Under the pieces are notes generated by a model that saw nothing but the letters and a program-made list of their open reading frames with translations, was not told the origin of the DNA and made no database searches. Shown here one piece after another: positions 1-64,000 of a stretch of 64,000 bases of DNA (within the stretch, counting starts at the first letter, position 1; each line of letters opens with the position of its first letter). Both the position numbers and the translations under genes were made by a program. The stretch covers positions 124,001 through 188,000 of IMG/VR virus record IMGVR_UViG_3300042879_006196; one strand, 5' to 3'.

Positions 1-1069
1 GGATGAGAATATTTTTACTTGCATTTACATCTCTGTCGTGTGTTGTTCCACAAGACACACAAATCCATTCTCTGTCTTTCAAGGTCAATTCTTGATTTAT
101 CCAATGGCAACTATTACACATTTTACTGCTTGGAAAGAATCTGTCTATTTTAACAATAGTTTTATCATTCCAAGATGCTTTATATGAAAGCATATCGTAA
201 AATATTCCTAATCCAACATCTGAAATAGATAATGCTAATTTATGATTTTTCATCATGTTTTTTACAGCCAAGTCTTCTACGCAAATAACATCGTGATTTT
301 TGATTATATCTGTGGATACTTTATGTAAATTGTCTTTCCTTCTGTTTGCTACTTTTTCATGGATTGTAGCTACTATTTTTCTTTGTCTTTCTTTCTGACC
401 ACTTCCTTTCATTTTTTTTGAAAGTTGCCTTTGTTCGTATTTTAGTTTGCTTAATGATTTCCTTAAACACTTAATATTTTTGTATTTAGTTCCATTACTA
501 AGAATCGCTAAATCTTTCAATCCTGTATCAATTCCTACAGATGAATTTGTTTTCTCTAATTCTGGATGTTCTACTTCACAAGTTATCGAAATATAATATT
601 TTCCTGTTGTTGTTTTAGTTATTGTTCCATTAAGAATCCTTCCTTTTATTGGTCGATGAATTACGATTTCTATGCCTTTTTTAAACTTGGGAATAGACAA
701 TTTTCCATCTTCGATGGCTAAAGACTGAGGAACATGAAACGATTGTTTACCATTCTTTTTCTTATATCTTGGGAACTTTGCTAGTTTTCTGAAAAACCTA
801 TTGTATGCAATGTCTAAGTTTTTTAAAGCAGATTGTAGTGATTGTGAATTAACTTCTTTCAACCAAACTAAATTTTTTTTTAATTCTGTTAAAGAAGAAG
901 CATTATCATAATAATTTAATGAATTTCCATTATTAAGATATTCTTCTTGTCGTTCGTTTAGAAATCTATTAAACACAAATCTCATACACCCAAAATGCTT
1001 CGCAAGAAGCATTTCTTGATTCTTTGTTGGATGTATCCTATATTTATATGATTTGTGTATAGTTTTCAT
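1..1069 (-). CDS. tnpB: RNA-guided endonuclease TnpB (IS605 OrfB family), truncated by the window edge; absent from the ORF track
   Basis: Manual translation from ATG at 1069: MKTIHKSYKYRIHPTKNQEMLLAKHFGCMRFVFNRFL (HTH_OrfB), VGIDTGLKDLAI (RuvC-I), ICVEDL (RuvC-II), WICVSCGTTHDRDVNASKNIL (Zn ribbon/RuvC-III). Confidence 0.95.
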   Translation of the reverse strand, partial: MKTIHKSYKYRIHPTKNQEMLLAKHFGCMRFVFNRFLNERQEEYLNNGNSLNYYDNASSLTELKKNLVWLKEVNSQSLQSALKNLDIAYNRFFRKLAKFPRYKKKNGKQSFHVPQSLAIEDGKLSIPKFKKGIEIVIHRPIKGRILNGTITKTTTGKYYISITCEVEHPELEKTNSSVGIDTGLKDLAILSNGTKYKNIKCLRKSLSKLKYEQRQLSKKMKGSGQKERQRKIVATIHEKVANRRKDNLHKVSTDIIKNHDVICVEDLAVKNMMKNHKLALSISDVGLGIFYDMLSYKASWNDKTIVKIDRFFPSSKMCNSCHWINQELTLKDREWICVSCGTTHDRDVNASKNILI

Positions 1070-1151
1070 CTATAATATAATATACAAGATATTTTATGCA
1101 ACTACCTTTTTTTTGATAATTTTTCAAAAAAATTGTGTAATATATTTATAA

Positions 1152-1196
1152 TGAGCATTCATCCCAGCGGCTAAAGACCACTGGGTTTTCTGCTCA
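1152..1196 (-). repeat. IS200/IS605-type subterminal (left-end) hairpin
   Basis: TGAGCA...CCCAGCGG-CTAAAGA-CCACTGGG...TGCTCA imperfect inverted repeat upstream of tnpB. Confidence 0.7.
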
Positions 1197-1203
1197 CGAT
1201 TTA

Positions 1204-1926
1204 ATGTATAAATTTATTATGTCACAAAACGATACCCAAGCAATTACTCCAATCATAGATAACATTATTTTAGATGATTCTGTTGCTCATAATGTTGATG
1301 ATATTGAAAATTCTTCTATAGTTTTGTTCAGTACTTTAAAATCTGATGCTAAACCTTTAAAGCCTTTTAAGCTAAATACATCAGGAATTGACTACCCACA
1401 AATGTATGCACCAAAATGCGCAATTTGTAATTCGCCTCACAGAACTTTATTAGAGCATGTGTATTTAGATTGTGGCAAAAAAGTAAATACAACAATAAAG
1501 TTTTTTGAAGATCATTATTCTGCAAAACTTAACTGGGCTCAAGTAAAACAACATGTAAAATATCACTGCGATTTCAATAAAATTGAAACCCCAGGATTAT
1601 TAGATTATGAAGGCAGAGAAGAAGAACTTTCGAGATGGAAATATCGTGAGTTTGAATTAGTTCTCACTGCTCTCATGGTTGAACTGAATGATGTAAGGGG
1701 CATAAATGCAAAAACTGCTGATGAAATTTTAAAAAGATCTGCTATGATCGAAAAACTTACAAGACAGCTAATGCTTGTAAAAGAAAAAAGAGATGATAGT
1801 TCTGGTCTAATGCCAAATGTTTTTGAAGTACTTTTAGAATTGCATGATCAAATGGTTAATGATGAAGATAAAAGATTAATCAGAGAAAAAGGGCGTGATT
1901 TAAGACAAATGTTGGATAGGGCATGA
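1204..1926 (+). CDS. Probable terminase small subunit
   Basis: Overlaps the start of terL; CAIC...HVKYHC putative Zn/HTH region and a helical C-terminus. Confidence 0.6.
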   Translation: MYKFIMSQNDTQAITPIIDNIILDDSVAHNVDDIENSSIVLFSTLKSDAKPLKPFKLNTSGIDYPQMYAPKCAICNSPHRTLLEHVYLDCGKKVNTTIKFFEDHYSAKLNWAQVKQHVKYHCDFNKIETPGLLDYEGREEELSRWKYREFELVLTALMVELNDVRGINAKTADEILKRSAMIEKLTRQLMLVKEKRDDSSGLMPNVFEVLLELHDQMVNDEDKRLIREKGRDLRQMLDRA

Positions 1927-4031
1927 GCAAAAATCTTAAAAATAAGCAGGCAATTGAACATAAAGAAAAAATGCACCGAGATGCAGCAAAGCTAGATCAG
2001 CTTTGGGCGGGATTAGACGGCGAAGAAGTAAAGGAGATTGTGTACTCAAATAGGTATGAAGTTCCACCACCTGAGCCAAAAGATAAAAGTAAATATAATA
2101 AAAACAATATCGTTGACATTGAAACATTCATCACCCACCCTTACTATTTAAATTTAAGACCGTATCCTTGGCAGATTTTAGCATTAAAATTGTTTTATGC
2201 TGGGTCTGAGGGTAACACGCATTTAGAATTCAATGATACTAAAAAAGACGATGTGCAAGATTGCTCAGGTTGTGTTTGGGAATATGTAGTTGAAAATGAA
2301 AAAAAATGTGTTGAAGCAATAGAAAGAGAGGAGAATTATCAATCTATTTTGTCACCACTTAATTCAAGATGCTTAAAATGCTCCAGGTGCCCTTTAAAAA
2401 CTCGTCAAACTAAATTAGAGTATGAAATAAAGCAAGCTTCTGATAAAGATATTGAATCTAATCTCAGAGATATAATAGAAACTGAAACTGAAGATTTTTT
2501 TCAATCTGAAATGGACTTAATTGATGCTATTCCAGATGAAGCAGTTAAAATGCAGATAAAAAATAAACTCAGAAAGAAATTTCAAGAACTTGTTTTAATA
2601 ATTGGACGACGAGGAAGTAAATCATTTATGACTGTGGCTATGGGTTTATATGAACTTCATAAGTTGCTGTCTATGAAGCACCCACAAAAGAAATTAAATT
2701 TACCTGACTTTCAAGAAATTGTAATTCTTAACGTGGCTAAAAACGAAGATCAAGCTAAAGACTCAATTTTTACTCCCATGAAAAACGCCGCAGTATCATC
2801 TCCATTTTTTCAAAAATATATTGGTGTAGATAATGCTTTGGAGATGAAGTTTTTAACTGAAAATGATTTAGAAGAAAATTCACGAAGAACAGAACGTGGT
2901 TTAACACCCTTGGATGGCACTTTAATTTTAAAATGCGGTTCATCTTCAGCCTCTGGGCTTGTTGGTAAAACCTGTTGGTGTATTATTCTTGATGAGCTTG
3001 CGGCGATGGCAGGTGATAATCCTAATTCTGGGGTAGATAAAAAACTTTACAATGATTTGAAGCCCTCTTTGACAACATTTGGAAAAGAAGGCAAAATAAT
3101 TTGCTTGTCAAACCCTAAGGGTCCATTTGGGCAACTATTTACATTATATAATTCAAGATTGGAAGATGATATGACATTAGTTTTGAAACTTCCAACTTGG
3201 CATATTAATGCTAATGTTGATAAACTATGGCTTGAAGGCGAAAGAAGAAGAGATCCTGTTGAGTTTAATATGCAATATGGTGCGGAATTTGGAACCAACT
3301 CTCAAGATCCATATTTAAGTCCTGAAGATGTAGCTTATGCATTTGAAAATTCATCTAAAACAACAAGAACTGAACAGAGAGAACCTGGTTTAATTGATTA
3401 TTATTGTCATGTCGATCCAGCAAACAGATCAGACTATTATGCCATAGCGATTGTTCATGCAATTCCGACAGGAGAGCAAGATATACAAGGAAGACCAATA
3501 AAAAGATTCATTGTTGACCATATGCAGTTTTGGGCGCCACTAAAAATGAAACAACCTGTACCAATAAGAGAAGTAGAAGAATACATTTTAGAACTTCACC
3601 AAAAGTTCAAATTCAAACAAATTTCTTTTGATCAATGGGGAAGCCCAGAAACTATGCAAAAATTAGAGTCACATGGTTTGCCAGTTGTATTAAAGGTATT
3701 TAATAAAGAATATAAAGACAAAATCTATATGCATCTTCTCGAAACTTTTCGAGATAAAAGAATAGAATTTTATAAAATGTCTGCTGGGAAAGTCAGAGAT
3801 GCTAAAGGTAATATTATGAACATAAACGAAATTCCAGAGGCAAAAGATCAATTTACATTTTTGCAAAAAAAATGGAAAAATGGCAGACAGATAATCGAAG
3901 CTTTGTCTACTTATAAAGACGATTTGTGTGATGCTGTGGCTGCTGCAATTTATGAAAGTAATTCTCAATCTACAGTAGTAAAATCTCTTCCTAGATCAAG
4001 GGTGGCTTATACTGGAAAAGCTTTAAGGTAA
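1923..4031 (+). CDS. terL: Terminase large subunit
   Basis: PYPWQ Q-motif, Walker A IIGRRGSKS, Walker B CIILDE, LSNP coupling motif, RNase H-like nuclease YCHVDPA...FDQW...DDLCDAVA. Confidence 0.92.
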   Translation: MSKNLKNKQAIEHKEKMHRDAAKLDQLWAGLDGEEVKEIVYSNRYEVPPPEPKDKSKYNKNNIVDIETFITHPYYLNLRPYPWQILALKLFYAGSEGNTHLEFNDTKKDDVQDCSGCVWEYVVENEKKCVEAIEREENYQSILSPLNSRCLKCSRCPLKTRQTKLEYEIKQASDKDIESNLRDIIETETEDFFQSEMDLIDAIPDEAVKMQIKNKLRKKFQELVLIIGRRGSKSFMTVAMGLYELHKLLSMKHPQKKLNLPDFQEIVILNVAKNEDQAKDSIFTPMKNAAVSSPFFQKYIGVDNALEMKFLTENDLEENSRRTERGLTPLDGTLILKCGSSSASGLVGKTCWCIILDELAAMAGDNPNSGVDKKLYNDLKPSLTTFGKEGKIICLSNPKGPFGQLFTLYNSRLEDDMTLVLKLPTWHINANVDKLWLEGERRRDPVEFNMQYGAEFGTNSQDPYLSPEDVAYAFENSSKTTRTEQREPGLIDYYCHVDPANRSDYYAIAIVHAIPTGEQDIQGRPIKRFIVDHMQFWAPLKMKQPVPIREVEEYILELHQKFKFKQISFDQWGSPETMQKLESHGLPVVLKVFNKEYKDKIYMHLLETFRDKRIEFYKMSAGKVRDAKGNIMNINEIPEAKDQFTFLQKKWKNGRQIIEALSTYKDDLCDAVAAAIYESNSQSTVVKSLPRSRVAYTGKALR

Positions 4032-4057
4032 AAGATACATTTTTCGAGAAAATAATT

Positions 4058-5110
4058 TTGATGAGTAAAAGGCTTGCAAATTTTGGAGGAGTGGGTGGAC
4101 AATATTCTCCTTTCTCACCAGGTGGTTCACCTTTATTTAGGGGTGGTCCAAGTGGTTATGCAGGTTATGGTATCAATAATTTCAGTGGAGACGTATCATT
4201 AGATGATTTGATGGGCAGATATAGAAAGCCTGATGTCCTTGGTGATTATGAAAGACCTTTAGAAACATTGCTTGAAACTTTTCATGATAATCTAGAAACT
4301 GATATCCCCAGTTATTTGTTATCACCTGAGGAAAGAAATGAGCTTTCTGTAAAAAAGAAAATTAGAAATAAAGAACAATATATAAAAAATCTTTCAAAAC
4401 CAAAATATAAAGATAATTCTAATGTACTAAAAAAACTACATACAGTTGAGGATTTGTTAGAAGATTTCAGAAAAAATACAAAAGTGGATTTTTCTAAATT
4501 TGCAGCTTATACTTATCCTGATGAGGCACCTTTAGAGATCAGATTAAAAAATGAATTTAATTCTCCTGATTCTTTTAGAAGAGAAAGAACATCGTTACCT
4601 GCAAATGATAATCAGATAATTTCATATGAAGAATATAAAAATGACCCTATGGCTAATGCACAATACACCGAAGCATTTACAGGTATTGCTCCTCAATATG
4701 AATTAGGAAAGGGCGTAGATAAGTACATAGATAACTTGAATAATCCTACTTTTCCAGAAAATCACAATATGCAAAATTCTACATTGTTGATTAATACACC
4801 AAATGAATCACAAACTTTTCATAATCATGAAGGGTCTTATTATGATTTACCGTCTCCAGTCACGCAAGAGTCGAAGAAAAACAATTTAACGCTAGAGCAA
4901 AAGCTACAAAAACTGAAAAAATCTCCCAAGAATTTAGATAGGCTTGATCCAGATTTTCTTAAAGGAATTCATTGGGATGAATATCTTAAAGGTATTGATG
5001 GAAAAGACAATCAAACACCTTGGGGTAATGATGGAATGGGTGGAAATGTCACGAATGAATATCCTGATACTAGTAACAATCCATATTTTAGCTTAGGAGT
5101 ACTGAGATGA
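4058..5110 (+). CDS. Hypothetical, putative head/internal virion protein (likely ATG start at 4061)
   Basis: 350-aa ORF in the head cluster; KRLA and KFAA motifs. Confidence 0.6.
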   Translation: MMSKRLANFGGVGGQYSPFSPGGSPLFRGGPSGYAGYGINNFSGDVSLDDLMGRYRKPDVLGDYERPLETLLETFHDNLETDIPSYLLSPEERNELSVKKKIRNKEQYIKNLSKPKYKDNSNVLKKLHTVEDLLEDFRKNTKVDFSKFAAYTYPDEAPLEIRLKNEFNSPDSFRRERTSLPANDNQIISYEEYKNDPMANAQYTEAFTGIAPQYELGKGVDKYIDNLNNPTFPENHNMQNSTLLINTPNESQTFHNHEGSYYDLPSPVTQESKKNNLTLEQKLQKLKKSPKNLDRLDPDFLKGIHWDEYLKGIDGKDNQTPWGNDGMGGNVTNEYPDTSNNPYFSLGVLR

Positions 5111-5547
5111 AATCCATTTTAAAAGCAATTGATTTGTTAGAAAAAAATGGTCAATATAGAATGGCTGATAAATTTCAGAATGAAATGATTCGTTTAGCTG
5201 CATGGCCCTACAACTTAGTTGCTTTAGATGAATTGCCATTGTCTGCTAGATTTTATACTTGGCAGAGAAATGAAAAAGATTTTCAAGAATTTGATAGGAA
5301 ATTTTATCAAGAACTTAAATGGAGAATTCCTGATTACAGAAATTTAAAAACTGACAAAGATGAAGCATTGAATCTTGAGGGTGAAATGCATGGACCAGAT
5401 GCTGTTCCAGGACCTGCCTACGTTGATCCAGGAAATTTGGCTTCTTCGCCTTCAATGAACGGAAGTTTGGAATATTTTACATGGGAAGAGGCGAGAGATT
5501 CAAACAAAGGTCCAAATGAATTTATCAATCTTATTCCGAGAAGGTAA
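5107..5547 (+). CDS. Hypothetical, putative head protein with shared N-terminal pro-peptide
   Basis: Translationally coupled ORF; N-terminus ...LEKNGQYRMADKFQNEMIRLAA. Confidence 0.6.
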   Translation: MKSILKAIDLLEKNGQYRMADKFQNEMIRLAAWPYNLVALDELPLSARFYTWQRNEKDFQEFDRKFYQELKWRIPDYRNLKTDKDEALNLEGEMHGPDAVPGPAYVDPGNLASSPSMNGSLEYFTWEEARDSNKGPNEFINLIPRR

Positions 5548-5574
5548 TTCACTTTTAAAGGAGAAAATATTATT

Positions 5575-6024
5575 ATGCCTCAGCCAATTATACCAATACA
5601 TCAGCAAGAATCACTCTCAATTCTATTTGGAGATTCTATGCAGCCAGAATTCAAATTCTCTGAACTGCAATCAATTCTTTTTCAGCAAACAGCATCTAGT
5701 AATGTTAATAAAAAATATTCATTAAATACAATAGAAGCATTACAAAATATTGATAAAAATACTGATTTTGTTGTCACAGCTGTTACAGATTCTAATGAAA
5801 GATATTGTTCAGTGCCAAATGAAATTGATAGTGAAACAGTGTTAGCTTTAAAAGCAGAGGGTTTAATTTCAGGTCATGGCAGATCTGTTAAAATTACTGA
5901 TAGAGGTAGAACTGCTTTAAGAGACGCTTATTTATCTACTAAAAATGCTTTAATGGAAAATAGAGCTTCTGAGAAATTTGACTATAATTCCTTTGCAAGA
6001 TTAGCAAGTAAAAAAGGAGAATAA
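5575..6024 (+). CDS. Hypothetical, possible winged-helix C-terminal half
   Basis: VLALKAEGLISGHGRSVKITDRGRTAL resembles a wHTH wing; AAGGAG RBS. Confidence 0.5.
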   Translation: MPQPIIPIHQQESLSILFGDSMQPEFKFSELQSILFQQTASSNVNKKYSLNTIEALQNIDKNTDFVVTAVTDSNERYCSVPNEIDSETVLALKAEGLISGHGRSVKITDRGRTALRDAYLSTKNALMENRASEKFDYNSFARLASKKGE

Positions 6025-7682
6025 TGTTAGATAAAATTACACAAGACAAAAAAATCTTAGAAGCATTCATAAAGATTGCTCAAAAACAAGCAAAGTCATC
6101 TAGACCTTCAGATGTTTTTGAGTCTTTATTGAAAATTGCTGAAGTGACTGACATTAAAAGGCTTATAATGAACATCAATGAAGATCTTGATTTTGAGTTT
6201 AGTAAAGCAAGATTAAACAGAGAAGAAAATAATGTTTTGAGGCAATCTTTGCTTGACAAAATTGATGATAACAATTTAAGCGACCCTGTTTTGCAGCCAT
6301 TTATCGAAGTGATTAACAAAAATTTTGCCTCACTTTACGAAATTGCCAATTCAACAATTCAATATATGAAAGATCAAAGCAAACAACATGGGGCAGAACT
6401 AATTACCTTGATGTTTACTGAAAATCCGCTTAAAGGATCTAAAGTTTCTAGAAATATTTGGAGATATATTTTGTTAGAGCTTTTTGGGAATAAGTCTGCA
6501 AATGTTCTGAAATCTATAAATGCTATTACTGGAACTGCATCACTAGTTGCAAAACGAGATAGAGGAACATCAATTGAAACTGGTGGAGTAGAAGGTAGCG
6601 AGATGCAAATTGCAAATCCAAATCAACTAAGTGTCACAGATGAGCTTTCAGGTGAACAGAAACTAAAATTGATGAAAAAACAAATTGATGAAATTTTAGC
6701 TGCACCAGATATGTTTTTGATTCAATATTTAATTGAACCACAAATTCCAGAATCTTTCAAAAAAGATACAAAAAGTTTTAAAAATTACTATGACGAATAT
6801 CTGCTACAATTAGAAAATGCTTCAACAGCTCAAGAACTAGCTAGTGTAGAAGAAAATATTAATAATTTTTTTGATGAGTTTGTTAGTTTTATCAAAGAAA
6901 ATATGGATGTTGGAAAACGTTACACACCAAAAAATATTTATAGGGAAAAAACTCTAAGAGATTTACAAAGAATGTGTGGAGAAATCATTGACCAACTTGA
7001 TTTAGATAATTTAGTAGATGATATTATAAATTCACCTTATTACCAACTTCCAAAACACATTAAAGCAGAGCTCGAAGAAAATCAATTAATAGTAAAAGAA
7101 TTAATCAAAGCAGCAATACAATCTGAAGTTGTTATGAATTTGAAGGAAAGGGAAGATATTCCTGTTCGACGAACTAAAGATAAAAAAAATAAAACAGCTC
7201 AAATAGATATTCTATACAACTTTTTATATAAAGCTATAAATAAAATAGAAACCGATCCAGAGAAGCAAGAAGAGCTTAAAAGAAGAGCATTATTGCTGAC
7301 AAAGGAAAAATATACCAAAGATGGCAAAGATAATGTTTCTGAAACAGTTTTCAGAATTTATCAACATGTTACGCCCATGATTAAATCAGGATTAATTTTT
7401 AAATATGTTAGAGACACAGGAAAAGAATTTGCTGAATTAACTCCAGAAGAAAAAATTAACATAATGAAACAAGTGCACGAAAAAGTTTACCCAGTTTTCA
7501 AAGTCAGGGATTTTTCTAAAAATAAATATAAAGCAGTCAGTAGCCCATATGATGAAGAGAAACATAAAGAATTAACAGAAAAACAAATCAAAGAAAAACT
7601 TGGTTTATCAGAAGAATCTGAAGATAGTAGAGAAAGTAACGCTCTTGCTCTTTTAATTAAAAAATATGCTTTTAGACATTAG
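6024..7682 (+). CDS. Hypothetical helical protein, putative internal head protein
   Basis: 552-aa ORF; KIAQ near the N-terminus and KKYA at the C-terminus. Confidence 0.6.
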   Translation: MLDKITQDKKILEAFIKIAQKQAKSSRPSDVFESLLKIAEVTDIKRLIMNINEDLDFEFSKARLNREENNVLRQSLLDKIDDNNLSDPVLQPFIEVINKNFASLYEIANSTIQYMKDQSKQHGAELITLMFTENPLKGSKVSRNIWRYILLELFGNKSANVLKSINAITGTASLVAKRDRGTSIETGGVEGSEMQIANPNQLSVTDELSGEQKLKLMKKQIDEILAAPDMFLIQYLIEPQIPESFKKDTKSFKNYYDEYLLQLENASTAQELASVEENINNFFDEFVSFIKENMDVGKRYTPKNIYREKTLRDLQRMCGEIIDQLDLDNLVDDIINSPYYQLPKHIKAELEENQLIVKELIKAAIQSEVVMNLKEREDIPVRRTKDKKNKTAQIDILYNFLYKAINKIETDPEKQEELKRRALLLTKEKYTKDGKDNVSETVFRIYQHVTPMIKSGLIFKYVRDTGKEFAELTPEEKINIMKQVHEKVYPVFKVRDFSKNKYKAVSSPYDEEKHKELTEKQIKEKLGLSEESEDSRESNALALLIKKYAFRH

Positions 7683-8037
7683 ATTCATAGCACAAACGCC
7701 CGAAACTTTAGCCAAAGGACTTATGCATTCGGCGCCTTTAGACAAAAACGAATGTGCTTTGTTTATATTTAATTACTTGGATGATCATAGTTTTTGGAAT
7801 AAAAATGTTGATTATCCAATAAGTCTTTTTTTTCTTGATGAAAATTTTGAAATTAAAAACATAGGTAAACTAGATGCACATCAAGAAAAACCATGCAGAG
7901 CTGAGTATCCTCTCACTAAATATGTAGTTGAAGGGCATTCAGATCTACCAATAGAATTTGATATAAGGGTAGGAGATTTTTGTTTACCTAATAATAATAA
8001 TAAAATAAAGGTATTAAAGGTAAAAAGAAATTCTTAG
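7666..8037 (+). CDS. DUF192 family protein
   Basis: IAQTPETLAKGLM...LFIF...FWNKNVDYPISLFFLDEN...YVVE pattern. Confidence 0.8.
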   Translation: MLLDIRFIAQTPETLAKGLMHSAPLDKNECALFIFNYLDDHSFWNKNVDYPISLFFLDENFEIKNIGKLDAHQEKPCRAEYPLTKYVVEGHSDLPIEFDIRVGDFCLPNNNNKIKVLKVKRNS

Positions 8038-8066
8038 AGAATACTTTAAATATCGGAGTAAAAAAT

Positions 8067-9455
8067 ATGGCAGATAGAGTTTTTCCAAATAATATAAATG
8101 TTGACATGGGTTCTAAAATTACATTCTCAGGAATAGATTGGGGCACTGTTGAAGCAAACATCAAAAATAATAAGTTCGCTAGTGACCAATCAGAAGAAGT
8201 GCAAGCACTTTTAAGAATGGCTAACGAGCAAATGGCTCCAGTTGAACAGACCACTAAAGCGCTTACACCAGAAAAAATAGCACAATACAGACCTAAATTG
8301 ATCGAAGCTTTAGATAAAATTGCAGAAGAAGCTCAAATGGATGATCAAAATAAAGAAAATTTTAAAGCTGAAGTTTTATCTGAATTTGAAAGAAATCCAG
8401 GTGATGAAGAATCAATCAAAAACTCGATTGCTGAATTACAAAAAGCAAATATTATTTCTGCTAACTCAGGAAATAAAATGCAAAGAACAGCTCTTATGAA
8501 AATTTATCTCCTTATGGCTAAAGCAATGGAAGATTTAATGTCTCAAGGCATGTCTGAAGAGGAAGCAAAAGCTGAAATTGAAAAAGATTTTTCAATTCTT
8601 GAAAACTATAGAGACATGTTACCAGAAGACAACTCTAGTCCAAAAGAATTAAAAGATTATTATCCAGATGATTACACTCCTGAATATCCTGAGTCAAAAA
8701 ATGATTTTGCCAACTCAAGAAAAACCAAAAGAGAAGCTATGAAAAAAATTGCATTTACACATCCTAGTCAAATAAGCGCTGAGGCAATTGAAAAAGCTAA
8801 AGCTGCTGGTGACACTAAACTCGTCAACACAATCTTAGCAGCAAGAAAAGCAAACAGACAAAGAATCGCTGCTGCGATAGAAGAAAAAAATGAAGTTTCT
8901 GAAAGAATTGCGCAAAGAAACAATATTTTGAAATTGGCTCAAATGGATGATCTTTTTGATGAGAAAGAAATGATGGATAACACAATGGATGACTCAATGG
9001 ATAACACAATGAACGATCCAATGAATGATCCAATGAAGAAGAAGCCTAGAGTGCCTGGAGATTTATCATTAGACGCAATGCTTCCAGCAGATGAATCTGA
9101 AGCCCCAACTTTAGCTTTCACTTCTCCAACAAAATTCACAAAGGCACAACGAGCATCATTTGCTAAAATTGCAAAATCTTTGGGTATGCCTGACGAATAT
9201 GTTAAAGCAATGTGCACACCAGTGCTTTCCCCTGAGACAGAAAGATTAAACAGAGAAATCAATGAAATTAAAATGTCAAGAGTCTCTGAAAAAACAAAAA
9301 ATTCTTTGATTAAAACTTTAATTAAAGAAGCAAAGCTTTCAACAGAATCAAAAAATGAATTTATCAGATATTGGAATGAAACATTAGGTTATCAAGACAA
9401 ACAGTTTTATAAAGATGTTGCCGCTGATTATGTTGACGGAAAAAAGGTGAACTAA
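8067..9455 (+). CDS. Hypothetical, putative head protein
   Basis: 462-aa ORF; KFAS, KKIA, KLAQ and KEAK motifs; short Met-rich repeat. Confidence 0.6.
   Translation: MADRVFPNNINVDMGSKITFSGIDWGTVEANIKNNKFASDQSEEVQALLRMANEQMAPVEQTTKALTPEKIAQYRPKLIEALDKIAEEAQMDDQNKENFKAEVLSEFERNPGDEESIKNSIAELQKANIISANSGNKMQRTALMKIYLLMAKAMEDLMSQGMSEEEAKAEIEKDFSILENYRDMLPEDNSSPKELKDYYPDDYTPEYPESKNDFANSRKTKREAMKKIAFTHPSQISAEAIEKAKAAGDTKLVNTILAARKANRQRIAAAIEEKNEVSERIAQRNNILKLAQMDDLFDEKEMMDNTMDDSMDNTMNDPMNDPMKKKPRVPGDLSLDAMLPADESEAPTLAFTSPTKFTKAQRASFAKIAKSLGMPDEYVKAMCTPVLSPETERLNREINEIKMSRVSEKTKNSLIKTLIKEAKLSTESKNEFIRYWNETLGYQDKQFYKDVAADYVDGKKVN
8970..9035 (+). repeat. Degenerate 12-bp coding tandem repeat (MDNT-MDDS-MDNT-MNDP-MNDP-M)
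   Basis: atggataacaca/atggatgactca/atggataacaca/atgaacgatcca/atgaatgatcca. Confidence 0.75.
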
Positions 9456-9458
9456 AAA

Positions 9459-10274
9459 ATGGGGATATTTCGAAAGGCTTCTGAACTAGAAAAATTGCCA
9501 ACTTCAATTTCTGATGCATTATTTGATAATAATGAAATCAGAATTGCAGATGAATTTGAAAGCCTTATAAAAGAGGCGTCTAGTGTAAATAATAAATCTG
9601 TTTACGAAAATAGATTGAAAAGTTTCCGTGAAGCTCAAGGAAAAGTAGTAGAATGGGAAAAACCAGAACCTGCTAGATATGAAGATCTTCCTGGTGGAAT
9701 TCGTAGAGCTGGATATGGTCAAAGATTTAGCGGAGAACATTCAGAGATGTTTGGTTCGGAGCAAATAAGATCAATCAGTTTTGATAACAATAAGTATGCT
9801 GAAAGTCTTTTGAATAATGGATTTTCAATTTGGGAACCTGAATTTGATGAACTGCAGGATGCTTTTGATGAATCTCAAAGACAGTCTAATGCTATTTTTG
9901 ACAGAAGAACTGCTGCCGAAAAGAAAGCTATTGCACATAGAAATTGGGAACAAGAGCAATCGAGCCAAATAAGAAAATCAAATGTTCTTCCATACAGAGG
10001 CTTGGGTGTTAGCAGACTTGCAAATGAAATGCCAATTCATCATGGTAATTTTAATTCAGTTGATGATTTTTATGCAGAAGCTCAAGATTCTATAAGAAAC
10101 ATGAGCAAAACAGCAAATTCTGAAAGAAAATCAGGAATTCAACGAAAAGGTGTTGACCCAAATGATCGAAGAGAGCAATGGGAAAATAAAGAAGCAATTG
10201 CAGCTAGAACAATGAAATCCCTTGAATCCAGTTCTCTTCTTGTAAGAATGGCAGAGGGATTAGATATTGAATGA
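9459..10274 (+). CDS. Hypothetical phage protein
   Basis: 271-aa ORF in the head operon. Confidence 0.6.
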   Translation: MGIFRKASELEKLPTSISDALFDNNEIRIADEFESLIKEASSVNNKSVYENRLKSFREAQGKVVEWEKPEPARYEDLPGGIRRAGYGQRFSGEHSEMFGSEQIRSISFDNNKYAESLLNNGFSIWEPEFDELQDAFDESQRQSNAIFDRRTAAEKKAIAHRNWEQEQSSQIRKSNVLPYRGLGVSRLANEMPIHHGNFNSVDDFYAEAQDSIRNMSKTANSERKSGIQRKGVDPNDRREQWENKEAIAARTMKSLESSSLLVRMAEGLDIE

Positions 10275-11068
10275 ATAAGTTTGCTCAGCAAGGTGTGTCA
10301 TTAAGTCAAGCTATAGAAGAGCTTAAAGCAATTAAAAACTCACCAGATGATGCAAAATTTCATGTAATTGAAAATTTGTGCAGTAATGTTCAAAGCCCGC
10401 AAATAAGCATGAAGCTTATGGAAATCAAAGGGAGCTTGCAGGCTAATGGAGAAATTACTACAATAGATCCTATCAGTGGAAAAAAATATCCAAATGCCAA
10501 TTCAAAAATTGATGAATTAATTTCATATTTGCATGAATTAGAACGAGCAGGAGAAAAACAAAAAATGAGTGGTAATAGTTTTAATTTTAAAAAATTTGCT
10601 CAAGAAAAGCAAAAAGAAAAAAAGAAATCTCGTGGCAATCCTTTTCGTGTTCTCATGGGTAAAATAGGAAAACTTCTTGATCATGGTTTGGAAAAAAAAG
10701 AAATTGTTAGATACTTGAAAAAAGAAAATATTTGGGATGAAAAAACCATAGACAAAGCAGTTGGTATTGTTAAAGAATACAACAAGAAAAAACACAGAAA
10801 AAATAAAAAAGAAGTGGAGGCATCTACACTTCCAAATACTGCTGAAGATTGGGGAAGAGTCAAAAAAGATTATTCAAAAAGATCCACTCCAGAATTAATT
10901 ACTTCAATTTGCTGGCTAAATTCACTTGCAAAAATAGATCCCAAAAAAACTTCCTTTGCTAAAGAGGTTGCAGACCGTTCTGGCGTGAAAACTATGATAA
11001 GAGAGATCAGAGCTGAACTTCTTAAAAGAGATATGTCCGAACAAGTTCTTGATTTCATGATGAAGTGA
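10271..11068 (+). CDS. Hypothetical basic phage protein
   Basis: 265-aa ORF; MNKFAQ and KKFAQ motifs; Lys-rich segment. Confidence 0.6.
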   Translation: MNKFAQQGVSLSQAIEELKAIKNSPDDAKFHVIENLCSNVQSPQISMKLMEIKGSLQANGEITTIDPISGKKYPNANSKIDELISYLHELERAGEKQKMSGNSFNFKKFAQEKQKEKKKSRGNPFRVLMGKIGKLLDHGLEKKEIVRYLKKENIWDEKTIDKAVGIVKEYNKKKHRKNKKEVEASTLPNTAEDWGRVKKDYSKRSTPELITSICWLNSLAKIDPKKTSFAKEVADRSGVKTMIREIRAELLKRDMSEQVLDFMMK

Positions 11069-11072
11069 GAAT

Positions 11073-12155
11073 ATGAAAAAATTAGCTGGAAATGATGTAA
11101 TTGTATTAATGAAAGCTGCTATGTCAGATAATGCAGTGTTAAAAGAGGCTCAAGCTTTAAGCTCTGATAACTTTGATAATGATGATTTATTAGTGAAATA
11201 CTTTTTCAAATCACATCCCCAAGGTTTTGCCTCAAAAAGTTTTCTTTCAAATAACAGAGTTGCAATTTCTTCATCTATTGATTCTTTAACTAAAATTAAA
11301 AAAGAAATTGTAAATCAAGGCTTAAGAAAAGCACACAATCTGATACAGAACATCAATCATTCAGATAATTTAGCTGTAGAACTAGAAAATTCTGTTAGTA
11401 ATTTTGAAAAAGATTCAAGTTTTCAATTACAAGTTAAAGCATCAAATTTATTGAATTTTTTATCTAAATACATTGATGGTGCTAGTCATAAAGAAGCAGC
11501 TAATCAAGCCTGTAAAAAGGTTAATGCTGGTAAACTTGATGAAGCTGTAGAAGACATTAGAAAAATATTTTCTTCAAAAAATCCAGGCGATAACATCAGA
11601 AAAGCCTTCACTACAGTTAAACAACAAATTGGTGAAGGATTCCAAATGTGTCCAAAAGGCATTTATCAGACAGGTTTTCCTGTTCCTATGGAGATTTCAA
11701 ATTGTAGGCATTATTGCATTGATGCTCGTTTACATCCAGATGGAACTGTGGGATGTAACTATCTTAAGTGGCTTAATGAAAATTTAATTACTCAAGAACA
11801 AGCTTTGAATCTTTTTGATAAAATGGATTACGATAAAGATGAAATTGAGTTTATGAATTTAGATAAAGGCGTAAGAACTAAATTCCCTAAATCAGATGAA
11901 GATTCGCAAGATTTAAGAATTTTGAGAGATGAAAAACTTACTAAAGATATTACTATGAAACCTTGGGAAGAGCAACTAGCAAAACAACATGTAAAAGAAA
12001 ATTCATCTGATTATCGTGATTTAACACCCACTAAAAACAGTATTGTAGCTTCAGACGATGCAATTGAAAAAATACTTTCTGATATTAGAGATGTTTTTGA
12101 TGAAAATGACCTAGACACTCTTGAAGAACAAATTAGAGCTGCAGTGGAGAAATAA
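11073..12155 (+). CDS. Hypothetical phage protein with a Cys cluster
   Basis: MCPK...CRHYCID...GCNY. Confidence 0.6.
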   Translation: MKKLAGNDVIVLMKAAMSDNAVLKEAQALSSDNFDNDDLLVKYFFKSHPQGFASKSFLSNNRVAISSSIDSLTKIKKEIVNQGLRKAHNLIQNINHSDNLAVELENSVSNFEKDSSFQLQVKASNLLNFLSKYIDGASHKEAANQACKKVNAGKLDEAVEDIRKIFSSKNPGDNIRKAFTTVKQQIGEGFQMCPKGIYQTGFPVPMEISNCRHYCIDARLHPDGTVGCNYLKWLNENLITQEQALNLFDKMDYDKDEIEFMNLDKGVRTKFPKSDEDSQDLRILRDEKLTKDITMKPWEEQLAKQHVKENSSDYRDLTPTKNSIVASDDAIEKILSDIRDVFDENDLDTLEEQIRAAVEK

Positions 12156-12467
12156 ATGTCTTGGTATCGTCTTGCAAAAGATTATTTAGATGAATATGCA
12201 TCTCAAATACAATCTGCAGAAAAGGCAAACTTTACAAATTCGCCCGATGTTTTTCAAGAAGAAGAAATTGTTCCATTTAATTTAGAAAACGAATTAGATT
12301 TGATGAGACAAAATAAAATCACAAATCCTAAACTCTTAAATGAAATTAGACAACCTGTAAAATTAAAATCTTCAGGGCAAGGAATAAATGGTCTTGTAGG
12401 TGCAAACAAGGATTTACCCATTTATTCTGACAACTTTACAAAAACCACTGATTGGAACACAAACTAG
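12156..12467 (+). CDS. Hypothetical small protein
   Basis: Starts MSWYRLAK; abuts the upstream ORF. Confidence 0.55.
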   Translation: MSWYRLAKDYLDEYASQIQSAEKANFTNSPDVFQEEEIVPFNLENELDLMRQNKITNPKLLNEIRQPVKLKSSGQGINGLVGANKDLPIYSDNFTKTTDWNTN

Positions 12468-12522
12468 GTTAATCTGAACTAATTTTATAAAAATTAATGT
12501 ACAAAAGCAAAGGAGTGAAAAT

Positions 12523-14901
12523 TTGTCTAACAATATAAATTCAATGCCAACATTAGCCTCTGTAATGACAGATGCAGCAAGAAAAGTAGTTGGAAAAACA
12601 CAATCTGGAAATTCCAGCATGAAAGAATCTGGAAGACAATGGGCAGAGCTTAGATTAGCAAAATCAATTGGTGCTTCAAATAGAGGCTATGGCACAATGC
12701 CATCATTCGAGAAATTGGGACAAATGTCTACAGGGGGTATGCTTAATAATACTACCACACAACCTAATTTTTATAGCCCTTTTCTTACTCCTTCTTCTTT
12801 TCAAATTCCTAATACTAGAAAAGAAATTTATTTATGGTCAAACTGGTGGCGATTAAATGAGCCAAAAGTTGCCGCTGGTATTGATTTTTATAAAAATTTT
12901 CCTTTCAACGGTTGGAAATTAGAATGTAAATCGGGAGTAGTAAAAGATTATTTTGAAAAACTAATTGAAAAATTAAATTTTCAAAAAATGTTGCCATTGA
13001 TTTCTGGTGATTATTATCTCTACGGAGATGCTTTTGTATTCACTGAAATTGATTGCCCCCACTGTGGCGGTGGCATGATTGATTTAAAAACTGGAAATGA
13101 ATGTGAGCACAAAGGGGCTTCTTGGAAATCTATGGTCACATTAAATCCAGATTCTGTTCAAATCACAGCAGGCTTTATTACCACTGAGCCTGTATATGCT
13201 TACTTACCTAACGATCAGGAAGTAAGGATTGTAATGGAAAAAAATCCCAAAGAAGTGTATGATAAAATTCCTGATCAAGTCAAAGCAAAAATAATGGCTA
13301 GACAGCCAATCACTTTAAACCCAATTTCTATTCATCATTTCAAGCATGGCTCAGAATACTGGAATGACTATGGTGTATCATTGGTTAAGCCATTAATGGT
13401 CACCTTGGCTTACAAAGATAAACTTAGACAGGCACAATGGCTTATAGCTGAAAGACATATTATACCCACTAAAATTGTAATGGTTGGTGATGATAATCGC
13501 CCTGCATCTCAAGCAGATTTAGATTCTGTTCAAGAGCAGCTTTCAGCTGTCGCTAACGACCCCAATCTTACGTTAGTTGTTCCTCACGCTTTTAAATATG
13601 AATTTGTTGGCGCATCAAGCCAAATATTGAATGTAGCTGCTGAATTTGAGCAATTAGATCAAGAAATACTTGATGGCTTAATGTTAAACAAAGGACTTTT
13701 AAATGGAGAAGGTCCAAACTATGGTAGTGCTCAAGTTGGCTTACTTGCTATGAACGAAAGGCTTGAAAGCTGGCGAAGAGAAATGCAACACTTTATAGAA
13801 CAAAAAATATTCAAGCCTTGTGCAGAATGGAACGGGTTCTATGCTTCTGGGGAAGCTGGTCAAGAAGAGCTCATTTATCCAAAGATTATTTTTGATCCTT
13901 TAAGACTTAAAGATAACACTGGACAGCTTCAAATGATGGTTACCGCACAGCAAAATGGAGTTGTTTCTGCAGAAACTTTAGTCGAAGAATTTGGATTGAA
14001 TTGGGATCAAGAAGTAGAAAGACTGCGTTTCGAACAAGGAATGAATTTTGTAAATGCTCCTGAAGTTATGGATACAGATATGAACATAGGTTTCGGAGGG
14101 GTGACAGGAGCTGGATTTGGTGGCGGTCCTTTAAATCAACCACTTACACCTGGAGCTGAGGGCGGAGACTTGGGAATGGGCGAGATGCCTCCAGCAGGGG
14201 GAGATATTACTGGTGGCGCTCCAGCTACTGCTCCAGCTCCAGAAGCTCCTATGCCACCTGCTACAGCAGATACTATTTATAAACAATATAAATTTGCTTC
14301 AAATCTTGTAAATGAAATCTGTTATAATAGAACTGCTTTAGCTAAATTGGAAGAAAGAAATTATTTGAGTGAAATAGACAGAGAACTTAATGAAAGATTT
14401 GCAGTAACAGGTAGAAGCTATTTTAAAGAAATACCTGTAGACTTAGAGCCAGCAGAACCTTGGAATTGGAAAGGTGCTGGTGTACCAGAAAACTATGAGG
14501 CTGTAAAATTAGTAAAAGCTTCTAAAGTAAAAAACAAGAGCATTATTGGTTACACAGGTTTAGAGAAAAAACTTTATAAACTTATAATGAGTATGCAACC
14601 ACCTTTGGCATTCTACGCTCAATATGAAGCAGGTCCAGGAAAGGAATATATTTTAGACGGTGCTTTTCCACAAATAAAATTAGCGATTGAAGCTGATGGT
14701 GAGATTTGGCATAATAATGAAAACAAAATAAAATCTGACCAGCACAGAGACACAAACTTATCAAGACAAGGATGGACTGTTTTAAGATTTACAGATAAAG
14801 AAATTGAAAGACAGCCAAAAGATGTTGCTATGGTAATAAAACAAGCAATGCAAAAACTTTTAGGCAGTCTTTCAGGTGAACCTGGTGATCAATTTATTTG
14901 A
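12523..14901 (+). CDS. Portal protein with C-terminal DUF559/Vsr-like endonuclease domain
   Basis: Located between terL and the protease; portal-like segments (EPKVAAGIDFY, YYLYGDAFV, IHHFKH...YGVSLVKP); Pro/Gly/Ala linker; C-terminal LDGAFPQIKLAIEADGEIWH...DQHRDTNLSRQGWTVLRF. Confidence 0.85.
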   Translation: MSNNINSMPTLASVMTDAARKVVGKTQSGNSSMKESGRQWAELRLAKSIGASNRGYGTMPSFEKLGQMSTGGMLNNTTTQPNFYSPFLTPSSFQIPNTRKEIYLWSNWWRLNEPKVAAGIDFYKNFPFNGWKLECKSGVVKDYFEKLIEKLNFQKMLPLISGDYYLYGDAFVFTEIDCPHCGGGMIDLKTGNECEHKGASWKSMVTLNPDSVQITAGFITTEPVYAYLPNDQEVRIVMEKNPKEVYDKIPDQVKAKIMARQPITLNPISIHHFKHGSEYWNDYGVSLVKPLMVTLAYKDKLRQAQWLIAERHIIPTKIVMVGDDNRPASQADLDSVQEQLSAVANDPNLTLVVPHAFKYEFVGASSQILNVAAEFEQLDQEILDGLMLNKGLLNGEGPNYGSAQVGLLAMNERLESWRREMQHFIEQKIFKPCAEWNGFYASGEAGQEELIYPKIIFDPLRLKDNTGQLQMMVTAQQNGVVSAETLVEEFGLNWDQEVERLRFEQGMNFVNAPEVMDTDMNIGFGGVTGAGFGGGPLNQPLTPGAEGGDLGMGEMPPAGGDITGGAPATAPAPEAPMPPATADTIYKQYKFASNLVNEICYNRTALAKLEERNYLSEIDRELNERFAVTGRSYFKEIPVDLEPAEPWNWKGAGVPENYEAVKLVKASKVKNKSIIGYTGLEKKLYKLIMSMQPPLAFYAQYEAGPGKEYILDGAFPQIKLAIEADGEIWHNNENKIKSDQHRDTNLSRQGWTVLRFTDKEIERQPKDVAMVIKQAMQKLLGSLSGEPGDQFI

Positions 14902-15190
14902 ATAGATTTTTTAGAGAATTAAAAATTCTACTAAGAAATGATCCAGTGTTGGTTTCAGATTGTGTGTTGGAGTTAACCAAGTTAGAATCAGCATTAACAC
15001 TAGAAGGTTTTTCTATTAAAGGAACATTAACAATCACGTCCATTGTTTCTTCAACAAGATTAAGATTATTTGTTTTGATGTAATCCAGCGCTTCTTGCTT
15101 ACTTTTAAAAACTCGAAGTGCTCGCTTCCCACCTTCTTTGATCACGGAATATTTCCCATCATTTTCTTTTAATCGCACAGAATTATTCAT
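14894..15190 (-). CDS. DUF2188-like small protein (start probably ATG at 15190)
   Basis: DGKYSVIKEGGKRALRVFKSKQEA pattern. Confidence 0.55.
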   Translation of the reverse strand: MNNSVRLKENDGKYSVIKEGGKRALRVFKSKQEALDYIKTNNLNLVEETMDVIVNVPLIEKPSSVNADSNLVNSNTQSETNTGSFLSRIFNSLKNLFK

Positions 15191-15244
15191 TAAATTAATA
15201 TACGACAAGGATTAGGAAAAGTTTAAAAGAAATATAAATTAAGC

Positions 15245-18200
15245 ATGATTAAAAGAGGCATAAGCGGTGGCATGATTTCAATTAGTTCTCTTATAGACAA
15301 AAATGAGAGAACAGCTTTAGGTAATAATTTTATGGTAAAAACCTCGTCGTCAATTAGAGAAGCTGCAAAAATTGGTTTGCAGTCTCTTTATGCAAATGCA
15401 GATGAGGTTTTGGAAAAATATAAAGATTTTGACATCATCAAAGAAATGAAAAAAAGAAACGGGGCAAATTTGCTTTGGGTAAGAGCCAGATCAATTGATG
15501 CTGATGTTTGTAATACAAATGGTGATTATTTCAGTGAAGAAGAGCTGACCAAAGAAGTGAATTATCAAGGTAAAAAAATGCCTGCATATAAAACTTTCGA
15601 GGGTGTGCCTATTTACACAAACCATAAAAATGACAACATTGAAGAAGCAAAAGGAATGGTTGTCTATGCAGAGTGGGATGATGAAGAAAAATGTGTTTAT
15701 TGTGTGTTTTTCATTGATGAAGATGCATATCCAGACATTGCTAGAGGAGTAAGACAAGGATACATTCATGATGTATCTATGGGATGCTCAGTTGACGAGG
15801 GTGTGTGTTCTATTTGCGGAAATAAAGCTACCACTGAAAGAGATTATTGCGATTGCTTAAAAAAGTACAAAGGCAAAATGCATCCTTCTGGAAAAAAAGC
15901 ATTTGAGTACAACTACGGAATTAAATTTATTGAATTGTCATGCGTGGGTGACGGAGCTTTTGAATCTTGTGAAATAATTGAACTTTATGATCAAGAAGAA
16001 TTGTTGCAAAAAGCAGAAGCTGCTATTAAAACTGCAAGATCAATTAATTCATCAATTGTTGTTGCGGCTTCATTAAATGAAGGCATAAGTAGCCAGAGAG
16101 AAGTGGAATCTGCTTTAAGACAGTTACAAAATCTTAATGCCAGCATAATTAAAATTGCACAAACAGCTGGTACTTTAGTTGGTGGGCAATTAATTGCAGG
16201 CGCTGGTGCTCAAAATGCCACAGTTGTTAAAGTTCTTCAAGGATTAGGAATTGATCCTAGTAGTAGCTTAAATATTCTAGACTTAGTAAATCTTGCACTC
16301 AACTTTCTTGAAGTGGCTGTATTAAATTTATTTTCAAGAAAAGATAATATTGATCTGGGTCACGTTGCAAAACTCACAAAAGCAATGGGCGAGCTTCAAA
16401 ATACATTACAAGACATGATTGATGATGGAATTGAAACAGCTGGGCAAAAAAATGCTCAGCCAATGGTTCCAGCATCACCTCAGATTCCTGCTGGTCAAAC
16501 TCCCGCACAACCTGCACCTGAAGCTGGTGCGCCTGTAGGACAAGAAGCCGCGCCTGCTCTTCCAACACAAACTGCAGAATTTCAAACCCCAGCTGTAGGC
16601 AAAATGATTGCTCCTTTTTCTCAACAACAATATGTTATGCCTTTGGGGGGTGGAGTAAGCGCAAGCAACAACAATACTCGTTTTGTTTGGGCATCTGCAA
16701 ATGGAGATGTTGAGGAAATTGTTGAACACAAAAAACACAATTTGAATAAAATTGGAAAATTAGCTATAGCTATAGACAATTTAAGGGAAGCCTGTGGGAT
16801 TCCCTTAAAAAATAATGAGGTGACTTTTAATGTTCCTCAGAATGATAAAATAACAGCTTCTACTGGAGACAAAAAAATTATGGATCACTTCAAAAAAATT
16901 GCTCAGGATTTGAAAAAACAAAATACAGCGACACTCGCAGTTGATATCAAAGTAGACGACAACACAGGAAACAGAGTTGTTCTTTCTACAGAAAAAGGTA
17001 TTAAAGGCTATCACAATGGCAAACTTACCACTTGGACACCAAATTTAACTGATACTCAATTTGCCCAACTGGAAAATGGTGATGGCTACAGGGTCGCTGC
17101 TGATTTACTTAAAGATTTTTCAAATACAGTCCGCACTGCTCAAAAGAATCAAGAAATTGATACTTTGATTGTAATGGATGAATATGTTTCAGGTGCAAGA
17201 ACTGATGAACATGTTTTTATTGTTGATGGAATTAAAAATGATCACAGAAAAGATAGTGGTCACACTATGCAAGAAAGAATTGATGCGCGAAGACATAATA
17301 AAGTAGAAGACAGCGTTATGGAAGAGTTGTTAAGTGGTCAACAAACACATAAATTAGTTCGTGTAGTCACAGAGCTATCAAATCAAGCTAAAAAAGGTCT
17401 TGGGCATGTACCACTTGAAGAAATGCTTCATCCTGATTTTGGACATTCGGTTGTACCTGGAAAAGAAATTATGTGCAACGTTATGGATGGTGTTGTCAAA
17501 ACATGTTTAGCAACAAAACAATCTCCAGAAAATGTACTTGGATTCTTAACTAAATCTGCATCTGACAAAAACTTTGGAAAAATTCTCAAACTTGCAAGAC
17601 TCGGAAAAGAGGCTAGAGAATATGATTTAATTATGAATAAGTTTGCGCAAACAGACTTACAACTTAAGGATGAAGTACCACCTGTAGAAAATCCTGCCCT
17701 AACTCCTGAAACTGAAGAAGTGCCTATGGAACAAAAGGCATTAGAGGATGTAGCTGATACAGCATCTGAAGAAACCACTGAAGGTGAAATCATCTCTGCA
17801 CTAAATGTAATCAAAGAAAATTTTGAAACAGCAGTAGAAAAACTCACAGAAATTCTTGATAAAATGTCGCCTGAATCTATGGACAAAGAAGATGAAATGA
17901 AGGGTGCTCTTGAAGATGAAGAAATGGTTGACAATGATGCAATGAAAGGTGCAGTCACAGGTTTATCTTTGGCAGGAGATGAAATGAATGCCACTCCAGA
18001 TGAGATGATTGGTGCGGTAAATAACATGTCTGCTGACGATATGGCTTCTGGAATTGAAGAAGCCAGATTGCCAAATAGAGCAGTGGCTAGAGCCAAAAGT
18101 TTGACACGATCTGCATCTAAGAAAAATATTAATGAAAACATAATTGGTTGGCTTGCAGATGTTGCAAATCAAAATAATATTCCTACAGAAAAAATTGCTT

Positions 18201-19453
18201 TAGCTGCTAAATTATTCTGCTCATACAAAGAAGCAGCAAGAGGTGTTTTGAGCAAATCAATTAAAACATCAGCCATTAAGGTTGTTGATGAAACCACACA
18301 TTCTACAACAATTTATGCAACATTGAAAGACATTGGAGCCAATGTGAAAGATGCGGCATTTAATGATAAGTTTAGAGATTTTGCAGTAGATTTGCTTTCA
18401 AATTCTGGCTATGCTGTTGATCCAAACACTTTTGCTTTAACAGATATTTGTGTTAATGAAGATGGAACAGTTTGCGGAAAAGTTAGCACAAGAGCAACAA
18501 AAACATTTAATCCAGAAATGCCTATGGATGAGATTGTGTCAGATAGTTACATTGATCCAGATAGATCTATGATGTCACAAGAACCAGAAATGGGGATGGG
18601 CATGGAAGAAGTTGGTGAAATTTTTGAGCCAGCTATGATGGTTATGTCTGATTCATATAAATCAATGAATAGAATTTCAAGATTGCAAAATCTCGTCAGA
18701 ATAGCACAAGGACTTGGTTTACCAGGCGCACCTGGCACTGCAGGTGCTCCAGCTGCTCCAGCTGCACCTGCAGAAGATCCATTAGGTGGAATGGCAGGTG
18801 GAGCTGCTGACTTAGGAGTTGGTTCACTGACAGGCACATCTCCTGAAATGGGTCTTGATGATCTAGGAATTAACGAATCACCTGAGCCAGGAAATAAAGC
18901 TCCTTGGGGGACAATATGTCCTCAATGTGGTTCCAAAGACATTGATGTTGCAAATGGAACAGGAAATTGTAACTCATGTCAAGCACAACTTACTTATAAA
19001 TTCATTGTTGAAGTTGCACCTCCAGATGAGAAAGGTCCAGAAGGCATGGAAATGCCAGAAGCACCAGCTACCCCTCCTGCTCCAGAGGGAGGGATTGGTG
19101 CTGCAGAAGCTGGTTTAGGTGGGTTGCCACCAGCGCCACCAGCGCCAGCTGCACCTGCTGCGCCTGGTGCTCCTGCAGCTCCTGCTTTAGCTTCGAATCG
19201 AAGAATTATGACAAGAGTAGCTTACAAAACTTCTGCACAAGTTTACGCAGAAGCACTAAACGAAGGATTTGTAAAAGAAGCCGCTTCAAAACTACCAGTT
19301 GGAATGATTTGTCCATCTTGTGGTTCTAGAAAAGCTTCAAAAATTTCTAAGTCAACATACTGCTATAGCTGTGGAACAGTGGCTGTAGCTAGTGTTAAAA
19401 AACTTGAAAATGAACCAGGAATGCTTGAAGCAAGCATTGTTTGGATGCAATAA
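15245..19453 (+). CDS. Prohead (capsid maturation) protease with a long scaffold-like extension and Zn ribbons
   Basis: N-terminal NTNGDYF...TFEGVPIYTNH...DVSMGC...CSICGN...FIELSCV protease-like domain; C-terminal CPQC/CNSC and CPSC/CYSC; lies between portal and capsid. Confidence 0.8.
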   Translation: MIKRGISGGMISISSLIDKNERTALGNNFMVKTSSSIREAAKIGLQSLYANADEVLEKYKDFDIIKEMKKRNGANLLWVRARSIDADVCNTNGDYFSEEELTKEVNYQGKKMPAYKTFEGVPIYTNHKNDNIEEAKGMVVYAEWDDEEKCVYCVFFIDEDAYPDIARGVRQGYIHDVSMGCSVDEGVCSICGNKATTERDYCDCLKKYKGKMHPSGKKAFEYNYGIKFIELSCVGDGAFESCEIIELYDQEELLQKAEAAIKTARSINSSIVVAASLNEGISSQREVESALRQLQNLNASIIKIAQTAGTLVGGQLIAGAGAQNATVVKVLQGLGIDPSSSLNILDLVNLALNFLEVAVLNLFSRKDNIDLGHVAKLTKAMGELQNTLQDMIDDGIETAGQKNAQPMVPASPQIPAGQTPAQPAPEAGAPVGQEAAPALPTQTAEFQTPAVGKMIAPFSQQQYVMPLGGGVSASNNNTRFVWASANGDVEEIVEHKKHNLNKIGKLAIAIDNLREACGIPLKNNEVTFNVPQNDKITASTGDKKIMDHFKKIAQDLKKQNTATLAVDIKVDDNTGNRVVLSTEKGIKGYHNGKLTTWTPNLTDTQFAQLENGDGYRVAADLLKDFSNTVRTAQKNQEIDTLIVMDEYVSGARTDEHVFIVDGIKNDHRKDSGHTMQERIDARRHNKVEDSVMEELLSGQQTHKLVRVVTELSNQAKKGLGHVPLEEMLHPDFGHSVVPGKEIMCNVMDGVVKTCLATKQSPENVLGFLTKSASDKNFGKILKLARLGKEAREYDLIMNKFAQTDLQLKDEVPPVENPALTPETEEVPMEQKALEDVADTASEETTEGEIISALNVIKENFETAVEKLTEILDKMSPESMDKEDEMKGALEDEEMVDNDAMKGAVTGLSLAGDEMNATPDEMIGAVNNMSADDMASGIEEARLPNRAVARAKSLTRSASKKNINENIIGWLADVANQNNIPTEKIALAAKLFCSYKEAARGVLSKSIKTSAIKVVDETTHSTTIYATLKDIGANVKDAAFNDKFRDFAVDLLSNSGYAVDPNTFALTDICVNEDGTVCGKVSTRATKTFNPEMPMDEIVSDSYIDPDRSMMSQEPEMGMGMEEVGEIFEPAMMVMSDSYKSMNRISRLQNLVRIAQGLGLPGAPGTAGAPAAPAAPAEDPLGGMAGGAADLGVGSLTGTSPEMGLDDLGINESPEPGNKAPWGTICPQCGSKDIDVANGTGNCNSCQAQLTYKFIVEVAPPDEKGPEGMEMPEAPATPPAPEGGIGAAEAGLGGLPPAPPAPAAPAAPGAPAAPALASNRRIMTRVAYKTSAQVYAEALNEGFVKEAASKLPVGMICPSCGSRKASKISKSTYCYSCGTVAVASVKKLENEPGMLEASIVWMQ

Positions 19454-19515
19454 AGGAGAATTGATAAGGTTAATAGAAAGATTAAATATCGACTATAAAA
19501 CAATAGGATAAAAAA

Positions 19516-21303
19516 ATGATAGACGGTCAAAGCGAACAATTAAATCGAATAAAAAAGGCAATGATAATTTCATCAGATAAAAATGAATTAGCAGATTGCA
19601 AGTCAGATCTCATGAAAAAAATAGCTATGGATGAAAAAGAAGCTGATGCGGTGGCAACATCAATCAGAGATATGTTCATGCCAAAACTACTTAAAGTCAT
19701 GGGTATTGATGAAGACGAAATGCCTGAAGATTTCATTGGTAAAATGACCGAAAACGACGAAAACTTCGAAGAAGAATACACTGATGAAGATCGTGATGAT
19801 GTTGAAATTGAAGATGAAGATGAAGAAGATGATTTTGATTTTTCAATGGATGATGAAGATCACGAAGAAGATGCTCAAATTGACGAAGACGAAGTAGGTG
19901 AAGATGAAATCGCTACGATCCACATCACAGTCCCTGCAGACAAAATAAGAGAGGTTGAAAAAGCTCTTGAAAATGTTCTGGGTGATACTGATGCACAATT
20001 TAAGGATCATGCAATGGGTGAAGACAAAGAAAGCCCTAAAGGAGAAAAAAACATGAATAAAGAAATTGAAGCTAGAAAAGCACTCAGAAAAACAATTCTT
20101 GCAGCTGTCGCTGAAGATGATGTAGAACATGTAGTAAAAGCTGACAGTTTTGATCACGATGCATCAGAACAATTTAACGAAGAAGGCTTTTATGAAACTA
20201 TGTCAGGTGGTTTAAAAGACCCAGAAATTGACGCTGTAACATATGCAGACATTGAAATTCCTAATTTTACTAATTTAGTAGATGGTTTAAGACCAGATTT
20301 AGGACTTTCTGAATCATTGAAAACATTCAAATTTGACGGCACACCTAATGATGCTGATGATTTTGAACTTAATTTCAATCCATTTGATATTCCTTCACAA
20401 GGCAATAAAGATCTCTATGATGGGGAAGGTCCTGTAATTCCTACAGAACGAAAACTACCTATGAAGAGAACAGTAAACTCCTCGTCTTTAGGCGAATTTG
20501 ATGCAGATGCTGCTGAAGAAGCACTAGCGTTTGCTCTTCGAAAAGCTGGAGTTGAAGAAGAAGACCTTGGAAAACTTACCTACGCTGAAGCTCTTGATTT
20601 ATTCAAGGCAATTAAAACAGCTAGTGATGACAGAGTTCACTACAGTAAAGATGGTGTCTTTAACGAATCTAACGGATTTATTGAAAACACTAATATCAAA
20701 AATCCAGATGCCGCTTCTAATAAAAAAGAAAAAATGGCGACAACTGAAGATCAACTTCATGATAAAAATGAAGAAGCAGGTCAAAGACTGTCTTCTACAC
20801 ATGATGAATATGCAGCAATGCTTAGAAAGTTGATGAAAGGCGCTTCTTATGCTGAAAAGGATGAAGAAGATGACAAAGATCATAACAAAGCCGAAGATAC
20901 TCTTAAAGTAGATGATCTCACAATCGAGGCAGAAGACAAAATGGCAAAAGAAGCCGAGCTTTACAAAGCACGACTAAAAACAGCTTTCGCTATGTCTAAT
21001 AAACTTGCCACTGCAGGAATCTTACCAATCAATGAGGTTGATGGATTCGCAGAAGGAATGCTCAGTGATGGATTAACCGTTACAGCAATGATTCGACAAA
21101 CAAAACTTATGCTTAATTCCGCAGCAGCTAACGCTGAAAAATATGCCGCAGCTTCTAGCTCGGTAAGAACAGCCTCTACTGGGATTGCCTTCAACCCGTC
21201 AGTTAGAGGAGCAAGTGCAGATTTAAGCGGTGCACAAGACATTCAAAATGCCTTAAGGAATCTTGGATGGTCAACACCAAAAGTTACTGGGGTGGAGGAA
21301 TAA
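19516..21303 (+). CDS. Putative capsid scaffolding protein (acidic)
   Basis: Very D/E-rich; lies between the protease and capsid genes; several KxA motifs. Confidence 0.6.
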   Translation: MIDGQSEQLNRIKKAMIISSDKNELADCKSDLMKKIAMDEKEADAVATSIRDMFMPKLLKVMGIDEDEMPEDFIGKMTENDENFEEEYTDEDRDDVEIEDEDEEDDFDFSMDDEDHEEDAQIDEDEVGEDEIATIHITVPADKIREVEKALENVLGDTDAQFKDHAMGEDKESPKGEKNMNKEIEARKALRKTILAAVAEDDVEHVVKADSFDHDASEQFNEEGFYETMSGGLKDPEIDAVTYADIEIPNFTNLVDGLRPDLGLSESLKTFKFDGTPNDADDFELNFNPFDIPSQGNKDLYDGEGPVIPTERKLPMKRTVNSSSLGEFDADAAEEALAFALRKAGVEEEDLGKLTYAEALDLFKAIKTASDDRVHYSKDGVFNESNGFIENTNIKNPDAASNKKEKMATTEDQLHDKNEEAGQRLSSTHDEYAAMLRKLMKGASYAEKDEEDDKDHNKAEDTLKVDDLTIEAEDKMAKEAELYKARLKTAFAMSNKLATAGILPINEVDGFAEGMLSDGLTVTAMIRQTKLMLNSAAANAEKYAAASSSVRTASTGIAFNPSVRGASADLSGAQDIQNALRNLGWSTPKVTGVEE

Positions 21304-21363
21304 TTACGAAAGTAATTTTACTTACAAAAAGGAAAATATAAACTAAAAGGAGAAAATAATAAA

Positions 21364-22080
21364 ATGGCAATTAGAGCACTAAACTCAGTGGTTGCAGCTA
21401 ACTATAATAAACTTAGCACAGACCCAATTCTCGCAGGCGATATTGTTGCGTTCAATACAAACGACGTAACACAGAACCCTAGCGTTGTTAGAAGAGCCGT
21501 TAGAAACACACAACTTATGAGAGCCGCTGTTCTCGGAGTGTCTGCTGACGATGCACTTGGTACTAACCCTTATGGCGAAACACCAACAATGATTAACAAC
21601 GACCCAGCTGGTTCAAACTTTGTAAACGGTTCAGCTTTCCAATCTTACACAGCAGGTTTCTATGTTGGTGTTAAGAGAGCTATCAGTGAATTCAAAGATG
21701 AATCAGTGGATGTGATCACAAACTTGACAGCAGGTATTCCTACTTATGCTTCAAGAGGCGTGAGCGTTTACACAACACCATCATCGCAATTCATTACAGA
21801 CCGATTCACATTGTTAACAATCAGCAGTGCTACTGCAGATGGCGGTGCGGCTTGGACTCCAACACCTGGAGACCTTGTTACTTGGGGTGGTACAAACAGC
21901 GCGGCTGTTACAACTACACCAACTAACCCACAAGCTGCAACTGCAAGCACATACAATGCTGGACTCTTAGTTAAATGGGCTCCTAACACAGGTAGCACAG
22001 CAACTGAATGGGGTCAACCAATTGGTCGTGTGGACTACTACGATTCAGGCGCAGGTCTCCTGTACTGGACACTATTCTAA
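21364..22080 (+). CDS. Putative capsid decoration/cement protein
   Basis: Strong RBS AAAGGAG; A/T/G-rich beta-type protein directly before the major capsid gene. Confidence 0.6.
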   Translation: MAIRALNSVVAANYNKLSTDPILAGDIVAFNTNDVTQNPSVVRRAVRNTQLMRAAVLGVSADDALGTNPYGETPTMINNDPAGSNFVNGSAFQSYTAGFYVGVKRAISEFKDESVDVITNLTAGIPTYASRGVSVYTTPSSQFITDRFTLLTISSATADGGAAWTPTPGDLVTWGGTNSAAVTTTPTNPQAATASTYNAGLLVKWAPNTGSTATEWGQPIGRVDYYDSGAGLLYWTLF

Positions 22081-22101
22081 TCTAGGGGGATAATAAAGAA
22101 A

Positions 22102-22953
22102 ATGGCATTAAATAAAACTATGAACGAACAAAGAGAACAGATTGTTGCAATGGCTCTTGAAACTGCTGAGGGTAAAACAGCCCTTGCGCAAGCAATGGTC
22201 GAACCAATTAAAAACTCACTCATGTACCAAGCTATTGGTCGAAAACTTCTTCTCGTTGATGAACTTCCGCAAGGCGTTCTTCCTCGGTACGAAAGAGACG
22301 TGACTGCAAAGTCTTACGTTATCGGCAAAAGAGCTTCTGTACCTACTGCTGAAATCGAAGCTGAAGAGCTTTTGGTTCCAACATTCGAAATTGCTGCTAA
22401 CCCAGTAATTCGATATTCTGAAGTTAAAGCGCGAAGATTTTACATCGTTGACCGAGCACAAATCAGAGCAAAGGACTCACTTCAAAGACAAGAGGACACC
22501 GAGGTATTCAAGGTCATCAACGCTGGTACACCTAGCGACCAAACAATCTCGGTTAGTGGTACTGTTCAACTTGAACAAGTAAACCTTGCTCTCACTCTTA
22601 TTGAAGAGCACGAGTTGATCGGCGCGAAAATCGTCGTTCCTCCAGCACGATATAAGGATTTCAGAGGTTGGGGACCTGACGTTTATGATCAGGCAACACA
22701 ACGAGACATTCTTCAAACAGGCTTGTACGGACACCTTTATACAGCTGACATTCACTTGTCAACAATGGTTCCGAAAAACTGTGTGTTTGTAATGGCTCCT
22801 GCTCAGTTTGTTGGCGCTATGCCAATCAGACAAGATATTACAGTCCTTCCTGCAGACGACACAAGACGACTGCGACTTGGATGGGTTGTATACGAAGAGC
22901 TAGGATTCGCTGTTATCAACGACTTCTCGCTTTCGAAGATCATCGTTAGCTAA
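22102..22953 (+). CDS. Major capsid protein (HK97 fold)
   Basis: LAQAMVEPIKNSLMYQAIGRKLLLVDELPQG...VPTFEIAANP...QRQED...GWVVYEELGFAVIN; biased codon usage; followed by a strong terminator. Confidence 0.88.
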   Translation: MALNKTMNEQREQIVAMALETAEGKTALAQAMVEPIKNSLMYQAIGRKLLLVDELPQGVLPRYERDVTAKSYVIGKRASVPTAEIEAEELLVPTFEIAANPVIRYSEVKARRFYIVDRAQIRAKDSLQRQEDTEVFKVINAGTPSDQTISVSGTVQLEQVNLALTLIEEHELIGAKIVVPPARYKDFRGWGPDVYDQATQRDILQTGLYGHLYTADIHLSTMVPKNCVFVMAPAQFVGAMPIRQDITVLPADDTRRLRLGWVVYEELGFAVINDFSLSKIIVS

Positions 22954-22977
22954 CAATTTGCGTTTAACGCAAATATG

Positions 22978-23007
22978 AAAAACCCTGGAGAAATCCAGGG
23001 TTTTTTT
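22978..23007 (+). terminator. Intrinsic terminator after the major capsid gene
   Basis: AAAAACCCTGGA-GAAA-TCCAGGGTTTTTTT; a second hairpin lies at 22956-22974. Confidence 0.9.
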
Positions 23008-23057
23008 ATAGGTAGATTGTGTGCTAATTTGTCAACTAAAAATTGTAAAATACAATC

Positions 23058-23309
23058 ATGAATGAATTTGAAAAATTTATCAAAAAAGAAAACGAAAGAA
23101 AGGCAAACATCAATCAAATTGCAAATGCTTTAAAGTCAAACTTTGAACCAAAAAATGCAGAAAAAATTTTACCAGATGGAACAAAACAAATGGTGACTAA
23201 ATCTTTCAATCCATTTGGAAAAGAAATTTACACAGCTAGTAAAGATGGAAAAAATGTGATGACTTTTTCTAATAAAAAACAATTAATAGATTACTTAGGA
23301 GAAAATTAA
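23058..23309 (+). CDS. Hypothetical protein
   Basis: 83-aa ORF. Confidence 0.5.
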   Translation: MNEFEKFIKKENERKANINQIANALKSNFEPKNAEKILPDGTKQMVTKSFNPFGKEIYTASKDGKNVMTFSNKKQLIDYLGEN

Positions 23310-23400
23310 ATTGAACAATGATATCTATGATGTTTTTAGACCATATCTAACAAATATGAAAGAAAATGAGATTGTGTTTGATGAAATATTTTAACAAAAT

Positions 23401-23426
23401 TTGGCAAGAAAATTCATTCTTGCCAA
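23401..23426. terminator. Hairpin between convergent genes, possible bidirectional terminator
   Basis: TTGGCAAGAA-AATTCA-TTCTTGCCAA. Confidence 0.6.
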
Positions 23427-23446
23427 TTGATTCTAAATATTAATTT

Positions 23447-24430
23447 TTACTGACCAAGACCCCAAAGAGGGTATTGTACCATTAAATTAGGATTTGCGCC
23501 CAAACCAACAGTACCACCAGTAAAACCGCGAAGTGTTCCATTATTCAGATTCATTCCAAATGCTGGATTTACACTAACGCCATATTCAATAGCAGTGGGA
23601 GTGTTAGCAAGAAACTTGCCAAGCTGGTAATATTTAGCTGAGCCATCTGCATGACCTACAATCACGCCTTGAAAAGCCGCTCGGTTTTCATCAGCTTGAG
23701 CATTTCTTAGCCCTGAATAATTAGCCGCTTGAAGCCCAAGCTCCCAAGCCCAGTATTCTCTAACAGCTGGAGGAAATACAGTGACAGATGTAGAGGAAGC
23801 ATCTGTGCCGTAAGCAATTGGAACAACACCAATTTGTAGATTTCCACTTTCCATTAGGATACCAGCGGCGGCTGTGTTAGGAATAGCTGTCATGCTACCA
23901 CCTAGCCAGCTGTTCCTGAACATAGTAGCAGAGCCAGGAGCTCGATTCCAAGTATTAAGCTGTCCTGTAAGTGATGTGTTTAGAAGATAACTTCCTGTCA
24001 CTTGTCCACATTGAGACCAGCTACCAGTAGGGCAACTAGGTGTTGGTGCATTGACGTTGCCTCTTGAGGTATTGAAATACAACTGAACGTTTTTTACATA
24101 AGGCTGTGTCCATTTCTGCCAAGAGAAGTGATTAACGCGGTGAGCAAAACCAGCAGACACACCACAATTAACAGTAGATCCAGAAGGGATTGTATTCAAA
24201 TTACCATTCAAAGAGGAATTTGCGATACAATCGTCATTACGAGGATAATAATCATCATTATCAGCACCATACATGGTGATACCAAGCGAAATCTGCTTTT
24301 GGTTACTAATACCTGCAGCTTTCTTAGCGGCAGCTTTAGCTTGTGCAAAAACTGGGAAAAGAATGGCAGCCAGAATAGCGATAATGGCAATTACTACGAG
24401 AAGTTCGATTAAAGTAAATGCTTTTTTCAC
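23447..24430 (-). CDS. Prepilin-type N-terminal cleavage/methylation domain protein (DUF1559/H-X9-DG-like class)
   Basis: MKKA/FTLIELLVVIAIIAILAAILFPVFAQAK class III signal; SNQKQISLGITMYGADNDD; C-terminal GHADGSAK. Confidence 0.92.
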   Translation of the reverse strand: MKKAFTLIELLVVIAIIAILAAILFPVFAQAKAAAKKAAGISNQKQISLGITMYGADNDDYYPRNDDCIANSSLNGNLNTIPSGSTVNCGVSAGFAHRVNHFSWQKWTQPYVKNVQLYFNTSRGNVNAPTPSCPTGSWSQCGQVTGSYLLNTSLTGQLNTWNRAPGSATMFRNSWLGGSMTAIPNTAAAGILMESGNLQIGVVPIAYGTDASSTSVTVFPPAVREYWAWELGLQAANYSGLRNAQADENRAAFQGVIVGHADGSAKYYQLGKFLANTPTAIEYGVSVNPAFGMNLNNGTLRGFTGGTVGLGANPNLMVQYPLWGLGQ

Positions 24431-24483
24431 AATTATATTATACGATTTTAAGGAAAAAAAATGTTTGTTCGTAAAAAAATATT

Positions 24484-24705
24484 ATGAAAGTTTCATTCAG
24501 AAACTTAGACAAAAATGTACCAGCTATAATTTCAGATTGTAGATGTGATAAAAGATTTATGGAGTTAGGAATATTACCTGGTAAAGAAATTGAAATTATA
24601 GAAGAGTGTCCTTTTGGTGGCACAGTAATTATCAACACACAATCTGGTTTTTTATGTTTGAGAAGAGAAGAACTTGATATAGATTTAAATACAAAAAAAG
24701 GATGA
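24484..24705 (+). CDS. feoA: FeoA family protein
   Basis: KRFMELGILPGKEIEIIEECPFGGTVII...LCLRREE. Confidence 0.85.
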   Translation: MKVSFRNLDKNVPAIISDCRCDKRFMELGILPGKEIEIIEECPFGGTVIINTQSGFLCLRREELDIDLNTKKG

Positions 24706-24732
24706 TTAAATAAAATTCTTTAAAGATAAACT

Positions 24733-26253
24733 ATGAGCTTTTCTGAAATTTTGAATAAACTTGCTACCAAAAAAATGATTGAAGGCGATACTGCCTTTGC
24801 ATATAATTTAGTCTCTTTCGCTGATAAATCTGAAGAAAATCCTGAAGATGATACTATAAAAGCCGAAATGTATAAAAAAGGTAAAGACAAAAAAACACAA
24901 GCAAGCCCTTTTGAGTTACTTATTCAGAAATATGCAGGAACCAAAGTAGCAGCATTTGATCCTGATCAGCCAGAAGTACCAGATGATCTTTACAATGAAG
25001 CTTACGGAGCATTTATTGCACATTTGATGGATTTTTATGAAGAATCTGAAGAAGAAGCAGAAGAAAGAGCTGAAAGACCAGATATGCAAGTTAAAAAAGA
25101 CAATTTTATTTCTAATTACATAGATGATGAGAGTGCTAGTAGATGGGAGGACAGTTTTGGTGATAGATATGAAGAATCTAGCACAAGAAAAACTACAAAA
25201 CAAGCATTTAGGTTTCTTCCGCTTCCCTCTGATGATAGATTTTTTTCATTTTATCCAAAAAAATCATGGATAAATGAATTGATGATTGATTTAGAAAATA
25301 ACACAGGATTGATGGATGCTAAATTAAAGTCAGGCAACAGAAAATACAAATTAACATTAATGCCTGAAGCGCCTGAATTTGGAGCTTTTGTAAGTGAGTT
25401 AAAGGAGTTAGAATACAGCCCAGAATTAAGTGGTGTTGGTCGATTCTATACTAAATACAAAAATAAAGCTTTTTCAGAAGAAATAATTCCAGATACGCAA
25501 GACACTACAATTGCGTTTAATACGTTGAGGCGAAAAGTTGTTTCTGCCAAAAAAGAATTAACTATTCAGCAAGTTAAAAATGAATTATCGCAACTAGGAG
25601 TTGCTCTGAAAAAAAACGAAAATGAATATCGTGTCAACTTCAAAGGTGGTAAAGAAGAAACAGCTTACTATACTGATGATTTGAATGACGCACTAGAAAC
25701 AGGAAAAGAAATGTCAAAAGAAATTAAAAAAACCTCATCAACTTTAAAAAGTTTAATTCATAAATATGCTGGTAAAGAAGGCAAAGGCTCTTTCAAGAAT
25801 AAAATCAAAGAAATGGACGGATTCTTGAGAATGGACGGAAAAGCATTTTGTTTTGAAAATAATGCTCAGGCTAAAAAAGCGCTTGCAGTGGCTGAAACCG
25901 CCGCTAACTTCTTGAATTGGCAAGTAATGAAAGGAGATGGCTGTTTTAAACTAATGGAAGCAGGAATGGATAAAAAATCAAACACCCTAAAAGAAATGAT
26001 TAAAAAATATGCAATGGAGTTTGATGATTTTGATGTTCCAGAAAGCGGAGCTACAATTGAAGAAATGTATGATGAGGAAGATAATTCTTATGTTGACAAT
26101 AATGAAATTATTGTTGATGGTTTTCAAGCTGGACTTGAAAATGATTTTGAAAATCCACATGATAAACTCAGCTACGAACATACATTATGGCAATTAGGAA
26201 ATGATGCTGGCAAAGAAATAAGTGATCATTTTAACATGATATCAGAGAAATAA
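24733..26253 (+). CDS. Hypothetical multi-segment protein, putative internal head polyprotein
   Basis: Repeated LIQKYAG / LIHKYAG / MIKKYAM junction motifs. Confidence 0.6.
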   Translation: MSFSEILNKLATKKMIEGDTAFAYNLVSFADKSEENPEDDTIKAEMYKKGKDKKTQASPFELLIQKYAGTKVAAFDPDQPEVPDDLYNEAYGAFIAHLMDFYEESEEEAEERAERPDMQVKKDNFISNYIDDESASRWEDSFGDRYEESSTRKTTKQAFRFLPLPSDDRFFSFYPKKSWINELMIDLENNTGLMDAKLKSGNRKYKLTLMPEAPEFGAFVSELKELEYSPELSGVGRFYTKYKNKAFSEEIIPDTQDTTIAFNTLRRKVVSAKKELTIQQVKNELSQLGVALKKNENEYRVNFKGGKEETAYYTDDLNDALETGKEMSKEIKKTSSTLKSLIHKYAGKEGKGSFKNKIKEMDGFLRMDGKAFCFENNAQAKKALAVAETAANFLNWQVMKGDGCFKLMEAGMDKKSNTLKEMIKKYAMEFDDFDVPESGATIEEMYDEEDNSYVDNNEIIVDGFQAGLENDFENPHDKLSYEHTLWQLGNDAGKEISDHFNMISEK

Positions 26254-26254
26254 A

Positions 26255-26881
26255 ATGAATAAACTTGCACACAATCTGGTGTCTCTTGCCAAAAATTTGC
26301 AAAATTTAGGCATGAGAAAAGAAGCAAAAAATCTTTTTTTCACAGCTGTAAAACTCGCTCACATGGATCACCCTTTACATGAAGTAGTTGAAAAAATGGG
26401 ATTTGAAAAAGCTGAAGATGGTAAAACTTCAAGTTTAGAAATTTTTATTCATGTACCTCCAAGCGGTAAAGCAGAATATGAATTAACAGAAAATGGAAAT
26501 TCACATGATTTTGATTCATTCGAAGAATTAGTGGCACATCTTGTTGATAAAGATCAATCAGATTGTGGTTGTGGATGTGGCGGAAATTGCAAAACAGCAG
26601 CTGCAAAGAAAAAAAACCAAGGCAAAAAACTTAATAAACCTTTTAGAACTCCAGGTGGACCTAAGAAATTTTCAGTTTATGTAAAAAATGAAAAAGGAAA
26701 TGTTATCAAGGTAAACTTTGGCGATCCAAATATGTCTATCAAAAGGGATCAACCAAACCGCAGAAAAAACTTTAGAGCAAGGCACAATTGTGATAATCCT
26801 GGACCAAAAACAAAAGCAAGATATTGGTCGTGTAGAATGTGGTCGAAACCATCTGTTTCTAAGATTTTAAAAGGCAAGTAG
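26255..26881 (+). CDS. Hypothetical with a basic C-terminal domain of a type common in large phages
   Basis: KLNKPFRTPGGPKKFSVYVK...VNFGDPNM...FRARHNC...ARYWSCRMW; CGCGCGGNC linker. Confidence 0.65.
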   Translation: MNKLAHNLVSLAKNLQNLGMRKEAKNLFFTAVKLAHMDHPLHEVVEKMGFEKAEDGKTSSLEIFIHVPPSGKAEYELTENGNSHDFDSFEELVAHLVDKDQSDCGCGCGGNCKTAAAKKKNQGKKLNKPFRTPGGPKKFSVYVKNEKGNVIKVNFGDPNMSIKRDQPNRRKNFRARHNCDNPGPKTKARYWSCRMWSKPSVSKILKGK

Positions 26882-26976
26882 CAACATTCAATAATAATAT
26901 CTACTTTAATTTTTCACATTATTGTAAGAGGAAGAAGAGTGGCGGTGGATATAAATCATAACTGTACAATTTAGAT

Positions 26977-27843
26977 ATGATAAAAAAAGGAATTATCCTT
27001 GCTGGTGGAACAGGGTCAAGGCTTTATCCAGTTACACAATCTGTAAGCAAACAACTTTTGCCTGTCTATGATAAACCAATGATTTATTACCCACTCTCAA
27101 TTTTAATGAGAGCAGGCATTCGTGATATTTTAATAATAACCACGCCTTATGAACAAAATTTATTTCGTAATCTTTTAGGTGATGGCTCTCAATGGGGCAT
27201 GAATATTTGTTACGAAACACAGCCATCTCCAGATGGTTTAGCACAAGCTTTTCTTATTGGTGAAGAATTCATCAACAGCGAGCCTGTGGCATTGATTCTA
27301 GGCGACAATATATTTTATGGGGGAAATCTTATGAAAGAGTGCGAGAAGGCTGTACAGAGCAAATGCGCCACAATATTCGCCTATCATGTTAATGAAGCAG
27401 AACATTATGGCGTGGTGGAGTTTGATAATTATAATAAACCTCTAAGTATTGAAGAAAAGCCAAAAGAACCAAAATCTAATTACGCCGTCACTGGTTTGTA
27501 CTTCTATGATAAAGATGTAGTGGAAATTGCTAAAAATGTGAAACCATCTGAAAGAGGAGAGTTAGAAATCACATCTATTAATAATGAATATTTAATTAGA
27601 AATAAATTAGCTGTATCAAAATTATCTCGCGGATGCACTTGGTTTGACGCTGGTACATTTGACAATCTTTTAGAAGTAAGTAATTATATTGCATCAATTC
27701 AAAATAGGCAAGGCATGATTATTGCAAGCCCTGATGAAATTGCTTTTAGAAATAATTGGATTACACAATCTGAATTATATAAATTGATTGACTCTTATGG
27801 CAAAAGTTTGTATTCAAAACAATTGAAATTGAGTTTATTGTAA
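26977..27843 (+). CDS. rfbA: Glucose-1-phosphate thymidylyltransferase
   Basis: KGIILAGGTGSRLYP...SKQLLPVYDKPMIYYPLS...ALILGDNIFYG...EEKP...RGELEIT. Confidence 0.97.
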   Translation: MIKKGIILAGGTGSRLYPVTQSVSKQLLPVYDKPMIYYPLSILMRAGIRDILIITTPYEQNLFRNLLGDGSQWGMNICYETQPSPDGLAQAFLIGEEFINSEPVALILGDNIFYGGNLMKECEKAVQSKCATIFAYHVNEAEHYGVVEFDNYNKPLSIEEKPKEPKSNYAVTGLYFYDKDVVEIAKNVKPSERGELEITSINNEYLIRNKLAVSKLSRGCTWFDAGTFDNLLEVSNYIASIQNRQGMIIASPDEIAFRNNWITQSELYKLIDSYGKSLYSKQLKLSLL

Positions 27844-28116
27844 GCCAAAGATTTTCTTTGCGATGGCTAATGATTTTTCAAAAGCATGTCTTTCTGATAA
27901 TGCTAAGTCATAATCTTCATCATTGTATTTAATTGAATCTAAATAAACTTGTATTTTTTGTATTTCTGATTCCAAAGCACTAACTAATTCTTGTGCTGAA
28001 GAGCTAATGTTATTTTCTAACTTTGGTTTTGATTGTTGGGGTTTGTAATCTTCAATTCCTTGACTAACAACACTTCGAACAATTGGTGTAACAGATGCTT
28101 TTTTAAATACAGGCAT
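27835..28116 (-). CDS. Hypothetical protein
   Basis: 93-aa ORF starting MPVFKKAS. Confidence 0.5.
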   Translation of the reverse strand: MPVFKKASVTPIVRSVVSQGIEDYKPQQSKPKLENNISSSAQELVSALESEIQKIQVYLDSIKYNDEDYDLALSERHAFEKSLAIAKKIFGLQ

Positions 28117-28122
28117 GTTTAT

Positions 28123-28569
28123 TTATTTCTTCTCAGATTGTTTTGTTTCCTGTTTCATATTTACAGTAATGCACACCACTTGATAGTAGTTTTTTTTGCC
28201 CACTTTACTTACTGTGATTACGCAATCACCAAAAACTACATGGATTTGACGCTTACCAAAAACATACTTTTCTGGTTTGCCCAACTTTTGAATAACAGTT
28301 TTGAAATCTGAAGTTAAGCTAATATCTTTGTATTTGACAGACTTGTTTACGCCATAAACCTGCAATCTTAGCACTCTGCTTGCATTATCAGTGTGTGCGG
28401 TTAGCAAATATGAATCTCTAGTAAAAGTAAACGCCTGAAAAGTTTTATCTTCAGACTCTTCGATAGTCATAGGATTACCAAATCTTTTTGTTAAATCCAA
28501 CAGGGATGGATTTTGCCCAAATCCTAAAAATCCAGGAAAAGTTGATAATGTTAATAAAGTTGCCCACAT
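28123..28569 (-). CDS. Hypothetical exported protein
   Basis: Hydrophobic N-terminus; duplicated RFGNP/KLGKP motif. Confidence 0.55.
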   Translation of the reverse strand: MWATLLTLSTFPGFLGFGQNPSLLDLTKRFGNPMTIEESEDKTFQAFTFTRDSYLLTAHTDNASRVLRLQVYGVNKSVKYKDISLTSDFKTVIQKLGKPEKYVFGKRQIHVVFGDCVITVSKVGKKNYYQVVCITVNMKQETKQSEKK

Positions 28570-28603
28570 AGGTTTTTATACGAATATTGTATAAAATAAT
28601 TAC

Positions 28604-28843
28604 ATGCCAATAGACAGATGGACAATGGCAGCTGTTGCCCAAGAGGAAGCAGCTAGAGCTTTACAACAATATAAAATTGATGACAAAATCAAATCAATCA
28701 TTGAAGCTGAGCTCGAAGTGAAAATTAAACAAGAAATAGATGTGCAATTTGCTGATATGAGAAAGGCTGTTAAAATCATGAATGAGCAAATTTTAATTTT
28801 GAAAGATGCAGTGGAAACTCTCAGTAAAAAATACAATAGCTAA
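28604..28843 (+). CDS. Hypothetical coiled-coil protein
   Basis: 79-aa ORF after an AGG-N18-ATAA motif. Confidence 0.5.
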   Translation: MPIDRWTMAAVAQEEAARALQQYKIDDKIKSIIEAELEVKIKQEIDVQFADMRKAVKIMNEQILILKDAVETLSKKYNS

Positions 28844-29282
28844 AATACTTTTTTCAAGCCCTATAGCATTTTTTTTAGGTGTAGGTGTATTTGTTGCCAC
28901 AGACATTTTACAACCAAGTTATTTCAAAAATATCCCAATTTACTTTCCATATTTTGCCGCTGCTATGTTTGTTGGATATTTAGCTGTCTTTTTAGCTTCA
29001 TCATATATTTCCACAACTAAATCAAAATTTAGAGCAATTTTTTTCATGATTGTATTTATGATCATAGAAGGTTTATTTTCTTTGTTGGCAGTTTCCACTT
29101 ATTATGGAAACGAAAGCATTCCAATTTTAAGGCTAATTGCATCTTTGTGCTTGCCTCTTGTTTTTAGTTTATTTTACTTTTTGAAATTAATAGAAACAGA
29201 AAAAAATGTAAAAGAATTAATAGATGAAAGAATTCTTTTCAAAAATTTTGATGAGCTTGAGTGTAGCAAGCCTAATTTCTAG
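28806..29282 (+). CDS. Membrane protein with about 4 TM segments
   Basis: Four hydrophobic stretches. Confidence 0.6.
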   Translation: MQWKLSVKNTIAKILFSSPIAFFLGVGVFVATDILQPSYFKNIPIYFPYFAAAMFVGYLAVFLASSYISTTKSKFRAIFFMIVFMIIEGLFSLLAVSTYYGNESIPILRLIASLCLPLVFSLFYFLKLIETEKNVKELIDERILFKNFDELECSKPNF

Positions 29283-29760
29283 TTGCTCTAGTCCAAAGCA
29301 AAGTAAATTGATTTTAATTGATATATCTGGCTCAAATGCTTCGAATATTTCTAAAACTCTAAACAAAGTGAATGAGATTTATTTAGAAAGTGGACCCAAT
29401 GATTATTTTGATATTTATTTTTTTTCAAGTGTCAAGTATTTAGCTTACACTGGAAACAAATTTAATAAAGACCGCGATTTTCTTCCATTTCTTAGGCTGG
29501 GATATGAAAAAACCGCGCAAATTAAAGTGAAAGAAGGAACATCTTTTGAGCTATGTAAATCAATTTTTGAAAATAATAAAATTTATAATCAAGCTTTTCT
29601 TTTGACAGATGGTTTTTTTGAAGACTCAAAAATCACCAAAATAAATAATTCATCCAATATGCAAATAAATATTGTTGGATTAAATATTCAGAATAATGAG
29701 ATTGTGTTAAAAGCATTTGAAAATCCAAATCAAGTGAAAATTGACTTTCAAGGTAATTGA
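29224..29760 (+). CDS. Lipoprotein with VWA-like domain
   Basis: Lipobox-like LISSC; MIDAS-like LIDISGS and LLTDG. Confidence 0.65.
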   Translation: MKEFFSKILMSLSVASLISSCSSPKQSKLILIDISGSNASNISKTLNKVNEIYLESGPNDYFDIYFFSSVKYLAYTGNKFNKDRDFLPFLRLGYEKTAQIKVKEGTSFELCKSIFENNKIYNQAFLLTDGFFEDSKITKINNSSNMQINIVGLNIQNNEIVLKAFENPNQVKIDFQGN

Positions 29761-29784
29761 TCATTTTAAAGAGAAAATAAAGAT

Positions 29785-30321
29785 ATGTTTGATCTTTATT
29801 TGTTTGAAATAGAGTGTGCTGAAAAAATAGGAGCATATAAAATTGCAGACAATTTGCAAGATAAATTAGTGAAGATTGCATCAAAAGATCATAAAGAAGT
29901 GATTAAAAAAATCAAAAAAAAATTTGATAAATCATCTGGCTTTAATGATATTTCTTACATGCAACATCTCGATAAGCTAGAGATAAATGTTGATCCGTCA
30001 ATTAAGAAATCTGTCAAAGATAAAATTAAAGATATGGCAGATCCATTTAAAGTTTCTTTCAGGTATAGCAGTGCTAAAAATATTGACGAATTAATGTCTG
30101 AATCAAGCATTGATCCCATTGACAAACATATAAGCAGATTGAAAAAATTAAGAAAAGAAAATCCAAGTTTTGATATATTCAAAGAAGAGCCATCTGATGA
30201 AGAATTAAAAGAAACTAGTGAATTTCCTGATGATGAAGAATTATCTGATTCAATTATGTCACTTGATCAGTTTCTTTTTTTAATTGCATTAGAAGATATT
30301 AACAAAAAAACTGAATCTTAA
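29785..30321 (+). CDS. Hypothetical, putative head protein with shared N-terminal pro-peptide
   Basis: ...AEKIGAYKIADNLQDKLVKIAS. Confidence 0.55.
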   Translation: MFDLYLFEIECAEKIGAYKIADNLQDKLVKIASKDHKEVIKKIKKKFDKSSGFNDISYMQHLDKLEINVDPSIKKSVKDKIKDMADPFKVSFRYSSAKNIDELMSESSIDPIDKHISRLKKLRKENPSFDIFKEEPSDEELKETSEFPDDEELSDSIMSLDQFLFLIALEDINKKTES

Positions 30322-30596
30322 AAGTTTTTGTTGAAGAATTCTTTTTCAAAAGGAGGTTCTTCTAAATTCATTTTATTTTCAATTGTGCCTAAATTGTAAA
30401 ATTTTACTTTATATGCTTGTAGCAATGGTGTAAAGGTGGCTAGATTGTGTAGAAGCTCATAATATCTTTCACAAATCATCAAAAGCATTAATTTGTATTG
30501 CTCTTCCGAAAACTCAGAAGTTTTTACTTTTTCAATAAAATTTTCAAGCAATTCAGCTTGCCTTAAATATACTGCAGCCACTTCTTCTGGTGTCAT
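30318..30596 (-). CDS. Hypothetical protein
   Basis: 92-aa ORF. Confidence 0.5.
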   Translation of the reverse strand: MTPEEVAAVYLRQAELLENFIEKVKTSEFSEEQYKLMLLMICERYYELLHNLATFTPLLQAYKVKFYNLGTIENKMNLEEPPFEKEFFNKNF

Positions 30597-30617
30597 AATA
30601 TTTCTTTCTTAATTTAT

Positions 30618-31082
30618 TTAATTCTCACTTGTTTCATTTAAAATTTTCAAAGCAATTTGTATTTTTTCATAACTTTTCATTTCGAGGTTTGAAAACTCAG
30701 TGAGATTGTATGACAGAGTTTTATTATTGATTTGATAAGCTAGCATCAATTCATAGGGTATTTTTGAATTTTTATTTTGAATGAAATCAAGACAAGAATT
30801 AGCAAAACTTTTTGCTTCTGTTTCTGATAAACTTAAACTACTTTTGATTGTTTTAACCACTTGATTGCAAACACTGAAATGTAAGTTTTTAAAATCATGT
30901 TTTTCAGCATCAAACACAATCTGATCATCATAAAAAATTTTTATATTCAAAATTTTAAAAAATAGTTCTATTTCAGAAAAATGATCAAATGAATTACAAT
31001 CAATCTTTGAAACTTTCTCAACAGTTAGATTGTCCAACTTTACTTTAAATTGATTACCATCATACTCTACAAAAAAAATCAT
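30618..31082 (-). CDS. Hypothetical protein
   Basis: 154-aa ORF coupled to the upstream gene. Confidence 0.5.
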   Translation of the reverse strand: MIFFVEYDGNQFKVKLDNLTVEKVSKIDCNSFDHFSEIELFFKILNIKIFYDDQIVFDAEKHDFKNLHFSVCNQVVKTIKSSLSLSETEAKSFANSCLDFIQNKNSKIPYELMLAYQINNKTLSYNLTEFSNLEMKSYEKIQIALKILNETSEN

Positions 31083-32236
31083 TGTGGCTCTGTGTATATT
31101 GTGGCTTCTACGGGGGCATATAAACCAGCTCTATTTATATCGAATTCATTTTGATTATAATACTCTTTACTATCAGGATCTGAAGCCTGTAATAATGCTA
31201 TGAACTCTACAACGTGTACAAAACTTGCACTTGAAGCGTCAACTTTTACATCAAATGATTGCAAAGTAACATTTGACATAGGAAAATAAAAGGGTCCCCC
31301 AAAATAAAGTATAAATTGTTTGTGATTGCCAGCTGAGAAGTAAATTGAAAGATTTTCAGATGAAATAAACTTAAAACTACCAGTTACTTTACGTTTTTTA
31401 TAAGATAAAAACTTAATGCCATCTGATAAAAATTTATTTACACCATCATTGGCTGTATAAACTTGAGTAAAAGAATTTGAAATACTCAAATTCATTGATA
31501 GAATATTTATGCCTTCTGCAACAAAATAAGATTGTAAAGATTGTGTGGAAGTGCTAATATCTGAAGAATTTTGTGCTACATTTAAGCTTAAAATACAATC
31601 ATAATTTTTTGCTGTTCTGTAAGTTTGCCTATAACTGTTTATATCATAATTTGGCAACTCACTAGGTGGTAAAATTTGACTGCCACCTTCAAAATCTATA
31701 GTCACAGAAACGTCTCCTCCTTCTGCTAAACTTATATCAAATTTTTCAACAAATAAAGGACCTCCTAAATTTTTTGGGTTTACATCAACATTTAAAAAGA
31801 AAGGCACAAATTGATATACTGCCAATCTCCACAATAACTGCTGAAAATAAGAATTTTGGTCATTCTCTACATAAGGAACTAGTACATTAGTAGTTAAACT
31901 GCCAGCTGTTTTAATCTTATCACTTCTAGCAAGAGCAATAAAATCTGAATATGTAAATGTATTTACTGGTTGGAACAAATCAATTTTATTAATAGTTACA
32001 CTGTTAATCATCCCCAAATAATAATTTGTGTTATCATGTGCTGTTTGTTTTAAAGAGCCTTTTTGAGCTTGATCAAAAAAATCTAATGATGGTGTGTAAA
32101 CTTTTACTAAATCTTTGTTTATCAAATTCTTGAAAACATTCAAAAAGGGAATATAAGAAAAATTTTGAGTGTAAAAGTATGGATCTTTATGAATGGCAAT
32201 TGCTACCTTTTTAAGCGATGAAGGATTAATTATCAT
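31079..32236 (-). CDS. Putative tail tube-like protein
   Basis: Beta-rich; SMNLSISNSF...RKVTGSF pattern resembling tube proteins; similar to 32607-33899. Confidence 0.45.
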   Translation of the reverse strand: MIINPSSLKKVAIAIHKDPYFYTQNFSYIPFLNVFKNLINKDLVKVYTPSLDFFDQAQKGSLKQTAHDNTNYYLGMINSVTINKIDLFQPVNTFTYSDFIALARSDKIKTAGSLTTNVLVPYVENDQNSYFQQLLWRLAVYQFVPFFLNVDVNPKNLGGPLFVEKFDISLAEGGDVSVTIDFEGGSQILPPSELPNYDINSYRQTYRTAKNYDCILSLNVAQNSSDISTSTQSLQSYFVAEGINILSMNLSISNSFTQVYTANDGVNKFLSDGIKFLSYKKRKVTGSFKFISSENLSIYFSAGNHKQFILYFGGPFYFPMSNVTLQSFDVKVDASSASFVHVVEFIALLQASDPDSKEYYNQNEFDINRAGLYAPVEATIYTEPQ

Positions 32237-32607
32237 ATCACTGTTTTAATCCACTCCTTGCAAACAAGCTTTATTAAGTTGTAATTTAATTTATTGATAT
32301 CAACTTGATTAATAATAATTGGATCCAAATTTAGTTCTTCCGAAAACTGTAAATTATTTATTGCAGAAAGAAAAATATTTCTGTAAAGAATTGAAGTTCT
32401 TACAAAAGGCTTTCCAGTAATATGATTTATGAAAGTTGCCTCCTCTAAGGCTTCACTTATAATGTCAAATCTTGGTCCTTTTGCATGAAAATGTATTTTA
32501 TGTTTATTGTTTTCTTTTGGATAGTCAACAATTAATAATCCATTATCTAGTTTCACCACACTACATTCGGTTTCAAATTCATACAAGTCATTGTTCAAAA
32601 TAATCAT
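32233..32607 (-). CDS. Hypothetical, possible tail assembly chaperone
   Basis: Small ORF between two tube-like genes. Confidence 0.35.
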   Translation of the reverse strand: MIILNNDLYEFETECSVVKLDNGLLIVDYPKENNKHKIHFHAKGPRFDIISEALEEATFINHITGKPFVRTSILYRNIFLSAINNLQFSEELNLDPIIINQVDINKLNYNLIKLVCKEWIKTVI

Positions 32608-33899
32608 TAATCATATTCTCCTTCCATTTCAAAAATTGGTTGACCATTTCTCACTCTAGTAATTGCAAACCAATCAAAATCTAATGATACAAAACTACCT
32701 TGATCATTATTTATTTTAGTTGGTTGCCATATCGTGTAAGGTATATTTAAAACTTGGTTTCCAAAATAAATTTGCAAGCTTTTGTTATTTGCACCTGTCA
32801 AGGCTGGATATTTATTAAATGTTGGCTGTGAAGATCTTAACGCTAACACTGACATTTTTCCATTAACTTTTCTGCTTTGGGAATAATAACCCTTAACAAA
32901 TCTTCGTGGCATCTTTTCATAATTATTTCCATAAAAAGGATTAAGATTATTTTGAATGTTAATTGAAATTTCTTTTATTGGCGTGGGAATGAAACTTTGA
33001 GTAAATAATCCGCTTAATTGATCCAACGTTTTTAAGTCTGTAATATTAAAATCAGATTGTACATCATTTACATAATCTGAAATTTTAATTCTTGATTTGT
33101 GTAAAGGTATAATTGGGAGAAATTCAAATTTTCTTTGAGATGAGTTAATAAAATTGAATCTTGTTGATGCATCATAATTTATTGCAACAATTTTGCAGCC
33201 TAATTTGATATAATCTTCTTGGATAGTAAAATTTATTGAATCTACCATACAAGGATAAAAACTACCTTCCGAAGTATCCATTCTGAACATTGGCTCATTA
33301 AAGATTGGGTATGTTGGGTCTGTTGAAGAACCATAAATAAAAACTTCAAGCCAATAGCCATTGAGCCATTCTTGGTCAGTGGGAAAAGATTGTAACCCAA
33401 CAACATTATAACCATTCGTCAGAAAGTACAAAAATTTTGGCGCACTTGCTGGAGGTTCAGGATTAAACAAAGCTTGATACATCAAAGTCTCGTTCACAGG
33501 TGGACTATTTCCAGGATTGTGTGTGAATTTATATGATGTGGATGTGCCTTGAAAAGCCCAAGCTGAAACGTTTAGTAGCAAGTCAATCGCTGGGTCTAAG
33601 CATCCAATTAGACTGTTAGCAAATAGAAAATTTACGTCAATACTAATTTGTCTATTTTCAAAACTAAAATGTGATTGTTGGTTAAAGCCACCGAAAGATA
33701 AATTATCTTGCGACGCAACGCTGACATCAACACTAAACTTATCCACTAATGCTATTCTTGGAATAGGGGTGTTATTTCTATCTTTTTGGGCTAACCAAGG
33801 TTGAGACACGCCCACTGTAATACCATTTCCGAAATAGTCGCATTTATAAAGCTCTACTTTACCAAAATTACTAGGATATGAGAAAAGGTTAAAAATCAT
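32607..33899 (-). CDS. Putative tail tube-like protein
   Basis: CMVDSINFTI...EISINIQNNLNP...RKVNGKM pattern. Confidence 0.45.
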   Translation of the reverse strand: MIFNLFSYPSNFGKVELYKCDYFGNGITVGVSQPWLAQKDRNNTPIPRIALVDKFSVDVSVASQDNLSFGGFNQQSHFSFENRQISIDVNFLFANSLIGCLDPAIDLLLNVSAWAFQGTSTSYKFTHNPGNSPPVNETLMYQALFNPEPPASAPKFLYFLTNGYNVVGLQSFPTDQEWLNGYWLEVFIYGSSTDPTYPIFNEPMFRMDTSEGSFYPCMVDSINFTIQEDYIKLGCKIVAINYDASTRFNFINSSQRKFEFLPIIPLHKSRIKISDYVNDVQSDFNITDLKTLDQLSGLFTQSFIPTPIKEISINIQNNLNPFYGNNYEKMPRRFVKGYYSQSRKVNGKMSVLALRSSQPTFNKYPALTGANNKSLQIYFGNQVLNIPYTIWQPTKINNDQGSFVSLDFDWFAITRVRNGQPIFEMEGEYD

Positions 33900-36475
33900 G
33901 GTACACTGTCTATGGTAATGGTATCATATATAGTCCAATTAATTATTGATGTATTTGCTACAAAGTTTACTCCAAGCGTTAAATCAGGCTCAATAAAAAC
34001 ATCTACTACTTGATCAAAAAGATCATCTACGTTACCGAGCAAAATAGTTGCACCTCTTTCTGTGCCTTGTGGTACTGAACCAGATAAAGTGGTTTGATAT
34101 CCAGTGGTTGAATTTTCAGCTAAAACATAAACTGTCATTGAATTTTGAATCGGAGAAGTAGATGAGTATGTTTGCCCTAATACTGTTAAATTATTCCCTG
34201 CATCGTTAAAATTCATACTACTTAGGTCCAAATATGGGACAAAAATCTGAACTCTAGCTGGATAAGCTGATTTATCATTTGTAAGGTAAACCCCTCTTGA
34301 TGAAGTTACGGTTCCTGTGCTACCCTGATCTAAAAATCCAAGTTTTGCTATTTGAGATTGTGTGATAGATGTATTGAATGACGTAAAATCATTTGTTGTA
34401 GCAAAATATGTTGTAAATCCTTGGGTATCGATAAATTTTAATTTTTGACTTGCTGAAAGGCTGTAAGGGGTGTTCATTGAAAAAACTGCCCAATAATTTG
34501 TGTTAGATTGCAATCCAACAAAATTAGTATTATCCACTGGTAAATTCATTATGTAAGCTGAAGATATTGAGGCAATTGGCATTGATTGTAAAGGATAAAT
34601 CTCTGGTTCTATTGGATTGTAATTTGTGCCACTATAAATTCCACAACTTAACTGTGACACAATCGGAAATAACTGGGCTCCAGCACCTCCAGAGCTTGTT
34701 TGTGCATCAAATATTGTGATAGTAGGCGTCTCTGTGTATCCACTACCGAAAGATGTAACTAATGCCGAACTAATGCCACCCCCAGCTGATGTAGATAATG
34801 ATATCGCGGCTCCATATCCATTTCCTGAAATAATTGCATATGGAGAAATATAATTGGATCCAGCATTAACGATTAAACAGCTTTGAATTCCTGTTAAAGC
34901 CGAATTATCTGATATAAAAGCATTAAAGGCTAAACCACCAATTGCTCCTGAAATTGCATCTGCATCTTTAATTTTGAAAGCAAATTTAGAAGATGAAATT
35001 CCAAAAGAAGAATTAAGTGAAGGCAGAATAGTGTCATTTAAAGTGTAACCGCTCAATTGAAATGGGTCTGTTAATCTCTGTTGCTGGAAACCATTTTGCT
35101 CTTTGATATTTTTGTAAACATGAAAGAAAATTAAATTAGATATTGTCGGAGAAGTGTAACTTAAATAATTATTTACTTTTTTATCAAAATAAAAATTTGA
35201 AGCAGAATTAACTTTAGGTGCATACTCTCCATCTGAAGTGACCGCTGATAAACCATAAGCATGCGTACCATTATAAATTGTTGAGTTTCCTGTAAAGTCC
35301 ACTAAGTTTAACACTGATGTACTTCCAGGGAACGTACCTAAACTTTGTCCTACTAAGGCATTGCCTCCAAAAATATCTCCTCTAAAAATCGCAAATGTTC
35401 TAGTCAAATCAACATTTTTGTAATAATAATAAAAATCTTTAAACCTAGAATCAAAATCGGTTTTTTGCAAGCCATTGAATCCTAATCCATATTGAAATAA
35501 GACAGTGGGCTTAAAAGGCTGATTTCTCCAATATTGATCAAACCCCACTGAGTTAGAAGAAATATTTGTTGTGTATGTAATAAAACTGTTTACTAGATTT
35601 GATTCGATTGTGTATTTTTGTAAAGTGTTATATACCTTAACAGAATTATTGACAGAATTTAAGAATGCATTGTATGCTTGCTGATTAGGGAAAAAACTTG
35701 CTGGATTACTGTATTCAGGATAAGATTCATATAAAGCAATTACTCCAAGTGGGCAACTATATGTAAGAGAGGAAGTGCCAGTAATATTTACTGTGGCTGA
35801 AGCTAAAATAATTCCTGAAGATGGAACTTCTATGTCAGGTGGCGTTCCATTAGCGGCAAACGTAGTAATATACTTAATTACTGGTTGAAAAATCAAATTA
35901 GCATTGAATCCAGTGGAAGCATAAGCGCTCACGTCTTGATTCAACACAATTGTGTTTGTATTTGAATTTATTGAAGCTACACCAAAAAGATAATTATTAA
36001 TATTTATTGTTTTGAAATTATTCAAATATCCTACACTTGGAAGTTGATCTACTGTAATGATATTTGATGAAATTGCAGTGATTGTGCAAGAAAAAATTGT
36101 AGATGCTAAATTAAAATCATTATAATCTAAATAAAATTTGAAAAGTTTAGTACCTTGATAATCCACATCATTTTTCACTGGAATAGATTGTGAAGGAACA
36201 ACAATTTTATTTCTTTGATAAAAAACTATTCCTTGGCTAAACTGAAATTCAATTTGCTCAATATTATTTACAAAATCCATATTTGCAAATGAATCTGCAT
36301 CTTCAAACACACCAAATACTGGTTTGCCATAAGTTAATATAGATGCAATCTGAGACACGTTAAATAAAGCTGAATTAGGACTAGTGGTACTGCCTAATAC
36401 ATTCTTTTTGAGATCATAAGAAATCCCAACAGATTGTGAAAGATTAACTAAAAAAGAATCGTTTATATTTGCCAC
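33896..36475 (-). CDS. Putative virion (tail/baseplate) protein
   Basis: S/T/N-rich; NAGSNY...GSGYTETPTITI...GAGA repeats typical of phage structural proteins. Confidence 0.6.
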   Translation of the reverse strand: MANINDSFLVNLSQSVGISYDLKKNVLGSTTSPNSALFNVSQIASILTYGKPVFGVFEDADSFANMDFVNNIEQIEFQFSQGIVFYQRNKIVVPSQSIPVKNDVDYQGTKLFKFYLDYNDFNLASTIFSCTITAISSNIITVDQLPSVGYLNNFKTININNYLFGVASINSNTNTIVLNQDVSAYASTGFNANLIFQPVIKYITTFAANGTPPDIEVPSSGIILASATVNITGTSSLTYSCPLGVIALYESYPEYSNPASFFPNQQAYNAFLNSVNNSVKVYNTLQKYTIESNLVNSFITYTTNISSNSVGFDQYWRNQPFKPTVLFQYGLGFNGLQKTDFDSRFKDFYYYYKNVDLTRTFAIFRGDIFGGNALVGQSLGTFPGSTSVLNLVDFTGNSTIYNGTHAYGLSAVTSDGEYAPKVNSASNFYFDKKVNNYLSYTSPTISNLIFFHVYKNIKEQNGFQQQRLTDPFQLSGYTLNDTILPSLNSSFGISSSKFAFKIKDADAISGAIGGLAFNAFISDNSALTGIQSCLIVNAGSNYISPYAIISGNGYGAAISLSTSAGGGISSALVTSFGSGYTETPTITIFDAQTSSGGAGAQLFPIVSQLSCGIYSGTNYNPIEPEIYPLQSMPIASISSAYIMNLPVDNTNFVGLQSNTNYWAVFSMNTPYSLSASQKLKFIDTQGFTTYFATTNDFTSFNTSITQSQIAKLGFLDQGSTGTVTSSRGVYLTNDKSAYPARVQIFVPYLDLSSMNFNDAGNNLTVLGQTYSSTSPIQNSMTVYVLAENSTTGYQTTLSGSVPQGTERGATILLGNVDDLFDQVVDVFIEPDLTLGVNFVANTSIINWTIYDTITIDSVP

Positions 36476-36509
36476 TTATGATATTTTTATGAATTCGTAG
36501 CGTCTATGC

Positions 36510-37343
36510 CTAGCTTACACCAAAATAGTCATTTAAAAATTCTTGAACAAAAAAAGGAACTTCTGATTTATTCAAACTATACCAACTAATAAAATTTGGA
36601 TTCCAACTTAATAAGTTTGCCCAATTATAAACATTCATATAAGTGCTATTAAATAAATTGTTATAAATAGTATAATCTACTTGAGTGTTAAATTTAATAA
36701 ATGCATCATTTGCGTTCAAAGAATAAAATTGACCATATCCATTGTTATATCTGAAACTTTTTAAGCTTATTGAATACAATGAAGTGGGTAATGATTGCCA
36801 ACTAGTATTAATTCCTGAAATTGTGACATCTTCCAAGCGAGTCAAAACTAAAATAGATAAATTTGGATCATTAATTAAATCAGATTCAAAATCTCTTATT
36901 ATGTTGGCATCTAAATCTTCATTTGAATCATAGGGTACTCCATAAGTTTTAAAGTTAGAAGCAATACCTACGATTGAAGCCCCATTTTGCTGAATAGATA
37001 TTTTCAAAGGAAGTGTTTTGTTTACATAATTAATTGTACTTAAACCAGATGCTGGTAAGTCTTGAAGAGAAATCAAATTTTGTACTTGTATAGTTGTGTC
37101 ATTATTTAAGTCTGGCAAAACTTGATACACAGAATTATATGTAAACACACCTGGTTGAATCTTAATGTTGTTTAAATCGAATGGCTGGTAAAGCTCAAAT
37201 CCATAATTGAGAGAAAAAGATGTTGAAAATCCATAATTTCGCAAAGTGTTTATATTTGCATTTTCAATTTCTAATGACTTTTTATATTTATAAAAAAGCT
37301 CACACATAGATCCTAATAAATTTGTTATAATCGAAGTTGTCAT
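36510..37343 (-). CDS. Putative virion protein
   Basis: Same operon and composition as its neighbours. Confidence 0.5.
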   Translation of the reverse strand: MTTSIITNLLGSMCELFYKYKKSLEIENANINTLRNYGFSTSFSLNYGFELYQPFDLNNIKIQPGVFTYNSVYQVLPDLNNDTTIQVQNLISLQDLPASGLSTINYVNKTLPLKISIQQNGASIVGIASNFKTYGVPYDSNEDLDANIIRDFESDLINDPNLSILVLTRLEDVTISGINTSWQSLPTSLYSISLKSFRYNNGYGQFYSLNANDAFIKFNTQVDYTIYNNLFNSTYMNVYNWANLLSWNPNFISWYSLNKSEVPFFVQEFLNDYFGVS

Positions 37344-40300
37344 GATGATCTAATAACGAAAGAGTCTCCTGGTGGATATCCACTATTCACTGATTCTGCA
37401 TCTTCTAGTGTTTTAGAAACATTAAAAAATACAATATTGTCGATTGGTGCGCCAGAATTTAAACTCACAGGATTTGGAGTAATTCCAGATGATATTGAAT
37501 TATAGTTAATTAATGTGTTTCCTGCTCCTACATTCCAATTCACTTGAATCATGGAAGTAGATAAAGAGAAATAATATACCTTAAAATACACAGGCAAAGA
37601 TCTTTCAGAAACACTTAAACTTGAAGATGAAACAATGATGCCTGTTGAAATTGTGCTAAATGTATCAATCAAAGGTTGAGAATTATTGTTGATGTATAGC
37701 TGGACACCAGCAGATGTACCTATAGTGATTGAAACTGGAACGGTTGATGCCAAGTTCCCAGATGGTTGAAAAGTACCTTCAAATATCCCCGATTTTACTC
37801 CAGTAGAAATTCCTATTATTGTGTTAGCAGAACCCTGTAAATAATTTATTGAATCCACATAGGATTGCTGAATAACATTGAAGATTGAAAAGTTTTTATA
37901 ATTAGAAGTGGTTCTATCCATCCAAGTCACTTTCCATTTTGGATAAGCATTTAAGGTAATTGTTTCTTGATTATAAATTCCATTTGAATTATATCCAATA
38001 TTAACATAAATATCATGAGAATATCCCAAATACTGATAAACAGGTAAACTCGTACCAATTACACTTGTATTATTCAAAAATGCTCTTGGATAAATTGATA
38101 ATGGTTGATTTACAAGATCTGATTTATATGACCAGTAACCATCTACCACATTTACAGGATCTGACTCTCTCAATCTATTTGGTTTTGCCAAACCAAATTG
38201 TGATTTATCTGTGTAATTGAAAGCTCCATAAATATCTGGACTTACTTGATTAAAAAGTTTATTGAACACAAAATTGAAATTAACAGAAGTGTTAGACAGC
38301 CCAATCTGGCTCAAAGTAGACATGCCCAAAAGCACACCATCATATTGTGAAAGAGATCTACTCGCAAATGCTTGATTAATAAATAAAGGATTTGCTGATA
38401 TTAAACTTGCTGAGTTAATAATTGTTCCAGAATATAGTGTACTATTGAAAGTAAATGCCACTCCAGTAAAAGTGCTTGAAAGAGATGCAACATTAACCAA
38501 ATTACTAAAAATTATTCCTGTTTCAGAATTATAAGTGGTAGATATTTTTAAAGACAAATTATTGGCGCCTTCATATTCACTATTTTTTCTTAAGTTAATA
38601 TTGGCTCCAATCGTATCACTAATTAATAAATCAGAGCCAAAAATATTTGATAAATTTATTGGAGCTTTGGCAATATCTAAATCATAACCATTTGTGGAAA
38701 TTCCACCAGCTATAATAAAGTAATTTGGGTCATTGTAAATATCTGATGACAGTATAGAATAATCAGAAGTTGAAATCCCAGTAAATGATCCTTTTATGCT
38801 TAAAAAACAATTAGTCAAATTTTGTTTTATCGAAACATAGTATACTGATTGTGAGAGTGACACTAAAGTATTAGCAAAATTAAAATATATTGGAATGTTT
38901 AGATCTGAATAACTATTTCTACTAATTTCAGTTATAGATATTCTATCTGAACTTGCCACTTCAGTTTTTATATTATCCTCTAGCGCATAAATTTTAAATT
39001 GTATATCTCCACTTGGATTTTTGCCATTCAATTCAATTAATTTACAGCTTATTGTAACAAAACTAATTTGTTTGTTGCCGAAAGAATATGGCACAGTAAT
39101 TGAATTGAATATTTCATCTTCATATAAAAGATAAGTTTGCGAACCAGCTGTATAGTTTAGATTGGACAAGTTTGTGTTAGGTGTAGAAAAATTATTAATG
39201 TTTTCTAAATCACCTGGCTGTAAATTCAAAGGGGCTATTAAGAATGAATCAATGGTAGGGGCATTATTTATTTTTATATCAATGTCAGCAAAAGAAGTGT
39301 AACCTAAGCCAACTAATGCTCTAGGGTTGAATTTAAAACCAGCATTGTAGCCTATAGCTGGAGGTTTAGTTTGTGTGAAACTTGTTATAATTTTGCTTGT
39401 ATTTACGGTTGCTGAAAACTCAGAAACATTATCCATAACCAAAGTTATAGAAGCGCTAGATGTTCCAATGCCTGTAGAAGTAAACCCAACATTCAGAAAA
39501 GTACTAAAACCGAAGTAAAAATTACTTCCTGGATTTAGAATTTTTATTGAGCTTGGATCTAAAATACCACTTGATAAAATACTAAATTCAATTTGAGCAG
39601 GTTGTTCGTCTGATTTTTGATTATCTGGAGGTAAAAACCATGCAGTGTATCCTCCAGGTATTTGTGAGCTTCCAAAAGAATTTACAGTAACAGATTTCAA
39701 TCTACAATTGTAACCTACAGGAATATTTGAGATTGTGTATGGGGGTGAACCAACAAAAGCTGTAGCAATGCCACTTAAAATATTTGCCGTCAGATTAGTA
39801 AACCCTGTATCATCAATTTGAGCTGGCTCTAAGAATTTTTCATCAAATCCTTCGTTCCAATATTTAGGTTGATTGACAACATAATTAGCAGCACATATTG
39901 AAATACTCGTGAGCGCATTGAAGTTGTTTGAAAACTTATCTAAATTAATAGTGTAAAAAGAATTTCCAGCATCAAGATAATCTTGTATGGCTTCGTTGAT
40001 GTCATCAGAATTAGTTATGCCCTGACTTCTTAAATAATCTATAAACTCTTCGTAGGTATATTTTGTAGAATCTTTAGGTGAAAAAGATTTAGTAAGTATT
40101 GGGACAACAGATCCATCTTTTAAATTTGGAATAAGACCAGAGTATCCATACAATCTGAATTCATTTATGCTTGAAACACTATAGTCGCTGTAATCCGTAG
40201 AATCTGGATTTGCTAAATAATAATATCCAATAGTATCTTGGTTGTTAAAAATCCTGTTGTTGTAATCACTTTCAGAGATCAGATATTTAGATGCCATCAA

Positions 40301-42064
40301 ATATAAAATTTTATTTAAATAATTTTGATTGTTGTATCCGAATTTCAAATTTAATGTGTAATCCAGTGCTAATCCTTGCCCTTGACTGTAAGGATCAATT
40401 CCATTGCAAACTAAGCTAATTGGTTTATAGATTTCGAAAGCAGTGTCGGAGGGTAAATTATAATCGTTATATAAGGTTAATCTACCCTGATCAAAAATCA
40501 AAAACTCTTTACTTGAGACTATATGCACCGCTTCATAAATGGATTTTTCTTCATATTCAGAAAAATTCAATGGTGGAGTGTCAGTGGTTCCATAAGGTTG
40601 TGTGAAATTTTTCAAGGTGTTCCTTGAAATTATTAAATTTTCGCCAGCAAAGTATTCATCGACATTATTGAAATTTACTCCAAAAAACAAATCAGCTATA
40701 AAATTATCTAAAGTGTTTAGATATAATGATTTCAATTCATTTAATGCTAAAGAATAATTCTTTGCTGCTGGTAAATATTCAGCAAAAGCTATCCACAAAT
40801 TTTCATCTGGAATTACTTTAACAAAAGCTGAAGGCACAATTTGTGTATTGTAAACAATGCTGTAATCATTTTGTAAATTTATTTTTTTAGGATTTTTTTC
40901 AAAAATAAAAATATTAGCTGGAACATTTCTGTTATATAATTTTTCTAAACTTTTAATATTTAAAGAACTAGCAAAATTTGATTCAAAAAGATTTTTCAAA
41001 TCATAGCTTGCATTTGCTGAAGTATTTTGTTTTGTACCCGATGTAATAAAATCTCCATAAAAATACACATAATTTTGATTTGAACTTAATATATTATTGA
41101 AGTTAACATTTTCATAAGCAAAATATCTTGTTGGCTGGCTTTGTTCTGAAAATACTCCATCAATTAGAGTTTCATTTATTCTGTCTGGAGCCCATAAATA
41201 TGGATCACTTTCAACAAAACACTGTGTTGTGAACCCGATAGAATATGGGGTAGTATTTGACCAAAAATTCTTTCTGCCTGAAATTGAAGTGATATTTGTT
41301 TGAATTGAAGATGTTGTTAAAATACCTAATTTATTTATGAAATTTTGAGTACCAACATATTTAATTGATGAGTTGGTGTTTGAATTTGTGGAAATAAAAC
41401 TTGAATCATTATTTCCCCAATAAAAAGTTAGATTGTAATTAGATATTGAAGAATTAATATAGTTTAGTTTTATGAGTAAATTTGTTTGTGGCTGAGCATA
41501 AGACCATGCATAATCAAATCTTATCAAATTAGAATTTACATACCCACTAGAAATATTAAAATTATCATTGCCATATACTGCAAAGTCTATTGGAGCATCA
41601 AAGAGATGAGAATTAAATTGATTTCCAGATAAATCAAAACTTGAATAAGGAATGGATATTACAGAAGTTTTATTTATACCCACTGCACTAAATGAGTAAA
41701 TTTCTCCAGACAAAAAAGTACTGCTAAAGCCAAAATTGTAATTTAAGATTGTGGTTGAAATATGTGTACATAAATTAAATGAAGGATAATTTTCAGTGTT
41801 TGTTAATCCTATTTTGACATTTTGCAGGCTTTGAAGCAAATAGTCTGTTTGGTTAGATTGTATCTCTGATTGATACGGTGCAAGAATAGAAGCCAAATCA
41901 TAATTTTCTGTTACCGTGGATCCTATTATTTCCGAAGCTGATTCAAAAAAATGAGCACTTACACCAATATTTTTATTCATGTCACCAATTGTTTCATCCA
42001 ACACTTGATAAGTGATTGCATTAGAGTGAACAATATTTGTGAAGAATTTTTGTATCGTTGTCAT
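37340..42064 (-). CDS. Large putative tail/baseplate protein with a PA14-like C-terminal segment
   Basis: 1574 aa, S/T/N/I-rich; C-terminal GIFEGTFQP...SAGVQLYINN...LID...VYFKVYYF...QVNW. Confidence 0.55.
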   Translation of the reverse strand: MTTIQKFFTNIVHSNAITYQVLDETIGDMNKNIGVSAHFFESASEIIGSTVTENYDLASILAPYQSEIQSNQTDYLLQSLQNVKIGLTNTENYPSFNLCTHISTTILNYNFGFSSTFLSGEIYSFSAVGINKTSVISIPYSSFDLSGNQFNSHLFDAPIDFAVYGNDNFNISSGYVNSNLIRFDYAWSYAQPQTNLLIKLNYINSSISNYNLTFYWGNNDSSFISTNSNTNSSIKYVGTQNFINKLGILTTSSIQTNITSISGRKNFWSNTTPYSIGFTTQCFVESDPYLWAPDRINETLIDGVFSEQSQPTRYFAYENVNFNNILSSNQNYVYFYGDFITSGTKQNTSANASYDLKNLFESNFASSLNIKSLEKLYNRNVPANIFIFEKNPKKINLQNDYSIVYNTQIVPSAFVKVIPDENLWIAFAEYLPAAKNYSLALNELKSLYLNTLDNFIADLFFGVNFNNVDEYFAGENLIISRNTLKNFTQPYGTTDTPPLNFSEYEEKSIYEAVHIVSSKEFLIFDQGRLTLYNDYNLPSDTAFEIYKPISLVCNGIDPYSQGQGLALDYTLNLKFGYNNQNYLNKILYLMASKYLISESDYNNRIFNNQDTIGYYYLANPDSTDYSDYSVSSINEFRLYGYSGLIPNLKDGSVVPILTKSFSPKDSTKYTYEEFIDYLRSQGITNSDDINEAIQDYLDAGNSFYTINLDKFSNNFNALTSISICAANYVVNQPKYWNEGFDEKFLEPAQIDDTGFTNLTANILSGIATAFVGSPPYTISNIPVGYNCRLKSVTVNSFGSSQIPGGYTAWFLPPDNQKSDEQPAQIEFSILSSGILDPSSIKILNPGSNFYFGFSTFLNVGFTSTGIGTSSASITLVMDNVSEFSATVNTSKIITSFTQTKPPAIGYNAGFKFNPRALVGLGYTSFADIDIKINNAPTIDSFLIAPLNLQPGDLENINNFSTPNTNLSNLNYTAGSQTYLLYEDEIFNSITVPYSFGNKQISFVTISCKLIELNGKNPSGDIQFKIYALEDNIKTEVASSDRISITEISRNSYSDLNIPIYFNFANTLVSLSQSVYYVSIKQNLTNCFLSIKGSFTGISTSDYSILSSDIYNDPNYFIIAGGISTNGYDLDIAKAPINLSNIFGSDLLISDTIGANINLRKNSEYEGANNLSLKISTTYNSETGIIFSNLVNVASLSSTFTGVAFTFNSTLYSGTIINSASLISANPLFINQAFASRSLSQYDGVLLGMSTLSQIGLSNTSVNFNFVFNKLFNQVSPDIYGAFNYTDKSQFGLAKPNRLRESDPVNVVDGYWSYKSDLVNQPLSIYPRAFLNNTSVIGTSLPVYQYLGYSHDIYVNIGYNSNGIYNQETITLNAYPKWKVTWMDRTTSNYKNFSIFNVIQQSYVDSINYLQGSANTIIGISTGVKSGIFEGTFQPSGNLASTVPVSITIGTSAGVQLYINNNSQPLIDTFSTISTGIIVSSSSLSVSERSLPVYFKVYYFSLSTSMIQVNWNVGAGNTLINYNSISSGITPNPVSLNSGAPIDNIVFFNVSKTLEDAESVNSGYPPGDSFVIRSS

Positions 42065-43095
42065 TACACTGCATTTACGTTAACATTATTTGGTCCAAAT
42101 TGATCTACACTTATAATTTCCTTCGCCTTCAAGGTAAATTCTGCAGAATGAAGAAAAGCCGCGCTCATTCCATCGTTTGATGGTTTTATGTCGCCCACTT
42201 GTATATCTTGTAAAAATCTCATCAAATCTGCCTTATTGGTTGAAATAGAATTTAAGTTGGTATTCCATTTTGAATTAGATGTAATTGTTGATGGCTTGAT
42301 GCCAGACTCCCAATCAGAAATGAATGCTTGCACTGCTTGATATGCCACGCCTGCCCAATCATAGTAAGGTGGACTTCCTGAGGCGTGTGTTTCTAGCCAA
42401 AAATTGTTTATGTTTGTGATAATGTTATTAACATAACTATTTAAAACTGTTGTCGCAGCACCTACATGTCCAGAGCCTCCAGAAATAGTTAATGTACCTG
42501 AAGAATATGGATTAGAAAAAGTGGTGGCTGAAATGCCAATGCCTGAAGACAATATTTCCGCAACATTAACATTGCCTGATATTCCTTTAGAAAGTCTTAT
42601 GTAGGCGTTTGGATTACTAAAACCTGATCCTGACACGCTGAAGATAAATCCTGTAGTTAAACCTGCTGGTAAGCTTGCGCTTGTGATACCAACATTTGTT
42701 ATTACACCTGTGTCAATGTAGTGAATTGGGCTCAAAGGTAGTTTTCCGCAAAATGGACATAAATCACAAACCCACATACTTCTGTGATTTTTCAAAATAT
42801 TATGGGCTACTCTGGCAGCTTCTAAAACCACTCTTTCAGAAGTTTCTTTATCATCATTTGAAGAATAAATTGTAACCCCGATTGTATATTCTATTTCTCT
42901 TAAACCAAAGCCAATATCTTTTAAATTACTTGAAGTGTTTCTTAGCACAACACCTAGAGGGGAAGGTAAAATTTGCCTGTCTCCAAAAAACCATTGCTCA
43001 ATTACTCGATCATAAATTTCTGGATATCCTTGGGAATTTTTAGGAAAATCAGTGTACAAAATTGCCTTTATTGTATCATAGATTTTTTCTACCAT
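42064..43095 (-). CDS. Putative tail completion/terminator-like protein with insertion
   Basis: Directly downstream of the gp36-like adaptor; beta-strand N- and C-termini flank a S/G/T-rich insert. Confidence 0.4.
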   Translation of the reverse strand: MVEKIYDTIKAILYTDFPKNSQGYPEIYDRVIEQWFFGDRQILPSPLGVVLRNTSSNLKDIGFGLREIEYTIGVTIYSSNDDKETSERVVLEAARVAHNILKNHRSMWVCDLCPFCGKLPLSPIHYIDTGVITNVGITSASLPAGLTTGFIFSVSGSGFSNPNAYIRLSKGISGNVNVAEILSSGIGISATTFSNPYSSGTLTISGGSGHVGAATTVLNSYVNNIITNINNFWLETHASGSPPYYDWAGVAYQAVQAFISDWESGIKPSTITSNSKWNTNLNSISTNKADLMRFLQDIQVGDIKPSNDGMSAAFLHSAEFTLKAKEIISVDQFGPNNVNVNAV

Positions 43096-43098
43096 TTA

Positions 43099-43590
43099 TT
43101 ATGAACCACCCTTGCTTCTGCCACCCTCTGCAGGATTTCTAGGTACTCCTTGAAGAGGTGATCTAACAAATCTACTCCCCCTTGTATTTCTGTTACCATA
43201 AATCCTTAATTCACCATTTTGCAACTTGTAAAGTTGCTCGTATGCCCATTTCACACGATCTTTTATTGCATCAGACATTTGCCTATCAGCGCCTTGTAAT
43301 TTTTGTTCAAAAATTCTAGATGCAGCTAAAATGGCGACAATTTCCAAAATTGGCTTAGGATAATTTATTTCACCATCAAAATTTACTTTTTTCAAAGGAA
43401 CATCGTATTGAGTAGCCAAAGAGCCATCAACTTCATCAGAAGCTTGTTCAATAAAATAATCTAAATCAATATTAAATACAGATTCTGGGGTTGGATTCCT
43501 ATAGCTAGGCGATGGATTGTCTCCTTCAACGACAATGTTAGGTGGTAAGTATTTCTTTACGTCTTCTTTTGAACAATATAATCTAGCCAT
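43099..43590 (-). CDS. Head-tail adaptor, Mu gp36/DUF1320-like
   Basis: LYCSKEDV...IEQASDEVDGSLATQYDVPL...AYEQLYKLQNGE. Confidence 0.7.
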   Translation of the reverse strand: MARLYCSKEDVKKYLPPNIVVEGDNPSPSYRNPTPESVFNIDLDYFIEQASDEVDGSLATQYDVPLKKVNFDGEINYPKPILEIVAILAASRIFEQKLQGADRQMSDAIKDRVKWAYEQLYKLQNGELRIYGNRNTRGSRFVRSPLQGVPRNPAEGGRSKGGS

Positions 43591-44257
43591 TTGGTTGCCC
43601 CTCTATTTTTTCTAAGTATTTTGGCACATAATCAGCGCCCTCATCTTCTCCAATTAAACCAAAACTATTTAAAGTTTTTCTGGATATTTCTGTATACACT
43701 GGGATATCTTCTAACTCAGATCCCGATCTTGCTGCTGATGAAATTACTCTTGGATAATCAATATCTAAATCTTTGAACGCTTTAGAATGAGCATTGTATA
43801 TTTCAACAAAATCTGGTTCATAAGGTGTGCTTTGCCAATTTGATATTTCTCTGGCTAAGCTTTTTGATAAATCATACAATAAAACTTTACCTTGTTGTTT
43901 CTTGCATAATTGAATAGCTTGTTGTATTGGTAAGCCTGGTTTGATATTTTGTGTAATATTGTAAAATACAGCTTTGACACCATCAGAGCTCAAGTAATCT
44001 TGTCCTGGAATTACTTTAAGATCAATTCCAGATTGTTCAGCTTGCTTTTTTGCTATGTATCCAGGTTGCACTCCAAATCTGGACACAATTCCAATTACAT
44101 CTAACCCCTTGACTATTGCCGAAGACAAAATAGATTTAATTTTTGATTCGATCTCTGATTGGTTTTGCGCTTCCAGCTCTTCACCAAGATAGACACGAAG
44201 ATCCATCCTCAAATTGTGTTTTCTTAAAGCTGTTTTTAAAAATACGGAATACCACAC
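43583..44257 (-). CDS. PHP-domain-like protein, apparently lacking metal ligands
   Basis: MDLRVY...AIVKGLDVIGIVSR...LKVIPGQD...DFVEIYNAH...SAAR follows PHP topology with His substitutions. Confidence 0.6.
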   Translation of the reverse strand: MWYSVFLKTALRKHNLRMDLRVYLGEELEAQNQSEIESKIKSILSSAIVKGLDVIGIVSRFGVQPGYIAKKQAEQSGIDLKVIPGQDYLSSDGVKAVFYNITQNIKPGLPIQQAIQLCKKQQGKVLLYDLSKSLAREISNWQSTPYEPDFVEIYNAHSKAFKDLDIDYPRVISSAARSGSELEDIPVYTEISRKTLNSFGLIGEDEGADYVPKYLEKIEGQPNG

Positions 44258-44291
44258 ACAATCTATTTAAAGAAAAATGACCTATTAGCCT

Positions 44292-44966
44292 TCAAATTCT
44301 TTTATTACCGCAGCCGCCACAGAAGTTATCAGTAGTTAAGTATTTGCTTCCGCATGAACGACAAAATGAGTCTTTTGCTGAAGGGGGGGCGGTGATGAGG
44401 GGGTTTTTCCAAGGCATTGCTATAGGATGACTAGAAGATGGTTGTCCTGGCTCGAATATATTTTCTGTTACTATATTTTCTCTTTTTTTATAAGGATTTA
44501 TTTCAGGCTCAATTACTCTTTGGGGTAATCTATTTCCATTTTCATCAAATCTTAAAGCTAAATTAACCATTGCTGATCTGTAACCTAAATGTTGATTCAA
44601 ATTTTTAATCACTTCTTCTTCTGATAGATCATCAAGCATATCTGTGCTCCAATCTGGAACTTCATCTAAATCAACTGTGTCTTCAGCGTCACATTCTAAT
44701 GAAATATGTCCAATGAATTGATTTTCAGTTTCTTCAGTTTGTTCTGGCAATATCCCTAAAGAAATACCCAGCTTCTCTAGATTTTCGTTAAATAATGATG
44801 AAGAGTTAACTGAAACCCTACCAGGTCCTATTATATTACCTGTAATTTTAGCCTTAGGTTCAATTGAACTATCGCTTGTACCAGTGATGCCACTTGATCC
44901 TTTTTTATATTCGCCTATCTTATCTTTAGAAAAAGAGATTCTTGTTTCTTTTGTATTGTCATTCAT
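44292..44966 (-). CDS. Hypothetical with C-terminal zinc ribbon
   Basis: FCRSCG...FCGGCG. Confidence 0.65.
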   Translation of the reverse strand: MNDNTKETRISFSKDKIGEYKKGSSGITGTSDSSIEPKAKITGNIIGPGRVSVNSSSLFNENLEKLGISLGILPEQTEETENQFIGHISLECDAEDTVDLDEVPDWSTDMLDDLSEEEVIKNLNQHLGYRSAMVNLALRFDENGNRLPQRVIEPEINPYKKRENIVTENIFEPGQPSSSHPIAMPWKNPLITAPPSAKDSFCRSCGSKYLTTDNFCGGCGNKRI

Positions 44967-44967
44967 A

Positions 44968-45300
44968 TTAAGATTGTGTAAATTGATAGCCCTTCAGTTC
45001 TAATTCTTGATTTGAATCATCCATCTGCTTTAATGTCGGCAAAAGAGTGTTCATTATTTCTAACTCACCCCACTCTGGTGGAACTGCAACTGTAAAAGTG
45101 ACTTTATGAACTTTTTTTTCAGGTGTCTGAGTGGATGGTGTTGCAAAATTCTTAATGTTTGGGTTGAGGTTTAAATTTTGTTCAGTTCCAGTATTTACAG
45201 AAGTAGATAGCTCTTGTGCTATTTTTATCAATTCCTCAGATAACAAAGGCTCAGTATTTCTGATCAAAGATGCAGCTTTAAATAATTTTTCAAAGTTCAT
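44968..45300 (-). CDS. Hypothetical, putative head protein
   Basis: N-terminus ...LSEELIKIAQ. Confidence 0.5.
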   Translation of the reverse strand: MNFEKLFKAASLIRNTEPLLSEELIKIAQELSTSVNTGTEQNLNLNPNIKNFATPSTQTPEKKVHKVTFTVAVPPEWGELEIMNTLLPTLKQMDDSNQELELKGYQFTQS

Positions 45301-45526
45301 ATTACTATTTTACAAAAAACTTCCAAAAAACCTTAAAAAAAATGACCTTTACTGTGTAGGAAAAGTATATATAATTAATACTAATTAAAAACTAAATTAG
45401 AACTAAGGTTTTTTTTTAAATTTATGTATAATGTTAATGAGAATGCCGTCAATTCAAGGAAAAGGGCGTAAATATTCTCACACAATCTGCAAGGGTTTTA
45501 AATTTATATTTTAGAAAAAAATTAGT

Positions 45527-45727
45527 ATGAAGAGTGCTTACAAGAAAATTAAAAATATAATTGACGATACTTGTCACATATCTTTGAATGAAGATCATGG
45601 AGATTGTGATGATAAAATATCAAAATTTTTAATTGAAGAAGCAAAACTTCAGTGTATTATTAAAGTTTTAATTGAACACAATTATATTGATTCAAATCAT
45701 AGAACTTTTCCTGAATACACATCATAA
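45527..45727 (+). CDS. Hypothetical protein
   Basis: 66-aa ORF directly upstream of the RNase gene. Confidence 0.45.
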   Translation: MKSAYKKIKNIIDDTCHISLNEDHGDCDDKISKFLIEEAKLQCIIKVLIEHNYIDSNHRTFPEYTS

Positions 45728-45735
45728 GGAAAAAA

Positions 45736-46158
45736 ATGAATAAAAACATATCTACAAAAATTGTATCAGCTCTTTCGATCTTTGCTCTGGCAACCACTTC
45801 TTTTGCACAATCTACTTTCGGGAGACCTCACATTAATTCAGTGACTGGTAGAGTTAATGTTTTACCAAATGTAAGAGTTATTGATTTTGGAAGACTCATT
45901 TATCAAGGAAGAATGGACGTAAATTCTACTATTGATAGAATCAGATTGGGTAGAAAGCTAAATCATAAAAATGACGGATCATTTTTTTCAAATTTTCAAC
46001 GAAGACTTCCAGCAAGCCCAGACACACAATACTACAGAGAGTTTGTTCATCAAATGAATGGTTTTCCTTTTCCTGGACCACAAAGAGTGGTAATTGGCAA
46101 AAGAGGAGAAGTGTGGTATACAGGTGATCATTACAGTTCTTTTTTCAAAGTAAGATAA
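45736..46158 (+). CDS. Secreted guanyl-specific ribonuclease (barnase/RNase Sa, N1/T1 family)
   Basis: Signal peptide ending SFA/QS; DGSFFSNFQRRLP...YYREF...GPQRVVIG...VWYTGDHYSSF with catalytic E, R and H positions. Confidence 0.88.
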   Translation: MNKNISTKIVSALSIFALATTSFAQSTFGRPHINSVTGRVNVLPNVRVIDFGRLIYQGRMDVNSTIDRIRLGRKLNHKNDGSFFSNFQRRLPASPDTQYYREFVHQMNGFPFPGPQRVVIGKRGEVWYTGDHYSSFFKVR

Positions 46159-46177
46159 GATTGTGTATAATTAATAC

Positions 46178-47197
46178 ATGAGTAAGATTGAATCCGACAA
46201 AGAAAAAAAACAATCTATAAAACCTATTGCTAAAAAAACTGATTTTAATGGTGATAAAATAACACATTCTGAAACCGAAAAAACCAGAGGTGTTGTTGTA
46301 TTTTTATCATCTGACTTAAGTGGTGCACCAGAAGTAATAGATGTTCACGACGGTACAGTAGATTTGGATGCTACCAACTCTCTAAAGAATGACACCGAAT
46401 CAGAAAACTTGGTATTACAAAGCTTATATTTTGATTCAATTTCGCCTGAAATCAATTGTAAACAACAAAAAATGTATCTAAAAGGCTCAGGTTTAAATTC
46501 AAAATTACCTGAGATTAAATGCAAAACAACACTCAGGGAGCGAATAGAAGATAAAAAAAACTCAATGCTGTCTAGAACTATTTTTTTGATAAATTTGTTC
46601 TTTTTGAAGAAAAAGTACACAAATTTCTTTACAAATATTTATTCAGAAATAATACCAGAAGATGTTTTCCAAGCAAAGGTTTTGAATTTGACTAAGTTCA
46701 ATCGCAATAGATTGATGAAAAAGTATGGTATCAGTGAAGATGAGCTCAATTTTATTGCTTTTGCAAGATTCTCGTACCCATTTATAACTAGAGGTGAAAA
46801 AGAATGGAGCAAAATCGAAAAAAATGCTGATGCGTTCATTGCAAGAAAATGGATAACAGAAGACATTAAAGGTAATTTCAAAATAAATGTTAGCAAAGTT
46901 TATACATTCAGGGAAAAAATTATTTTTCCTAATCAATTTAAAGACATTGTTATCAAAAAAGCTTTTAATTGGAAAATCTTAAATAAGATTCTGAGAAAAG
47001 TTGAAAGAAGTGCAAAAACTCAAGTGCACGTTTATACTATTTCTCAAATTAGCAAACTTCCTTTTACCCAATTTGGAAATAGTAATATTGCCACTCATCC
47101 TCCTATTAGTAAAAATGATGAACAAATAAGTAGTTTGATCAAGAAAAAACCAATTGAAGCAATGAGTAGCATTAATAAAAAAAATTTTTTAAAATAA
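46178..47197 (+). CDS. Hypothetical basic protein
   Basis: 339-aa ORF preceded by TGTGTATAAT. Confidence 0.55.
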   Translation: MSKIESDKEKKQSIKPIAKKTDFNGDKITHSETEKTRGVVVFLSSDLSGAPEVIDVHDGTVDLDATNSLKNDTESENLVLQSLYFDSISPEINCKQQKMYLKGSGLNSKLPEIKCKTTLRERIEDKKNSMLSRTIFLINLFFLKKKYTNFFTNIYSEIIPEDVFQAKVLNLTKFNRNRLMKKYGISEDELNFIAFARFSYPFITRGEKEWSKIEKNADAFIARKWITEDIKGNFKINVSKVYTFREKIIFPNQFKDIVIKKAFNWKILNKILRKVERSAKTQVHVYTISQISKLPFTQFGNSNIATHPPISKNDEQISSLIKKKPIEAMSSINKKNFLK

Positions 47198-47264
47198 AAT
47201 AAAATAAGAAACTTTTTTAAAGGAAAAACCGTCTAAGATTGTGTAATATAAAAAAGGAACTAAA

Positions 47265-47318
47265 ATGACAAATTCGCTACTCCATTCATATCCAGCCTAC
47301 GCACCCTCATCGGGGTAG
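47265..47318 (+). CDS. Leader peptide of tRNA array 1 (MTNSLLHSYPAYAPSSG)
   Basis: RBS AAGGA; ATG at 47265 to TAG at 47316-47318; codons match the downstream tRNAs (Pro, Tyr, Leu, His, Ala). Confidence 0.8.
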   Translation: MTNSLLHSYPAYAPSSG

Positions 47319-47387
47319 TGGCTCGTTGCGTATTTGACAAGCTACAGAACCCCGAAGGACTCAAATCTTTCGGGGTTTTTTATTTTT
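47294..47387 (+). promoter_or_regulatory. Transcription attenuator 1 (protector/antiterminator/terminator)
   Basis: 1:2 pairs 47294-47306 with 47312-47323; 2:3 pairs TCGGGGT/GTGGCT (47310-47323) with AGCTAC/ACCCCGA (47340-47355); 3:4 is the terminator 47348-47377 plus U-tract. Confidence 0.8.
47348..47387 (+). terminator. Intrinsic terminator upstream of tRNA array 1
   Basis: AACCCCGAAGGA-CTCAAA-TCTTTCGGGGTT followed by a T-rich tract. Confidence 0.88.
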
Positions 47388-47410
47388 GAACATTGACAAT
47401 TTAATAAAAT

Positions 47411-47489
47411 CTATGCGTTGAGGAGTTTGGCTTACCTCGCGTCCCTTGGGAGGACGAGTACGCAGGTTCAAATCCTGCCGCATAGACCA
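47411..47489 (+). tRNA. tRNA-Pro(TGG)
   Basis: Acceptor CTATGCG/CGCATAG; anticodon arm CGTCC-CTTGGGA-GGACG; encoded CCA. Confidence 0.9.
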
Positions 47490-47493
47490 ATTT

Positions 47494-47578
47494 GGGGGCA
47501 TCGCATAGTGGCAATTGCTGGAGACTGTAAATCTCCCCTCGCGAGAGTTCGTAGGTTCGAGTCCTTCTGCCCCCACCA
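47494..47578 (+). tRNA. tRNA-Tyr(GTA)
   Basis: GGAGA-CTGTAAA-TCTCC; long variable arm; CCA. Confidence 0.93.
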
Positions 47579-47585
47579 AAATTTT

Positions 47586-47665
47586 GCCGAAGTGGTGGAA
47601 TGCATACACGCTAGTCTTAGAAACTAGTGCCTTAGGGCATGTGGGTTCAAATCCCACCTTCGGTA
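47586..47665 (+). tRNA. tRNA-Leu(TAG)
   Basis: CTAGT-CTTAGAA-ACTAG; variable arm; ends TCA rather than CCA. Confidence 0.88.
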
Positions 47666-47671
47666 TCAAAT

Positions 47672-47745
47672 AAGCAAGTAGCTCAATTGGTAGAGCCTTT
47701 TGGTTGTGACCCAGAAGCGTGTGAGTTCAAATCTCACCTTGCTGA
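47672..47745 (+). tRNA. tRNA-His(GTG), atypical or degenerate acceptor end
   Basis: TTTGG-TTGTGAC-CCAGA; canonical D and T arms; 1:72 mismatch, no G-1/C73, no CCA. Confidence 0.7.
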
Positions 47746-47754
47746 CTCAGTTTA

Positions 47755-47831
47755 GGGGCTGAAGCTTATTAGGGAAAGCGTCTGATTTGCAATCAGAAGT
47801 CTTGCGGGTTCGAAACCCGTCAGCTCCACCA
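47755..47831 (+). tRNA. tRNA-Ala(TGC)
   Basis: G3:U70 present; TCTGA-TTTGCAA-TCAGA; CCA. Confidence 0.92.
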
Positions 47832-47832
47832 A

Positions 47833-48150
47833 TTACAAATCATAAAATCTCTTTGGAGTGTAAATATATTTCATAGGCTGAACACCTACCTCGTCAGGTT
47901 GAGTTGTAGGTTCTTCAGCTAATTCGCCTAATACCGCTGGTGGCTCAGGAATAGGGGGATTAATTTGTGCTGGTTCGTTAACAACATTATTTTGTTTACG
48001 ATTATATTCTCTTGCCAATTCTTTACAAGTTTCGCAAGCTCTTTCATCAAATTGCCAGATTGTGTTTCCGCCAGGAAGTTGTTCAATGAAGCATCTACAC
48101 CCTTCATGCACAGGAGGTAAGATTTGTTGTTGTGAATATTTATACCACAC
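47833..48150 (-). CDS. Small protein with a PPxHxxCRC motif (minor-head-protein-like); start probably GTG at 48150
   Basis: (M)WYKYSQQQILPPVHEGCRC...CETC; AGG-N18-TGAA motif upstream; separates the two tRNA arrays. Confidence 0.55.
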   Translation of the reverse strand: MWYKYSQQQILPPVHEGCRCFIEQLPGGNTIWQFDERACETCKELAREYNRKQNNVVNEPAQINPPIPEPPAVLGELAEEPTTQPDEVGVQPMKYIYTPKRFYDL

Positions 48151-48239
48151 AATCTGATTTTCAAGAAAAAAAACAAAAAAACCTAATTTTATAGAACAAA
48201 AAGGAGATTGTGTCGTATAATCATAATAAGGAATTAACA

Positions 48240-48308
48240 ATGAAATTAAATTTGCAGGGCAGTATGGTGGGATGTTTTATTTGGTCAACCCAAGGGGGTA
48301 GTGGCTAG
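48240..48308 (+). CDS. Leader peptide of tRNA array 2 (MKLNLQGSMVGCFIWSTQGGSG)
   Basis: TATAAT at 48215-48220; RBS TAAGGA; ATG at 48240 to TAG at 48306-48308; codons match the downstream tRNAs. Confidence 0.82.
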   Translation: MKLNLQGSMVGCFIWSTQGGSG

Positions 48309-48373
48309 AAACCTGCTGTTAGCAAAAATTTCAACCAAAATCCCTGAAGGCAAAATCTTCAGGGATTTTTTTT
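48282..48373 (+). promoter_or_regulatory. Transcription attenuator 2
   Basis: 1:2 hairpin TGGTCA-ACCC-[AAGG]-GGGT-AG-TGGCTA (48282-48307); G-run/TGG/GAAA (48293-48311) can pair imperfectly with TTTC/CCA/TCCCT (48329-48345); terminator 48337-48373. Confidence 0.72.
48337..48373 (+). terminator. Intrinsic terminator upstream of tRNA array 2
   Basis: AAAATCCCTGAAGG-CAAAA-TCTTCAGGGATTTTTTTT. Confidence 0.9.
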
Positions 48374-48374
48374 A

Positions 48375-48388
48375 TGTTCTTTGACAAT
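48375..48388 (+). promoter_or_regulatory. boxA-like antitermination element (variant GAACATTGACAAT at 47388-47400)
   Basis: TGTTCTTTGACAAT resembles rrn boxA; same relative position before both arrays. Confidence 0.55.
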
Positions 48389-48398
48389 TAAATAGTGA

Positions 48399-48474
48399 GC
48401 GATATTGGTGTTAATGGTTAGCATCACTGCCTTCCAAGCAGAGGGTGCCAGTTCGAATCTGGCATATCGCTCCA
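48399..48474 (+). tRNA. tRNA-Gly(TCC)
   Basis: GCGATAT/ATATCGC; loop CTTCCAA; U73; CCA. Confidence 0.92.
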
Positions 48475-48482
48475 GATTATGT

Positions 48483-48558
48483 GGCTTTCAGGTGTAACTG
48501 GTGTGCACGAAGTGCTGAAAACGCTTAGGACATAGTTCAATTCTATGGGGAGCCACCA
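48483..48558 (+). tRNA. tRNA-Phe(GAA)
   Basis: AAGTG-CTGAAAA-CGCTT; CCA. Confidence 0.88.
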
Positions 48559-48567
48559 CAATTTTGA

Positions 48568-48654
48568 GGAAGGTAATGCTGAATGGTTTTGGCGAATGTT
48601 TGCTAAACATTTCGGGCTGAAAGGTCTCTGGTTCAATTCCAGTGCCTTCCTCCA
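48568..48654 (+). tRNA. tRNA-Ser(GCT)
   Basis: AATGT-TTGCTAA-ACATT; long variable arm; CCA. Confidence 0.88.
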
Positions 48655-48659
48655 TACAA

Positions 48660-48747
48660 GGGGAATTCGCATAGTGGTCTAGTGCGGCTGTCTTGAAAAC
48701 AGTAGGGCTGAAAGGTTCCGTGGGTTCGAATCCTACATTCCCCTCCA
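48660..48747 (+). tRNA. tRNA-Ser(TGA)
   Basis: GCTGT-CTTGAAA-ACAGT; long variable arm; CCA. Confidence 0.92.
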
Positions 48748-48755
48748 AGTTTTGT

Positions 48756-48829
48756 GTTGTCTCTAGCTCAGTTGGTAGAGCATTCCATCGCGAGGAAAGG
48801 CGAAGGTTCAATTCCTTCGGGCAACACCA
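48756..48829 (+). tRNA. Atypical tRNA-like gene with nominal anticodon CGC, identity uncertain
   Basis: Canonical D and T arms and CCA, but a 4-bp anticodon stem TTCC-ATCGCGA-GGAA, a bulged acceptor stem and no G3:U70. Confidence 0.6.
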
Positions 48830-48835
48830 TTTTAT

Positions 48836-48922
48836 TGAGGAATAGTGTAATTGGTAACACGCTAGGTTTTGGCCCTAGAGACAGAAATGCTCGTCCACGT
48901 TCGAATCGTGGTTCCTCAGCCA
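48836..48922 (+). tRNA. tRNA-Gln(TTG) with a long variable arm
   Basis: TGAGGAA/TTCCTCA; G73; CTAGG-TTTTGGC-CCTAG; 16-nt variable region; CCA. Confidence 0.85.
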
Positions 48923-48925
48923 AGC

Positions 48926-49000
48926 ATCCGAGTAGCTCAATGGTAGAGCCCAATCTTGATAAGGTTGAGGTTTTTGGTTCAAGCCCAAACTCGGATACCA
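48926..49000 (+). tRNA. tRNA-Ile(GAT)
   Basis: CAATC-TTGATAA-GGTTG; CCA. Confidence 0.88.
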
Positions 49001-49001
49001 C

Positions 49002-49076
49002 ATCCGCGTAGCTCAACGGTAGAGCAAAATCCTTACAAGATTGAGGTTTTTGGTTCGAATCCAAACGTGGATACCA
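49002..49076 (+). tRNA. tRNA-Val(TAC)
   Basis: AATC-CTTACAA-GATT; CCA. Confidence 0.88.
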
Positions 49077-49081
49077 ATTTC

Positions 49082-49155
49082 GGCAAATTAGCTCAATGGC
49101 AGAGCGGAGGTATCATAAGCCTTTGATAAAAGTTCGATTCTTTTATTTGCCCCCA
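49082..49155 (+). tRNA. tRNA with CAT anticodon (elongator Met or Ile2)
   Basis: GAGGT-ATCATAA-GCCTT; paired 1:72 and no initiator triple G-C; CCA. Confidence 0.8.
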
Positions 49156-49158
49156 TAA

Positions 49159-49232
49159 GCACGATTAGCTAAATGGTAAAGCAAGGGTCTGCAAAACCTT
49201 TATCGCTGGTTCGATTCCAGCATTGTGCTCCA
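49159..49232 (+). tRNA. tRNA-Cys(GCA)
   Basis: AGGGT-CTGCAAA-ACCTT; U73; CCA. Confidence 0.92.
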
Positions 49233-49235
49233 TAC

Positions 49236-49310
49236 ACCGCTGAGAGTAGGTTGTTTCTAAAGAGTCTCCAAAACTTTTTTACCTGGGTTCAAATCCCAGC
49301 GGCGGTGCCA
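49236..49310 (+). tRNA. tRNA-Trp(CCA), atypical D arm
   Basis: AGAGT-CTCCAAA-ACTTT; G73; CCA. Confidence 0.82.
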
Positions 49311-49313
49311 ATC

Positions 49314-49622
49314 TCACGACACAATCTTAATAATATGCGGTTCTGTTTCTGAGATATTGAATATACCATCACCCAATTGATATTTTTTACCTAAATCATC
49401 AATGAAATCCTGAAATTGCGTTTCAGCATTTTCAATCACTTCTTGGTTTTGTGCAAATTCTGCCTGTAGGGATTGCATTTGCTTTTCAGTTTTTCTCATC
49501 ATATCAAATAAATCTGATCTTTTTCCTTTCAGATTAAGAATACCAGCTCTCATTTGGGTATAGTTGTTGAATTCTTCTTTGGAAAGTGCTTTTTCAGATT
49601 GTGTGTCGCTTTTGAACTTCAT
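49314..49622 (-). CDS. Hypothetical coiled-coil protein
   Basis: 102-aa ORF downstream of the endolysin. Confidence 0.55.
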   Translation of the reverse strand: MKFKSDTQSEKALSKEEFNNYTQMRAGILNLKGKRSDLFDMMRKTEKQMQSLQAEFAQNQEVIENAETQFQDFIDDLGKKYQLGDGIFNISETEPHIIKIVS

Positions 49623-49640
49623 AATATTATTTTACAAGAT

Positions 49641-50489
49641 TTATCTTGTTCTTATTAAAACAAAAGTGGCTCCAGTTTTATCACAAACATCTCTCAAAAA
49701 TATCCAAGCGCTGCCATTTTCATCTATCTCGGCTACAGGCACAGAATAACCTTTCAAGCCATTCATCCACACAATGTTTTTGCCCATTTTTGTCAAAGCA
49801 TAATTTTTGGGTTGTAATTTATTAATAAATTCTCTAGCAGGAACAATAGTTCTACTATTTACCACTCTTGTTTTACCATAAATGAAAACATTATCTCCCA
49901 ATGTTATTTCAAAAACAGGATTAGTCCAAGGCGCGGCACCTTCCCCACTAAAAATTAAATATTGTTTATTTACTGCATCTACAAATTTTGTTTTGTCTAC
50001 AAGTTTACCAGGGCATGTTTTATTTGTCAAAGGGTCATCTCTATGGAATTTAAGTGTAGGTGGTTGCACCTTTAGATAATCGCAAAGAAACCCACACAAT
50101 TCTTGAGTGATTTCAAAAATTTCTTTTGCTCTATGTGAAGTGAAATCTGTAACAGTGTCGTAGTCACCTAGCATTTCTATACCCCAAGCATTAGCATTAT
50201 AGCTTTTGGCATGTACGCCAGGTTTGTTTAATGCTTGAAAAAGAATAATTCCTTTATCATCTACAAAAAAATGTGGTGCACCGTTCCAATTCATAACATG
50301 CTCATAATAATATTTCAAATTGATGAGATGTTGATCTGTGAAGCCATTTGGTCTTTGTGAAAGATTAGGTGAGGCTGTGTGATGTACTACAACAAATTGC
50401 GGTTTAAATGAAGTGAAATTCAAAGTTGCTAAATAAGTTTTTAGTTCTGCGATCGTTACTCTTTTGCCAACATAAGGAATAGTGCCCAT
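49641..50489 (-). CDS. N-acetylmuramoyl-L-alanine amidase (Amidase_2/PGRP-like endolysin)
   Basis: VVVHHTA...HFFVD...GVHAKSYN...GIEMLG...FHRD...KTCPG; C-terminal domain resembling copper amine oxidase N-terminal repeats. Confidence 0.88.
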   Translation of the reverse strand: MGTIPYVGKRVTIAELKTYLATLNFTSFKPQFVVVHHTASPNLSQRPNGFTDQHLINLKYYYEHVMNWNGAPHFFVDDKGIILFQALNKPGVHAKSYNANAWGIEMLGDYDTVTDFTSHRAKEIFEITQELCGFLCDYLKVQPPTLKFHRDDPLTNKTCPGKLVDKTKFVDAVNKQYLIFSGEGAAPWTNPVFEITLGDNVFIYGKTRVVNSRTIVPAREFINKLQPKNYALTKMGKNIVWMNGLKGYSVPVAEIDENGSAWIFLRDVCDKTGATFVLIRTR

Positions 50490-50544
50490 AACTTTATTCT
50501 TCTAAATAAAAATTAATTTTCACTTTTTCTTTTATAACTTTAAT

Positions 50545-51090
50545 ATGACTTTGAATTGCAATATTCCACATTTTGAATGTTTTGTTAAAAAAGAATTTCT
50601 TACCAACTTTACACAATCTGATGAGTTGATAAAAGCCAAAGCTTTTGCAGTGTCGAGCACAAGAGGTCAAGTGTTACAGTTTCATGTTTTGACAGAGCAT
50701 GGAGCAATGTTTTCTAAACTTCCAGTGCATGCTTTAGTTCTTAAAAAAGATTATGAAAAAATGGAATTAAATCAGCTTGTCACTTATGATACTTTTAGTT
50801 TTCATTTGTCAAACATTACTTATGATTATTTAAAATATTTGACATGCACATACTTTGCTGGTGATAAACGCGAAAAATATGGGGCTACATATTTTACAAC
50901 AGTTGATTTTTATGATTCCGAGTATGCAGATCACCCTGGTGTCACTAAATGTTGTCATATTTTGTTTTTAGATAATGGCAATATTGCGGCAGCACCAAAC
51001 AATAGAATCCTATGGAACGACACAGGATTAAAGTCAGATGTAACGAAAATTGATTATAAGCCTTTAAATAAAATCTTTACAGTGGAATGA
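50545..51090 (+). CDS. Conserved hypothetical phage protein
   Basis: LNCNIPHFECFV...FHVLTEHGAMFSKLPVHAL...LDNGNIAAAPNNRILW. Confidence 0.6.
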   Translation: MTLNCNIPHFECFVKKEFLTNFTQSDELIKAKAFAVSSTRGQVLQFHVLTEHGAMFSKLPVHALVLKKDYEKMELNQLVTYDTFSFHLSNITYDYLKYLTCTYFAGDKREKYGATYFTTVDFYDSEYADHPGVTKCCHILFLDNGNIAAAPNNRILWNDTGLKSDVTKIDYKPLNKIFTVE

Positions 51091-51872
51091 AAATATTTTT
51101 TGATCATATTCTTTTTCAGCAAACTAATTACAATTTTAATCATACACTTGTATCTGCAATTTTTGAAGAAAATGAATATAATTATGCATTAGAAAATGGA
51201 TGGTTTCCAGATAATTTTTGGATAAATTCATCTACAAGTCATTCAATAAGATGTGAAAAATTGGGCGAATTTGTTTGGTCTCCAATAAGATCTTCTAGAA
51301 TTAAAGTGGAGGATTTTGTACTTGACAAAAAAGATAGAAGATTACTTAAAAATAATATTGATGTAGAAAAGCAAATTGTTTCGCAAATAGATACTGTAGA
51401 AGTGTTTGAAGTTTATAAAAAATATATTTGCGCAAAAGGATTCGATGATTTTAAGGATTCATTAGAAGATTTCAAACATAGTTTTTGCCGAGAAGATTTT
51501 CATTTTTTACTTTACAAACAAAACACAATCTTAATAGGCTTTTGTATTGTGCAACCATTTGGAAATAATCTAGTGTCTTATCAATTTTGTTGGGATTATG
51601 AAAATCCAAAATTAAGTTTGGGAAAATTTTCACAAATTCAAGAAATAGAATATGCTAAATCACTCAACATGAATTATGTTTACATAGGATGCATTGCTGA
51701 AAAAGAAGGAATGTATAAAAGTAATTTTTCTGGATTTGAATATTTTAATGGAAGAGAATGGAGAAAGAAAGATAACTTAATCGAAAAATGGCTTTTGAAT
51801 GATTCAGATTGTGTGAGTATTGACAGATTGTGTGAGTTAGAAAAGGAATACATCAAAGACTACCAGGTTTAA
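51087..51872 (+). CDS. Aminoacyl-tRNA-protein transferase-like (ATE1/Bpt family GNAT fold)
   Basis: ALENGWF...RSSRI...YQFCWDYENPKLSLGKFSQIQEIEYAK...YVYIG...MYKSNF. Confidence 0.75.
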   Translation: MKIFFDHILFQQTNYNFNHTLVSAIFEENEYNYALENGWFPDNFWINSSTSHSIRCEKLGEFVWSPIRSSRIKVEDFVLDKKDRRLLKNNIDVEKQIVSQIDTVEVFEVYKKYICAKGFDDFKDSLEDFKHSFCREDFHFLLYKQNTILIGFCIVQPFGNNLVSYQFCWDYENPKLSLGKFSQIQEIEYAKSLNMNYVYIGCIAEKEGMYKSNFSGFEYFNGREWRKKDNLIEKWLLNDSDCVSIDRLCELEKEYIKDYQV

Positions 51873-51893
51873 CCCATTTTAATTTAAAAATGA

Positions 51894-52283
51894 TTATTGA
51901 ATTTCAGGCTCAAAATAAGAAATCATCGTGATAGCTTCTGATTTATTAGTGAACATAGGAAAAAATCTCTCTTCAGTTCTGATCACATAATTCACATTAT
52001 CATCGGGAATAATTTCCGCTTTTACTAAACAATCTAAAATAGCCTTATTAATGTTATCAATGTCTGATTTTCTCGTGAAACCCCTTCCTTGCACTACTTT
52101 AATTTCTATTTCTATTGGAAAGCCATCAGGCTTATCTAGACCATTTTTTAACAGCGGAATATTTAGTTCAAGCCAATTTCTATAATGTTTTGATTTAACC
52201 ATCCCATATTTTTTAGATGGTGTATACATTTTGTTTTTAGAAATAGGTGGACCAATCGTGATTGAAGTGCGTTTTATAATCAT
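51894..52283 (-). CDS. rusA: RusA family Holliday junction resolvase
   Basis: PPISKNKMY...RKSDIDNINKAILDCLVKAEIIPDDN. Confidence 0.85.
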   Translation of the reverse strand: MIIKRTSITIGPPISKNKMYTPSKKYGMVKSKHYRNWLELNIPLLKNGLDKPDGFPIEIEIKVVQGRGFTRKSDIDNINKAILDCLVKAEIIPDDNVNYVIRTEERFFPMFTNKSEAITMISYFEPEIQ

Positions 52284-52300
52284 AAATTATACAGGCAAAA

Positions 52301-54349
52301 TTAAGAAGCTCCACCTTTCCATATTTGTCTGAACATTCTTGATCTTCCACCAGGGAAAGCGTATTCTGGCACTGTGACGGTACCCATAACAGGTCGCACA
52401 GCAATTGGAAGTTTTTTGAGAAGCTCGTTGAATTCTTCTTGATACATTTTTGCCGTGTCTTTAATACTCGCCACTGCATCAAATGATCCAGACTCAGGAT
52501 CCATTACTAACAATCTTCGCTCTCTTTGATTAAGCCCCACAACAAGTTGCCGTAGCAAATAATATGTGGCACCAGATACCAATGTTGCATCATAATAAAA
52601 AGGCACTGTTGCAACATTGTATATTTTATTTAAACCTGGTTGAGCATTAATAGCTTGAAGAGCTAAATACAATGCGTTGTTTATTTGAGTGTTGGTAAAC
52701 ATTCTTACATAATAAGTGACAAGCAGCGTATCATATTCTTGAATACTAACTGGGTCGCCATTAATATCAAAGAAATAAAATTTCCCTTCATTGGTAAATC
52801 TATAAAATAATCCATTTGGATAGTTATTTGTTAGTGTTGAGGGATTGTCAAATGGATCACTCAAAGATTGGTCTAAGCTATTATAAAATCCAGTGTAAGG
52901 GCTTAATACAAACATACTGGATCTTTGACCACCATTTGTTGAACATGTAATTCTTACTTGTGGTGCAGGATCTGTAACCATATCGCCATATGCTAAAGTG
53001 GCAGAAGTTCGCTGGAAACCAAATAAAGGCTCTTCATCGTAAACTGGTACTCTTAACAATGCGTTGAGTTCAAACAAAACGGAAGATTTCAAAAGCAATT
53101 CATCACCAATCATTGGTTGAATTGATAATGTAGATGTAAAATCATAGTTAGTTTGTTTTATGTAATAAGTGTCTGCTGGATTACCAGAGTTATCTATAAA
53201 CTCATTCAAAGGCGCAGCTACACTTGCAACAAAATCTAGAGCAGTAGGAATATAAGTGAGCCTGTTGTTGGCATCTCCTACAATAATATTATAATCTTGA
53301 TCCTCAACCACAGAATTAGGCGTGTCAAACTGTTGATAATTCACCCCTGTAGACCCAACAGTGTTTATAATTTGCCCCTCTGTAGATGTAGAACTAGAAA
53401 CAGATTCAACCGAATATCCAACGCCATTAAAACCATAAGTAGTGGTATTAACAGTGACAGATGTTGACGCCACAACATTCACCGTGTTATTGTAAGAATC
53501 GCAAGCAACTAAAATACCAAAGTGATTGTATATTAATGCTGACCAAACTTGATCTGATGGAGTCAATGCAAAATTCAAAGACCACTGTGAGGTTGTATTT
53601 CCAAGATTGATGTTACCATCATAAATCCATTCCGAAATATTATTATCATAATCTGCAACAGCTACTTTTGAACCATCATAATTAGATATTTTTTTAACAG
53701 CGGCATTTAGTCCATTTGAAGAATTAATTATCACACCAGAAGAACCAGCATCTGCCACCACTGTGTTTCCGCTCATACTCACATTAGTTGCAAAAACTGA
53801 ACCACTAAAGCCGCAATATAATCTATCTTTATAAAAACTAAAATCCAGATCTTGATAAAATGATGTGCTTGCACCAACAAACACAGAATATTCAATAGTG
53901 TTTTGTTTAGTGAATGTAGAGTTCGCAAAAGTGAACACTGTCAAGTTGGACGCAAACCCAACCATTATCACTTCGCTTGTTCCAATTGTTCCAACTTTCA
54001 AATTAACAGGAGTGGCTGATCCTAAGTAACTATTGCTTGCAAAAGCTTGCGTGGTGAATGTATTGCCCACCTTTTTATAAGCAATTAACCCTGATTGATT
54101 CAAGCAATAAATGTATGTTGTGCCTGATCCTAAAGCAATTGGCAAACCCAGATTTTGTGTAGAGTTGTTAGTGTATGTAGAAACAATGAGAGGAAATCTA
54201 TAGTCATTGTTAGCTACACCTTTGAAAATTAAAGATTGGGTAGATGGGAAGTTTGTGTCAGGATCCCAAGACACATATACTCCTGGGTTACCATGACTAT
54301 TATTGTATTGTCCTATTAAACCTTGTTGAAATGGCACTGCACTAGGCAT
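52301..54349 (-). CDS. Putative virion neck protein with a beta-propeller/NHL-like N-terminus and an adaptor-like C-terminus
   Basis: GSTGVNYQQFDTPNSVVED...VGDANNRL NHL-like repeat; C-terminal FTNTQINNALYLALQAINAQP helical adaptor-like segment. Confidence 0.5.
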   Translation of the reverse strand: MPSAVPFQQGLIGQYNNSHGNPGVYVSWDPDTNFPSTQSLIFKGVANNDYRFPLIVSTYTNNSTQNLGLPIALGSGTTYIYCLNQSGLIAYKKVGNTFTTQAFASNSYLGSATPVNLKVGTIGTSEVIMVGFASNLTVFTFANSTFTKQNTIEYSVFVGASTSFYQDLDFSFYKDRLYCGFSGSVFATNVSMSGNTVVADAGSSGVIINSSNGLNAAVKKISNYDGSKVAVADYDNNISEWIYDGNINLGNTTSQWSLNFALTPSDQVWSALIYNHFGILVACDSYNNTVNVVASTSVTVNTTTYGFNGVGYSVESVSSSTSTEGQIINTVGSTGVNYQQFDTPNSVVEDQDYNIIVGDANNRLTYIPTALDFVASVAAPLNEFIDNSGNPADTYYIKQTNYDFTSTLSIQPMIGDELLLKSSVLFELNALLRVPVYDEEPLFGFQRTSATLAYGDMVTDPAPQVRITCSTNGGQRSSMFVLSPYTGFYNSLDQSLSDPFDNPSTLTNNYPNGLFYRFTNEGKFYFFDINGDPVSIQEYDTLLVTYYVRMFTNTQINNALYLALQAINAQPGLNKIYNVATVPFYYDATLVSGATYYLLRQLVVGLNQRERRLLVMDPESGSFDAVASIKDTAKMYQEEFNELLKKLPIAVRPVMGTVTVPEYAFPGGRSRMFRQIWKGGAS

Positions 54350-54387
54350 AATATATTTTTATGGAAAAAACACATTATGCCTTTAAT

Positions 54388-55203
54388 TTATTCTTCAGAA
54401 TCTAGCACAATAGCTTCTGCAAAATCTTCGTCAGATTCATCGATGCCCATGTCGTAGTTATTTGACTCAACAATATCATCGTAACCAACTACATCTCTCA
54501 ATAAATCAGCTTTCATAGCTACCTCTTCGCTGTCTATTCCAGAATCAATTCTTGCATCTCTATTAAGGTTGGTCATTTTAGCTTGAACCACTCCAACAGA
54601 ATTTGAAGTATCATTCGAAGGAACAGCATAATAAACATTGTGATTTTTTTCTGTGGCGGCAGTTTTAGTTCTAGAAAGAAGCTTTGGTACAATACCTGGA
54701 TCATTTTCTACAATTTCTGCAAATTCCTCAGCAGTCAAAACTTCTCCTCTTTCATCAGAAAGTCTACTTGCAATTTCATAAGCAGTGACATAAGACATAG
54801 GGTGGCTTGCTGAACCTGAGATGTCTAATTCTGAATTTTTTCTTTTTCCTTTTTCAAGGTCAATAGTATCAACATCAAATTCTTTATCATCAGTTTTTAA
54901 TTTATTAAGCTTTGTCTTATTTTGTTGCTCTCTCAAAAGTTGTTTTTTTTCCTTTTGATATTGCATTTCCATAGTCTTTTCATATTCTTCTGGGGAAAGT
55001 TTTCTTAAAATACCATTTCTAATTGAATCTTTTAAGTTTCTTGATCTTCTAATTACATTTTCGTCTTCCCATGTAAGATCTTTCACTTCTGTAGGGGCAA
55101 ACAATAAGCCGATATCGCTCACTGAATGCCAACCCAAAGTAATATTTTGGACAATGAATGTTTCTCTTTCTGTGCTAGAGTTTGTCATAATAATCTTATA
55201 CAT
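54388..55203 (-). CDS. Hypothetical phage protein
   Basis: 271-aa ORF. Confidence 0.55.
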   Translation of the reverse strand: MYKIIMTNSSTERETFIVQNITLGWHSVSDIGLLFAPTEVKDLTWEDENVIRRSRNLKDSIRNGILRKLSPEEYEKTMEMQYQKEKKQLLREQQNKTKLNKLKTDDKEFDVDTIDLEKGKRKNSELDISGSASHPMSYVTAYEIASRLSDERGEVLTAEEFAEIVENDPGIVPKLLSRTKTAATEKNHNVYYAVPSNDTSNSVGVVQAKMTNLNRDARIDSGIDSEEVAMKADLLRDVVGYDDIVESNNYDMGIDESDEDFAEAIVLDSEE

Positions 55204-55532
55204 TAAAAATCAGAAAGTTTTTTGTCACCATTTTTAAATTCATTGCCTAACCAATATTCATTTGACACAGATTCTCTGGAATCAGGTGGCGCATCTTTTT
55301 TTCTTTTAAGTGTTTCATCTTTCATCCATTTTCCTGAATCAATTCTTTTTTCTGTTGCGCCAAGTTTTTTTTGGTTTGCGGTTCGTCCTTCCTTAGTAGC
55401 AAAAGAATCAAAAATTCTTTTCATTGTACCTTCCCCACAAGGACATTCCATTTCTGCTTTATAATCATTTATAGTAAGGTGAATTTCATGAATCGAATTA
55501 TTACAAGTGCATCTGAATCTGAAAAGCGGCAT
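55203..55532 (-). CDS. FmdB-like zinc-ribbon protein (start probably ATG at 55532)
   Basis: MPLFRFRCTC...ECPCGEGTMKRIF. Confidence 0.7.
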   Translation of the reverse strand: MPLFRFRCTCNNSIHEIHLTINDYKAEMECPCGEGTMKRIFDSFATKEGRTANQKKLGATEKRIDSGKWMKDETLKRKKDAPPDSRESVSNEYWLGNEFKNGDKKLSDF

Positions 55533-55684
55533 AAAAAATTTGTACATTTTTATTGCGTGAAAGCAAGGGATCATTTCAAAACAAATATATATGAAGAGGT
55601 AGTTTTTAAAAATGGTAAAAAAGCTTTGAAGGCAGTGAATCCTTCAAATAATGTTGTGTCATATTTAATTGTTAAGGAGTTTTA

Positions 55685-56590
55685 ATGGCAGATATAGGAA
55701 CAGCAGTAAAAACAGTTGGTGGTTTTTTGGGCGTTAAAGAAATATTTGACCAAATAGTTAATAATTTTTTTGGTAAAGAAAAAACAGATACTACATTGGT
55801 AAAAGATAAGTTTGAACAATCAAAATTATTCAATCAACTCGCTGAATCATTGAAATCTATAAACTTCACAGAAGCTCAATTACCACCAGAATTGCAAAAT
55901 GAATCTATAGGATTTCCAGAAAGATTACAAGCATTTTTATCTAATCGTTCGATAAGATTTTTCAATAACACTAATACTTTAGAGTTTGTAAAATCAATGA
56001 TTAATTTTATTTCATCTACAAAGAATTTTGTAAACTATGATCCAAATTACGGACAAGACTTTATAAATTACATAAAAAAATCTTTAAGCGTAGGCAAAAC
56101 ATTAACTGAAATTGATTCAGATTTGAATGCAATGTTAGAAAAAATTATGTTTCCTTCTTATATAATTCTAAGGTTAAGGGGTGAGACAAATAGCGCAAAA
56201 TTAGTTTTAATTTTGCAAAATTTTGGAAAATTAGACCAAAATACACTCAAAGATTTTGCAAATATTGAAAAAGAATCAACTTTACTATATGGTGAACATT
56301 CTTCAGATTTTGATTTAAAAATAGAAAATGAACAAGCTTTAGAAACTTTCATGTTTTACAGAAATTTAGCAGAAAACAAAATTTATAATTTACAAGTTGA
56401 TACTAACATTAGCTATATAGAAGATTTTAAAAGAAACATTGCAAATTTATATAACTGTAAAGATGAAACATGTATTTCAAAATACATTGGATCAGCAATC
56501 AATTTTGCTAAAATAAGAGAACAGGTGGGCATTGCACTTAATACATACAATCCTGCTGAGGCATATCAGCCAAATATAGGTAGTAAATAA
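55685..56590 (+). CDS. Hypothetical protein
   Basis: RBS AAGGAG; 301 aa. Confidence 0.6.
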   Translation: MADIGTAVKTVGGFLGVKEIFDQIVNNFFGKEKTDTTLVKDKFEQSKLFNQLAESLKSINFTEAQLPPELQNESIGFPERLQAFLSNRSIRFFNNTNTLEFVKSMINFISSTKNFVNYDPNYGQDFINYIKKSLSVGKTLTEIDSDLNAMLEKIMFPSYIILRLRGETNSAKLVLILQNFGKLDQNTLKDFANIEKESTLLYGEHSSDFDLKIENEQALETFMFYRNLAENKIYNLQVDTNISYIEDFKRNIANLYNCKDETCISKYIGSAINFAKIREQVGIALNTYNPAEAYQPNIGSK

Positions 56591-56591
56591 A

Positions 56592-57452
56592 ATGAGCAAA
56601 ATATTTAAAAAAATTGCACAAGGAGATTTTAATTTTAACACTCAAACAAATTCTGCTCAACAGCCATTGGTGTCTGAGTCTAATAAAGATAATGAAGCAC
56701 AAATCTTGTTTGATAAATTAACAGCTCTATCAAGCAAATTGGAAAAACAAAAAGCACAAGCTTCAACTCTGAAATCTAATTATGAGTTATTTAAAACAAG
56801 CACTCCATTTGATGATTCTGAAGTGCCCTCTGCGATTTCTCCATGTTCATCAATAATAAAATTTAATAAATTTATTTCAAGTGATGATTATATTCAAAAA
56901 AATACTGAATATATATCTGGGCTGCAAGAATTATTAAATATATTGAAAGTAATTTTAACTGAAGCCAGTACATTAAAAACAAGTTATGATTCAGCTATTT
57001 CAGCAGCTGGAATTAAAACAAGTGAGTTTGAAAAGGCTAATCCTGAAACTTTGATTCAATCAATCAAAAATGAAGAAACAAAAACACAAACAGAAGTAAT
57101 AATTGCAAACAAAACTTTAAAAATGTTTCAAATTACATTACCTTTCAAACAAAGATATGTAAAAGTATTAGCTCGTTTATGCAGAGCGCAAAACATAAAG
57201 AAAAAACATGATGCTTTAAACTTAAAGTACGTGAGTGATCTTAGGAACTTAAAACTAGGCTATGATGACGCTATAAAAATCATAAAACAATGGCAGGCAG
57301 CTTTTCTTTCACAAGTGCCAAAACAAAAAATCACTTCTAAAGAGCAAGCAGAACTAATGTCAGAAAGTTTTGTTCAAGCTATATTAGAAATAGAAACAGA
57401 AAAAAGAAAACTTGTTTTTGAAAGATTTAAATCTACATTTGGAAGAAAATGA
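56592..57452 (+). CDS. Hypothetical helical protein
   Basis: Starts MSKIFKKIAQ. Confidence 0.6.
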   Translation: MSKIFKKIAQGDFNFNTQTNSAQQPLVSESNKDNEAQILFDKLTALSSKLEKQKAQASTLKSNYELFKTSTPFDDSEVPSAISPCSSIIKFNKFISSDDYIQKNTEYISGLQELLNILKVILTEASTLKTSYDSAISAAGIKTSEFEKANPETLIQSIKNEETKTQTEVIIANKTLKMFQITLPFKQRYVKVLARLCRAQNIKKKHDALNLKYVSDLRNLKLGYDDAIKIIKQWQAAFLSQVPKQKITSKEQAELMSESFVQAILEIETEKRKLVFERFKSTFGRK

Positions 57453-57964
57453 CACAATCTGAAGCCTTCTTAGAATTTGAAGATTTGGGTATAAATGATT
57501 ATATTTTTGAATCAGATAATATTTACTGTGAAAAGCATATGCCTGATTTTAAATATACTGCAGGCGATTTAATAAAGATTAAAAAACCAACAACACAATC
57601 TTACAAAAAAATTTACAAAGATGTTGATTATTATATTGCAAAACAAGAAAAAGTGGTCAAAGAAATAAAATTCACCGAACCTAAAGAAGAAAAAATTGAA
57701 AAAATATCAAACGATGTAAATGAAAAAATAAATAACATCACAAATCACATAAATAAGCAGTTAGACAAATCTAACAAAATGAACGAAGAACAAATTAAAG
57801 AGCTCGAAAAAAATATTGGTAGTTTGTCACAAAGTAAATATATTTCTGATTTTGATTTAAAAAAATTAGAAAATAGAATTATTGATTCAACACAGGACAT
57901 AGTGGATGATTTACAAGAAAAGATAAGTAAACAAACAAAATTTATTGAAAATTTTTTGAAATGA
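57449..57964 (+). CDS. Hypothetical coiled-coil protein
   Basis: 171-aa ORF. Confidence 0.55.
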   Translation: MTQSEAFLEFEDLGINDYIFESDNIYCEKHMPDFKYTAGDLIKIKKPTTQSYKKIYKDVDYYIAKQEKVVKEIKFTEPKEEKIEKISNDVNEKINNITNHINKQLDKSNKMNEEQIKELEKNIGSLSQSKYISDFDLKKLENRIIDSTQDIVDDLQEKISKQTKFIENFLK

Positions 57965-57968
57965 AACT

Positions 57969-60900
57969 ATGCCAGATCAATATGTAAATCCTACTGTCAA
58001 ACCATGCACAGGAAGTTATACTTGGGTTCCTTCTGTTCCGCCAAACATTGGTGGAATAAATCCATTAATTGGATTCAAAAATTTAATTATCGATAAAGGA
58101 TCATTTCGCAATTATTTTGTATCACCAAAAACAAATCCTGATGCAAATGCGCCTGTAATTTTATTGGGAAAAAATACTAACACTGGAAATAGATATTCGC
58201 CAATTATAAATGCCACAAGACCACTAGATTTAAACAATAGAGTGCTTGTGGCTAATGACGATAATGTAGTGTGCAACTACACCTCTGATAAAAATCTGAT
58301 TGAGTTTGAGTTTTCTGCAAGTGAATCCGTAAAACCATTATCTTGTATTCAAATTACTTATGATCTTTCAGCATTTGATCCAAACATCAAGGCAGATGAT
58401 TCTATTATTGAAATTTATGGAGTAGATTCCGCTGGAAAAGAGACAAAAATCACTGACAAAATTTATCTCACAAGGCAAAGAGATTCGGAAACCGAAATCA
58501 ATCTGGAATATGCTCAACAGTTGGATGATACTAATGTAAAATTTACCACAAAATATTTCAAAACAGCTAGTGAAATTTTAAATAGAGATAACTTCCCGAA
58601 GTTTAAAAAAATAATTTTTAGGGCTGTTTCAACATACAAAGATTCTTTTATTATTTTTGTATTGAAAAAAATAATGTTTTTCACTGCAGATCGTGTGAAT
58701 TTTAGATATGATTTAGATGAGAAGCAATTACCATGTAATGCAATTGGCTATTCAATGTTTGTGAATGGTAGTTTTTATCCTGAGATTGGATATCAAAGTG
58801 TTACAGGCGTAATTGGTGGAACAATTGGTGCTACAGGATCTCCTACAGTTTCAAAAGGAGCTGAATCTTGGCCGCCAGGTAATAGATTTACCTCTAATAT
58901 ACATGTAAAATTATTTAACCCAGAGTTTAGAACAAATTCTCCAGGATTTGCACATTCGTTAAATCTTCATTTATTAATTGTATCTTTTCCTGCTTTTGGA
59001 GAATTTGGTAATTCAGTGCTACCAGGAGTTTTACATCCTTATTTTGCTGTCATTGTAGGACCAACCCCTTTCACGCAGCAGATGATTTTTTATGGAAATT
59101 CAGTGGTTCAGGTTGGAAAAAAAACTTTAGCTGTAATTCCTTCTGCCACCTACAAGGGTATCACTGGTCAAATTGAAGTGAGTCGTATTCCTGGGAGTAA
59201 AAAAATACTCACTTATGAAAAGGGTGCAAATTTTGTTTTCAAAAATCAATTTTACTATGAAAGTTTGGGAATAACAACAGCAGAAATTTTTACAAATAGT
59301 TATTTGGATGAGCTGGGAATTCCATCTAATTCAGAGGCATACAATGGTTCACTACCTAGAGGGTCATCTACTCTACAGGCGCAGGAAGCAACTGTTGCTT
59401 TAAGAAATGTTAAACCTTATACTTTTTCATACACAACATATCTTACTAACAAGCCAAATTTGTATGAAATTTTTACTAAAAGTGAACCTTGTTTAATTTT
59501 TAAATGTTCAAATTCAGCTGGATTTACTGCAAGTACGTTTCAGCAACCTGGGTTTTTTAGCGCGGCTATAAAAGGTAGAGTTCTTGATACGCCAGGTTTG
59601 TTTGATACAAAGCTTATATTTAGAGTATTTACTGAAAGAAAAAGCGCGGAAAAAGTAGATTTTACATCCCCTTATCTATTAAATCACAGTTTCAAAATTA
59701 TAGATTCTGGCACACAGGATTCAAAATTGATTCTTGATCAATTTAATTCTTCATGGGATTTTACAAATGTTTTGGTTTCTGGTAATTTATCTGCAAATGA
59801 GCAAAGAATTGAAGTGTCGCAAATTATTAACCCATCTGAGCAAGATTTAAAAAATTTCGTTATAGATCAAAATCCAGAATATGACATTTATTGTGCAATT
59901 TATGCTTTTTCTACTCCAAATGATGTTTTTGCTAATTATGATTTGAAAAAGTATACATCTTTGGACTTGCCATTAGTTTCATTTACAATTGCAGCAGATT
60001 TTGTTTTAACATTGCCAATTTATTATCAAAAGTCATTTTCAAATGGAGGATTTTTAGAAGCTCAAAATGATCAAGGGGCATATGGGTCATATACACCTGA
60101 TACTTCAGCGTACACAGCAGTGACTAATTTATATAATGGGAAACCTGTTAAGGTTGATAGATTTTATAATAATGTATTAAATGAAGTAAGTGGATATTCG
60201 CAGCTTTTTACCTTAGATAGCGAAACTGAAGGGAAATCCACTGAATTCTTTTTAGAATTTTTTAATTCAACAGTCAGTAGAGCAGATTTTTTAATATTGT
60301 TTGACGAAACATCAAGAGCTAAAATTAATTCAGGAAACTGGAAATTAGAAATAGATTTTGAAATCAATGACATTTCTTATTTGGATAATACTTTTATGAA
60401 ATTTGAAATAGATTTGATTAATTCTATCACTTCAAATTTAGTTTTAAAAATTGCTTCATCACCTTATCAAAAGATCGCACCTAAATCTATAATTGAAGAT
60501 ATTGAAATACCATTCTTTTTGCCTTTTTCTGAAAATAAGATTGTGTTGAAGTTGTTTATAAAAAATAATAAAAATAATGGTTTTTTGAAAATAAATAAAC
60601 TTTCACTTACTCAGCAAACATTAGAATACTTTGATTACACAAGACGACTACCACAAACTGCTCCTTTAAATTTCTACGAAGACTTGCCAATACAACCTTC
60701 GTCCTATGTCGGGGGTTGCTCATCATTTGCTTTGTATTTAGATTTGCCTTCTTCGGGGACAATTCTATATGATCCTAGTCCCAGTGGTTCAGGCTTGCCA
60801 ATCAGTGGAGCAATTTACAGTCCGACATGGGTAGTCGAATTACCTGAACAAATGGAATTAAATTATAGAGGAAATATTAATGATAGTTTATTTCCCACAA

Positions 60901-62204
60901 GGGCTAGAGGTATCCAGCCTTACAAAATATTTTTCAGAACTGGAATTGCGAATAAAACAAGAACTGTTGACACAAAAAGACACAGACTAAGCGGATTAAT
61001 TAACACAGTTTACAATTTTCCAAGCTCTTCGTCTGACACATCAATTAAACAACTTGTTTCTGAAAGTTTTTTCAGATTTTCTTTATATCAAAATTATGTT
61101 TATACCCTTAATGCAAACACAAACTTAGTGTTATTGAATTTAGAAAACCCAATGTTATCAAAATCTTCAACTTTATTCTTAGAAGGTCAGAAAACAGTAT
61201 TTGATAAAACAACAACTATTCTTACTGAAAGTCCATTTCCTGGTTACATGAACCTACAACCAGCGCAAGGTGATACATTTTACCCAATCACAGATGATGC
61301 ATACATCAAAGCTAAAATGCAACAATCACAGATTGTGGTTTTTGATTATAAAGATTTTAAAACTTTCACCTTGGGAGTCACCCCAATAGGAAATCTAATT
61401 TACTCAGAAGATCAATTTAATACTACAAATGCTTTTCCACCTTACGCTTTAATTGAAGGTGATCCTAATAATGTAAACTCTAATGCAGAATTAAATAATT
61501 TCAAGAATCTAACTAAAAACACAAACTATGTTGGTCCTGTTCAAACCACATATCCTGGCTTATTTGTCAATAAAAACGATTCTGTCATATTGTATGTATA
61601 CAATCAACAAAATGGAAACAAATCAATTACAAGAAATAATGTTACCATTTATTTTGGCACTGCAATTTATGCCAGAACATTGAATACTGCTGGTCCATCC
61701 AATCCCACCTTATTTTTTGATTTCAAAGCGTTTTTGAGCAAAGTGGATTCAAGTGTCAATAGTTGGGCAGATTTTCCTGTAATAGAGCACATCACTGTTT
61801 GCAAACATGATATATATACATTTGGAAATGAGTTTTATGTTGCGTTTGTTTGTGCTTCAAAAGTATTCATGCTTAAAGCAATTTATGATGCGTATGGTTT
61901 TTTTGTTCCCTCAGTTGCTTTTATTGCAGGCAATCTAAATAAAACAACTAACCCAAGCGAGCAAAAATTTATTGACATTCTGAACAATGCTTTCGAGCGT
62001 TCTACTATTTATAAACTCACCTACCCTAAAGGTTCTAACAATCCATATTCTAAGAATTTGGAATCTTCACAAAGAGTGGGGTTTATTGATTATGATGGAA
62101 AATATGTTGGAATACAATTTTTTGAGACAGACTTTTTAATGGAAGTGGTCTTTGAAAAATCATTTGCAATCGAAGCAGACTTTAGAAAAATAGGATCTGC
62201 TTAG
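57969..62204 (+). CDS. Large putative virion structural protein
   Basis: 1411 aa, beta-rich composition. Confidence 0.55.
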   Translation: MPDQYVNPTVKPCTGSYTWVPSVPPNIGGINPLIGFKNLIIDKGSFRNYFVSPKTNPDANAPVILLGKNTNTGNRYSPIINATRPLDLNNRVLVANDDNVVCNYTSDKNLIEFEFSASESVKPLSCIQITYDLSAFDPNIKADDSIIEIYGVDSAGKETKITDKIYLTRQRDSETEINLEYAQQLDDTNVKFTTKYFKTASEILNRDNFPKFKKIIFRAVSTYKDSFIIFVLKKIMFFTADRVNFRYDLDEKQLPCNAIGYSMFVNGSFYPEIGYQSVTGVIGGTIGATGSPTVSKGAESWPPGNRFTSNIHVKLFNPEFRTNSPGFAHSLNLHLLIVSFPAFGEFGNSVLPGVLHPYFAVIVGPTPFTQQMIFYGNSVVQVGKKTLAVIPSATYKGITGQIEVSRIPGSKKILTYEKGANFVFKNQFYYESLGITTAEIFTNSYLDELGIPSNSEAYNGSLPRGSSTLQAQEATVALRNVKPYTFSYTTYLTNKPNLYEIFTKSEPCLIFKCSNSAGFTASTFQQPGFFSAAIKGRVLDTPGLFDTKLIFRVFTERKSAEKVDFTSPYLLNHSFKIIDSGTQDSKLILDQFNSSWDFTNVLVSGNLSANEQRIEVSQIINPSEQDLKNFVIDQNPEYDIYCAIYAFSTPNDVFANYDLKKYTSLDLPLVSFTIAADFVLTLPIYYQKSFSNGGFLEAQNDQGAYGSYTPDTSAYTAVTNLYNGKPVKVDRFYNNVLNEVSGYSQLFTLDSETEGKSTEFFLEFFNSTVSRADFLILFDETSRAKINSGNWKLEIDFEINDISYLDNTFMKFEIDLINSITSNLVLKIASSPYQKIAPKSIIEDIEIPFFLPFSENKIVLKLFIKNNKNNGFLKINKLSLTQQTLEYFDYTRRLPQTAPLNFYEDLPIQPSSYVGGCSSFALYLDLPSSGTILYDPSPSGSGLPISGAIYSPTWVVELPEQMELNYRGNINDSLFPTRARGIQPYKIFFRTGIANKTRTVDTKRHRLSGLINTVYNFPSSSSDTSIKQLVSESFFRFSLYQNYVYTLNANTNLVLLNLENPMLSKSSTLFLEGQKTVFDKTTTILTESPFPGYMNLQPAQGDTFYPITDDAYIKAKMQQSQIVVFDYKDFKTFTLGVTPIGNLIYSEDQFNTTNAFPPYALIEGDPNNVNSNAELNNFKNLTKNTNYVGPVQTTYPGLFVNKNDSVILYVYNQQNGNKSITRNNVTIYFGTAIYARTLNTAGPSNPTLFFDFKAFLSKVDSSVNSWADFPVIEHITVCKHDIYTFGNEFYVAFVCASKVFMLKAIYDAYGFFVPSVAFIAGNLNKTTNPSEQKFIDILNNAFERSTIYKLTYPKGSNNPYSKNLESSQRVGFIDYDGKYVGIQFFETDFLMEVVFEKSFAIEADFRKIGSA

Positions 62205-62240
62205 GTGAGGACACAACAAGTGTATAAAATAATAAAGTAA

Positions 62241-64000
62241 ATGGCAATTGGCACTTCTATTAATTTAAATACTCCAGAAAATTTTGAATTTCTCAACAAT
62301 CTTGATACTAAACAACAATTAAAGATATTAGTTGAGTTGGGATATTTTGATATAAAATCTAGATCAAATTTTGCCGCAGGATATATTTCCGAAAATGTTA
62401 ATAATCCTTATTTTCCTAATCCAGGAGGAAAACAAGGCGAATCTTTTGTAAAGAACACTGAACTTAAAAAGGTTAAATCACGAAAACTTAATGTTATTAC
62501 AAATGGATTAATGCCTCCGCATGTAGAGATTTCTGGCGCTCCTTATTCTACGTTTGTTGAAGGAACTATTTTACCAGGAGAAACGCATCCTTTTTATGAT
62601 TTAATTGTCGGTCCAACTCAGCCATTTCCTGCACCTATTATATCAGATGGTAACAACACTTCATTAGATTATTTATTTAGAAATCCTGAAATTTTAGATC
62701 AATTTTTTAATGCAGTAAGTAATGTCACCACTCAAGCTTTTAATAAATTAGGAACGCCATTTGTTCCTGGAACAACAAAAACATCTTATGCAGTTAAGGC
62801 AAAAAAAGATAACAAAAATATTGAAGCTTTGCCTACATATAATATATGGCAGGTAGATAATTTACCAGGAGCAGTAAATGGTAATAAACTCATAAACTTT
62901 TCTTTTGAAAACTATTTAGGCTTCTTACCAAAAACAACTGTTGATACTAAAGATATACAACCTTATGCTCAAACATGGTCATTCACTGATACGGCACAAA
63001 TTCAAGTTTATGCTTCTAATTCACAGGTATCAATGACCAGAATATATCCAATGTTTTATGACTACACATGGAATAGCAAAGCAAAATATTTAATTTATAA
63101 CAATGCAACCTTGGATAAGCAACTTGAAGATGTTAGTGTTGGTTTTTCTACTACAATTAACAAGCCAGTAGGTTTTAGTATAAGATTTTCAAGTGTTGTG
63201 TTAAGCAATAATCCACCAACACAAGCTTCAACAAACGCTGCTGTTTTATCTGAATCTCGCTTGATTATTTCATGGGGGTATTTACCTAACTCCCCTATTA
63301 CTACACAAGCAGATTGTGATAATTTAGTTTCTAACGATAAGGTGTTTTTATATACTTTAGAAATTAGCCCAAATGATTCTCCAAGATTATTTTTTAACTT
63401 GTCAAATTTAAATATGCAAAATATAAATGCGGCAGCAAATTATAAATCCGTTGAATTAAATAATCTTAAACGAATTACATCTCCTAACAAAAACTCTGGA
63501 GACAAAACTCCAAATGATTATGAATTGTATGTTTTCTATTCTGGTCAATATTTGTATATTGGAAATGAAAAAGATCCTTCCTCATGGCAAGTGATTAAAA
63601 AACCAACAATTCCTTTGAGTAATGAACCAGGTAATGCTTTTGCAACAAAAACTTTCGAACACTATTTAGATGAAAAATCATACGTTAACATTCAGGCTCA
63701 ATACATGAATTTCACGTTTTGCTATGGTCCTCCACTTTTTGACCCCCATGACGATCAAAATATTCCAGCTCTGGGCGCAGATAAGCTTGCTAATACTTTA
63801 AACTTTGCTCAATTTAATACACCGTATGATAATAAATCATCAATACCAACAAAAGAACAAGTGCTTAAATCATTAAAAGAAAACACTGCGCTTACATTTG
63901 AAAACACAAACCCTAATCAACAAATTGGCGGAGCAACAGTTTATCATGATATTAGAACTGGTCCAGTTGAAAATTTATATGATGTTTTAATTGAGGATTT
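62241..64000 (+). CDS. Large putative virion protein, truncated by the window end; absent from the ORF track
   Basis: ATG at 62241 (MAIGTSINLNTPENFEFL...), apparently open to the window end; AGG-N18-ATAA motif upstream. Confidence 0.65.
   Translation, partial: MAIGTSINLNTPENFEFLNNLDTKQQLKILVELGYFDIKSRSNFAAGYISENVNNPYFPNPGGKQGESFVKNTELKKVKSRKLNVITNGLMPPHVEISGAPYSTFVEGTILPGETHPFYDLIVGPTQPFPAPIISDGNNTSLDYLFRNPEILDQFFNAVSNVTTQAFNKLGTPFVPGTTKTSYAVKAKKDNKNIEALPTYNIWQVDNLPGAVNGNKLINFSFENYLGFLPKTTVDTKDIQPYAQTWSFTDTAQIQVYASNSQVSMTRIYPMFYDYTWNSKAKYLIYNNATLDKQLEDVSVGFSTTINKPVGFSIRFSSVVLSNNPPTQASTNAAVLSESRLIISWGYLPNSPITTQADCDNLVSNDKVFLYTLEISPNDSPRLFFNLSNLNMQNINAAANYKSVELNNLKRITSPNKNSGDKTPNDYELYVFYSGQYLYIGNEKDPSSWQVIKKPTIPLSNEPGNAFATKTFEHYLDEKSYVNIQAQYMNFTFCYGPPLFDPHDDQNIPALGADKLANTLNFAQFNTPYDNKSSIPTKEQVLKSLKENTALTFENTNPNQQIGGATVYHDIRTGPVENLYDVLIED

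What the first reader, a model, noticed from the sequence alone, without database searches (positions are those of the whole stretch)
2035..60546. 9-mer AGATTGTGT strongly over-represented on both strands
SEEN by manual scan (a lower bound): 35 exact copies. AGATTGTGT starts at 2035, 14957, 18531, 23014, 23369, 29699, 30442, 31538, 34355, 39730, 44971, 46158, 47236, 48057, 48205, 49596, 51806, 51825 and 60538. ACACAATCT starts at 8827, 11333, 12598, 24637, 26269, 27034, 27763, 30914, 44256, 45480, 48147, 49319, 50611, 51523, 57452 and 57593. A base-composition estimate at about 30% GC predicts about one copy. It occurs in many frames (TQS, HNL, TI, EIV, DCV, RLC) and between genes, so it is not a protein motif. 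Many copies lie near gene ends, density peaks at 44-52 kb, and one copy sits just upstream of each tRNA-leader -10 region. I saw none in tnpB or the prepilin gene. INFERENCE: it could be a dispersed cis-signal such as a binding site for a genome-organising or protective protein, a Chi-like or self mark, or a repressor/stoperator-type site.
Basis: partly seen in the sequence, partly recalled or inferred. Interest (0 to 1): 0.8.

Follow-up and report, generated by a model that had tools for sequence, protein, structure and literature searches.

The report
Dispersed 9-base word in huge phage
A 347-kb uncultured phage carries roughly one copy per kilobase of the word (TC)AGATTGTGT, placed mostly between genes and inside promoters, which most likely marks the binding sites of one DNA-binding regulator acting across the whole genome.

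Summary
The window holds 35 exact copies of AGATTGTGT (19 on +, 16 on -) against about 0.9 expected. A shuffle that keeps each protein sequence and each gene's codon usage gives 3.4 copies inside genes; 25 are observed.

The window is part of IMGVR_UViG_3300042879_006196, a 347-kb phage contig. It has TerL, portal, its own sigma factor, rIIA/rIIB and 15 tRNAs in the window, with no close cultured relative.

Across about 128 kb of this phage I counted 167 copies. The site is sharp: each one-mismatch variant occurs 8 times or fewer. It extends only to TCAGATTGTGT. It is seven times denser between genes than inside them. Relatives at about 70% DNA identity keep 8 of 20 alignable sites, against about 1.4 expected.

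A subset sits at fixed promoter positions. It also forms direct pairs 10-12 bp apart and opens each of about 70 tandem mini-ORFs.

No strand polarity was seen along the genome, and no sampled bacterial genome is enriched for it.

Best reading: operator or stoperator-like sites of an unidentified, probably phage-encoded, DNA-binding protein (confidence about 0.5). Chi-like, uptake-signal, iteron and RNA-signal readings fit less well.

The parts
2035..2043 (+). site inside terL (1923-4031), sense, frame xAG ATT GTG T
   Evidence: not kept in relatives A/B/C
8827..8835 (-). site deep inside gene 8067-9455, antisense
   Evidence: kept exactly in relative A
11333..11341 (-). site inside gene 11073-12155, antisense
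   Evidence: not kept in A
12598..12606 (-). site 75 nt into the portal ORF (12523-14901), antisense
14957..14965 (+). site 56 nt after the portal stop, effectively intergenic, sense to flanking + genes
18531..18539 (+). site deep inside the 1402-aa gene 15245-19453, sense
23014..23022 (+). intergenic site just after a terminator hairpin, 36 nt before gene 23058; followed by gcTAATTT
23369..23377 (+). intergenic site between convergent genes (23309 | 23447)
24637..24645 (-). site in the divergent region 24431-24732, inside a 73-aa ORF (24484-24705) whose sequence looks FeoA-like by eye, antisense; followed by gttGATAAT
   Evidence: a FeoA Pfam hit exists among the ORFs but was not assigned to a member
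26269..26277 (-). site 14 nt into gene 26255-26881, at a gene junction, antisense
   Evidence: kept exactly in relative A
27034..27042 (-). site in the nucleotidyl-transferase gene 26977-27843, antisense
   Evidence: kept in A
27763..27771 (-). site 72 nt before the end of the same gene, at a convergent boundary
   Evidence: kept in A
29699..29707 (+). site 53 nt before the end of gene 29224-29760, sense
30442..30450 (+). site near the convergent boundary 30321 | 30318, antisense in ORF 30318-30596
30914..30922 (-). site inside gene 30618-31082, sense
31538..31546 (+). site inside gene 31079-32236, antisense
34355..34363 (+). site inside the 859-aa gene 33896-36475, antisense
39730..39738 (+). 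site deep inside the 1574-aa gene 37340-42064, antisense
44256..44264 (-). site at the junction of genes 44292-44966 and 43583-44257, sense
44971..44979 (+). site in the last codons of gene 44968-45300, 5 nt before the next start codon, antisense
45480..45488 (-). site in the divergent intergenic region 45301-45526, pointing at gene 44968-45300
46158..46166 (+). site overlapping a TATAAT box, 12 nt before the ATG of gene 46178-47197
47236..47244 (+). site 2 nt upstream of TATAAA; promoter of leader RNA 1
47255..47385 (+). short leader transcript ending in terminator 47346-47379, ahead of tRNA array 1 (47411-47831)
   Evidence: transcript ends inferred
48057..48065 (+). site inside a small Cys-rich ORF on the minus strand between the tRNA arrays, antisense
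48147..48155 (-). site 2 nt upstream of TATAAA on the minus strand; divergent partner of 48205
48205..48213 (+). site 2 nt upstream of TATAAT; promoter of leader RNA 2
48224..48378 (+). short leader transcript ending in terminator 48337-48369, ahead of tRNA array 2 (48399-49310)
   Evidence: transcript ends inferred
49319..49327 (-). site in the last codons of gene 49314-49622, 9 nt after tRNA-Trp, at a convergent boundary
49596..49604 (+). site 18 nt into gene 49314-49622, at a gene junction, antisense
50611..50619 (-). site 66 nt into gene 50545-51090, pointing at the divergent amidase gene 49641-50489
51523..51531 (-). site inside gene 51087-51872, antisense
51806..51833 (+). direct pair of sites 19 bp apart (51806, 51825) at the 3' end of gene 51087-51872, at a convergent boundary
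57452..57460 (-). site directly after the start codon of gene 57449-57964 (ATG ACACAATCT), at a gene junction
57593..57601 (-). site inside gene 57449-57964, antisense
60538..60546 (+). site deep inside the 1411-aa gene 57969-62204, sense

Best explanation
(TC)AGATTGTGT is the recognition site of one sequence-specific DNA-binding protein. That protein is probably encoded by the phage and binds as a monomer or as side-by-side monomers. It controls transcription across the genome.

At promoters the word lies in the spacer just upstream of the -10 box (about -15 to -23), in either orientation. In several early promoters a second, inverted copy lies just upstream of the -35-like T-tract (about -37 to -45). 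A protein bound at either place would block or remodel RNA polymerase.

The many copies in short intergenic spacers and inside genes would act as roadblocks to elongating polymerase, as a sink that sets the free concentration of the regulator, or both. This is how the operator and stoperator sites of Cluster A mycobacteriophages work.

Shown here: the word's enrichment, sharpness, placement and conservation. Inferred: that a protein binds it, which protein, and whether it represses or activates.
For: Enrichment and sharpness
- Exact-word enrichment is about 40-fold and survives a protein- and codon-preserving null: 25 observed against 3.4.
- Each one-mismatch variant has 8 or fewer copies against 35 exact.
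- Flanks carry information only at -2 T (67%) and -1 C (59%). That is the footprint of a single small recognition site, not of a mobile element.

Placement
- Density is 4.0 per kb in intergenic DNA against 0.56 per kb in CDS.
- 18 of 35 window sites lie within 80 bp of a gene boundary (p = 6e-6).
- Site centres are 3.4 times enriched in the 60 nt before start codons.

Promoter geometry
- AGATTGTGT lies within 4 nt upstream of (or overlapping by one base) a TATAAT/TATAAA box at window 46158, 47236, 48147(-) and 48205, and at L113 816, L113 4612, L091 4928 and L091 9496 (ahead of tRNA-Asp/Asn/Thr).
- The reversed form ACACAATCT-GAT-TATAAT lies in the spacer of the early promoter family CCAGGTTTAACA...TATAAT.
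- Inverted pairs AGATTGTGT-N12/13-ACACAATCT bracket the T-tract of two early promoters.

Cooperative layouts
- Direct pairs lie 10, 11, 12 and 12 bp apart in this phage and in relatives B and C.
- A cluster of 10 copies sits just upstream of a word-plus-TATAAT promoter.

Conservation
- Relatives at about 70% nucleotide identity keep 8 of 20 alignable sites exactly, against about 1.35 expected. Four of the eight are antisense inside genes, which argues for a DNA-level rather than an RNA-level reading.

Orientation
- Between co-directional genes, 25 sites are sense and 9 antisense (p = 0.009; 17:7 without the tandem cluster).
- All of the roughly 70 mini-ORF copies are sense.
- The antisense excess inside window genes (19:8) is explained by coding cost. 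Two of the three sense frames need a Cys codon, and 6 of the 8 sense sites use the one frame that does not.

Not a host word
- No enriched bacterial genome appeared among 120 genome hits.
- The recently acquired tnpB in the window has no copy.

The defining traits of stoperators are taken from PMC9283540.
Against: - No binding protein was found. Pfam, PHROGs, NCBIfam and Atlas searches of about 110 ORFs gave only one sequence-specific DNA binder, a sigma-70-family factor. Its expected geometry does not fit the word.
- Orientation is only a tendency, not the strict rule seen for L5-type stoperators. Inside promoters the word works in both orientations.
- About 10 window copies lie deep inside long genes, where a regulator is not obviously needed.
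- Relative C has only 1 copy in 20 kb of structural genes, so the intragenic load is not a fixed trait of the clade.
- No repressor, integrase or other sign of a temperate lifestyle was seen in the sampled 128 kb.
- Only about 37% of the genome was sampled.
- There is no experimental evidence of any kind.
Confidence: 0.5

Rival explanations
1. Promoter-activator box. The word is the binding site of an activator, or of a sigma-appropriating factor, that switches on a middle class of promoters lacking a -35 box. This would resemble the 9-bp MotA box of T4. Copies elsewhere would be silent by-products or decoys.
For: - The word-plus-TATAAT promoters at 47236, 48147, 48205 and L113 816 have no recognisable -35 hexamer.
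- Three of the four (47236, 48205, L113 816) appear to drive small non-coding RNAs, and the similar L091 9496 promoter sits ahead of a tRNA cluster. In T4, such genes are middle-mode targets.
- The phage has T4-like traits: rIIA/rIIB, clamp and clamp loader, and TATAAAT-type putative late promoters.
- Sites 31-60 nt upstream of start codons are 8:1 sense.
Against: - Only about 15-20% of copies are next to a -10 box.
- The distance to the -10 box varies from -1 to +4 nt, and both orientations occur at the same place. That fits steric occlusion better than a fixed activator-polymerase contact.
- The box would be centred near -19, not -30 as for MotA.
- Conserved intragenic copies are left unexplained.
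Confidence: 0.15
2. Replication or partition sites. The word is an iteron or DnaA-box-like site of a phage initiator or centromere-binding protein. The dense clusters would mark an origin or centromere, and dispersed copies would titrate the protein.
For: - It is an asymmetric 9-mer like a DnaA box.
- A 46-bp x 3.7 tandem repeat holds two copies per unit at 10-bp phasing, followed by inverted copies and hairpins (L113 368-790).
- About 70 further tandem copies lie next to it.
- Copies overlap promoters, as DnaA boxes do.
Against: - No initiator, ParB, ParR or TubR-like gene was seen near the clusters.
- The 46-bp unit reads as a degenerate mini-ORF of the neighbouring family rather than a classical iteron.
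- DnaA boxes are not strongly over-represented genome-wide (my own knowledge).
- The seven-fold intergenic bias and the promoter-fixed positions point to transcription.
Confidence: 0.1
3. Chi-like or self-mark signal. The word is read by a host or phage nuclease/helicase (RecBCD/AddAB type) and protects or marks phage DNA.
For: - It is G/T-rich and C-free, like known Chi sequences (my own knowledge).
- Density is about 1 per kb and the word is present inside genes in whatever frame tolerates it.
- A run of about 70 same-strand copies could shield one flank.
- The window encodes a RusA-like resolvase.
Against: - There is no strand polarity: 21+:19- over 72 kb and 10+:10- over another 20.6 kb. 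The one-strand run is explained by the mini-ORF family.
- At 9-11 nt it is longer than known Chi sites.
- Helically phased tandem pairs and fixed positions inside promoters have no role in a single-strand scanning signal.
- The seven-fold intergenic bias is not expected.
Confidence: 0.07
4. RNA-level signal. AGAUUGUGU, or its complement ACACAAUCU, acts in transcripts. It could be a processing site, a translational operator near start codons, or a seed for pairing between early RNAs rich in one form and late mRNAs rich in the other.
For: - Copies cluster at gene junctions and near start codons.
- Early-region copies are mostly sense, including all mini-ORF copies. Late-gene mRNAs mostly carry the complement (19 of 27).
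- In two paralogous early genes (starts at L091 4247 and 4693) the word lies between the ribosome-binding site and the ATG.
Against: - Copies directly upstream of -10 boxes are not part of those transcripts.
- Both orientations occupy the same promoter position.
- Tandem DNA phasing of 10-12 bp points to a DNA-level reading.
- Site centres are not enriched just after start codons (3 observed, 3.4 expected).
- The sense/antisense split inside genes follows coding cost.
Confidence: 0.07
5. Host-derived or enzyme-driven word. It could be a DNA-uptake sequence of the host, or the target of a nicking, modifying or mismatch-repair enzyme whose bias drives the word up. One candidate is the Vsr-like DUF559 domain fused to the portal.
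For: - The reverse complement ACACAATCTGA ends in TCTGA, as Neisseria-type uptake sequences do (resemblance recalled from memory only).
- The phage encodes secretin-like and prepilin-like proteins, a Mom-like protein and a DUF559 nuclease-like domain.
Against: - None of 120 bacterial genome hits shows dispersed enrichment, and they spread over many phyla.
- Promoter-fixed geometry and tandem phasing are unexplained.
- Nicks on both strands at 1 per kb would fragment the genome.
Confidence: 0.05

Closest known systems
Operator and stoperator sites of the Cluster A mycobacteriophage (L5-type) immunity repressor
   Same: - A short asymmetric word repeated across a phage genome at about 0.5-1 per kb.
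- Found both inside promoters and in short spaces between genes.
- Orientation tends to follow transcription (25:9 between co-directional genes).
- Single copies suggest monomer binding. Traits of the known system are from PMC9283540.
   Different: - 9-11 bp rather than 13 bp.
- Orientation is a bias, not a rule, and both orientations are used in promoters.
- About 40% of non-array copies lie inside genes.
- Helically phased tandem pairs, and a roughly 70-unit array in mini-ORFs.
- The carrier is a 347-kb phage with T4-like traits and no sign of lysogeny.
- No homologue of the L5-type repressor was found.
MotA box of T4 middle promoters (my own knowledge)
   Same: - A 9-bp asymmetric box that accompanies a -10 element in promoters lacking a -35 box.
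- It drives tRNA and early/middle genes in a large lytic phage.
- This phage shares rIIA/rIIB, clamp, clamp loader and TATAAAT-like putative late promoters.
   Different: - The box is centred near -19 rather than -30, with variable spacing and either orientation.
- Most copies are not at promoters.
- No MotA/AsiA homologue was seen in the sampled part.
DnaA boxes and plasmid/phage iterons (my own knowledge)
   Same: - An asymmetric 9-mer with a sharp consensus.
- Closely spaced direct repeats in a cluster, copies overlapping promoters, and scattered single copies.
   Different: - A different sequence from TTATCCACA.
- About 40-fold genome-wide over-representation.
- A strong intergenic bias.
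- No initiator gene nearby.
Chi sites and DNA-uptake sequences (USS/DUS) (my own knowledge)
   Same: - A short exact word kept at about 1 per kb.
- Tolerated inside genes in the cheapest reading frames and enriched between genes.
- Positions partly conserved with turnover.
   Different: - No replication- or end-related polarity (against Chi).
- No enriched host genome found (against USS/DUS).
- Fixed promoter positions and 10-12-bp tandem pairs.
Dispersed asymmetric operators of the phage P1 C1 repressor (my own knowledge)
   Same: One regulator with many asymmetric single sites spread over a large phage genome, including a cluster upstream of a regulatory locus.
   Different: - P1 operators are 17 bp, about 0.2 per kb, and essentially all at promoters.
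- P1 is temperate.

Membership tests
L5-type operator/stoperator network | Many copies of one short asymmetric word spread over the phage genome | tested here: met
   35 copies in 64 kb and 167 in about 128 kb. The word is non-palindromic and each one-mismatch variant has 8 or fewer copies.
L5-type operator/stoperator network | Sites lie in promoters and in short intergenic spaces | tested here: met
   4.0 per kb intergenic against 0.56 per kb in CDS. Several copies sit at fixed promoter positions. However, 48 of 90 non-array copies are still inside genes.
L5-type operator/stoperator network | Orientation strictly follows the direction of transcription | tested here: not met
   Between co-directional genes 25 sense to 9 antisense. 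In CDS 20 to 28. Both orientations occur in promoter spacers. This is a bias only.
L5-type operator/stoperator network | A cognate repressor (HTH plus a second DNA-binding domain) encoded by the phage | tested here: inconclusive
   None was found among about 110 ORFs covering about 37% of the genome.
L5-type operator/stoperator network | Bound sites stop transcription initiation and elongation | not testable with these tools
   Needs binding and reporter assays.
Chi-like sequence | Strand polarity relative to replication direction or DNA ends | tested here: not met
   21+:19- over 72 kb and 10+:10- over 20.6 kb. The only one-strand run is the mini-ORF array.
Chi-like sequence | Recognised by a RecBCD/AddAB-type enzyme of the host | not testable with these tools
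   The host is unknown.
DNA-uptake sequence (USS/DUS) | The same word is enriched throughout the host chromosome | tested here: inconclusive
   120 genome hits for close direct pairs spread over many phyla. None has more than 3 separate clusters in 8 kb.
T4 MotA-box middle promoter | Box centred near -30 at a fixed 11-13 bp from the -10 element, in one orientation | tested here: not met
   The word ends -1 to +4 nt from the -10 box (centre about -19) and occurs in both orientations.
-35 element of the phage sigma factor | A conserved -10-type element about 16-18 bp downstream of the word | tested here: not met
   81 aligned sites show no information downstream beyond a faint T excess at +16/+17.
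Iteron / DnaA-box origin | Phased direct repeats in one noncoding cluster next to an initiator gene | tested here: inconclusive
   A phased cluster is present (L113 368-830). No initiator was recognised nearby.
Mobile repeat (MITE/REP-like) | Conserved flanks or terminal inverted repeats beyond the core | tested here: not met
   Flanks are uninformative beyond 2 nt.

The most novel reading that the evidence does not exclude
The word is the address label of a genome-wide timing circuit in a huge phage.

One early-made regulator is soaked up by hundreds of copies. These include a roughly 13-kb bank of about 70 tandem mini-ORFs that each begin with the word. As the genome replicates, the number of sites outgrows the supply of regulator. 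Promoters that carry the word (small RNAs, tRNAs and a subset of early genes) then switch state.

This would be a replication-counting developmental clock built from a dispersed 9-mer, with no described counterpart in phages.
Probability: 0.12. Interest if true: 0.85.

Novelty: new variant of a known kind. Interest (0 to 1): 0.62.

Why it matters
Huge phages are known almost only from metagenomes, and how they schedule several hundred genes is largely unknown.

A single exact word marks promoters, gene junctions and a large tandem array. That gives a direct, testable handle on a global regulator:
- The word can be used as bait to find the protein.
- It can be used to sort promoters into classes.
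- It can be used to recognise members of this clade in sequence data.

If the stoperator-like reading is right, this style of control would extend from about 50-kb temperate actinophages to a 347-kb phage with T4-like traits.

Tried and rejected
**Searches that found nothing useful**
- Megablast of 20 kb against cultured phages gave no match. The best cultured TerL hit is 27% identical.
- A full-text search for the word and its complement returned only primer sequences.
- Rfam on the window gave only tRNAs. Rfam on the array locus L113 gave nothing.

**Host-word test**
- A genome-collection scan for close direct pairs found no enriched genome.

**Relative D (L005)**
- It has zero copies, which I first took to mean the word is absent from that phage. 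I rejected this, because relative C has only one copy in the same structural genes.
- Two attempts to fetch more of D failed.

**Sequence-level ideas rejected**
- Extended -10 reading: the TG of the word is 1-2 nt out of register.
- -35 element of the phage sigma factor: no downstream -10 signal.
- Relic of the mini-ORF family: dispersed copies prefer T at -2 where the mini-ORFs have A, and they share nothing else with them.
- Comparison by eye with DnaA, IHF, CRP, PhoP and WalR consensus sequences recalled from memory gave no match. These were leads only, not tests.

**Antisense bias inside genes**
- Reading it as a functional polarity was rejected in favour of coding cost, namely avoidance of Cys codons.

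**Search for the binding protein**
- Pfam, PHROGs and NCBIfam on about 110 ORFs, and Atlas look-ups of the two 92-aa genes that follow the site cluster, gave no candidate.
- Small proteins behind double-site promoters were translated and none looks like an HTH or ribbon-helix-helix protein.

**Operators' notes in the finding**
- No tool called read laying was offered.

Full report
**Observation**

A pattern search reproduces all 35 copies at the coordinates and strands given (19 on +, 16 on -) and finds no others. Dinucleotide-preserving shuffles give 0.87 copies on average and never more than 4. A count of all k-mers shows it is the commonest 9-mer by a wide margin. The runners-up are either overlaps of the same word or A/T-rich low-complexity words with 21 copies or fewer.

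The word is sharp. Each single-base variant has at most 8 copies against 35 exact.

- A shuffle of synonymous codons keeps every protein sequence and each gene's codon usage. It gives 3.4 +/- 1.8 copies inside genes (maximum 10 in 1000 shuffles), against 25 observed.
- Shuffling codon order gives 0.7.
- Markov models of order 3 to 5 give 1 to 6.

**What the sequence is**

The window is bases 124001-188000 of IMGVR_UViG_3300042879_006196, a 347,392-bp viral contig.

Genes recognised in the window or just upstream of it:

| Feature | Location |
|---|---|
| Large terminase | 1923-4031 |
| Mu-type portal with a C-terminal DUF559 nuclease-like domain | 12523-14901 |
| 15 tRNA genes in two arrays | 47411-49310 |
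| Barnase-type RNase, amidase, RusA-like resolvase | 45736-52283 |
| Prepilin-like protein | 23447-24430 |
| tnpB fragment | about 8-661, minus strand |
| Sigma-70-family factor, 184 aa | L001 6596-7147, just upstream of the window |
| Clamp-loader and sliding-clamp domains | not assigned to a specific ORF |

Elsewhere on the genome lie rIIA, rIIB, IF3, a tRNA synthetase and a Mom-like protein. The best cultured TerL match is 27% identical. This is therefore an uncultured huge phage with some T4-like traits. Only four related contigs exist in IMG/VR, labelled A-D here.

**Extent of the word**

By fetching other parts of the same phage I sampled about 128 kb and counted 167 copies.

Aligning 81 non-redundant copies shows information only at the two bases before the word (T 67%, C 59%) and nothing else within 30 nt either side. 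The unit is therefore TCAGATTGTGT. It is not a mobile element or a larger repeat.

Relatives A, B and C, at about 70% nucleotide identity, are also enriched. Of 20 sites that can be aligned, 8 are kept exactly, where about 1.35 would be kept by chance. Other sites are gained or lost. Four of the eight conserved sites are antisense inside genes.

Relative D has none in 13.8 kb. This is not informative, because relative C has only one copy in the same 20 kb of structural genes.

A scan of one genome per bacterial species for close direct pairs returned 120 hits across many phyla, and none showed dispersed enrichment.

**Placement**

- In the window, 18 of 35 copies lie within 80 bp of a gene or tRNA-array boundary, against 17.8% expected (p = 6e-6).
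- Using database gene calls for two further loci, density is 4.0 per kb between genes and 0.56 per kb inside them.
- Site centres are 3.4 times enriched in the 60 nt before start codons but not just after them.
- Copies deep inside long genes are still over-represented: about 10 in the window, where fewer than one copy is expected in the whole window.
- The antisense excess inside window genes (19:8) has a simple cause. In the sense strand two of the three frames need a Cys codon, and 6 of the 8 sense copies use the one frame that avoids it.
- Between co-directional genes the word is mostly sense: 25:9 (p = 0.009), or 17:7 without one tandem cluster.
- Along the genome there is no strand polarity: 21+:19- over 72 kb and 10+:10- over another 20.6 kb.

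**Promoter geometry**

A subset of copies sits at fixed promoter positions.

- AGATTGTGT lies 2 nt upstream of TATAAA/TATAAT at 47236, 48147(-) and 48205, and overlaps a TATAAT box at 46158. It lies within 4 nt upstream of (or overlaps by one base) TATAAT/TATATT at four sites in the early region. One of those is directly ahead of tRNA-Asp/Asn/Thr.
- The promoters at 47236 and 48205 have no -35 hexamer. They drive leaders of about 110-130 nt that end in strong terminators. The tRNA arrays that follow have their own TTGACA-type promoters.
- The early region uses a promoter family, TTTTCCAGGTTTAACA-N8/9-TATAAT, with the ATG a few bases after the -10 box. The word occupies the variable spacer in some members, in either orientation.
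- In two early promoters a second, inverted copy lies just upstream of the T-tract, giving AGATTGTGT-N12/13-ACACAATCT.
- Direct pairs 10, 11, 12 and 12 bp apart occur in this phage and in relatives B and C.
- Only about 15-20% of copies are promoter-associated.

**The clusters**

Upstream of one word-plus-TATAAT promoter lies a cluster of 10 copies. It includes a 46-bp x 3.7 tandem repeat with two copies per unit.

Next to it lie two blocks totalling about 13 kb. They hold about 70 tandem mini-ORFs of 45-75 codons. Each begins ATGATTAATAC-AGATTGTGT-G, and all are on the same strand.

Their bodies are 12-nt repeats:
- AGGTG occurs 200 times on one strand and 4 times on the other.
- The strand is 31% G and 10% C.
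- Val is GTG in 78% of cases, against 19% elsewhere in the phage.

The exact 20-mer start occurs 52 times in this contig and in no other IMG/VR contig. Whether these are proteins, one RNA or a DNA-level bank of sites is unresolved.

**Interpretation**

These features together are what one expects of the site of a small sequence-specific DNA-binding protein that acts on transcription:
- a sharp, asymmetric, stand-alone word;
- a seven-fold bias to intergenic DNA;
- fixed positions in the promoter spacer and just upstream of the -35 region;
- use in either orientation at the same promoter position;
- helically phased tandem pairs;
- a cluster in front of a regulated promoter;
- site-level conservation with turnover.

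The closest described system is the operator/stoperator network of Cluster A mycobacteriophages. There a monomeric repressor binds more than twenty 13-bp asymmetric sites in promoters and short intergenic spaces and blocks initiation and elongation (PMC9283540).

The present case differs in several ways. The word is shorter. Orientation is only a bias. Many copies are intragenic. There is a large tandem bank. The carrier is a huge phage with no sign of lysogeny. No cognate protein was found. It therefore works like that system but cannot be filed as a member of it. I put about 0.5 on this reading. That figure leaves open whether the protein represses or activates.

**Rivals**

- **MotA-box-like activator site (0.15).** It fits the promoters that lack a -35 box. 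It does not fit the variable spacing, the dual orientation, or the 80% of copies away from promoters.
- **Iterons or a centromere (0.10).** This fits the phased cluster but lacks a partner gene and does not explain the intergenic bias.
- **Chi-like signal (0.07).** It is disfavoured by the absence of polarity and by the promoter geometry.
- **RNA-level signal (0.07).** It is disfavoured by copies upstream of -10 boxes and by conserved antisense copies.
- **Host uptake word, nick site or modification site (0.05).** It has only weak and indirect support.

**Limits**

- Only about 37% of the genome was read.
- Gene calls in the window are my own longest-ORF calls.
- The host is unknown.
- Nothing here is experimental.

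Noticed in passing
L265 about 11250-14850; L265 18930 to L257 8250 (same phage, outside the window): About 70 tandem mini-ORFs (45-75 aa), each starting MINTDCV... Their bodies are 12-nt (x-Q-V-W) repeats. AGGTG occurs 200 times on one strand. The strand is 31% G and 10% C, and codon usage is unlike the rest of the phage. The two blocks are split by rIIA-like, DUF6745 and 145-aa genes. The exact 20-mer start is unique to this contig in IMG/VR.
   Followed up: partly
L113 836-1132: A region of about 300 nt lies between a word-plus-TATAAT promoter and a strong terminator. It folds better than shuffles (z = -2.8) and has no Rfam match. It may be a non-coding RNA and begins with a 14-codon ORF.
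   Followed up: partly
window 47255-47385 and 48224-48378: Two short leader transcripts lie ahead of the two tRNA arrays. They share GGGGTAGTGGCT and each ends in a 14-bp-stem terminator. The tRNA arrays then have their own TTGACA-type promoters (47393-47398, 48381-48386).
   Followed up: partly
L091, L065, L113, L257 (early region, outside the window): There are about 20 copies of an early promoter family, TTTTCCAGGTTTAACA-N8/9-TATAAT, with the ATG only 3-5 nt after the -10 box. This suggests leaderless or near-leaderless mRNAs. None occurs in the window.
   Followed up: partly
L091 5316, 8366, 8970; L113 700-830 and 1140-1640: A second short word, TTTCGAG, recurs in the same promoter-spacer position as the 9-mer and in nearby noncoding DNA. 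It may be the site of another factor.
   Followed up: no
window 12523-14901 (residues 681-776): The portal protein carries a C-terminal DUF559 / REase_MTES_1575 (Vsr-like nuclease fold) domain, an unusual fusion.
   Followed up: no
L001 6596-7147 (window -1482 to -931): A phage-encoded sigma-70-family factor (184 aa, regions 2 and 4) lies just upstream of the structural genes. TATAAAT-like boxes precede several late genes (15245, 21364, 26977). One conserved copy of the 9-mer lies inside the sigma gene.
   Followed up: partly
L263 20530-21834 (relative C): A LAGLIDADG homing-endonuclease gene is inserted after a gene of the structural block. It is absent from this phage and carries 5 copies of the word in 1.3 kb, all antisense.
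   Followed up: partly
L259 1-9085; window 23447-24430, 45736-46158, 51087-51872: Unusual cargo for a phage: a class I tRNA synthetase, IF3, a secretin-like protein, a 327-aa prepilin-like protein, a barnase-type RNase, an arginyl-tRNA-protein-transferase-like protein, NAMPT, a Mom-like protein, and at least two tnpB copies. The tnpB on L259 has one copy of the word; the one in the window has none.
   Followed up: no
window 47833-48240, minus strand: A small Cys-rich ORF (HEGCRC...CETC) lies between the two tRNA arrays. It is driven by the minus-strand word-plus-TATAAA promoter at 48147. Its start codon is unclear.
   Followed up: no

What the first reader, a model, noticed from the sequence alone, without database searches (positions are those of the whole stretch)
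4058..26881. Pervasive [K/R]-x-A motif marks a large set of putative protease-processed head proteins
SEEN: unrelated ORFs repeatedly carry KIAQ, KFAQ, KLAQ, RLAK, KTAS, KKYA, KEAS, RTAS or RIAQ, often at the extreme N-terminus (MSKRLA, MNKFAQ, MKKLAG, MSWYRLAK, MNKLAH, MSKIFKKIAQ) or at domain boundaries in the portal, protease and scaffold. KNOWN: T4 gp21 and phiKZ gp175 proteases cut many head proteins at short motifs ending in Glu. INFERENCE: this phage's protease cleaves after [K/R]-x-A, and the motif can predict which hypothetical proteins are packaged, including outliers at 29785, 43583, 44968 and 56592.
Basis: partly seen in the sequence, partly recalled or inferred. Interest (0 to 1): 0.6.

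Follow-up and report, generated by a model that had tools for sequence, protein, structure and literature searches.

The report
Basic-x-Ala protease motif in megaphage heads
The head genes of this 347-kb phage-G-like jumbo phage, and of eight relatives, carry far too many [Lys/Arg]-x-Ala motifs at conserved ends and junctions, which most likely mark where the phage's own head protease cuts, a specificity not among those I could find described for phages.

Summary
In + strand genes 4058-26881, [KR]-x-A occurs 123 times against 69 expected (z 7.3). The rest of the window and of the 347-kb genome sits at chance.

An unbiased scan of all 400 spaced residue pairs puts R.A or K.A first in nine related head modules. 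These include Bacillus phage G, Tunturi_5 and Rhodococcus phage Finch. Their tail genes show no excess. The same scan on T4 recovers the known gp21 motif [L/I]-x-E.

The gene 15245-19453 carries an N-terminal protease with the herpesvirus/T4 gp21 fold and invariant His127 and Ser178. It is fused to about 1150 residues dotted with conserved [KR]-x-A-[Q/S] sites.

Best reading: the motif is P3-x-P1 of this protease, which cuts after Ala. This is inferred, not shown.

The bare motif cannot predict packaging, because 477 copies elsewhere occur at chance frequency. A newly noticed N-terminal tag does better. It is a 35-residue helical hairpin ending in [KR]-h-[A/S]-Q, carried by 12 unrelated proteins here and by hundreds of metagenomic proteins. 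It supports outliers 29785 and 44968. It does not support 56592, and 43583 has only a high-scoring site. I rate this a new variant of a known kind.

The parts
15245..19453 (+). 1402-aa protease fusion protein: an N-terminal prohead protease followed by about 1150 residues of helical bundles, small beta domains, zinc ribbons and long low-confidence linkers. It carries 25 [KR].A sites.
   Evidence: phrog_18299 head maturation protease, E 1.7e-20, aa 83-241. The family has 145 clusters, mostly 1375-1445 aa. AF2 of aa 250-1402 gave mean pLDDT 58.
15446..15994 (+). Protease catalytic domain (aa 68-250). The candidate catalytic residues are His127 (nt 15623-15625) and Ser178 (nt 15776-15778). A Cys cluster (C188, C191, C202) is inserted in the domain.
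   Evidence: AF2 pLDDT 83.6. VIA-align Z 10.4, rmsd 2.5 A, 129 residues aligned to T4 gp21 (5jbl); Z 8-9.4 to herpesvirus proteases. H127, S178 and the cysteines are invariant in 24 sequences.
16151..16159 (+). KIA (aa 303-305, context IIKIAQ), just after the C-terminal helix of the protease domain. This is the candidate site that releases the protease from the rest of the protein.
   Evidence: Kept in 95% of 78 homologues below 45% identity, as [VI][KR]LAQ. It lies at the start of a pLDDT<50 segment.
18698..18706 (+). RIA (aa 1152-1154, context VRIAQ), the best conserved internal site. Other deeply conserved sites are at nt 15356, 16895, 17132, 17900, 18107 and 19328.
   Evidence: Present in 100% of the far homologues, with K/R swaps and a variable middle residue. 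Coordinates verified.
12523..14901 (+). Portal protein. It has RLA at aa 44-46 (nt 12652-12660) in the variable N-terminal region ahead of the conserved core, and a C-terminal DUF559 endonuclease-like domain.
   Evidence: phrog_16240, E 2.6e-36; Portal_Mu and DUF559. A motif at or near the aligned column in 5 of 7 genomes by inspection of the alignment; the stricter count (within 2 columns) finds 3 of 6 orthologues, with flank identity 0.18.
4058..12467 (+). Nine motif-bearing head-module genes of unknown function (4058, 5107, 5575, 6024, 8067, 9459, 10271, 11073, 12156) plus a motif-free DUF192 gene (7666-8037). The motifs sit at extreme N-termini (nt 4070, 10277, 11079, 12168) and near C-termini (nt 5998; the KYA close to the C-terminal end of the 6024-7682 product).
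   Evidence: Synteny with G001-G004. WY[KR]xA and the C-terminal [KR].A are kept in orthologues at 34-47% identity.
19516..21303 (+). Putative scaffold, assigned by position only (between the protease and the capsid genes). It has 15 sites, including conserved KIA at aa 35 (nt 19618) and RTA at aa 551 (nt 21166), about 45 residues from the C-terminus.
   Evidence: No family hit. Site 551 is kept in 4 of 4 orthologues with flank identity 0.35.
22102..22953 (+). Major capsid protein. It has a conserved G-K-T-A at aa 24-27 (nt 22174-22182 covers KTA).
   Evidence: phrog_2522, E 4.8e-65. 48.7% identity to phage G gp27. Matches PDB 6wkk at E 4e-89, and that chain begins at Met1.
5107..5208 (+). N-terminal helical hairpin tag ending in IRLAA. 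Further copies lie at 26255-26368 (+), 29788-29892 (+), 45199-45300 (-), and weakly at 9498-9590 (+).
   Evidence: Hairpin HMM and alignment A3. The hairpin end is conserved in relatives.
24733..26881 (+). Two further motif-bearing genes downstream of the capsid gene. 24733-26253 carries three [IM][QHK]KYA[GM] copies. 26255-26881 carries a hairpin tag.
29785..30321 (+). Outlier with a hairpin tag ending in VKIAS. This is the top-scoring non-head site in the genome.
   Evidence: Score 5.2 with a weight matrix trained only on relatives. An orthologue in L037 keeps IRLAS.
44968..45300 (-). Outlier with a hairpin-like N-terminus ending in LIKIAQ.
   Evidence: Orthologues in G001 and G003 keep EL.[KR]IAQ at 48% and 32% identity.
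56592..57452 (+). Outlier with N-terminal KKIAQ only. Its status is open.
   Evidence: No orthologue in G001-G004. One site against 3.2 expected. No family hit.
43583..44257 (-). Outlier with WY..KTA behind an uncertain GTG start, next to a head-tail adaptor-like gene. Its status is open.
   Evidence: Weight-matrix score 3.9. Its neighbour 43099-43590 hits phrog_195.

Best explanation
[K/R]-x-A is the recognition motif of this phage lineage's prohead protease, read as P3-x-P1 with a preference for Gln or Ser at P1'. The protease is a Ser/His enzyme of the herpesvirus-assemblin/T4 gp21 fold.

In this clade the protease is made as the N-terminal domain of a 1400-residue polyprotein. Inside the procapsid it would cut after Ala at several kinds of site:
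- it frees itself from the polyprotein (site at aa 303) and dices the rest;
- it trims the portal N-terminus and both ends of the putative scaffold;
- it removes short N- or C-terminal tags from about a dozen small head-module proteins.

A subset of substrates, encoded both inside and outside the head module, carries a 35-residue N-terminal helical hairpin that ends exactly at the motif. I take this hairpin to be a capsid-targeting propeptide that is clipped off.

What is shown: the enrichment, its restriction to head genes, its conservation across the lineage, the site-level conservation, the protease fold and its invariant His/Ser, and the shared tag.

What is inferred: that cutting occurs, which bond is cut, and that the tagged proteins are packaged.
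For: 1. Enrichment is limited to the head module: 123 against 69, z 7.3; about 1x in the rest of the genome.
2. R.A or K.A is the top spaced pair of 400 in all nine head modules tested: the window, G001-G005 (GC 34-57%), phage G, Tunturi_5 and Finch, with capsid-protein identity down to 27%. Enrichment is 1.35-1.9x with p from 4e-4 to 6e-10. Reversed-pattern and tail-gene controls sit between 0.85x and 1.3x.
3. Pooled over seven head modules, [KR].A is 783 against 497. No other residue fits either position.
4. Positive control: the same scan on T4 head genes ranks I.E 1st and L.E 3rd. [LI].E is 1.9x in head genes and 0.89x in tail genes. So the scan recovers a known P3-x-P1 motif.
5. Sites are kept at aligned columns in 31.5% of comparisons, against 12-25% for control patterns. 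Ten sites in the fusion protein are kept in 95-100% of 78 homologues below 45% identity, with K/R swaps and a free middle residue. This retention ranks 2nd of 54 patterns.
6. The protease fold and invariant His127/Ser178 are established.
7. Motifs sit at extreme N-termini (7 of 19 against 27 of 436), near C-termini, and upstream of conserved cores.
8. In 92 independent N-terminal hairpin proteins, conservation runs up to [K/R]-h-[A/S]-Q and then stops.
9. Flank preferences (L/M at -4, I/V at -3, T/I at -1, S/Q at +1) lie mostly on the N-terminal side of Ala.
Against: - No mature termini were seen. Everything rests on sequence statistics.
- The phage G capsid chain in PDB 6wkk begins at Met1, so the perfectly conserved capsid-protein site is probably not cut. 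Conservation alone therefore does not prove cleavage.
- The AF2 model of the polyprotein is poor (pLDDT 58). Conserved sites are not significantly concentrated in low-confidence linkers.
- The flanking information is weak, at 1.2 bits or less per position.
- Cutting 3-7 residues from an N-terminus is unusual for a propeptide.
- The homologous genes share ancestry, so the nine head modules are not fully independent samples.
Confidence: 0.65

Rival explanations
1. The motif is recognised by the protease, but the scissile bond follows the basic residue (P1 = K/R, with Ala at P2').
For: From my own recollection, not checked here: HK97 gp5 is cut after a Lys. The data here fix only the spaced pair, not the bond.
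Against: The motifs of T4 gp21 and SPN3US gp245 are P3-x-P1 pairs (PMC10052503). From my own knowledge, not tested here: phiKZ gp175 has the same pattern, and herpesvirus assemblin has P1 Ala.

Flank preferences lie on the N-terminal side of Ala and at the residue just after it. Conservation of the hairpin tag ends at [A/S]-Q, not at K. An invariant P2' Ala would be unusual for a serine protease.
Confidence: 0.12
2. The motif is a short binding or assembly signal that is not cut. For example, it could be a contact for the capsid protein, scaffold, portal or DNA that recruits proteins into the procapsid.
For: The capsid-protein site is conserved yet apparently uncut in phage G. The hairpin also occurs at C-termini without a trailing motif. 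From my own knowledge, not tested here: helix-turn-helix coat-binding domains exist in P22-type scaffolds.
Against: A three-residue signal scattered 10-25 times along single proteins fits dicing better than docking. The T4 control shows the same statistical footprint for a true cleavage motif. The motif follows the lineage that carries this protease family: the gene is fused or stand-alone in the window, G001-G005 and phage G, and a head maturation protease is annotated in Tunturi_5. In Finch no protease gene was identified.
Confidence: 0.13
3. The enrichment is a by-product of Ala- and Lys-rich helical head proteins and of shared ancestry, and has no function of its own.
For: Head proteins here are richer in Ala and Lys/Arg and largely helical. 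Homologues inherit sites.
Against: Per-protein shuffles control for composition. The reversed pair A.[KR] and all other [KR].X and X.A pairs are not enriched. The signal persists from GC 31% to 57% and at 27% capsid-protein identity. Sites occur in non-helical contexts such as MSKRLANFGG. K/R swaps with an invariant Ala point to selection on the pair.
Confidence: 0.05

Closest known systems
T4 gp21 prohead protease with its [L/I]-x-E sites and the capsid targeting sequence of the internal proteins
   Same: Same protease fold (Z 10.4 to 5jbl). A P3-x-P1 spaced motif is over-represented about 2x in head genes and not in tail genes. Short N-terminal tags on otherwise unrelated packaged proteins are removed at the motif (T4 CTS: Mullaney and Black 1996, as cited in PMC9024508).
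   Different: P1 would be Ala and P3 basic, instead of Glu and Leu/Ile. The protease is fused to a 1150-residue polyprotein. The tag is a 35-residue helical hairpin rather than a peptide of about 10 residues. No Pfam match to the T4 family.
phiKZ gp175 / SPN3US gp245 proteases of jumbo phages (A-x-E motif)
   Same: A jumbo phage in which many head and ejection proteins would be processed at one short motif. In SPN3US there are preferences at P4 and P1' (Val and Ser), and several motif copies lie inside propeptides (PMC10052503).
   Different: A different motif, and a different capsid and portal lineage (phage G type). Here the evidence is sequence statistics only, whereas SPN3US has mass-spectrometric termini.
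Herpesvirus assemblin (pUL26 type), which cuts (V/L/I)-x-A|S at the release and maturation sites
   Same: Shared fold (Z 8-9.4). Ala at the inferred P1, with Ser or Gln enriched just after it. The protease is made as the N-terminal domain of a longer scaffold-like protein, with a site just after the protease domain (aa 303) and a site about 45 residues from the C-terminus of the putative scaffold. The herpesvirus specificity is from my own knowledge and was not tested here.
   Different: P3 is basic rather than hydrophobic. There are many more sites and substrates. There is no detectable sequence similarity.
Bacillus phage G gp19 (head maturation protease) and its head module
   Same: gp19 is 41% identical to the protease domain. 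K.A is the top spaced pair in phage G head genes, 61 against 34. Basic N-terminal tags such as MKRLISKTAA recur.
   Different: gp19 is a stand-alone 300-residue protein. No hairpin tag was found in the first 32 kb of phage G. I could not read Gonzalez et al. 2020 (PMC7316594 is not held), so any cleavage data in it are unchecked.
N-terminal packaging signals such as P1 DarB residues 1-30
   Same: An N-terminal segment of about 30 residues that directs otherwise unrelated proteins into the capsid (PMC9024508).
   Different: The function of the hairpin here is inferred only. It resembles a single TPR-like helix-turn-helix, and no Pfam or PHROG family covers it.

Membership tests
Assemblin-fold prohead serine proteases (T4 gp21 / herpesvirus protease / HK97 gp4 type) | Characteristic beta-barrel protease fold | tested here: met
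   AF2 model pLDDT 83.6. Z 10.4 (rmsd 2.5 A, 129 aa aligned) to T4 gp21; Z 8-9.4 to six herpesvirus proteases. Unrelated MCE proteins score Z 6.8 or less.
Assemblin-fold prohead serine proteases (T4 gp21 / herpesvirus protease / HK97 gp4 type) | Conserved catalytic His followed by Ser | tested here: inconclusive
   His127 and Ser178 (in SMG) are invariant in 24 sequences and lie in the His-then-Ser order. Their superposition on the catalytic residues of gp21 could not be inspected.
Assemblin-fold prohead serine proteases (T4 gp21 / herpesvirus protease / HK97 gp4 type) | Sequence-family membership | tested here: met
   phrog_18299 head maturation protease, E 1.7e-20. No Pfam family reaches threshold; there is only a faint Peptidase_S78_2 hint in G005. 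No PDB sequence match.
Assemblin-fold prohead serine proteases (T4 gp21 / herpesvirus protease / HK97 gp4 type) | Gene lies between the portal and major capsid genes | tested here: met
   Portal 12523-14901, protease 15245-19453, capsid protein 22102-22953. The order is syntenic in G001-G005 and phage G.
Assemblin-fold prohead serine proteases (T4 gp21 / herpesvirus protease / HK97 gp4 type) | Cleaves head proteins at a defined motif during maturation | not testable with these tools
   Only the statistical footprint was seen.
Capsid-targeting propeptide systems (T4 CTS type) | A common N-terminal tag on otherwise unrelated proteins | tested here: met
   The hairpin tag is found on 12 proteins of this genome and on relatives' proteins. 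92 of the best 150 of 677 library hits carry it at the N-terminus.
Capsid-targeting propeptide systems (T4 CTS type) | The tag ends at the protease motif | tested here: met
   58 of 92 have [KR].A at the hairpin end. The end consensus is K/R 72%, A 54% or S 21%, Q 33%, and conservation stops after it.
Capsid-targeting propeptide systems (T4 CTS type) | The tag is sufficient for packaging, and tagged proteins are found in the virion | not testable with these tools
Herpesvirus-type cleavage specificity (V/L/I)-x-A|S | Ala at P1 with a small or polar P1' | tested here: inconclusive
   Ala is the fixed residue, and S/Q are enriched after it. The scissile bond itself is not known.
Herpesvirus-type cleavage specificity (V/L/I)-x-A|S | Hydrophobic P3 | tested here: not met
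   The position two residues before Ala is K or R. V.A is only 1.18x.
TPR repeats | Match to a TPR profile above threshold | tested here: not met
   Only a faint TPR_2 hit (E 0.007, 16.9 bits against a cutoff of 27) in one representative. 18 of 150 library hits are multi-repeat proteins.

The most novel reading that the evidence does not exclude
A modular tag-and-release system is common in uncultivated large phages. A single 35-residue TPR-like helical hairpin (typical form MLKELIKLANxLDxKGxxKEADxLDxIIKKIAQ) would dock any attached protein into the procapsid. It would then be clipped at its terminal [K/R]-h-[A/S]|Q by a protease with a basic-x-Ala specificity not among those I found described for phage proteases. 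A second tag, MWY[K/R]x[A/C/S], may work the same way. If so, packaged and ejected proteins of megaphages could be read off genomes, and the tag could serve as a cargo-loading handle.
Probability: 0.35. Interest if true: 0.75.

Novelty: new variant of a known kind. Interest (0 to 1): 0.6.

Why it matters
Proteolytic maturation decides which proteins end up inside large phage heads and in what form. The cleavage rules are known for only a few systems: T4, the phiKZ/SPN3US group, HK97 and the herpesviruses.

A basic-x-Ala rule shared by phage G, acidobacterial and actinobacterial jumbo phages and an abundant metagenomic clade would have three consequences:
- It would extend the known range of specificities of the assemblin fold towards the herpesvirus P1-Ala type.
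- It would explain a 1400-residue protease polyprotein family with at least 145 clusters.
- Together with the hairpin tag, it would give a sequence-only way to list candidate packaged or ejected proteins in uncultivated megaphages.

The idea can be tested directly in phage G, which can be grown.

Tried and rejected
**Literature.** Gonzalez et al. 2020 on phage G (PMC7316594) is not held. The phage G multi-omics and tail papers give no cleavage sites. Searches for a phage G cleavage motif or cluster C mycobacteriophage processing found nothing usable.

**Docking.** No docking test was run.

**Sequence and family searches.**
- A PDB sequence search with the protease profile gave no true match.
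- Pfam on the protease and on parts of the fusion gave only zinc-ribbon hints.
- The portal as a single query found only one close relative in viral contigs. I used whole-record searches instead.

**AF2 of the polyprotein.** I expected conserved sites to fall in linkers. Four of nine lie in pLDDT<50 segments, but 40% of all residues do too, so this is no evidence either way.

**Avoidance in tail genes.** There is none: 17 against 16.3.

**P1 widened to Ser or Cys.** [KR].S is 0.94x and [KR].C 0.78x, so Ala alone carries the general signal.

**Context of hairpin representatives.** The contigs are too short. A tblastn search with a 35-residue tag found no match in cultured phages.

**DNA-level repeat as the cause.** Rejected, because the motif persists from GC 31% to 57% with K/R swaps and a variable middle residue.

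Full report
**What the window is.** The window is bases 124001-188000 of a single 347,392-bp virus contig with 33.6% GC. Its major capsid protein (22102-22953) is 48.7% identical to gp27 of Bacillus phage G. It also matches capsid proteins of Tunturiibacter phage Tunturi_5, Rhodococcus, Gordonia and Mycobacterium jumbo phages and phiRSL1.

The region named in the finding is the head module:
- large terminase at 1923-4031;
- ten small to medium genes at 4058-12467, with no known family except a DUF192 gene;
- portal at 12523-14901;
- a 1402-residue protein at 15245-19453 whose first 250 residues are a head maturation protease;
- two unassigned genes at 19516-21303 and 21364-22080;
- the capsid gene.

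- In the + strand genes of 4058-26881, [KR].A occurs 123 times against 69.0 +/- 7.4 in per-protein shuffles (z 7.3). The other genes of the window give 62 against 65.6.
- Along the whole genome the observed/expected ratio stays near 1, except at 120-160 kb, where it peaks at 3.0.
- A scan of all 400 spaced pairs, made with no prior choice of pattern, ranks R.A first and K.A third in the head module. Neither stands out in the remaining 101,534 residues.
- The reversed pair A.[KR] is at expectation.
- Pooled over seven head modules, [KR].A is 783 against 497. No other residue in either place exceeds 1.24x.
- Flanks show modest preferences: Leu/Met at -4, Ile/Val at -3, Thr/Ile at -1, and Ser/Gln at +1 relative to Ala.
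- A motif starts within the first ten residues in 7 of 19 head-module proteins against 27 of 436 others (p 1.8e-4).

**It is a property of the lineage.** I assembled the head modules of five metagenomic relatives (capsid identity 92-55%, GC 34-57%), phage G, Tunturi_5 (29%) and Rhodococcus phage Finch (27%).
- In every one, R.A or K.A is the most over-represented spaced pair (1.35-1.9x, p from 4e-4 to 6e-10). Tail or other genes of the same loci sit at about 1.0.
- Sites are kept at aligned columns more often than control patterns: 31.5% against 12-25%.
- Examples in otherwise diverged regions:
  - WY[KR]xA at the start of the small gene before the portal;
  - [KR].A a few residues before the C-terminus of the 5575 family;
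  - a site in the variable portal N-terminus;
  - a site about 45 residues from the C-terminus of the 19516 family.
- In a 100-sequence alignment of the protease fusion family, ten sites of the window protein (aa 38, 262, 303, 551, 616, 630, 886, 955, 1152, 1362) are kept in 95-100% of 78 homologues below 45% identity. They show K/R swaps and a variable middle residue. Retention of [KR].A ranks 2nd of 54 patterns, behind only the hydrophobic-core pair.

**The protease.**
- Residues 68-250 fold with confidence (pLDDT 83.6).
- They match T4 gp21 best (Z 10.4, rmsd 2.5 A, 129 residues), then six herpesvirus proteases (Z 8-9.4).
- His127 and Ser178 are invariant in 24 sequences, and three cysteines form an inserted cluster.
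- Phage G has the same domain as a stand-alone 300-residue protein, gp19.
- In the metagenomic clade it is fused to about 1150 residues. This family has at least 145 clusters, some interrupted by inteins.
- The fused part models poorly (pLDDT 58), as helical bundles and small beta domains joined by long low-confidence stretches.

**Why I read the motif as a cleavage motif, cut after Ala.**
- The decisive control is T4. Applied to gp20, 67, 68, 21, 22, 23 and 24, the same blind scan ranks I.E first and L.E third. [LI].E is 1.9x there and 0.89x in baseplate and tail genes. So a prohead protease's P3-x-P1 motif leaves the same kind of footprint as seen here.
- The T4 gp21 and SPN3US gp245 motifs are spaced pairs ending at P1 (PMC10052503). 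From my own knowledge, phiKZ gp175 follows the same pattern.
- The flank information lies on the N-terminal side of Ala and at the next residue.
- In 92 independent proteins carrying the hairpin tag, conservation runs up to [K/R]-h-[A/S]-Q and then vanishes.
- None of this shows a cut. The capsid protein keeps G[KR][TV]A at residues 24-27 in all relatives, yet the deposited phage G chain starts at Met1. So a conserved site need not be a used site.

- Several motif pairs near N-termini belong to one 35-residue helical hairpin with the pattern h..K[IL]A..A..LD..G...EA......h[KR]hA.
- It heads 12 otherwise unrelated proteins of this genome. Five are in the window (5107, 26255, 29785, 44968, and weakly 9459). 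It also heads proteins of the relatives.
- A profile search of 1.84 billion representatives found 677 proteins at E 0.001 or better. Of the best 150, 92 carry the hairpin at the N-terminus in front of unrelated bodies of 35-800 residues.
- No Pfam or PHROG family covers it.
- I take it as a candidate capsid-targeting propeptide, by analogy with the T4 CTS and the P1 DarB signal (PMC9024508). This is inference only.
- A second recurrent start, MWY[K/R]x[A/C/S], heads 8 of 455 proteins from five unrelated families.

The bare motif has no predictive value outside the head module: 477 copies against 508.7 expected. A weight matrix trained only on relatives enriches high-scoring sites 16-fold in the head module. 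It ranks the 29785 site first among non-head sites, 43583 fourth, and 44968 within the top 30.
- 29785 and 44968 also carry the hairpin with a conserved end in relatives, so they are good candidates.
- 56592 and 43583 remain open.

**Limits.**
- I could not read the phage G capsid paper.
- I could not run the complex prediction.
- I could not inspect model coordinates.
- The nine head modules are related, so they are not independent in the strict sense.

Noticed in passing
window 12156-12176, and G000 positions 68910, 72591, 74901, 77823, 80840, 303189, 308658: Eight of 455 proteins begin with M(S)WY[K/R]x[A/C/S]. Four are paralogues and four are unrelated. 8 of the 14 WY[KR] in the whole proteome sit at the extreme N-terminus. 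Relatives keep MWYRIAQ and MWYKFAN. This may be a second N-terminal tag.
   Followed up: partly
window 14542-14850 (portal aa 674-776): The portal carries a C-terminal DUF559 / restriction-endonuclease-like domain (E 2.7e-11). It is kept in G001-G005 but absent from the shorter phage G portal.
   Followed up: partly
window 23447-24430 (-), and G000 307603-308634: Two phage genes encode type IV pilin-like proteins with the N-terminal methylation motif (FTLIELLVV; PF07963, E 2.3e-7). One is inserted on the opposite strand just after the capsid gene, and G001 has it too.
   Followed up: no
window 7666-8037: A DUF192 gene (E 7e-16) sits inside the head module. It is conserved in G001-G004 and has no [KR].A at all, unlike its neighbours.
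   Followed up: no
window 15806-15850 (protease aa 188-202): An invariant Cys cluster (C188, C191, C202, within CSICG...YCDC) is inserted in the protease domain. It looks like a zinc ribbon, and further zinc ribbons lie near the C-terminus of the fusion protein.
   Followed up: no
homologues P0043, P0049, P0051-P0058, P0067, P0068 of 15245-19453: Many homologues of the protease fusion protein are 1745-2150 residues long and carry intein and LAGLIDADG domains (PF14528, PF14890). The window copy has none.
   Followed up: no
window 47411-49310: A cluster of 15 tRNA genes on the + strand. The ORFs listed over it (47361-47669, 47833-48240, 48424-48672 and others) are probably spurious.
   Followed up: no
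window 2-1069 (-), and G000 317174-318391: A TnpB/OrfB_IS605 gene with a Cas12f-like TNB domain lies just upstream of the terminase region. A protein with a similar N-terminus (MLKAYKFLIKPAKEQ...) lies elsewhere in the genome but was not scanned against families, so calling it a second copy is unverified.
   Followed up: no
window 24484-24705, 26977-27843, 49641-50489 (-): A FeoA domain protein, a sugar-nucleotidyl transferase (PF00483, E 7e-70) and an Amidase_2 lysin candidate.
   Followed up: no
window 37340-42064 (-): A 1574-residue protein in the presumed tail/baseplate block has no [KR].A at all against 3.8 expected. The block as a whole is at expectation.
   Followed up: partly
L001 (phage G) 4754-18253: Phage G head-module proteins repeatedly start with basic tags of the form M-[KS]-[KR]-L-[IK]-K-K-x-[AS], for example MKRLISKTAA, MKRLIKKASV and LKRLIKKSN. 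Several annotated starts are TTG or GTG.
   Followed up: partly

What the first reader, a model, noticed from the sequence alone, without database searches (positions are those of the whole stretch)
47250..49310. Multiplexed codon-checklist attenuators controlling phage tRNA arrays
SEEN: both tRNA arrays share one architecture: RBS, short leader ORF, intrinsic terminator, boxA-like site, tRNAs. Leader 1 (47265-47318, MTNS-LLHSYPAYAP-SSG) precedes tRNAs Pro, Tyr, Leu, His and Ala. Nine of its residues 5-14 are those amino acids and all five are covered, including exact cognates CTA, CCA, GCA and TAC. Leader 2 (48240-48308, MKLNL-QGSMVGCFIWSTQGGSG) precedes Gly, Phe, Ser(GCT), Ser(TGA), Gln, Ile, Val, Met, Cys and Trp. 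Sixteen of its residues 6-22 belong to this set, all nine amino acids are covered, and both Ser boxes appear (AGT and TCA). The match is array-specific: leader 2 has no P/Y/H/A or CTN codon, and leader 1 has no F/Q/I/V/C/W. KNOWN: ribosome-mediated attenuation (trp, his, thr, ilv, pheST leaders) reads out charged-tRNA shortage, and host anticodon nucleases (PrrC, RloC, PARIS AriB, retron Eco7 PtuAB) destroy tRNAs that phage tRNAs can replace. INFERENCE: the phage senses loss of any tRNA on the list by ribosome stalling and only then transcribes the replacement array, making an inducible anti-defence or anti-starvation OR gate. I am not aware of this being described for phage tRNA arrays.
Basis: partly seen in the sequence, partly recalled or inferred. 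Interest (0 to 1): 0.97.

Follow-up and report, generated by a model that had tools for sequence, protein, structure and literature searches.

The report
Leader-peptide attenuators before phage tRNA arrays
In this 347-kb lake-water phage, each of the two large tRNA gene arrays sits behind a tiny translated leader and a transcription terminator, and each leader's codons spell out almost exactly the amino acids of the tRNAs that follow, which looks like a classical attenuator re-used to make tRNAs on demand, something I could not find described before.

Summary
Both arrays share one module: a tRNA-type promoter, SD, short ORF (47265-47318; 48240-48308), strong intrinsic terminator, boxA-like site, then tRNAs 12 nt later. 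It occurs nowhere else in the genome. The five small tRNA clusters have a promoter directly upstream.

The leader/array match is not chance. Codons 6-15 of leader 2 (QGSMVGCFIW) are the only one of 694,726 six-frame 10-codon windows lying wholly in the array's nine-amino-acid set and covering all nine. Permuting amino-acid labels gives p of about 1e-5 to 5e-5.

About a dozen metagenomic relatives keep SD, ATG, frame (indels in threes) and stop, with synonymous changes at the matched codons. One divergent relative keeps all nine amino acids in shuffled order.

Folding predicts in every variant an antiterminator whose 5' strand is the ORF's 3' end. It is free if a ribosome stalls at the matched codons and masked at the stop codon.

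Caveats:
- No transcript data; the read-laying run failed.
- Structural covariation is weak.
- Leader/array co-variation is partial: Ile yes, Val mixed. Mobile elements truncated three arrays without any leader change.
- One CGC-anticodon tRNA-like gene is unmatched.
- The anti-defence trigger is untested.

Verdict: a probable new variant of ribosome-mediated attenuation.

The parts
47236..47249 (+). Promoter of module 1: AGATTGTGT motif, then a -10-like TAATAT
   Evidence: The same motif-plus-(-10) arrangement sits directly before the Asp-Asn-Thr tRNA cluster.
47255..47258 (+). Shine-Dalgarno AGGA of leader 1
   Evidence: Conserved in all relatives.
47265..47318 (+). Leader ORF 1, 17 codons. 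The matched codons are at positions 5-14 (L L H S Y P A Y A P).
   Evidence: There are five peptide variants in relatives, with synonymous changes at L5, P10, A11, A13 and S15.
47305..47327 (+). Antiterminator 5' strand of module 1. It covers the ORF's 3' end, the stop codon and the shared 12-mer at 47312-47323.
47336..47358 (+). Antiterminator 3' strand of module 1. It overlaps the terminator's 5' arm.
47346..47389 (+). Intrinsic terminator 1: 14-bp stem at 47346-47379, then a U-tract
47388..47400 (+). boxA-like site 1 (GAACATTGACAAT)
   Evidence: Conserved in relatives.
47411..47831 (+). tRNA array 1: Pro(TGG), Tyr(GTA), Leu(TAG), His(GTG), Ala(TGC)
48205..48221 (+). Promoter of module 2: AGATTGTGT, then CG, then a -10 TATAAT
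   Evidence: The same TCGTATAAT sits directly before the tRNA-Lys and Met-Glu clusters.
48229..48232 (+). Shine-Dalgarno AGGA of leader 2
48240..48308 (+). Leader ORF 2, 22 codons. Codons 6-15 (Q G S M V G C F I W) cover all nine amino acids of the array.
48282..48291 (+). Region 1 of module 2 (TGGTCAACCC). It pairs with region 2 as an anti-antiterminator hairpin.
   Evidence: Invariant in relatives.
48294..48307 (+). Region 2 of module 2, which includes the shared 12-mer at 48295-48306. It pairs either with region 1 or with the terminator's 5' arm (ATCCCT, 48340-48345).
48337..48377 (+). Intrinsic terminator 2: stem at 48337-48369, then a U-tract
   Evidence: Compensatory changes in L001.
48375..48388 (+). 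boxA-like site 2 (TGTTCTTTGACAAT)
   Evidence: Invariant core in relatives.
48399..49310 (+). tRNA array 2: Gly, Phe, Ser(GCT, weak call), Ser(TGA), a tRNA-like gene with anticodon CGC, Gln, Ile, Val, Met, Cys, Trp

Best explanation
Each tRNA array is gated by a classical ribosome-mediated (trp/his-type) transcription attenuator.

Proposed sequence of events:
1. Transcription starts at a tRNA-type promoter, and a ribosome loads on the leader.
2. If the ribosome reads through to the stop codon, it covers the G-rich 3' end of the ORF. That stretch is the 5' strand of the antiterminator. The terminator hairpin then forms 27-29 nt downstream and RNA polymerase stops before the tRNAs.
3. If the ribosome is held up at any codon in the sensing zone, the ORF's 3' end stays free. 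The zone is about codons 5-12 of leader 1 and codons 6-15 of leader 2. The free end pairs with the terminator's 5' arm, so polymerase reads on through the boxA-like site into the array.
4. The codons in that zone are those decoded by the tRNAs of that particular array. The circuit is therefore a negative feedback: a shortage of a usable aminoacyl-tRNA on the list switches on synthesis of the phage's own copy, and sufficiency switches it off.

Status of each step:
- Shown by sequence: the parts, their conservation, the codon/array match and the alternative pairings.
- Inferred: translation, stalling, termination, read-through, and the physiological trigger.
For: Anatomy:
- Two paralogous modules have the same order and spacing.
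- The module occurs only at the two arrays in the 347-kb genome.
- The other five tRNA clusters carry the same promoter type directly upstream, with no leader.
- No sigma-70-like promoter is found between terminator and tRNA, and the first tRNA starts 12 nt after the boxA-like hexamer.

Codon match:
- Genome-wide window test and label permutation, p about 1e-5 to 5e-5.
- The match also holds at codon level. Leader 1 uses only CTN Leu codons, although 62% of phage Leu codons are TTR. Leader 2 uses both Ser boxes, and the array has both Ser tRNAs.

Signs of translation across about a dozen relatives whose flanking proteins are only 42-65% identical:
- SD, ATG and stop are kept, including a TAG-to-TAA change.
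- All length changes are multiples of three.
- Variable sites by codon position are 5, 6 and 10.
- L5, P10, A11, A13 and S15 change only synonymously.

Composition is conserved, not sequence:
- I and M swap places in the L007 type of leader 2.
- L and S swap in leader 1 of L001.
- In the divergent L015, leader 2 is re-ordered yet still holds all nine amino acids. Only 50-178 of 244,733 stop-free 20-codon windows do so.

Switch:
- In all 12 leader variants folded, the transcript made before the terminator's 3' arm folds into an antiterminator.
- That antiterminator disappears once the ribosome's A site passes codon 13 (leader 1) or codons 14-16 (leader 2).
- RNAalifold recovers it for leader 1 with 95.9% of cells paired.
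- ORF ends pair with terminator 5' arms at a mean of -12.3 kcal/mol, against -5.6 +/- 2.5 for shuffled ORF ends.
- The leader 2 region gives a weak hit to Rfam His_leader (26.9 bits, E = 0.17).

Co-variation:
- The L001/L024 clade lacks tRNA-Ile and has no Ile codon.
- L022 lacks tRNA-Val and has no Val codon.
- L001 has an extra tRNA-Leu(GAG) and an extra CTC codon.

Controls:
- None of 18 tRNA arrays in four unrelated phages has a terminator plus short ORF upstream.
Against: - There is no transcript, Term-seq or ribosome data.
- Covariation is weak. Only 2 compensatory pairs were found, both in the inner hairpin, and 33 of 500 shuffles reach the score.
- ORF ends pair with other leaders' terminator arms as well as with their own (-12.25 against -12.1 kcal/mol, p = 0.38).
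- The leader/array match is imperfect:
  - S8 in leader 1 and T17 in leader 2 lie outside the sets.
  - The CGC-anticodon tRNA-like gene has no codon in leader 2.
  - Val is missing from the leaders of L001, L010 and L011 although tRNA-Val is present.
- Arrays truncated by an HNH ORF (L009-11), an endonuclease-like ORF (L012) or an IS607-type element (L015) keep unchanged leaders.
- L026 has no short leader. An ORF of about 88 aa runs into the terminator.
- In L015 and L026 the boxA-like hexamer plus 17 nt plus TAAAGT scores as promoter-like.
- One regulatory codon per amino acid gives hyperbolic, low-sensitivity control in the Elf-Ehrenberg model (PMC1183508).
- For leader 1, the antiterminator is thermodynamically preferred even without a ribosome. 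The untranslated default may therefore be read-through rather than super-attenuation.
- The host is unknown, so transcription-translation coupling is assumed.
Confidence: 0.65

Rival explanations
1. General translation-status sensor. The leader-terminator module is a real ribosome-dependent attenuator, but it reads overall translation capacity (initiation plus elongation) rather than individual tRNAs. Any slow-down or shut-off of translation opens both arrays.
For: There are only one to three copies of each codon, which gives low per-codon sensitivity. For leader 1 the antiterminator forms by default when no ribosome is present. Leaders are unchanged when arrays lose tRNAs.
Against: It does not explain why the two leaders use disjoint amino-acid sets that match their own arrays (p about 1e-5). 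It does not explain why all nine amino acids, including the rare C, W and M, are retained through re-ordering in L015. It does not explain the joint loss of the Ile tRNA and the Ile codon.
Confidence: 0.15
2. One reading: an inducible counter-defence. The leaders detect host tRNAs destroyed by anticodon nucleases or other tRNA-cleaving immunity, and only then switch on the replacement tRNAs, acting as an OR gate.
For: The anatomy is the same as for the best explanation. Single-codon sensing suits all-or-none loss of a tRNA species better than mild starvation. Phage tRNAs are known to counter tRNA-targeting defences (PMC10264068 and PMC11555353, abstracts seen).
Against: Nothing in the sequence points to nucleases as the trigger. 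The host and its defences are unknown. The phage's other tRNAs, including Lys, a classic anticodon-nuclease target (my own knowledge), have no leader. Relatives do without parts of the arrays.
Confidence: 0.2
3. Separate small gene. The short ORF plus terminator is an independent micro-gene encoding a peptide or small RNA. The tRNAs are then transcribed from their own promoter, with TTGACA as the -35, or by constitutive leak through the terminator. On this view the codon match is incidental.
For: The boxA-like core is identical to a -35 hexamer. In L015 and L026 it has a -10-like partner 17 nt downstream. L026 keeps the terminator and the boxA-like site without a short leader.
Against: In the window the tRNA starts 12 nt after the hexamer, so a transcription start would fall inside the tRNA, and the scan finds no promoter there. 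Peptide order is not conserved although composition is, which argues against a functional peptide. The codon match is far beyond chance. The ORF's 3' end is complementary to the terminator arm in all variants.
Confidence: 0.06
4. Chance. An untranslated leader holds a terminator that merely insulates the arrays from upstream transcription, and the ORFs are accidental.
For: Short ORFs are common in AT-rich DNA. No expression data exist.
Against: SD, ATG, frame and stop are conserved across relatives with 42-65% identical flanking proteins. Indels come in multiples of three. Synonymous changes occur at the matched codons. Permutation and genome-wide tests reject chance.
Confidence: 0.04

Closest known systems
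Ribosome-mediated transcription attenuators of amino-acid biosynthesis operons (trpL, hisL, leuL, thrL, ilvL/ivbL, pheL)
   Same: A short SD-led leader ORF carries regulatory codons. An intrinsic terminator lies before the controlled genes. An antiterminator competes for the terminator's 5' arm and is masked by a ribosome at the leader's stop codon. Module 2 also has a 1:2 hairpin. Multivalent leaders are already known, for example ilv (Leu/Val/Ile) and thr (Thr/Ile).
   Different: The controlled genes are tRNAs, not enzymes, so the product itself decodes the leader. Five and nine different amino acids are listed, mostly once each, instead of runs of one or two. The element is phage-encoded. 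A boxA-like site follows the terminator. There is no significant Rfam match (His_leader 26.9 bits against a threshold of 49).
pheST and similar leader-peptide attenuators of aminoacyl-tRNA synthetase genes; T-box riboswitches
   Same: They control translation-supply genes according to the charging state of the cognate tRNA.
   Different: pheST controls a synthetase and lists one amino acid. T-boxes bind uncharged tRNA directly through a specifier codon and the T-box sequence, with no ORF. No T-box was found here.
boxA/Nus antitermination leaders of rRNA operons and lambda nut sites
   Same: Site 2 matches 11 of the 13 positions of the E. coli rrn boxA and 12 of 13 of the B. subtilis form, both recalled from memory. 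It lies at the start of a long untranslated RNA operon.
   Different: NusB/NusE binding is untested. Site 1 is a weaker match. No boxB or boxC was identified. The core is also a perfect -35 hexamer.
tRNA clusters of T4, T5-like, Bacillus and jumbo coliphages
   Same: Arrays of phage tRNAs interspersed with homing-endonuclease genes.
   Different: None of the 18 arrays sampled in four such phages has a terminator plus short ORF directly upstream. I found no paper describing leader-peptide control of them.

Membership tests
Ribosome-mediated (leader-peptide) transcription attenuator | Short leader ORF with a ribosome-binding site and start codon, conserved as an ORF | tested here: met
   AGGA lies 7 nt before the ATG. 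The ORF, frame and stop are kept in all relatives but L026 (no short leader), and indels come in multiples of three.
Ribosome-mediated (leader-peptide) transcription attenuator | Regulatory codons cognate to what the controlled genes supply | tested here: met
   Leader 1 lists P, Y, L, H and A. Leader 2 lists G, F, S, Q, I, V, M, C and W. Both lists match the downstream arrays. Exceptions are the CGC-anticodon tRNA-like gene, and Val in some relatives.
Ribosome-mediated (leader-peptide) transcription attenuator | Intrinsic terminator between the leader and the controlled genes | tested here: met
   14-bp GC-rich stems plus U-tracts, with compensatory changes among relatives.
Ribosome-mediated (leader-peptide) transcription attenuator | An antiterminator mutually exclusive with the terminator, blocked by a ribosome at the leader's stop codon and free when the ribosome stalls at the regulatory codons | tested here: inconclusive
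   It is predicted in all 12 variants folded by ribosome-masked folding and by RNAalifold. Covariation support is weak.
Ribosome-mediated (leader-peptide) transcription attenuator | Read-through rises when the cognate charged tRNA is limiting and depends on leader translation | not testable with these tools
   This needs reporter, Term-seq or in vitro coupled assays. The RNA read-laying run failed.
Rfam His_leader (RF00514) or another curated leader family | Score at or above the family's gathering threshold | tested here: not met
   26.9 bits against a threshold of 49, E = 0.17, for 48221-48375. Nothing was found for module 1.
T-box riboswitch | Specifier loop and T-box sequence detectable by the Rfam model | tested here: not met
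   No T-box match at E <= 1 in 46500-50000.
boxA (NusB/NusE) antitermination site | Sequence close to the boxA consensus at the 5' end of an untranslated RNA operon | tested here: inconclusive
   The sites at 48375-48388 and 47388-47400 resemble boxA, with the consensus recalled from memory. They are conserved in relatives. The core also equals a -35 hexamer, and in L015 and L026 it has a -10-like partner.
boxA (NusB/NusE) antitermination site | Binding of NusB/NusE and protection from Rho | not testable with these tools
   Biochemical.

The most novel reading that the evidence does not exclude
A phage carries tRNA-species-level sensors. Each leader is a checklist of codons, and the loss of any one listed host tRNA stalls the ribosome and switches on the array that holds the phage's replacement. 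The loss could come from anticodon nucleases, from other tRNA-cleaving immunity, or from the phage's own host shut-off. That would make this the first inducible, self-limiting tRNA counter-measure, and the first attenuator whose product is the molecule it senses.
Probability: 0.2. Interest if true: 0.95.

Novelty: new variant of a known kind. Interest (0 to 1): 0.85.

Why it matters
Phage tRNAs are usually treated as constitutive add-ons, serving codon compensation or replacing tRNAs cut by host defences. How their expression is controlled is largely unknown.

If these modules work as their anatomy suggests:
- They show that tRNA genes themselves can be put under leader-peptide attenuation.
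- They show that one leader can multiplex up to nine amino acids.
- They show that a virus can measure the usable tRNA pool of its host and top it up on demand.

This gives a directly testable handle on the long-standing question of why phages carry tRNAs. It would also provide a compact natural sensor of codon-specific translation speed that could be re-used in synthetic biology.

Tried and rejected
1. RNA evidence. The look-up of sequencing runs found two RNA-seq runs holding about 0.3 of the region's words.

2. Close relatives in public phage records. There are none. Only tRNA-level hits at 78% identity or less were found. The upstream 339-aa ORF found nothing in IMG/VR. IMG/VR holds one relative contig.

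3. Co-evolution of the ORF's 3' end with its own terminator arm. A duplex-energy matrix showed no own-versus-cross difference, so I dropped it as evidence.

4. Typing the tRNAs of the divergent L015. The aim was to test its 35-codon leader 1, which has three Arg codons, against its array. ARAGORN and Rfam disagree, and several genes carry insertions. I saw one candidate Arg(UCG) but regard it as unreliable.

5. A promoter between terminator and tRNA in the window. Rejected (the spacing leaves no room).

6. The terminator as the end of an upstream gene. Rejected for module 2, because the upstream ORF is on the other strand.

7. Other copies of the module before non-tRNA genes. None were found.

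8. Literature. Five full-text searches and one paper check found no description of leader-peptide control of tRNA genes or phage tRNA arrays. The library lacks most subscription journals, so absence is not proof.

9. Host identification and a taxonomic check of the boxA form were not attempted.

Full report
WHAT IS THERE

The window is bases 124001-188000 of a single 347,392-bp virus record. It has 33.6% G+C and carries 23 ARAGORN tRNAs plus a tmRNA. It is widespread in lake-water metagenomes.

In 47236-49310 there are two paralogous modules on the + strand. Each consists of the following parts, in order:
- a -10 element preceded by the motif AGATTGTGT;
- an AGGA Shine-Dalgarno 7 nt before an ATG;
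- a short ORF (17 codons at 47265-47318; 22 codons at 48240-48308);
- a 14-bp GC-rich hairpin with a U-tract, 27-29 nt after the stop codon (47346-47379; 48337-48369);
- a boxA-like sequence (47388-47400; 48375-48388);
- the first tRNA, 12 nt later.

The two leader regions align at 75% mean column identity. They share a 12-mer, GGGGTAGTGGCT, which is read in different frames in the two ORFs, so that stretch is conserved as RNA and not as peptide.

The module occurs nowhere else in the genome. The five small tRNA clusters (Met; Asp-Asn-Thr; Lys; Arg; Met-Glu) have the same kind of -10 directly before the tRNA, with no ORF or terminator between. Examples are TCGTATAAT, or AGATTGTGT followed by ATAAT.

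No sigma-70-like promoter is found between terminator and tRNA.

THE MATCH BETWEEN LEADERS AND ARRAYS

Leader 1 (MTNSLLHSYPAYAPSSG) precedes Pro, Tyr, Leu(TAG), His and Ala(TGC).

Leader 2 (MKLNLQGSMVGCFIWSTQGGSG) precedes Gly, Phe, Ser(GCT), Ser(TGA), a tRNA-like gene with anticodon CGC, Gln, Ile, Val, Met, Cys and Trp.

Two corrections apply:
- The CGC gene (48756-48829) was omitted. It has no Ala codon in leader 2, and by eye it lacks the G3:U70 pair that the array-1 tRNA-Ala has.
- Ser(GCT) is only a sub-threshold call.

The last five residues of leader 2 and the last three of leader 1 are encoded by the structure-constrained 3' end, so they should not be counted as evidence. Without them the picture is cleaner: codons 6-15 of leader 2 are QGSMVGCFIW, ten codons holding all nine amino acids of the array.

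Statistics:
- Among 694,726 ten-codon windows in six frames of the genome, this is the only one lying wholly in the set and covering all nine.
- Leader 1 (LLHSYPAYAP) is one of eight windows with at least 9/10 in its set and all five covered.
- Holding the peptides fixed and drawing random disjoint sets of 5 and 9 amino acids, 71 of 2,000,000 draws reach the observed score, 108 reach full coverage, and 28 reach both.

At codon level:
- Leader 1 uses only CTN for Leu (CTA and CTC, which make up 7% and 4% of phage Leu codons).
- Leader 2's two Leu codons are TTA and TTG, for which the phage has no tRNA.
- Leader 2 uses both Ser boxes.

RELATIVES

A DNA pattern found one IMG/VR contig, L001, of 166 kb. 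A small conserved ORF on the opposite strand between the arrays then served as an anchor. It recovered nine JGI metagenome loci and, through the protein database, further ENA, JGI and Logan contigs. Flanking proteins are 42-65% identical to the window's.

Leader 1 variants:
- window and L006: MTNSLLHSYPAYAPSSG
- L007: MTNSLRHLYPAYAPSSG
- L009-12 and L020: MTNSLRHPYPAYAPSSG
- L001: MINTLSHLYPALAPSSG
- L014: MTNNLRHTYPALANSSG

L5, H7, Y9, P10, A11 and A13 are invariant as amino acids. Their third positions vary: CTA/CTT/CTC, CCA/CCG, GCC/GCA/GCT and GCA/GCC/GCG. Variable sites by codon position number 5, 6 and 10.

Leader 2 variants:
- The window type.
- The same with S21N.
- The L007, L010, L011, L022 and L025 type, MKLNLQGSIGCFMWSTQGGSG. 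One codon (Val) is deleted, I and M have swapped places, and the stop is TAA.
- L001 and L023: MRNSQFSQGCFMWSTLQGNG.
- L024: MRNSQSFSQGCSMWSASGGLG.
- The divergent L015: M(M)KSMWNQNTGSICFTSQGVG.

All length differences are multiples of three, and SD, ATG and stop are kept.

In L015 the order of residues is largely different, yet all nine amino acids are present. Only 178 of 244,733 stop-free 20-codon windows of the genome cover all nine, and only 50 of them also have at least 14/20 in the set. Selection therefore appears to act on which codons are present, not on a peptide sequence.

CO-VARIATION OF LEADER AND ARRAY

The evidence is mixed.

For:
- The L001/L024 clade has neither tRNA-Ile nor an Ile codon.
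- L022 has neither tRNA-Val nor a Val codon.
- L001 has an additional tRNA-Leu(GAG) and a third Leu codon, CTC.

Against or neutral:
- L001, L024, L010 and L011 have tRNA-Val but no Val codon.
- L007, L018 and L019 show no tRNA-His in array 1, yet L007 keeps the His codon.
- An HNH ORF has replaced Leu-His-Ala in L009-11, leaving the 3' stub of tRNA-Ala.
- An endonuclease-like ORF has replaced the distal half of array 2 in L012.
- An IS607-type resolvase plus TnpB has done the same in L015.
- In all three of these lineages the leader is unchanged.
- L026, the most divergent relative, has no short leader. An ORF of about 88 aa runs into the terminator.
- L015 has a 35-codon leader 1 with three Arg codons and a candidate Arg(UCG) tRNA, but I could not type its unusual tRNAs reliably.

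THE SWITCH

The full leaders fold better than shuffles (z = -2.8 and -3.4) into an upstream hairpin plus the terminator.

When the transcript is cut just before the terminator's 3' arm, the minimum-energy fold of leader 1 is an antiterminator of 19 pairs. In it, 47305-47327 pairs with 47336-47358 and sequesters 10 of the 14 bases of the terminator's 5' arm.

I then masked everything up to 12 nt beyond the A-site codon to mimic a ribosome:
- In leader 1 the antiterminator stays intact for A-site codons 1-11, weakens at codon 12 and is gone from codon 13 to the stop.
- In leader 2 the corresponding helix (GGGGGT with ATCCCT, plus inner stems) is present for about codons 7-15 and lost from codon 16.
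- The same behaviour is found in all twelve leader variants folded (the window's two among them), including L014, L015 and L024, whose terminator arms differ.

The stop codon lies 27-29 nt before the terminator stem in the window and most relatives. So a terminating ribosome covers the 5' strand of the antiterminator but cannot reach the terminator.

Leader 2 also has a conserved hairpin between TGGTCAACCC (codons 15-17) and the 12-mer. This is the classical 1:2 element, and it explains why the non-listed Thr17 is invariant.

RNAalifold recovers the leader-1 antiterminator, with 95.9% of cells paired. The statistics are weak, however: there are two compensatory pairs, both in the inner hairpin, and 33 of 500 shuffles reach the score.

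ORF ends pair with terminator 5' arms far better than shuffled ORF ends do (-12.3 against -5.6 +/- 2.5 kcal/mol). They pair no better with their own arm than with other leaders' arms (p = 0.38). The alternative structure is therefore consistently available, but it is not proven by covariation.

INTERPRETATION

The parts, their order and their spacing are those of a trp/his-type attenuator, and the position of the matched codions coincides with the zone where a stalled ribosome would leave the antiterminator free.

The most economical reading is demand-driven feedback. Slow decoding of any listed codon lets polymerase through into the array that encodes the matching tRNAs. Once decoding is fast, the ribosome reaches the stop and transcription ends at the terminator.

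Shown: the anatomy, the conservation and the statistics. Inferred: translation, termination, stalling and the trigger.

Published modelling indicates that a single regulatory codon gives hyperbolic, low-sensitivity control, and that many codons are needed for hypersensitivity (PMC1183508). Each item on the list would therefore respond mainly to severe depletion of its tRNA, or the leader would integrate many small delays. That fits a response to loss of tRNA species or to a global slow-down better than fine amino-acid homeostasis, but it does not identify the cause.

THE boxA-LIKE SITE

Site 2 (TGTTCTTTGACAA) differs from the E. coli rrn boxA at two of thirteen positions and from the B. subtilis form at one. 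Both consensus sequences are from memory. The site is as conserved as the tRNAs.

Placed after the attenuator and before a long untranslated transcript, a Nus-dependent anti-Rho function is plausible. However, its core is also a perfect -35 hexamer. In L015 and L026, where about 90 nt of extra structured RNA separates it from the first tRNA, a -10-like TAAAGT lies 17 nt downstream. In the window no such partner exists.

COMPARISON AND NOVELTY

Multivalent leader peptides (ilv, thr) and attenuators of translation-supply genes (pheST, T-boxes) are known. I found no report of leader-peptide attenuation of tRNA genes, in phages or in cells, in five full-text searches and one paper check.

Eighteen tRNA arrays in four unrelated phages show no terminator plus short ORF upstream. 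The four phages were a Bacillus herellevirus, a 349-kb coliphage, a T5-like phage and a 735-kb metagenomic phage.

I therefore class this as a new variant of a known mechanism. It is confined, so far, to one lineage of freshwater jumbo phages.

Noticed in passing
whole genome; in the window e.g. 47236-47244, 48057-48065, 48205-48213: The 9-mer ACACAATCT/AGATTGTGT occurs 336 times in 347 kb, against about 2.6 expected. It mostly appears as ACACAATCT-G-TATTAAT or within TTTCCAGGTTTAACACAATCTGATTATAAT, so it is probably a phage-specific promoter element. It sits in the opposite orientation right before the -10 of both leader promoters and of the Asp-Asn-Thr tRNA promoter.
   Followed up: partly
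window 48756-48829: A tRNA-like gene with anticodon CGC (TGC in L007 and L022). Its acceptor stem lacks the G3:U70 alanine identity pair, which the array-1 tRNA-Ala (47755-47831) has. Its identity and function are unclear. It is the one array member with no codon in leader 2.
   Followed up: partly
window 48836-48922; L001, L013, L014, L024: tRNA-Gln carries a 16-nt variable region. Its homologues in relatives, and tRNA-Gly in L001 and L024, carry 12-24-nt insertions in or next to the anticodon arm (ARAGORN calls them with 'introns'). Several L015 tRNAs have about 20-nt insertions.
   Followed up: no
L001:7416-7506(-), L007:1488-1578(-), L014:8625-8730(-), L015:6492-6592(-), also L026: A conserved structured RNA of about 85 nt lies between the boxA-like site and tRNA-Pro in relatives. 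It has six compensatory base pairs, matches no Rfam family, and is absent from the window.
   Followed up: partly
L009-L011, L012, L014, L015 (array regions): Homing-endonuclease-like ORFs (HNH and others) and an IS607-type resolvase plus TnpB sit inside the tRNA arrays of relatives and have deleted blocks of tRNAs. In L009-11 the 3' stub of tRNA-Ala remains.
   Followed up: partly
window 51087-51872 (+) and 45736-46158 (+): An ORF with the C-terminal domain of arginyl-tRNA-protein transferase (ATE_C, E = 8e-14) lies 1.8 kb downstream of array 2. A barnase-type ribonuclease ORF (PF00545, E = 8.5e-9) lies 1.1 kb upstream of leader 1. Both are syntenic in relatives.
   Followed up: no
genome 321534-321917 (outside the window): The phage encodes a tmRNA with tag peptide AKKNRRNGFGSAQAGFAMVA. 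Its tRNAs cover all 20 amino acids, with U34 anticodons for the four-codon boxes.
   Followed up: no
L015 (rc 1620-1727) and L026: In the most divergent clade, leader 1 is either expanded to 35 codons (MTNSQRSPFNKDTASLNLRGLYLGYRPVLAPYSGT) or replaced by an ORF of about 88 aa that runs into the terminator.
   Followed up: partly
genome ~13900-13967 (outside the window): Directly upstream of the first tRNA-Met there is a tRNA-like 3' end (GGTTCAAGTCC...CCGACCA) that ARAGORN does not call. It may be another atypical tRNA.
   Followed up: no
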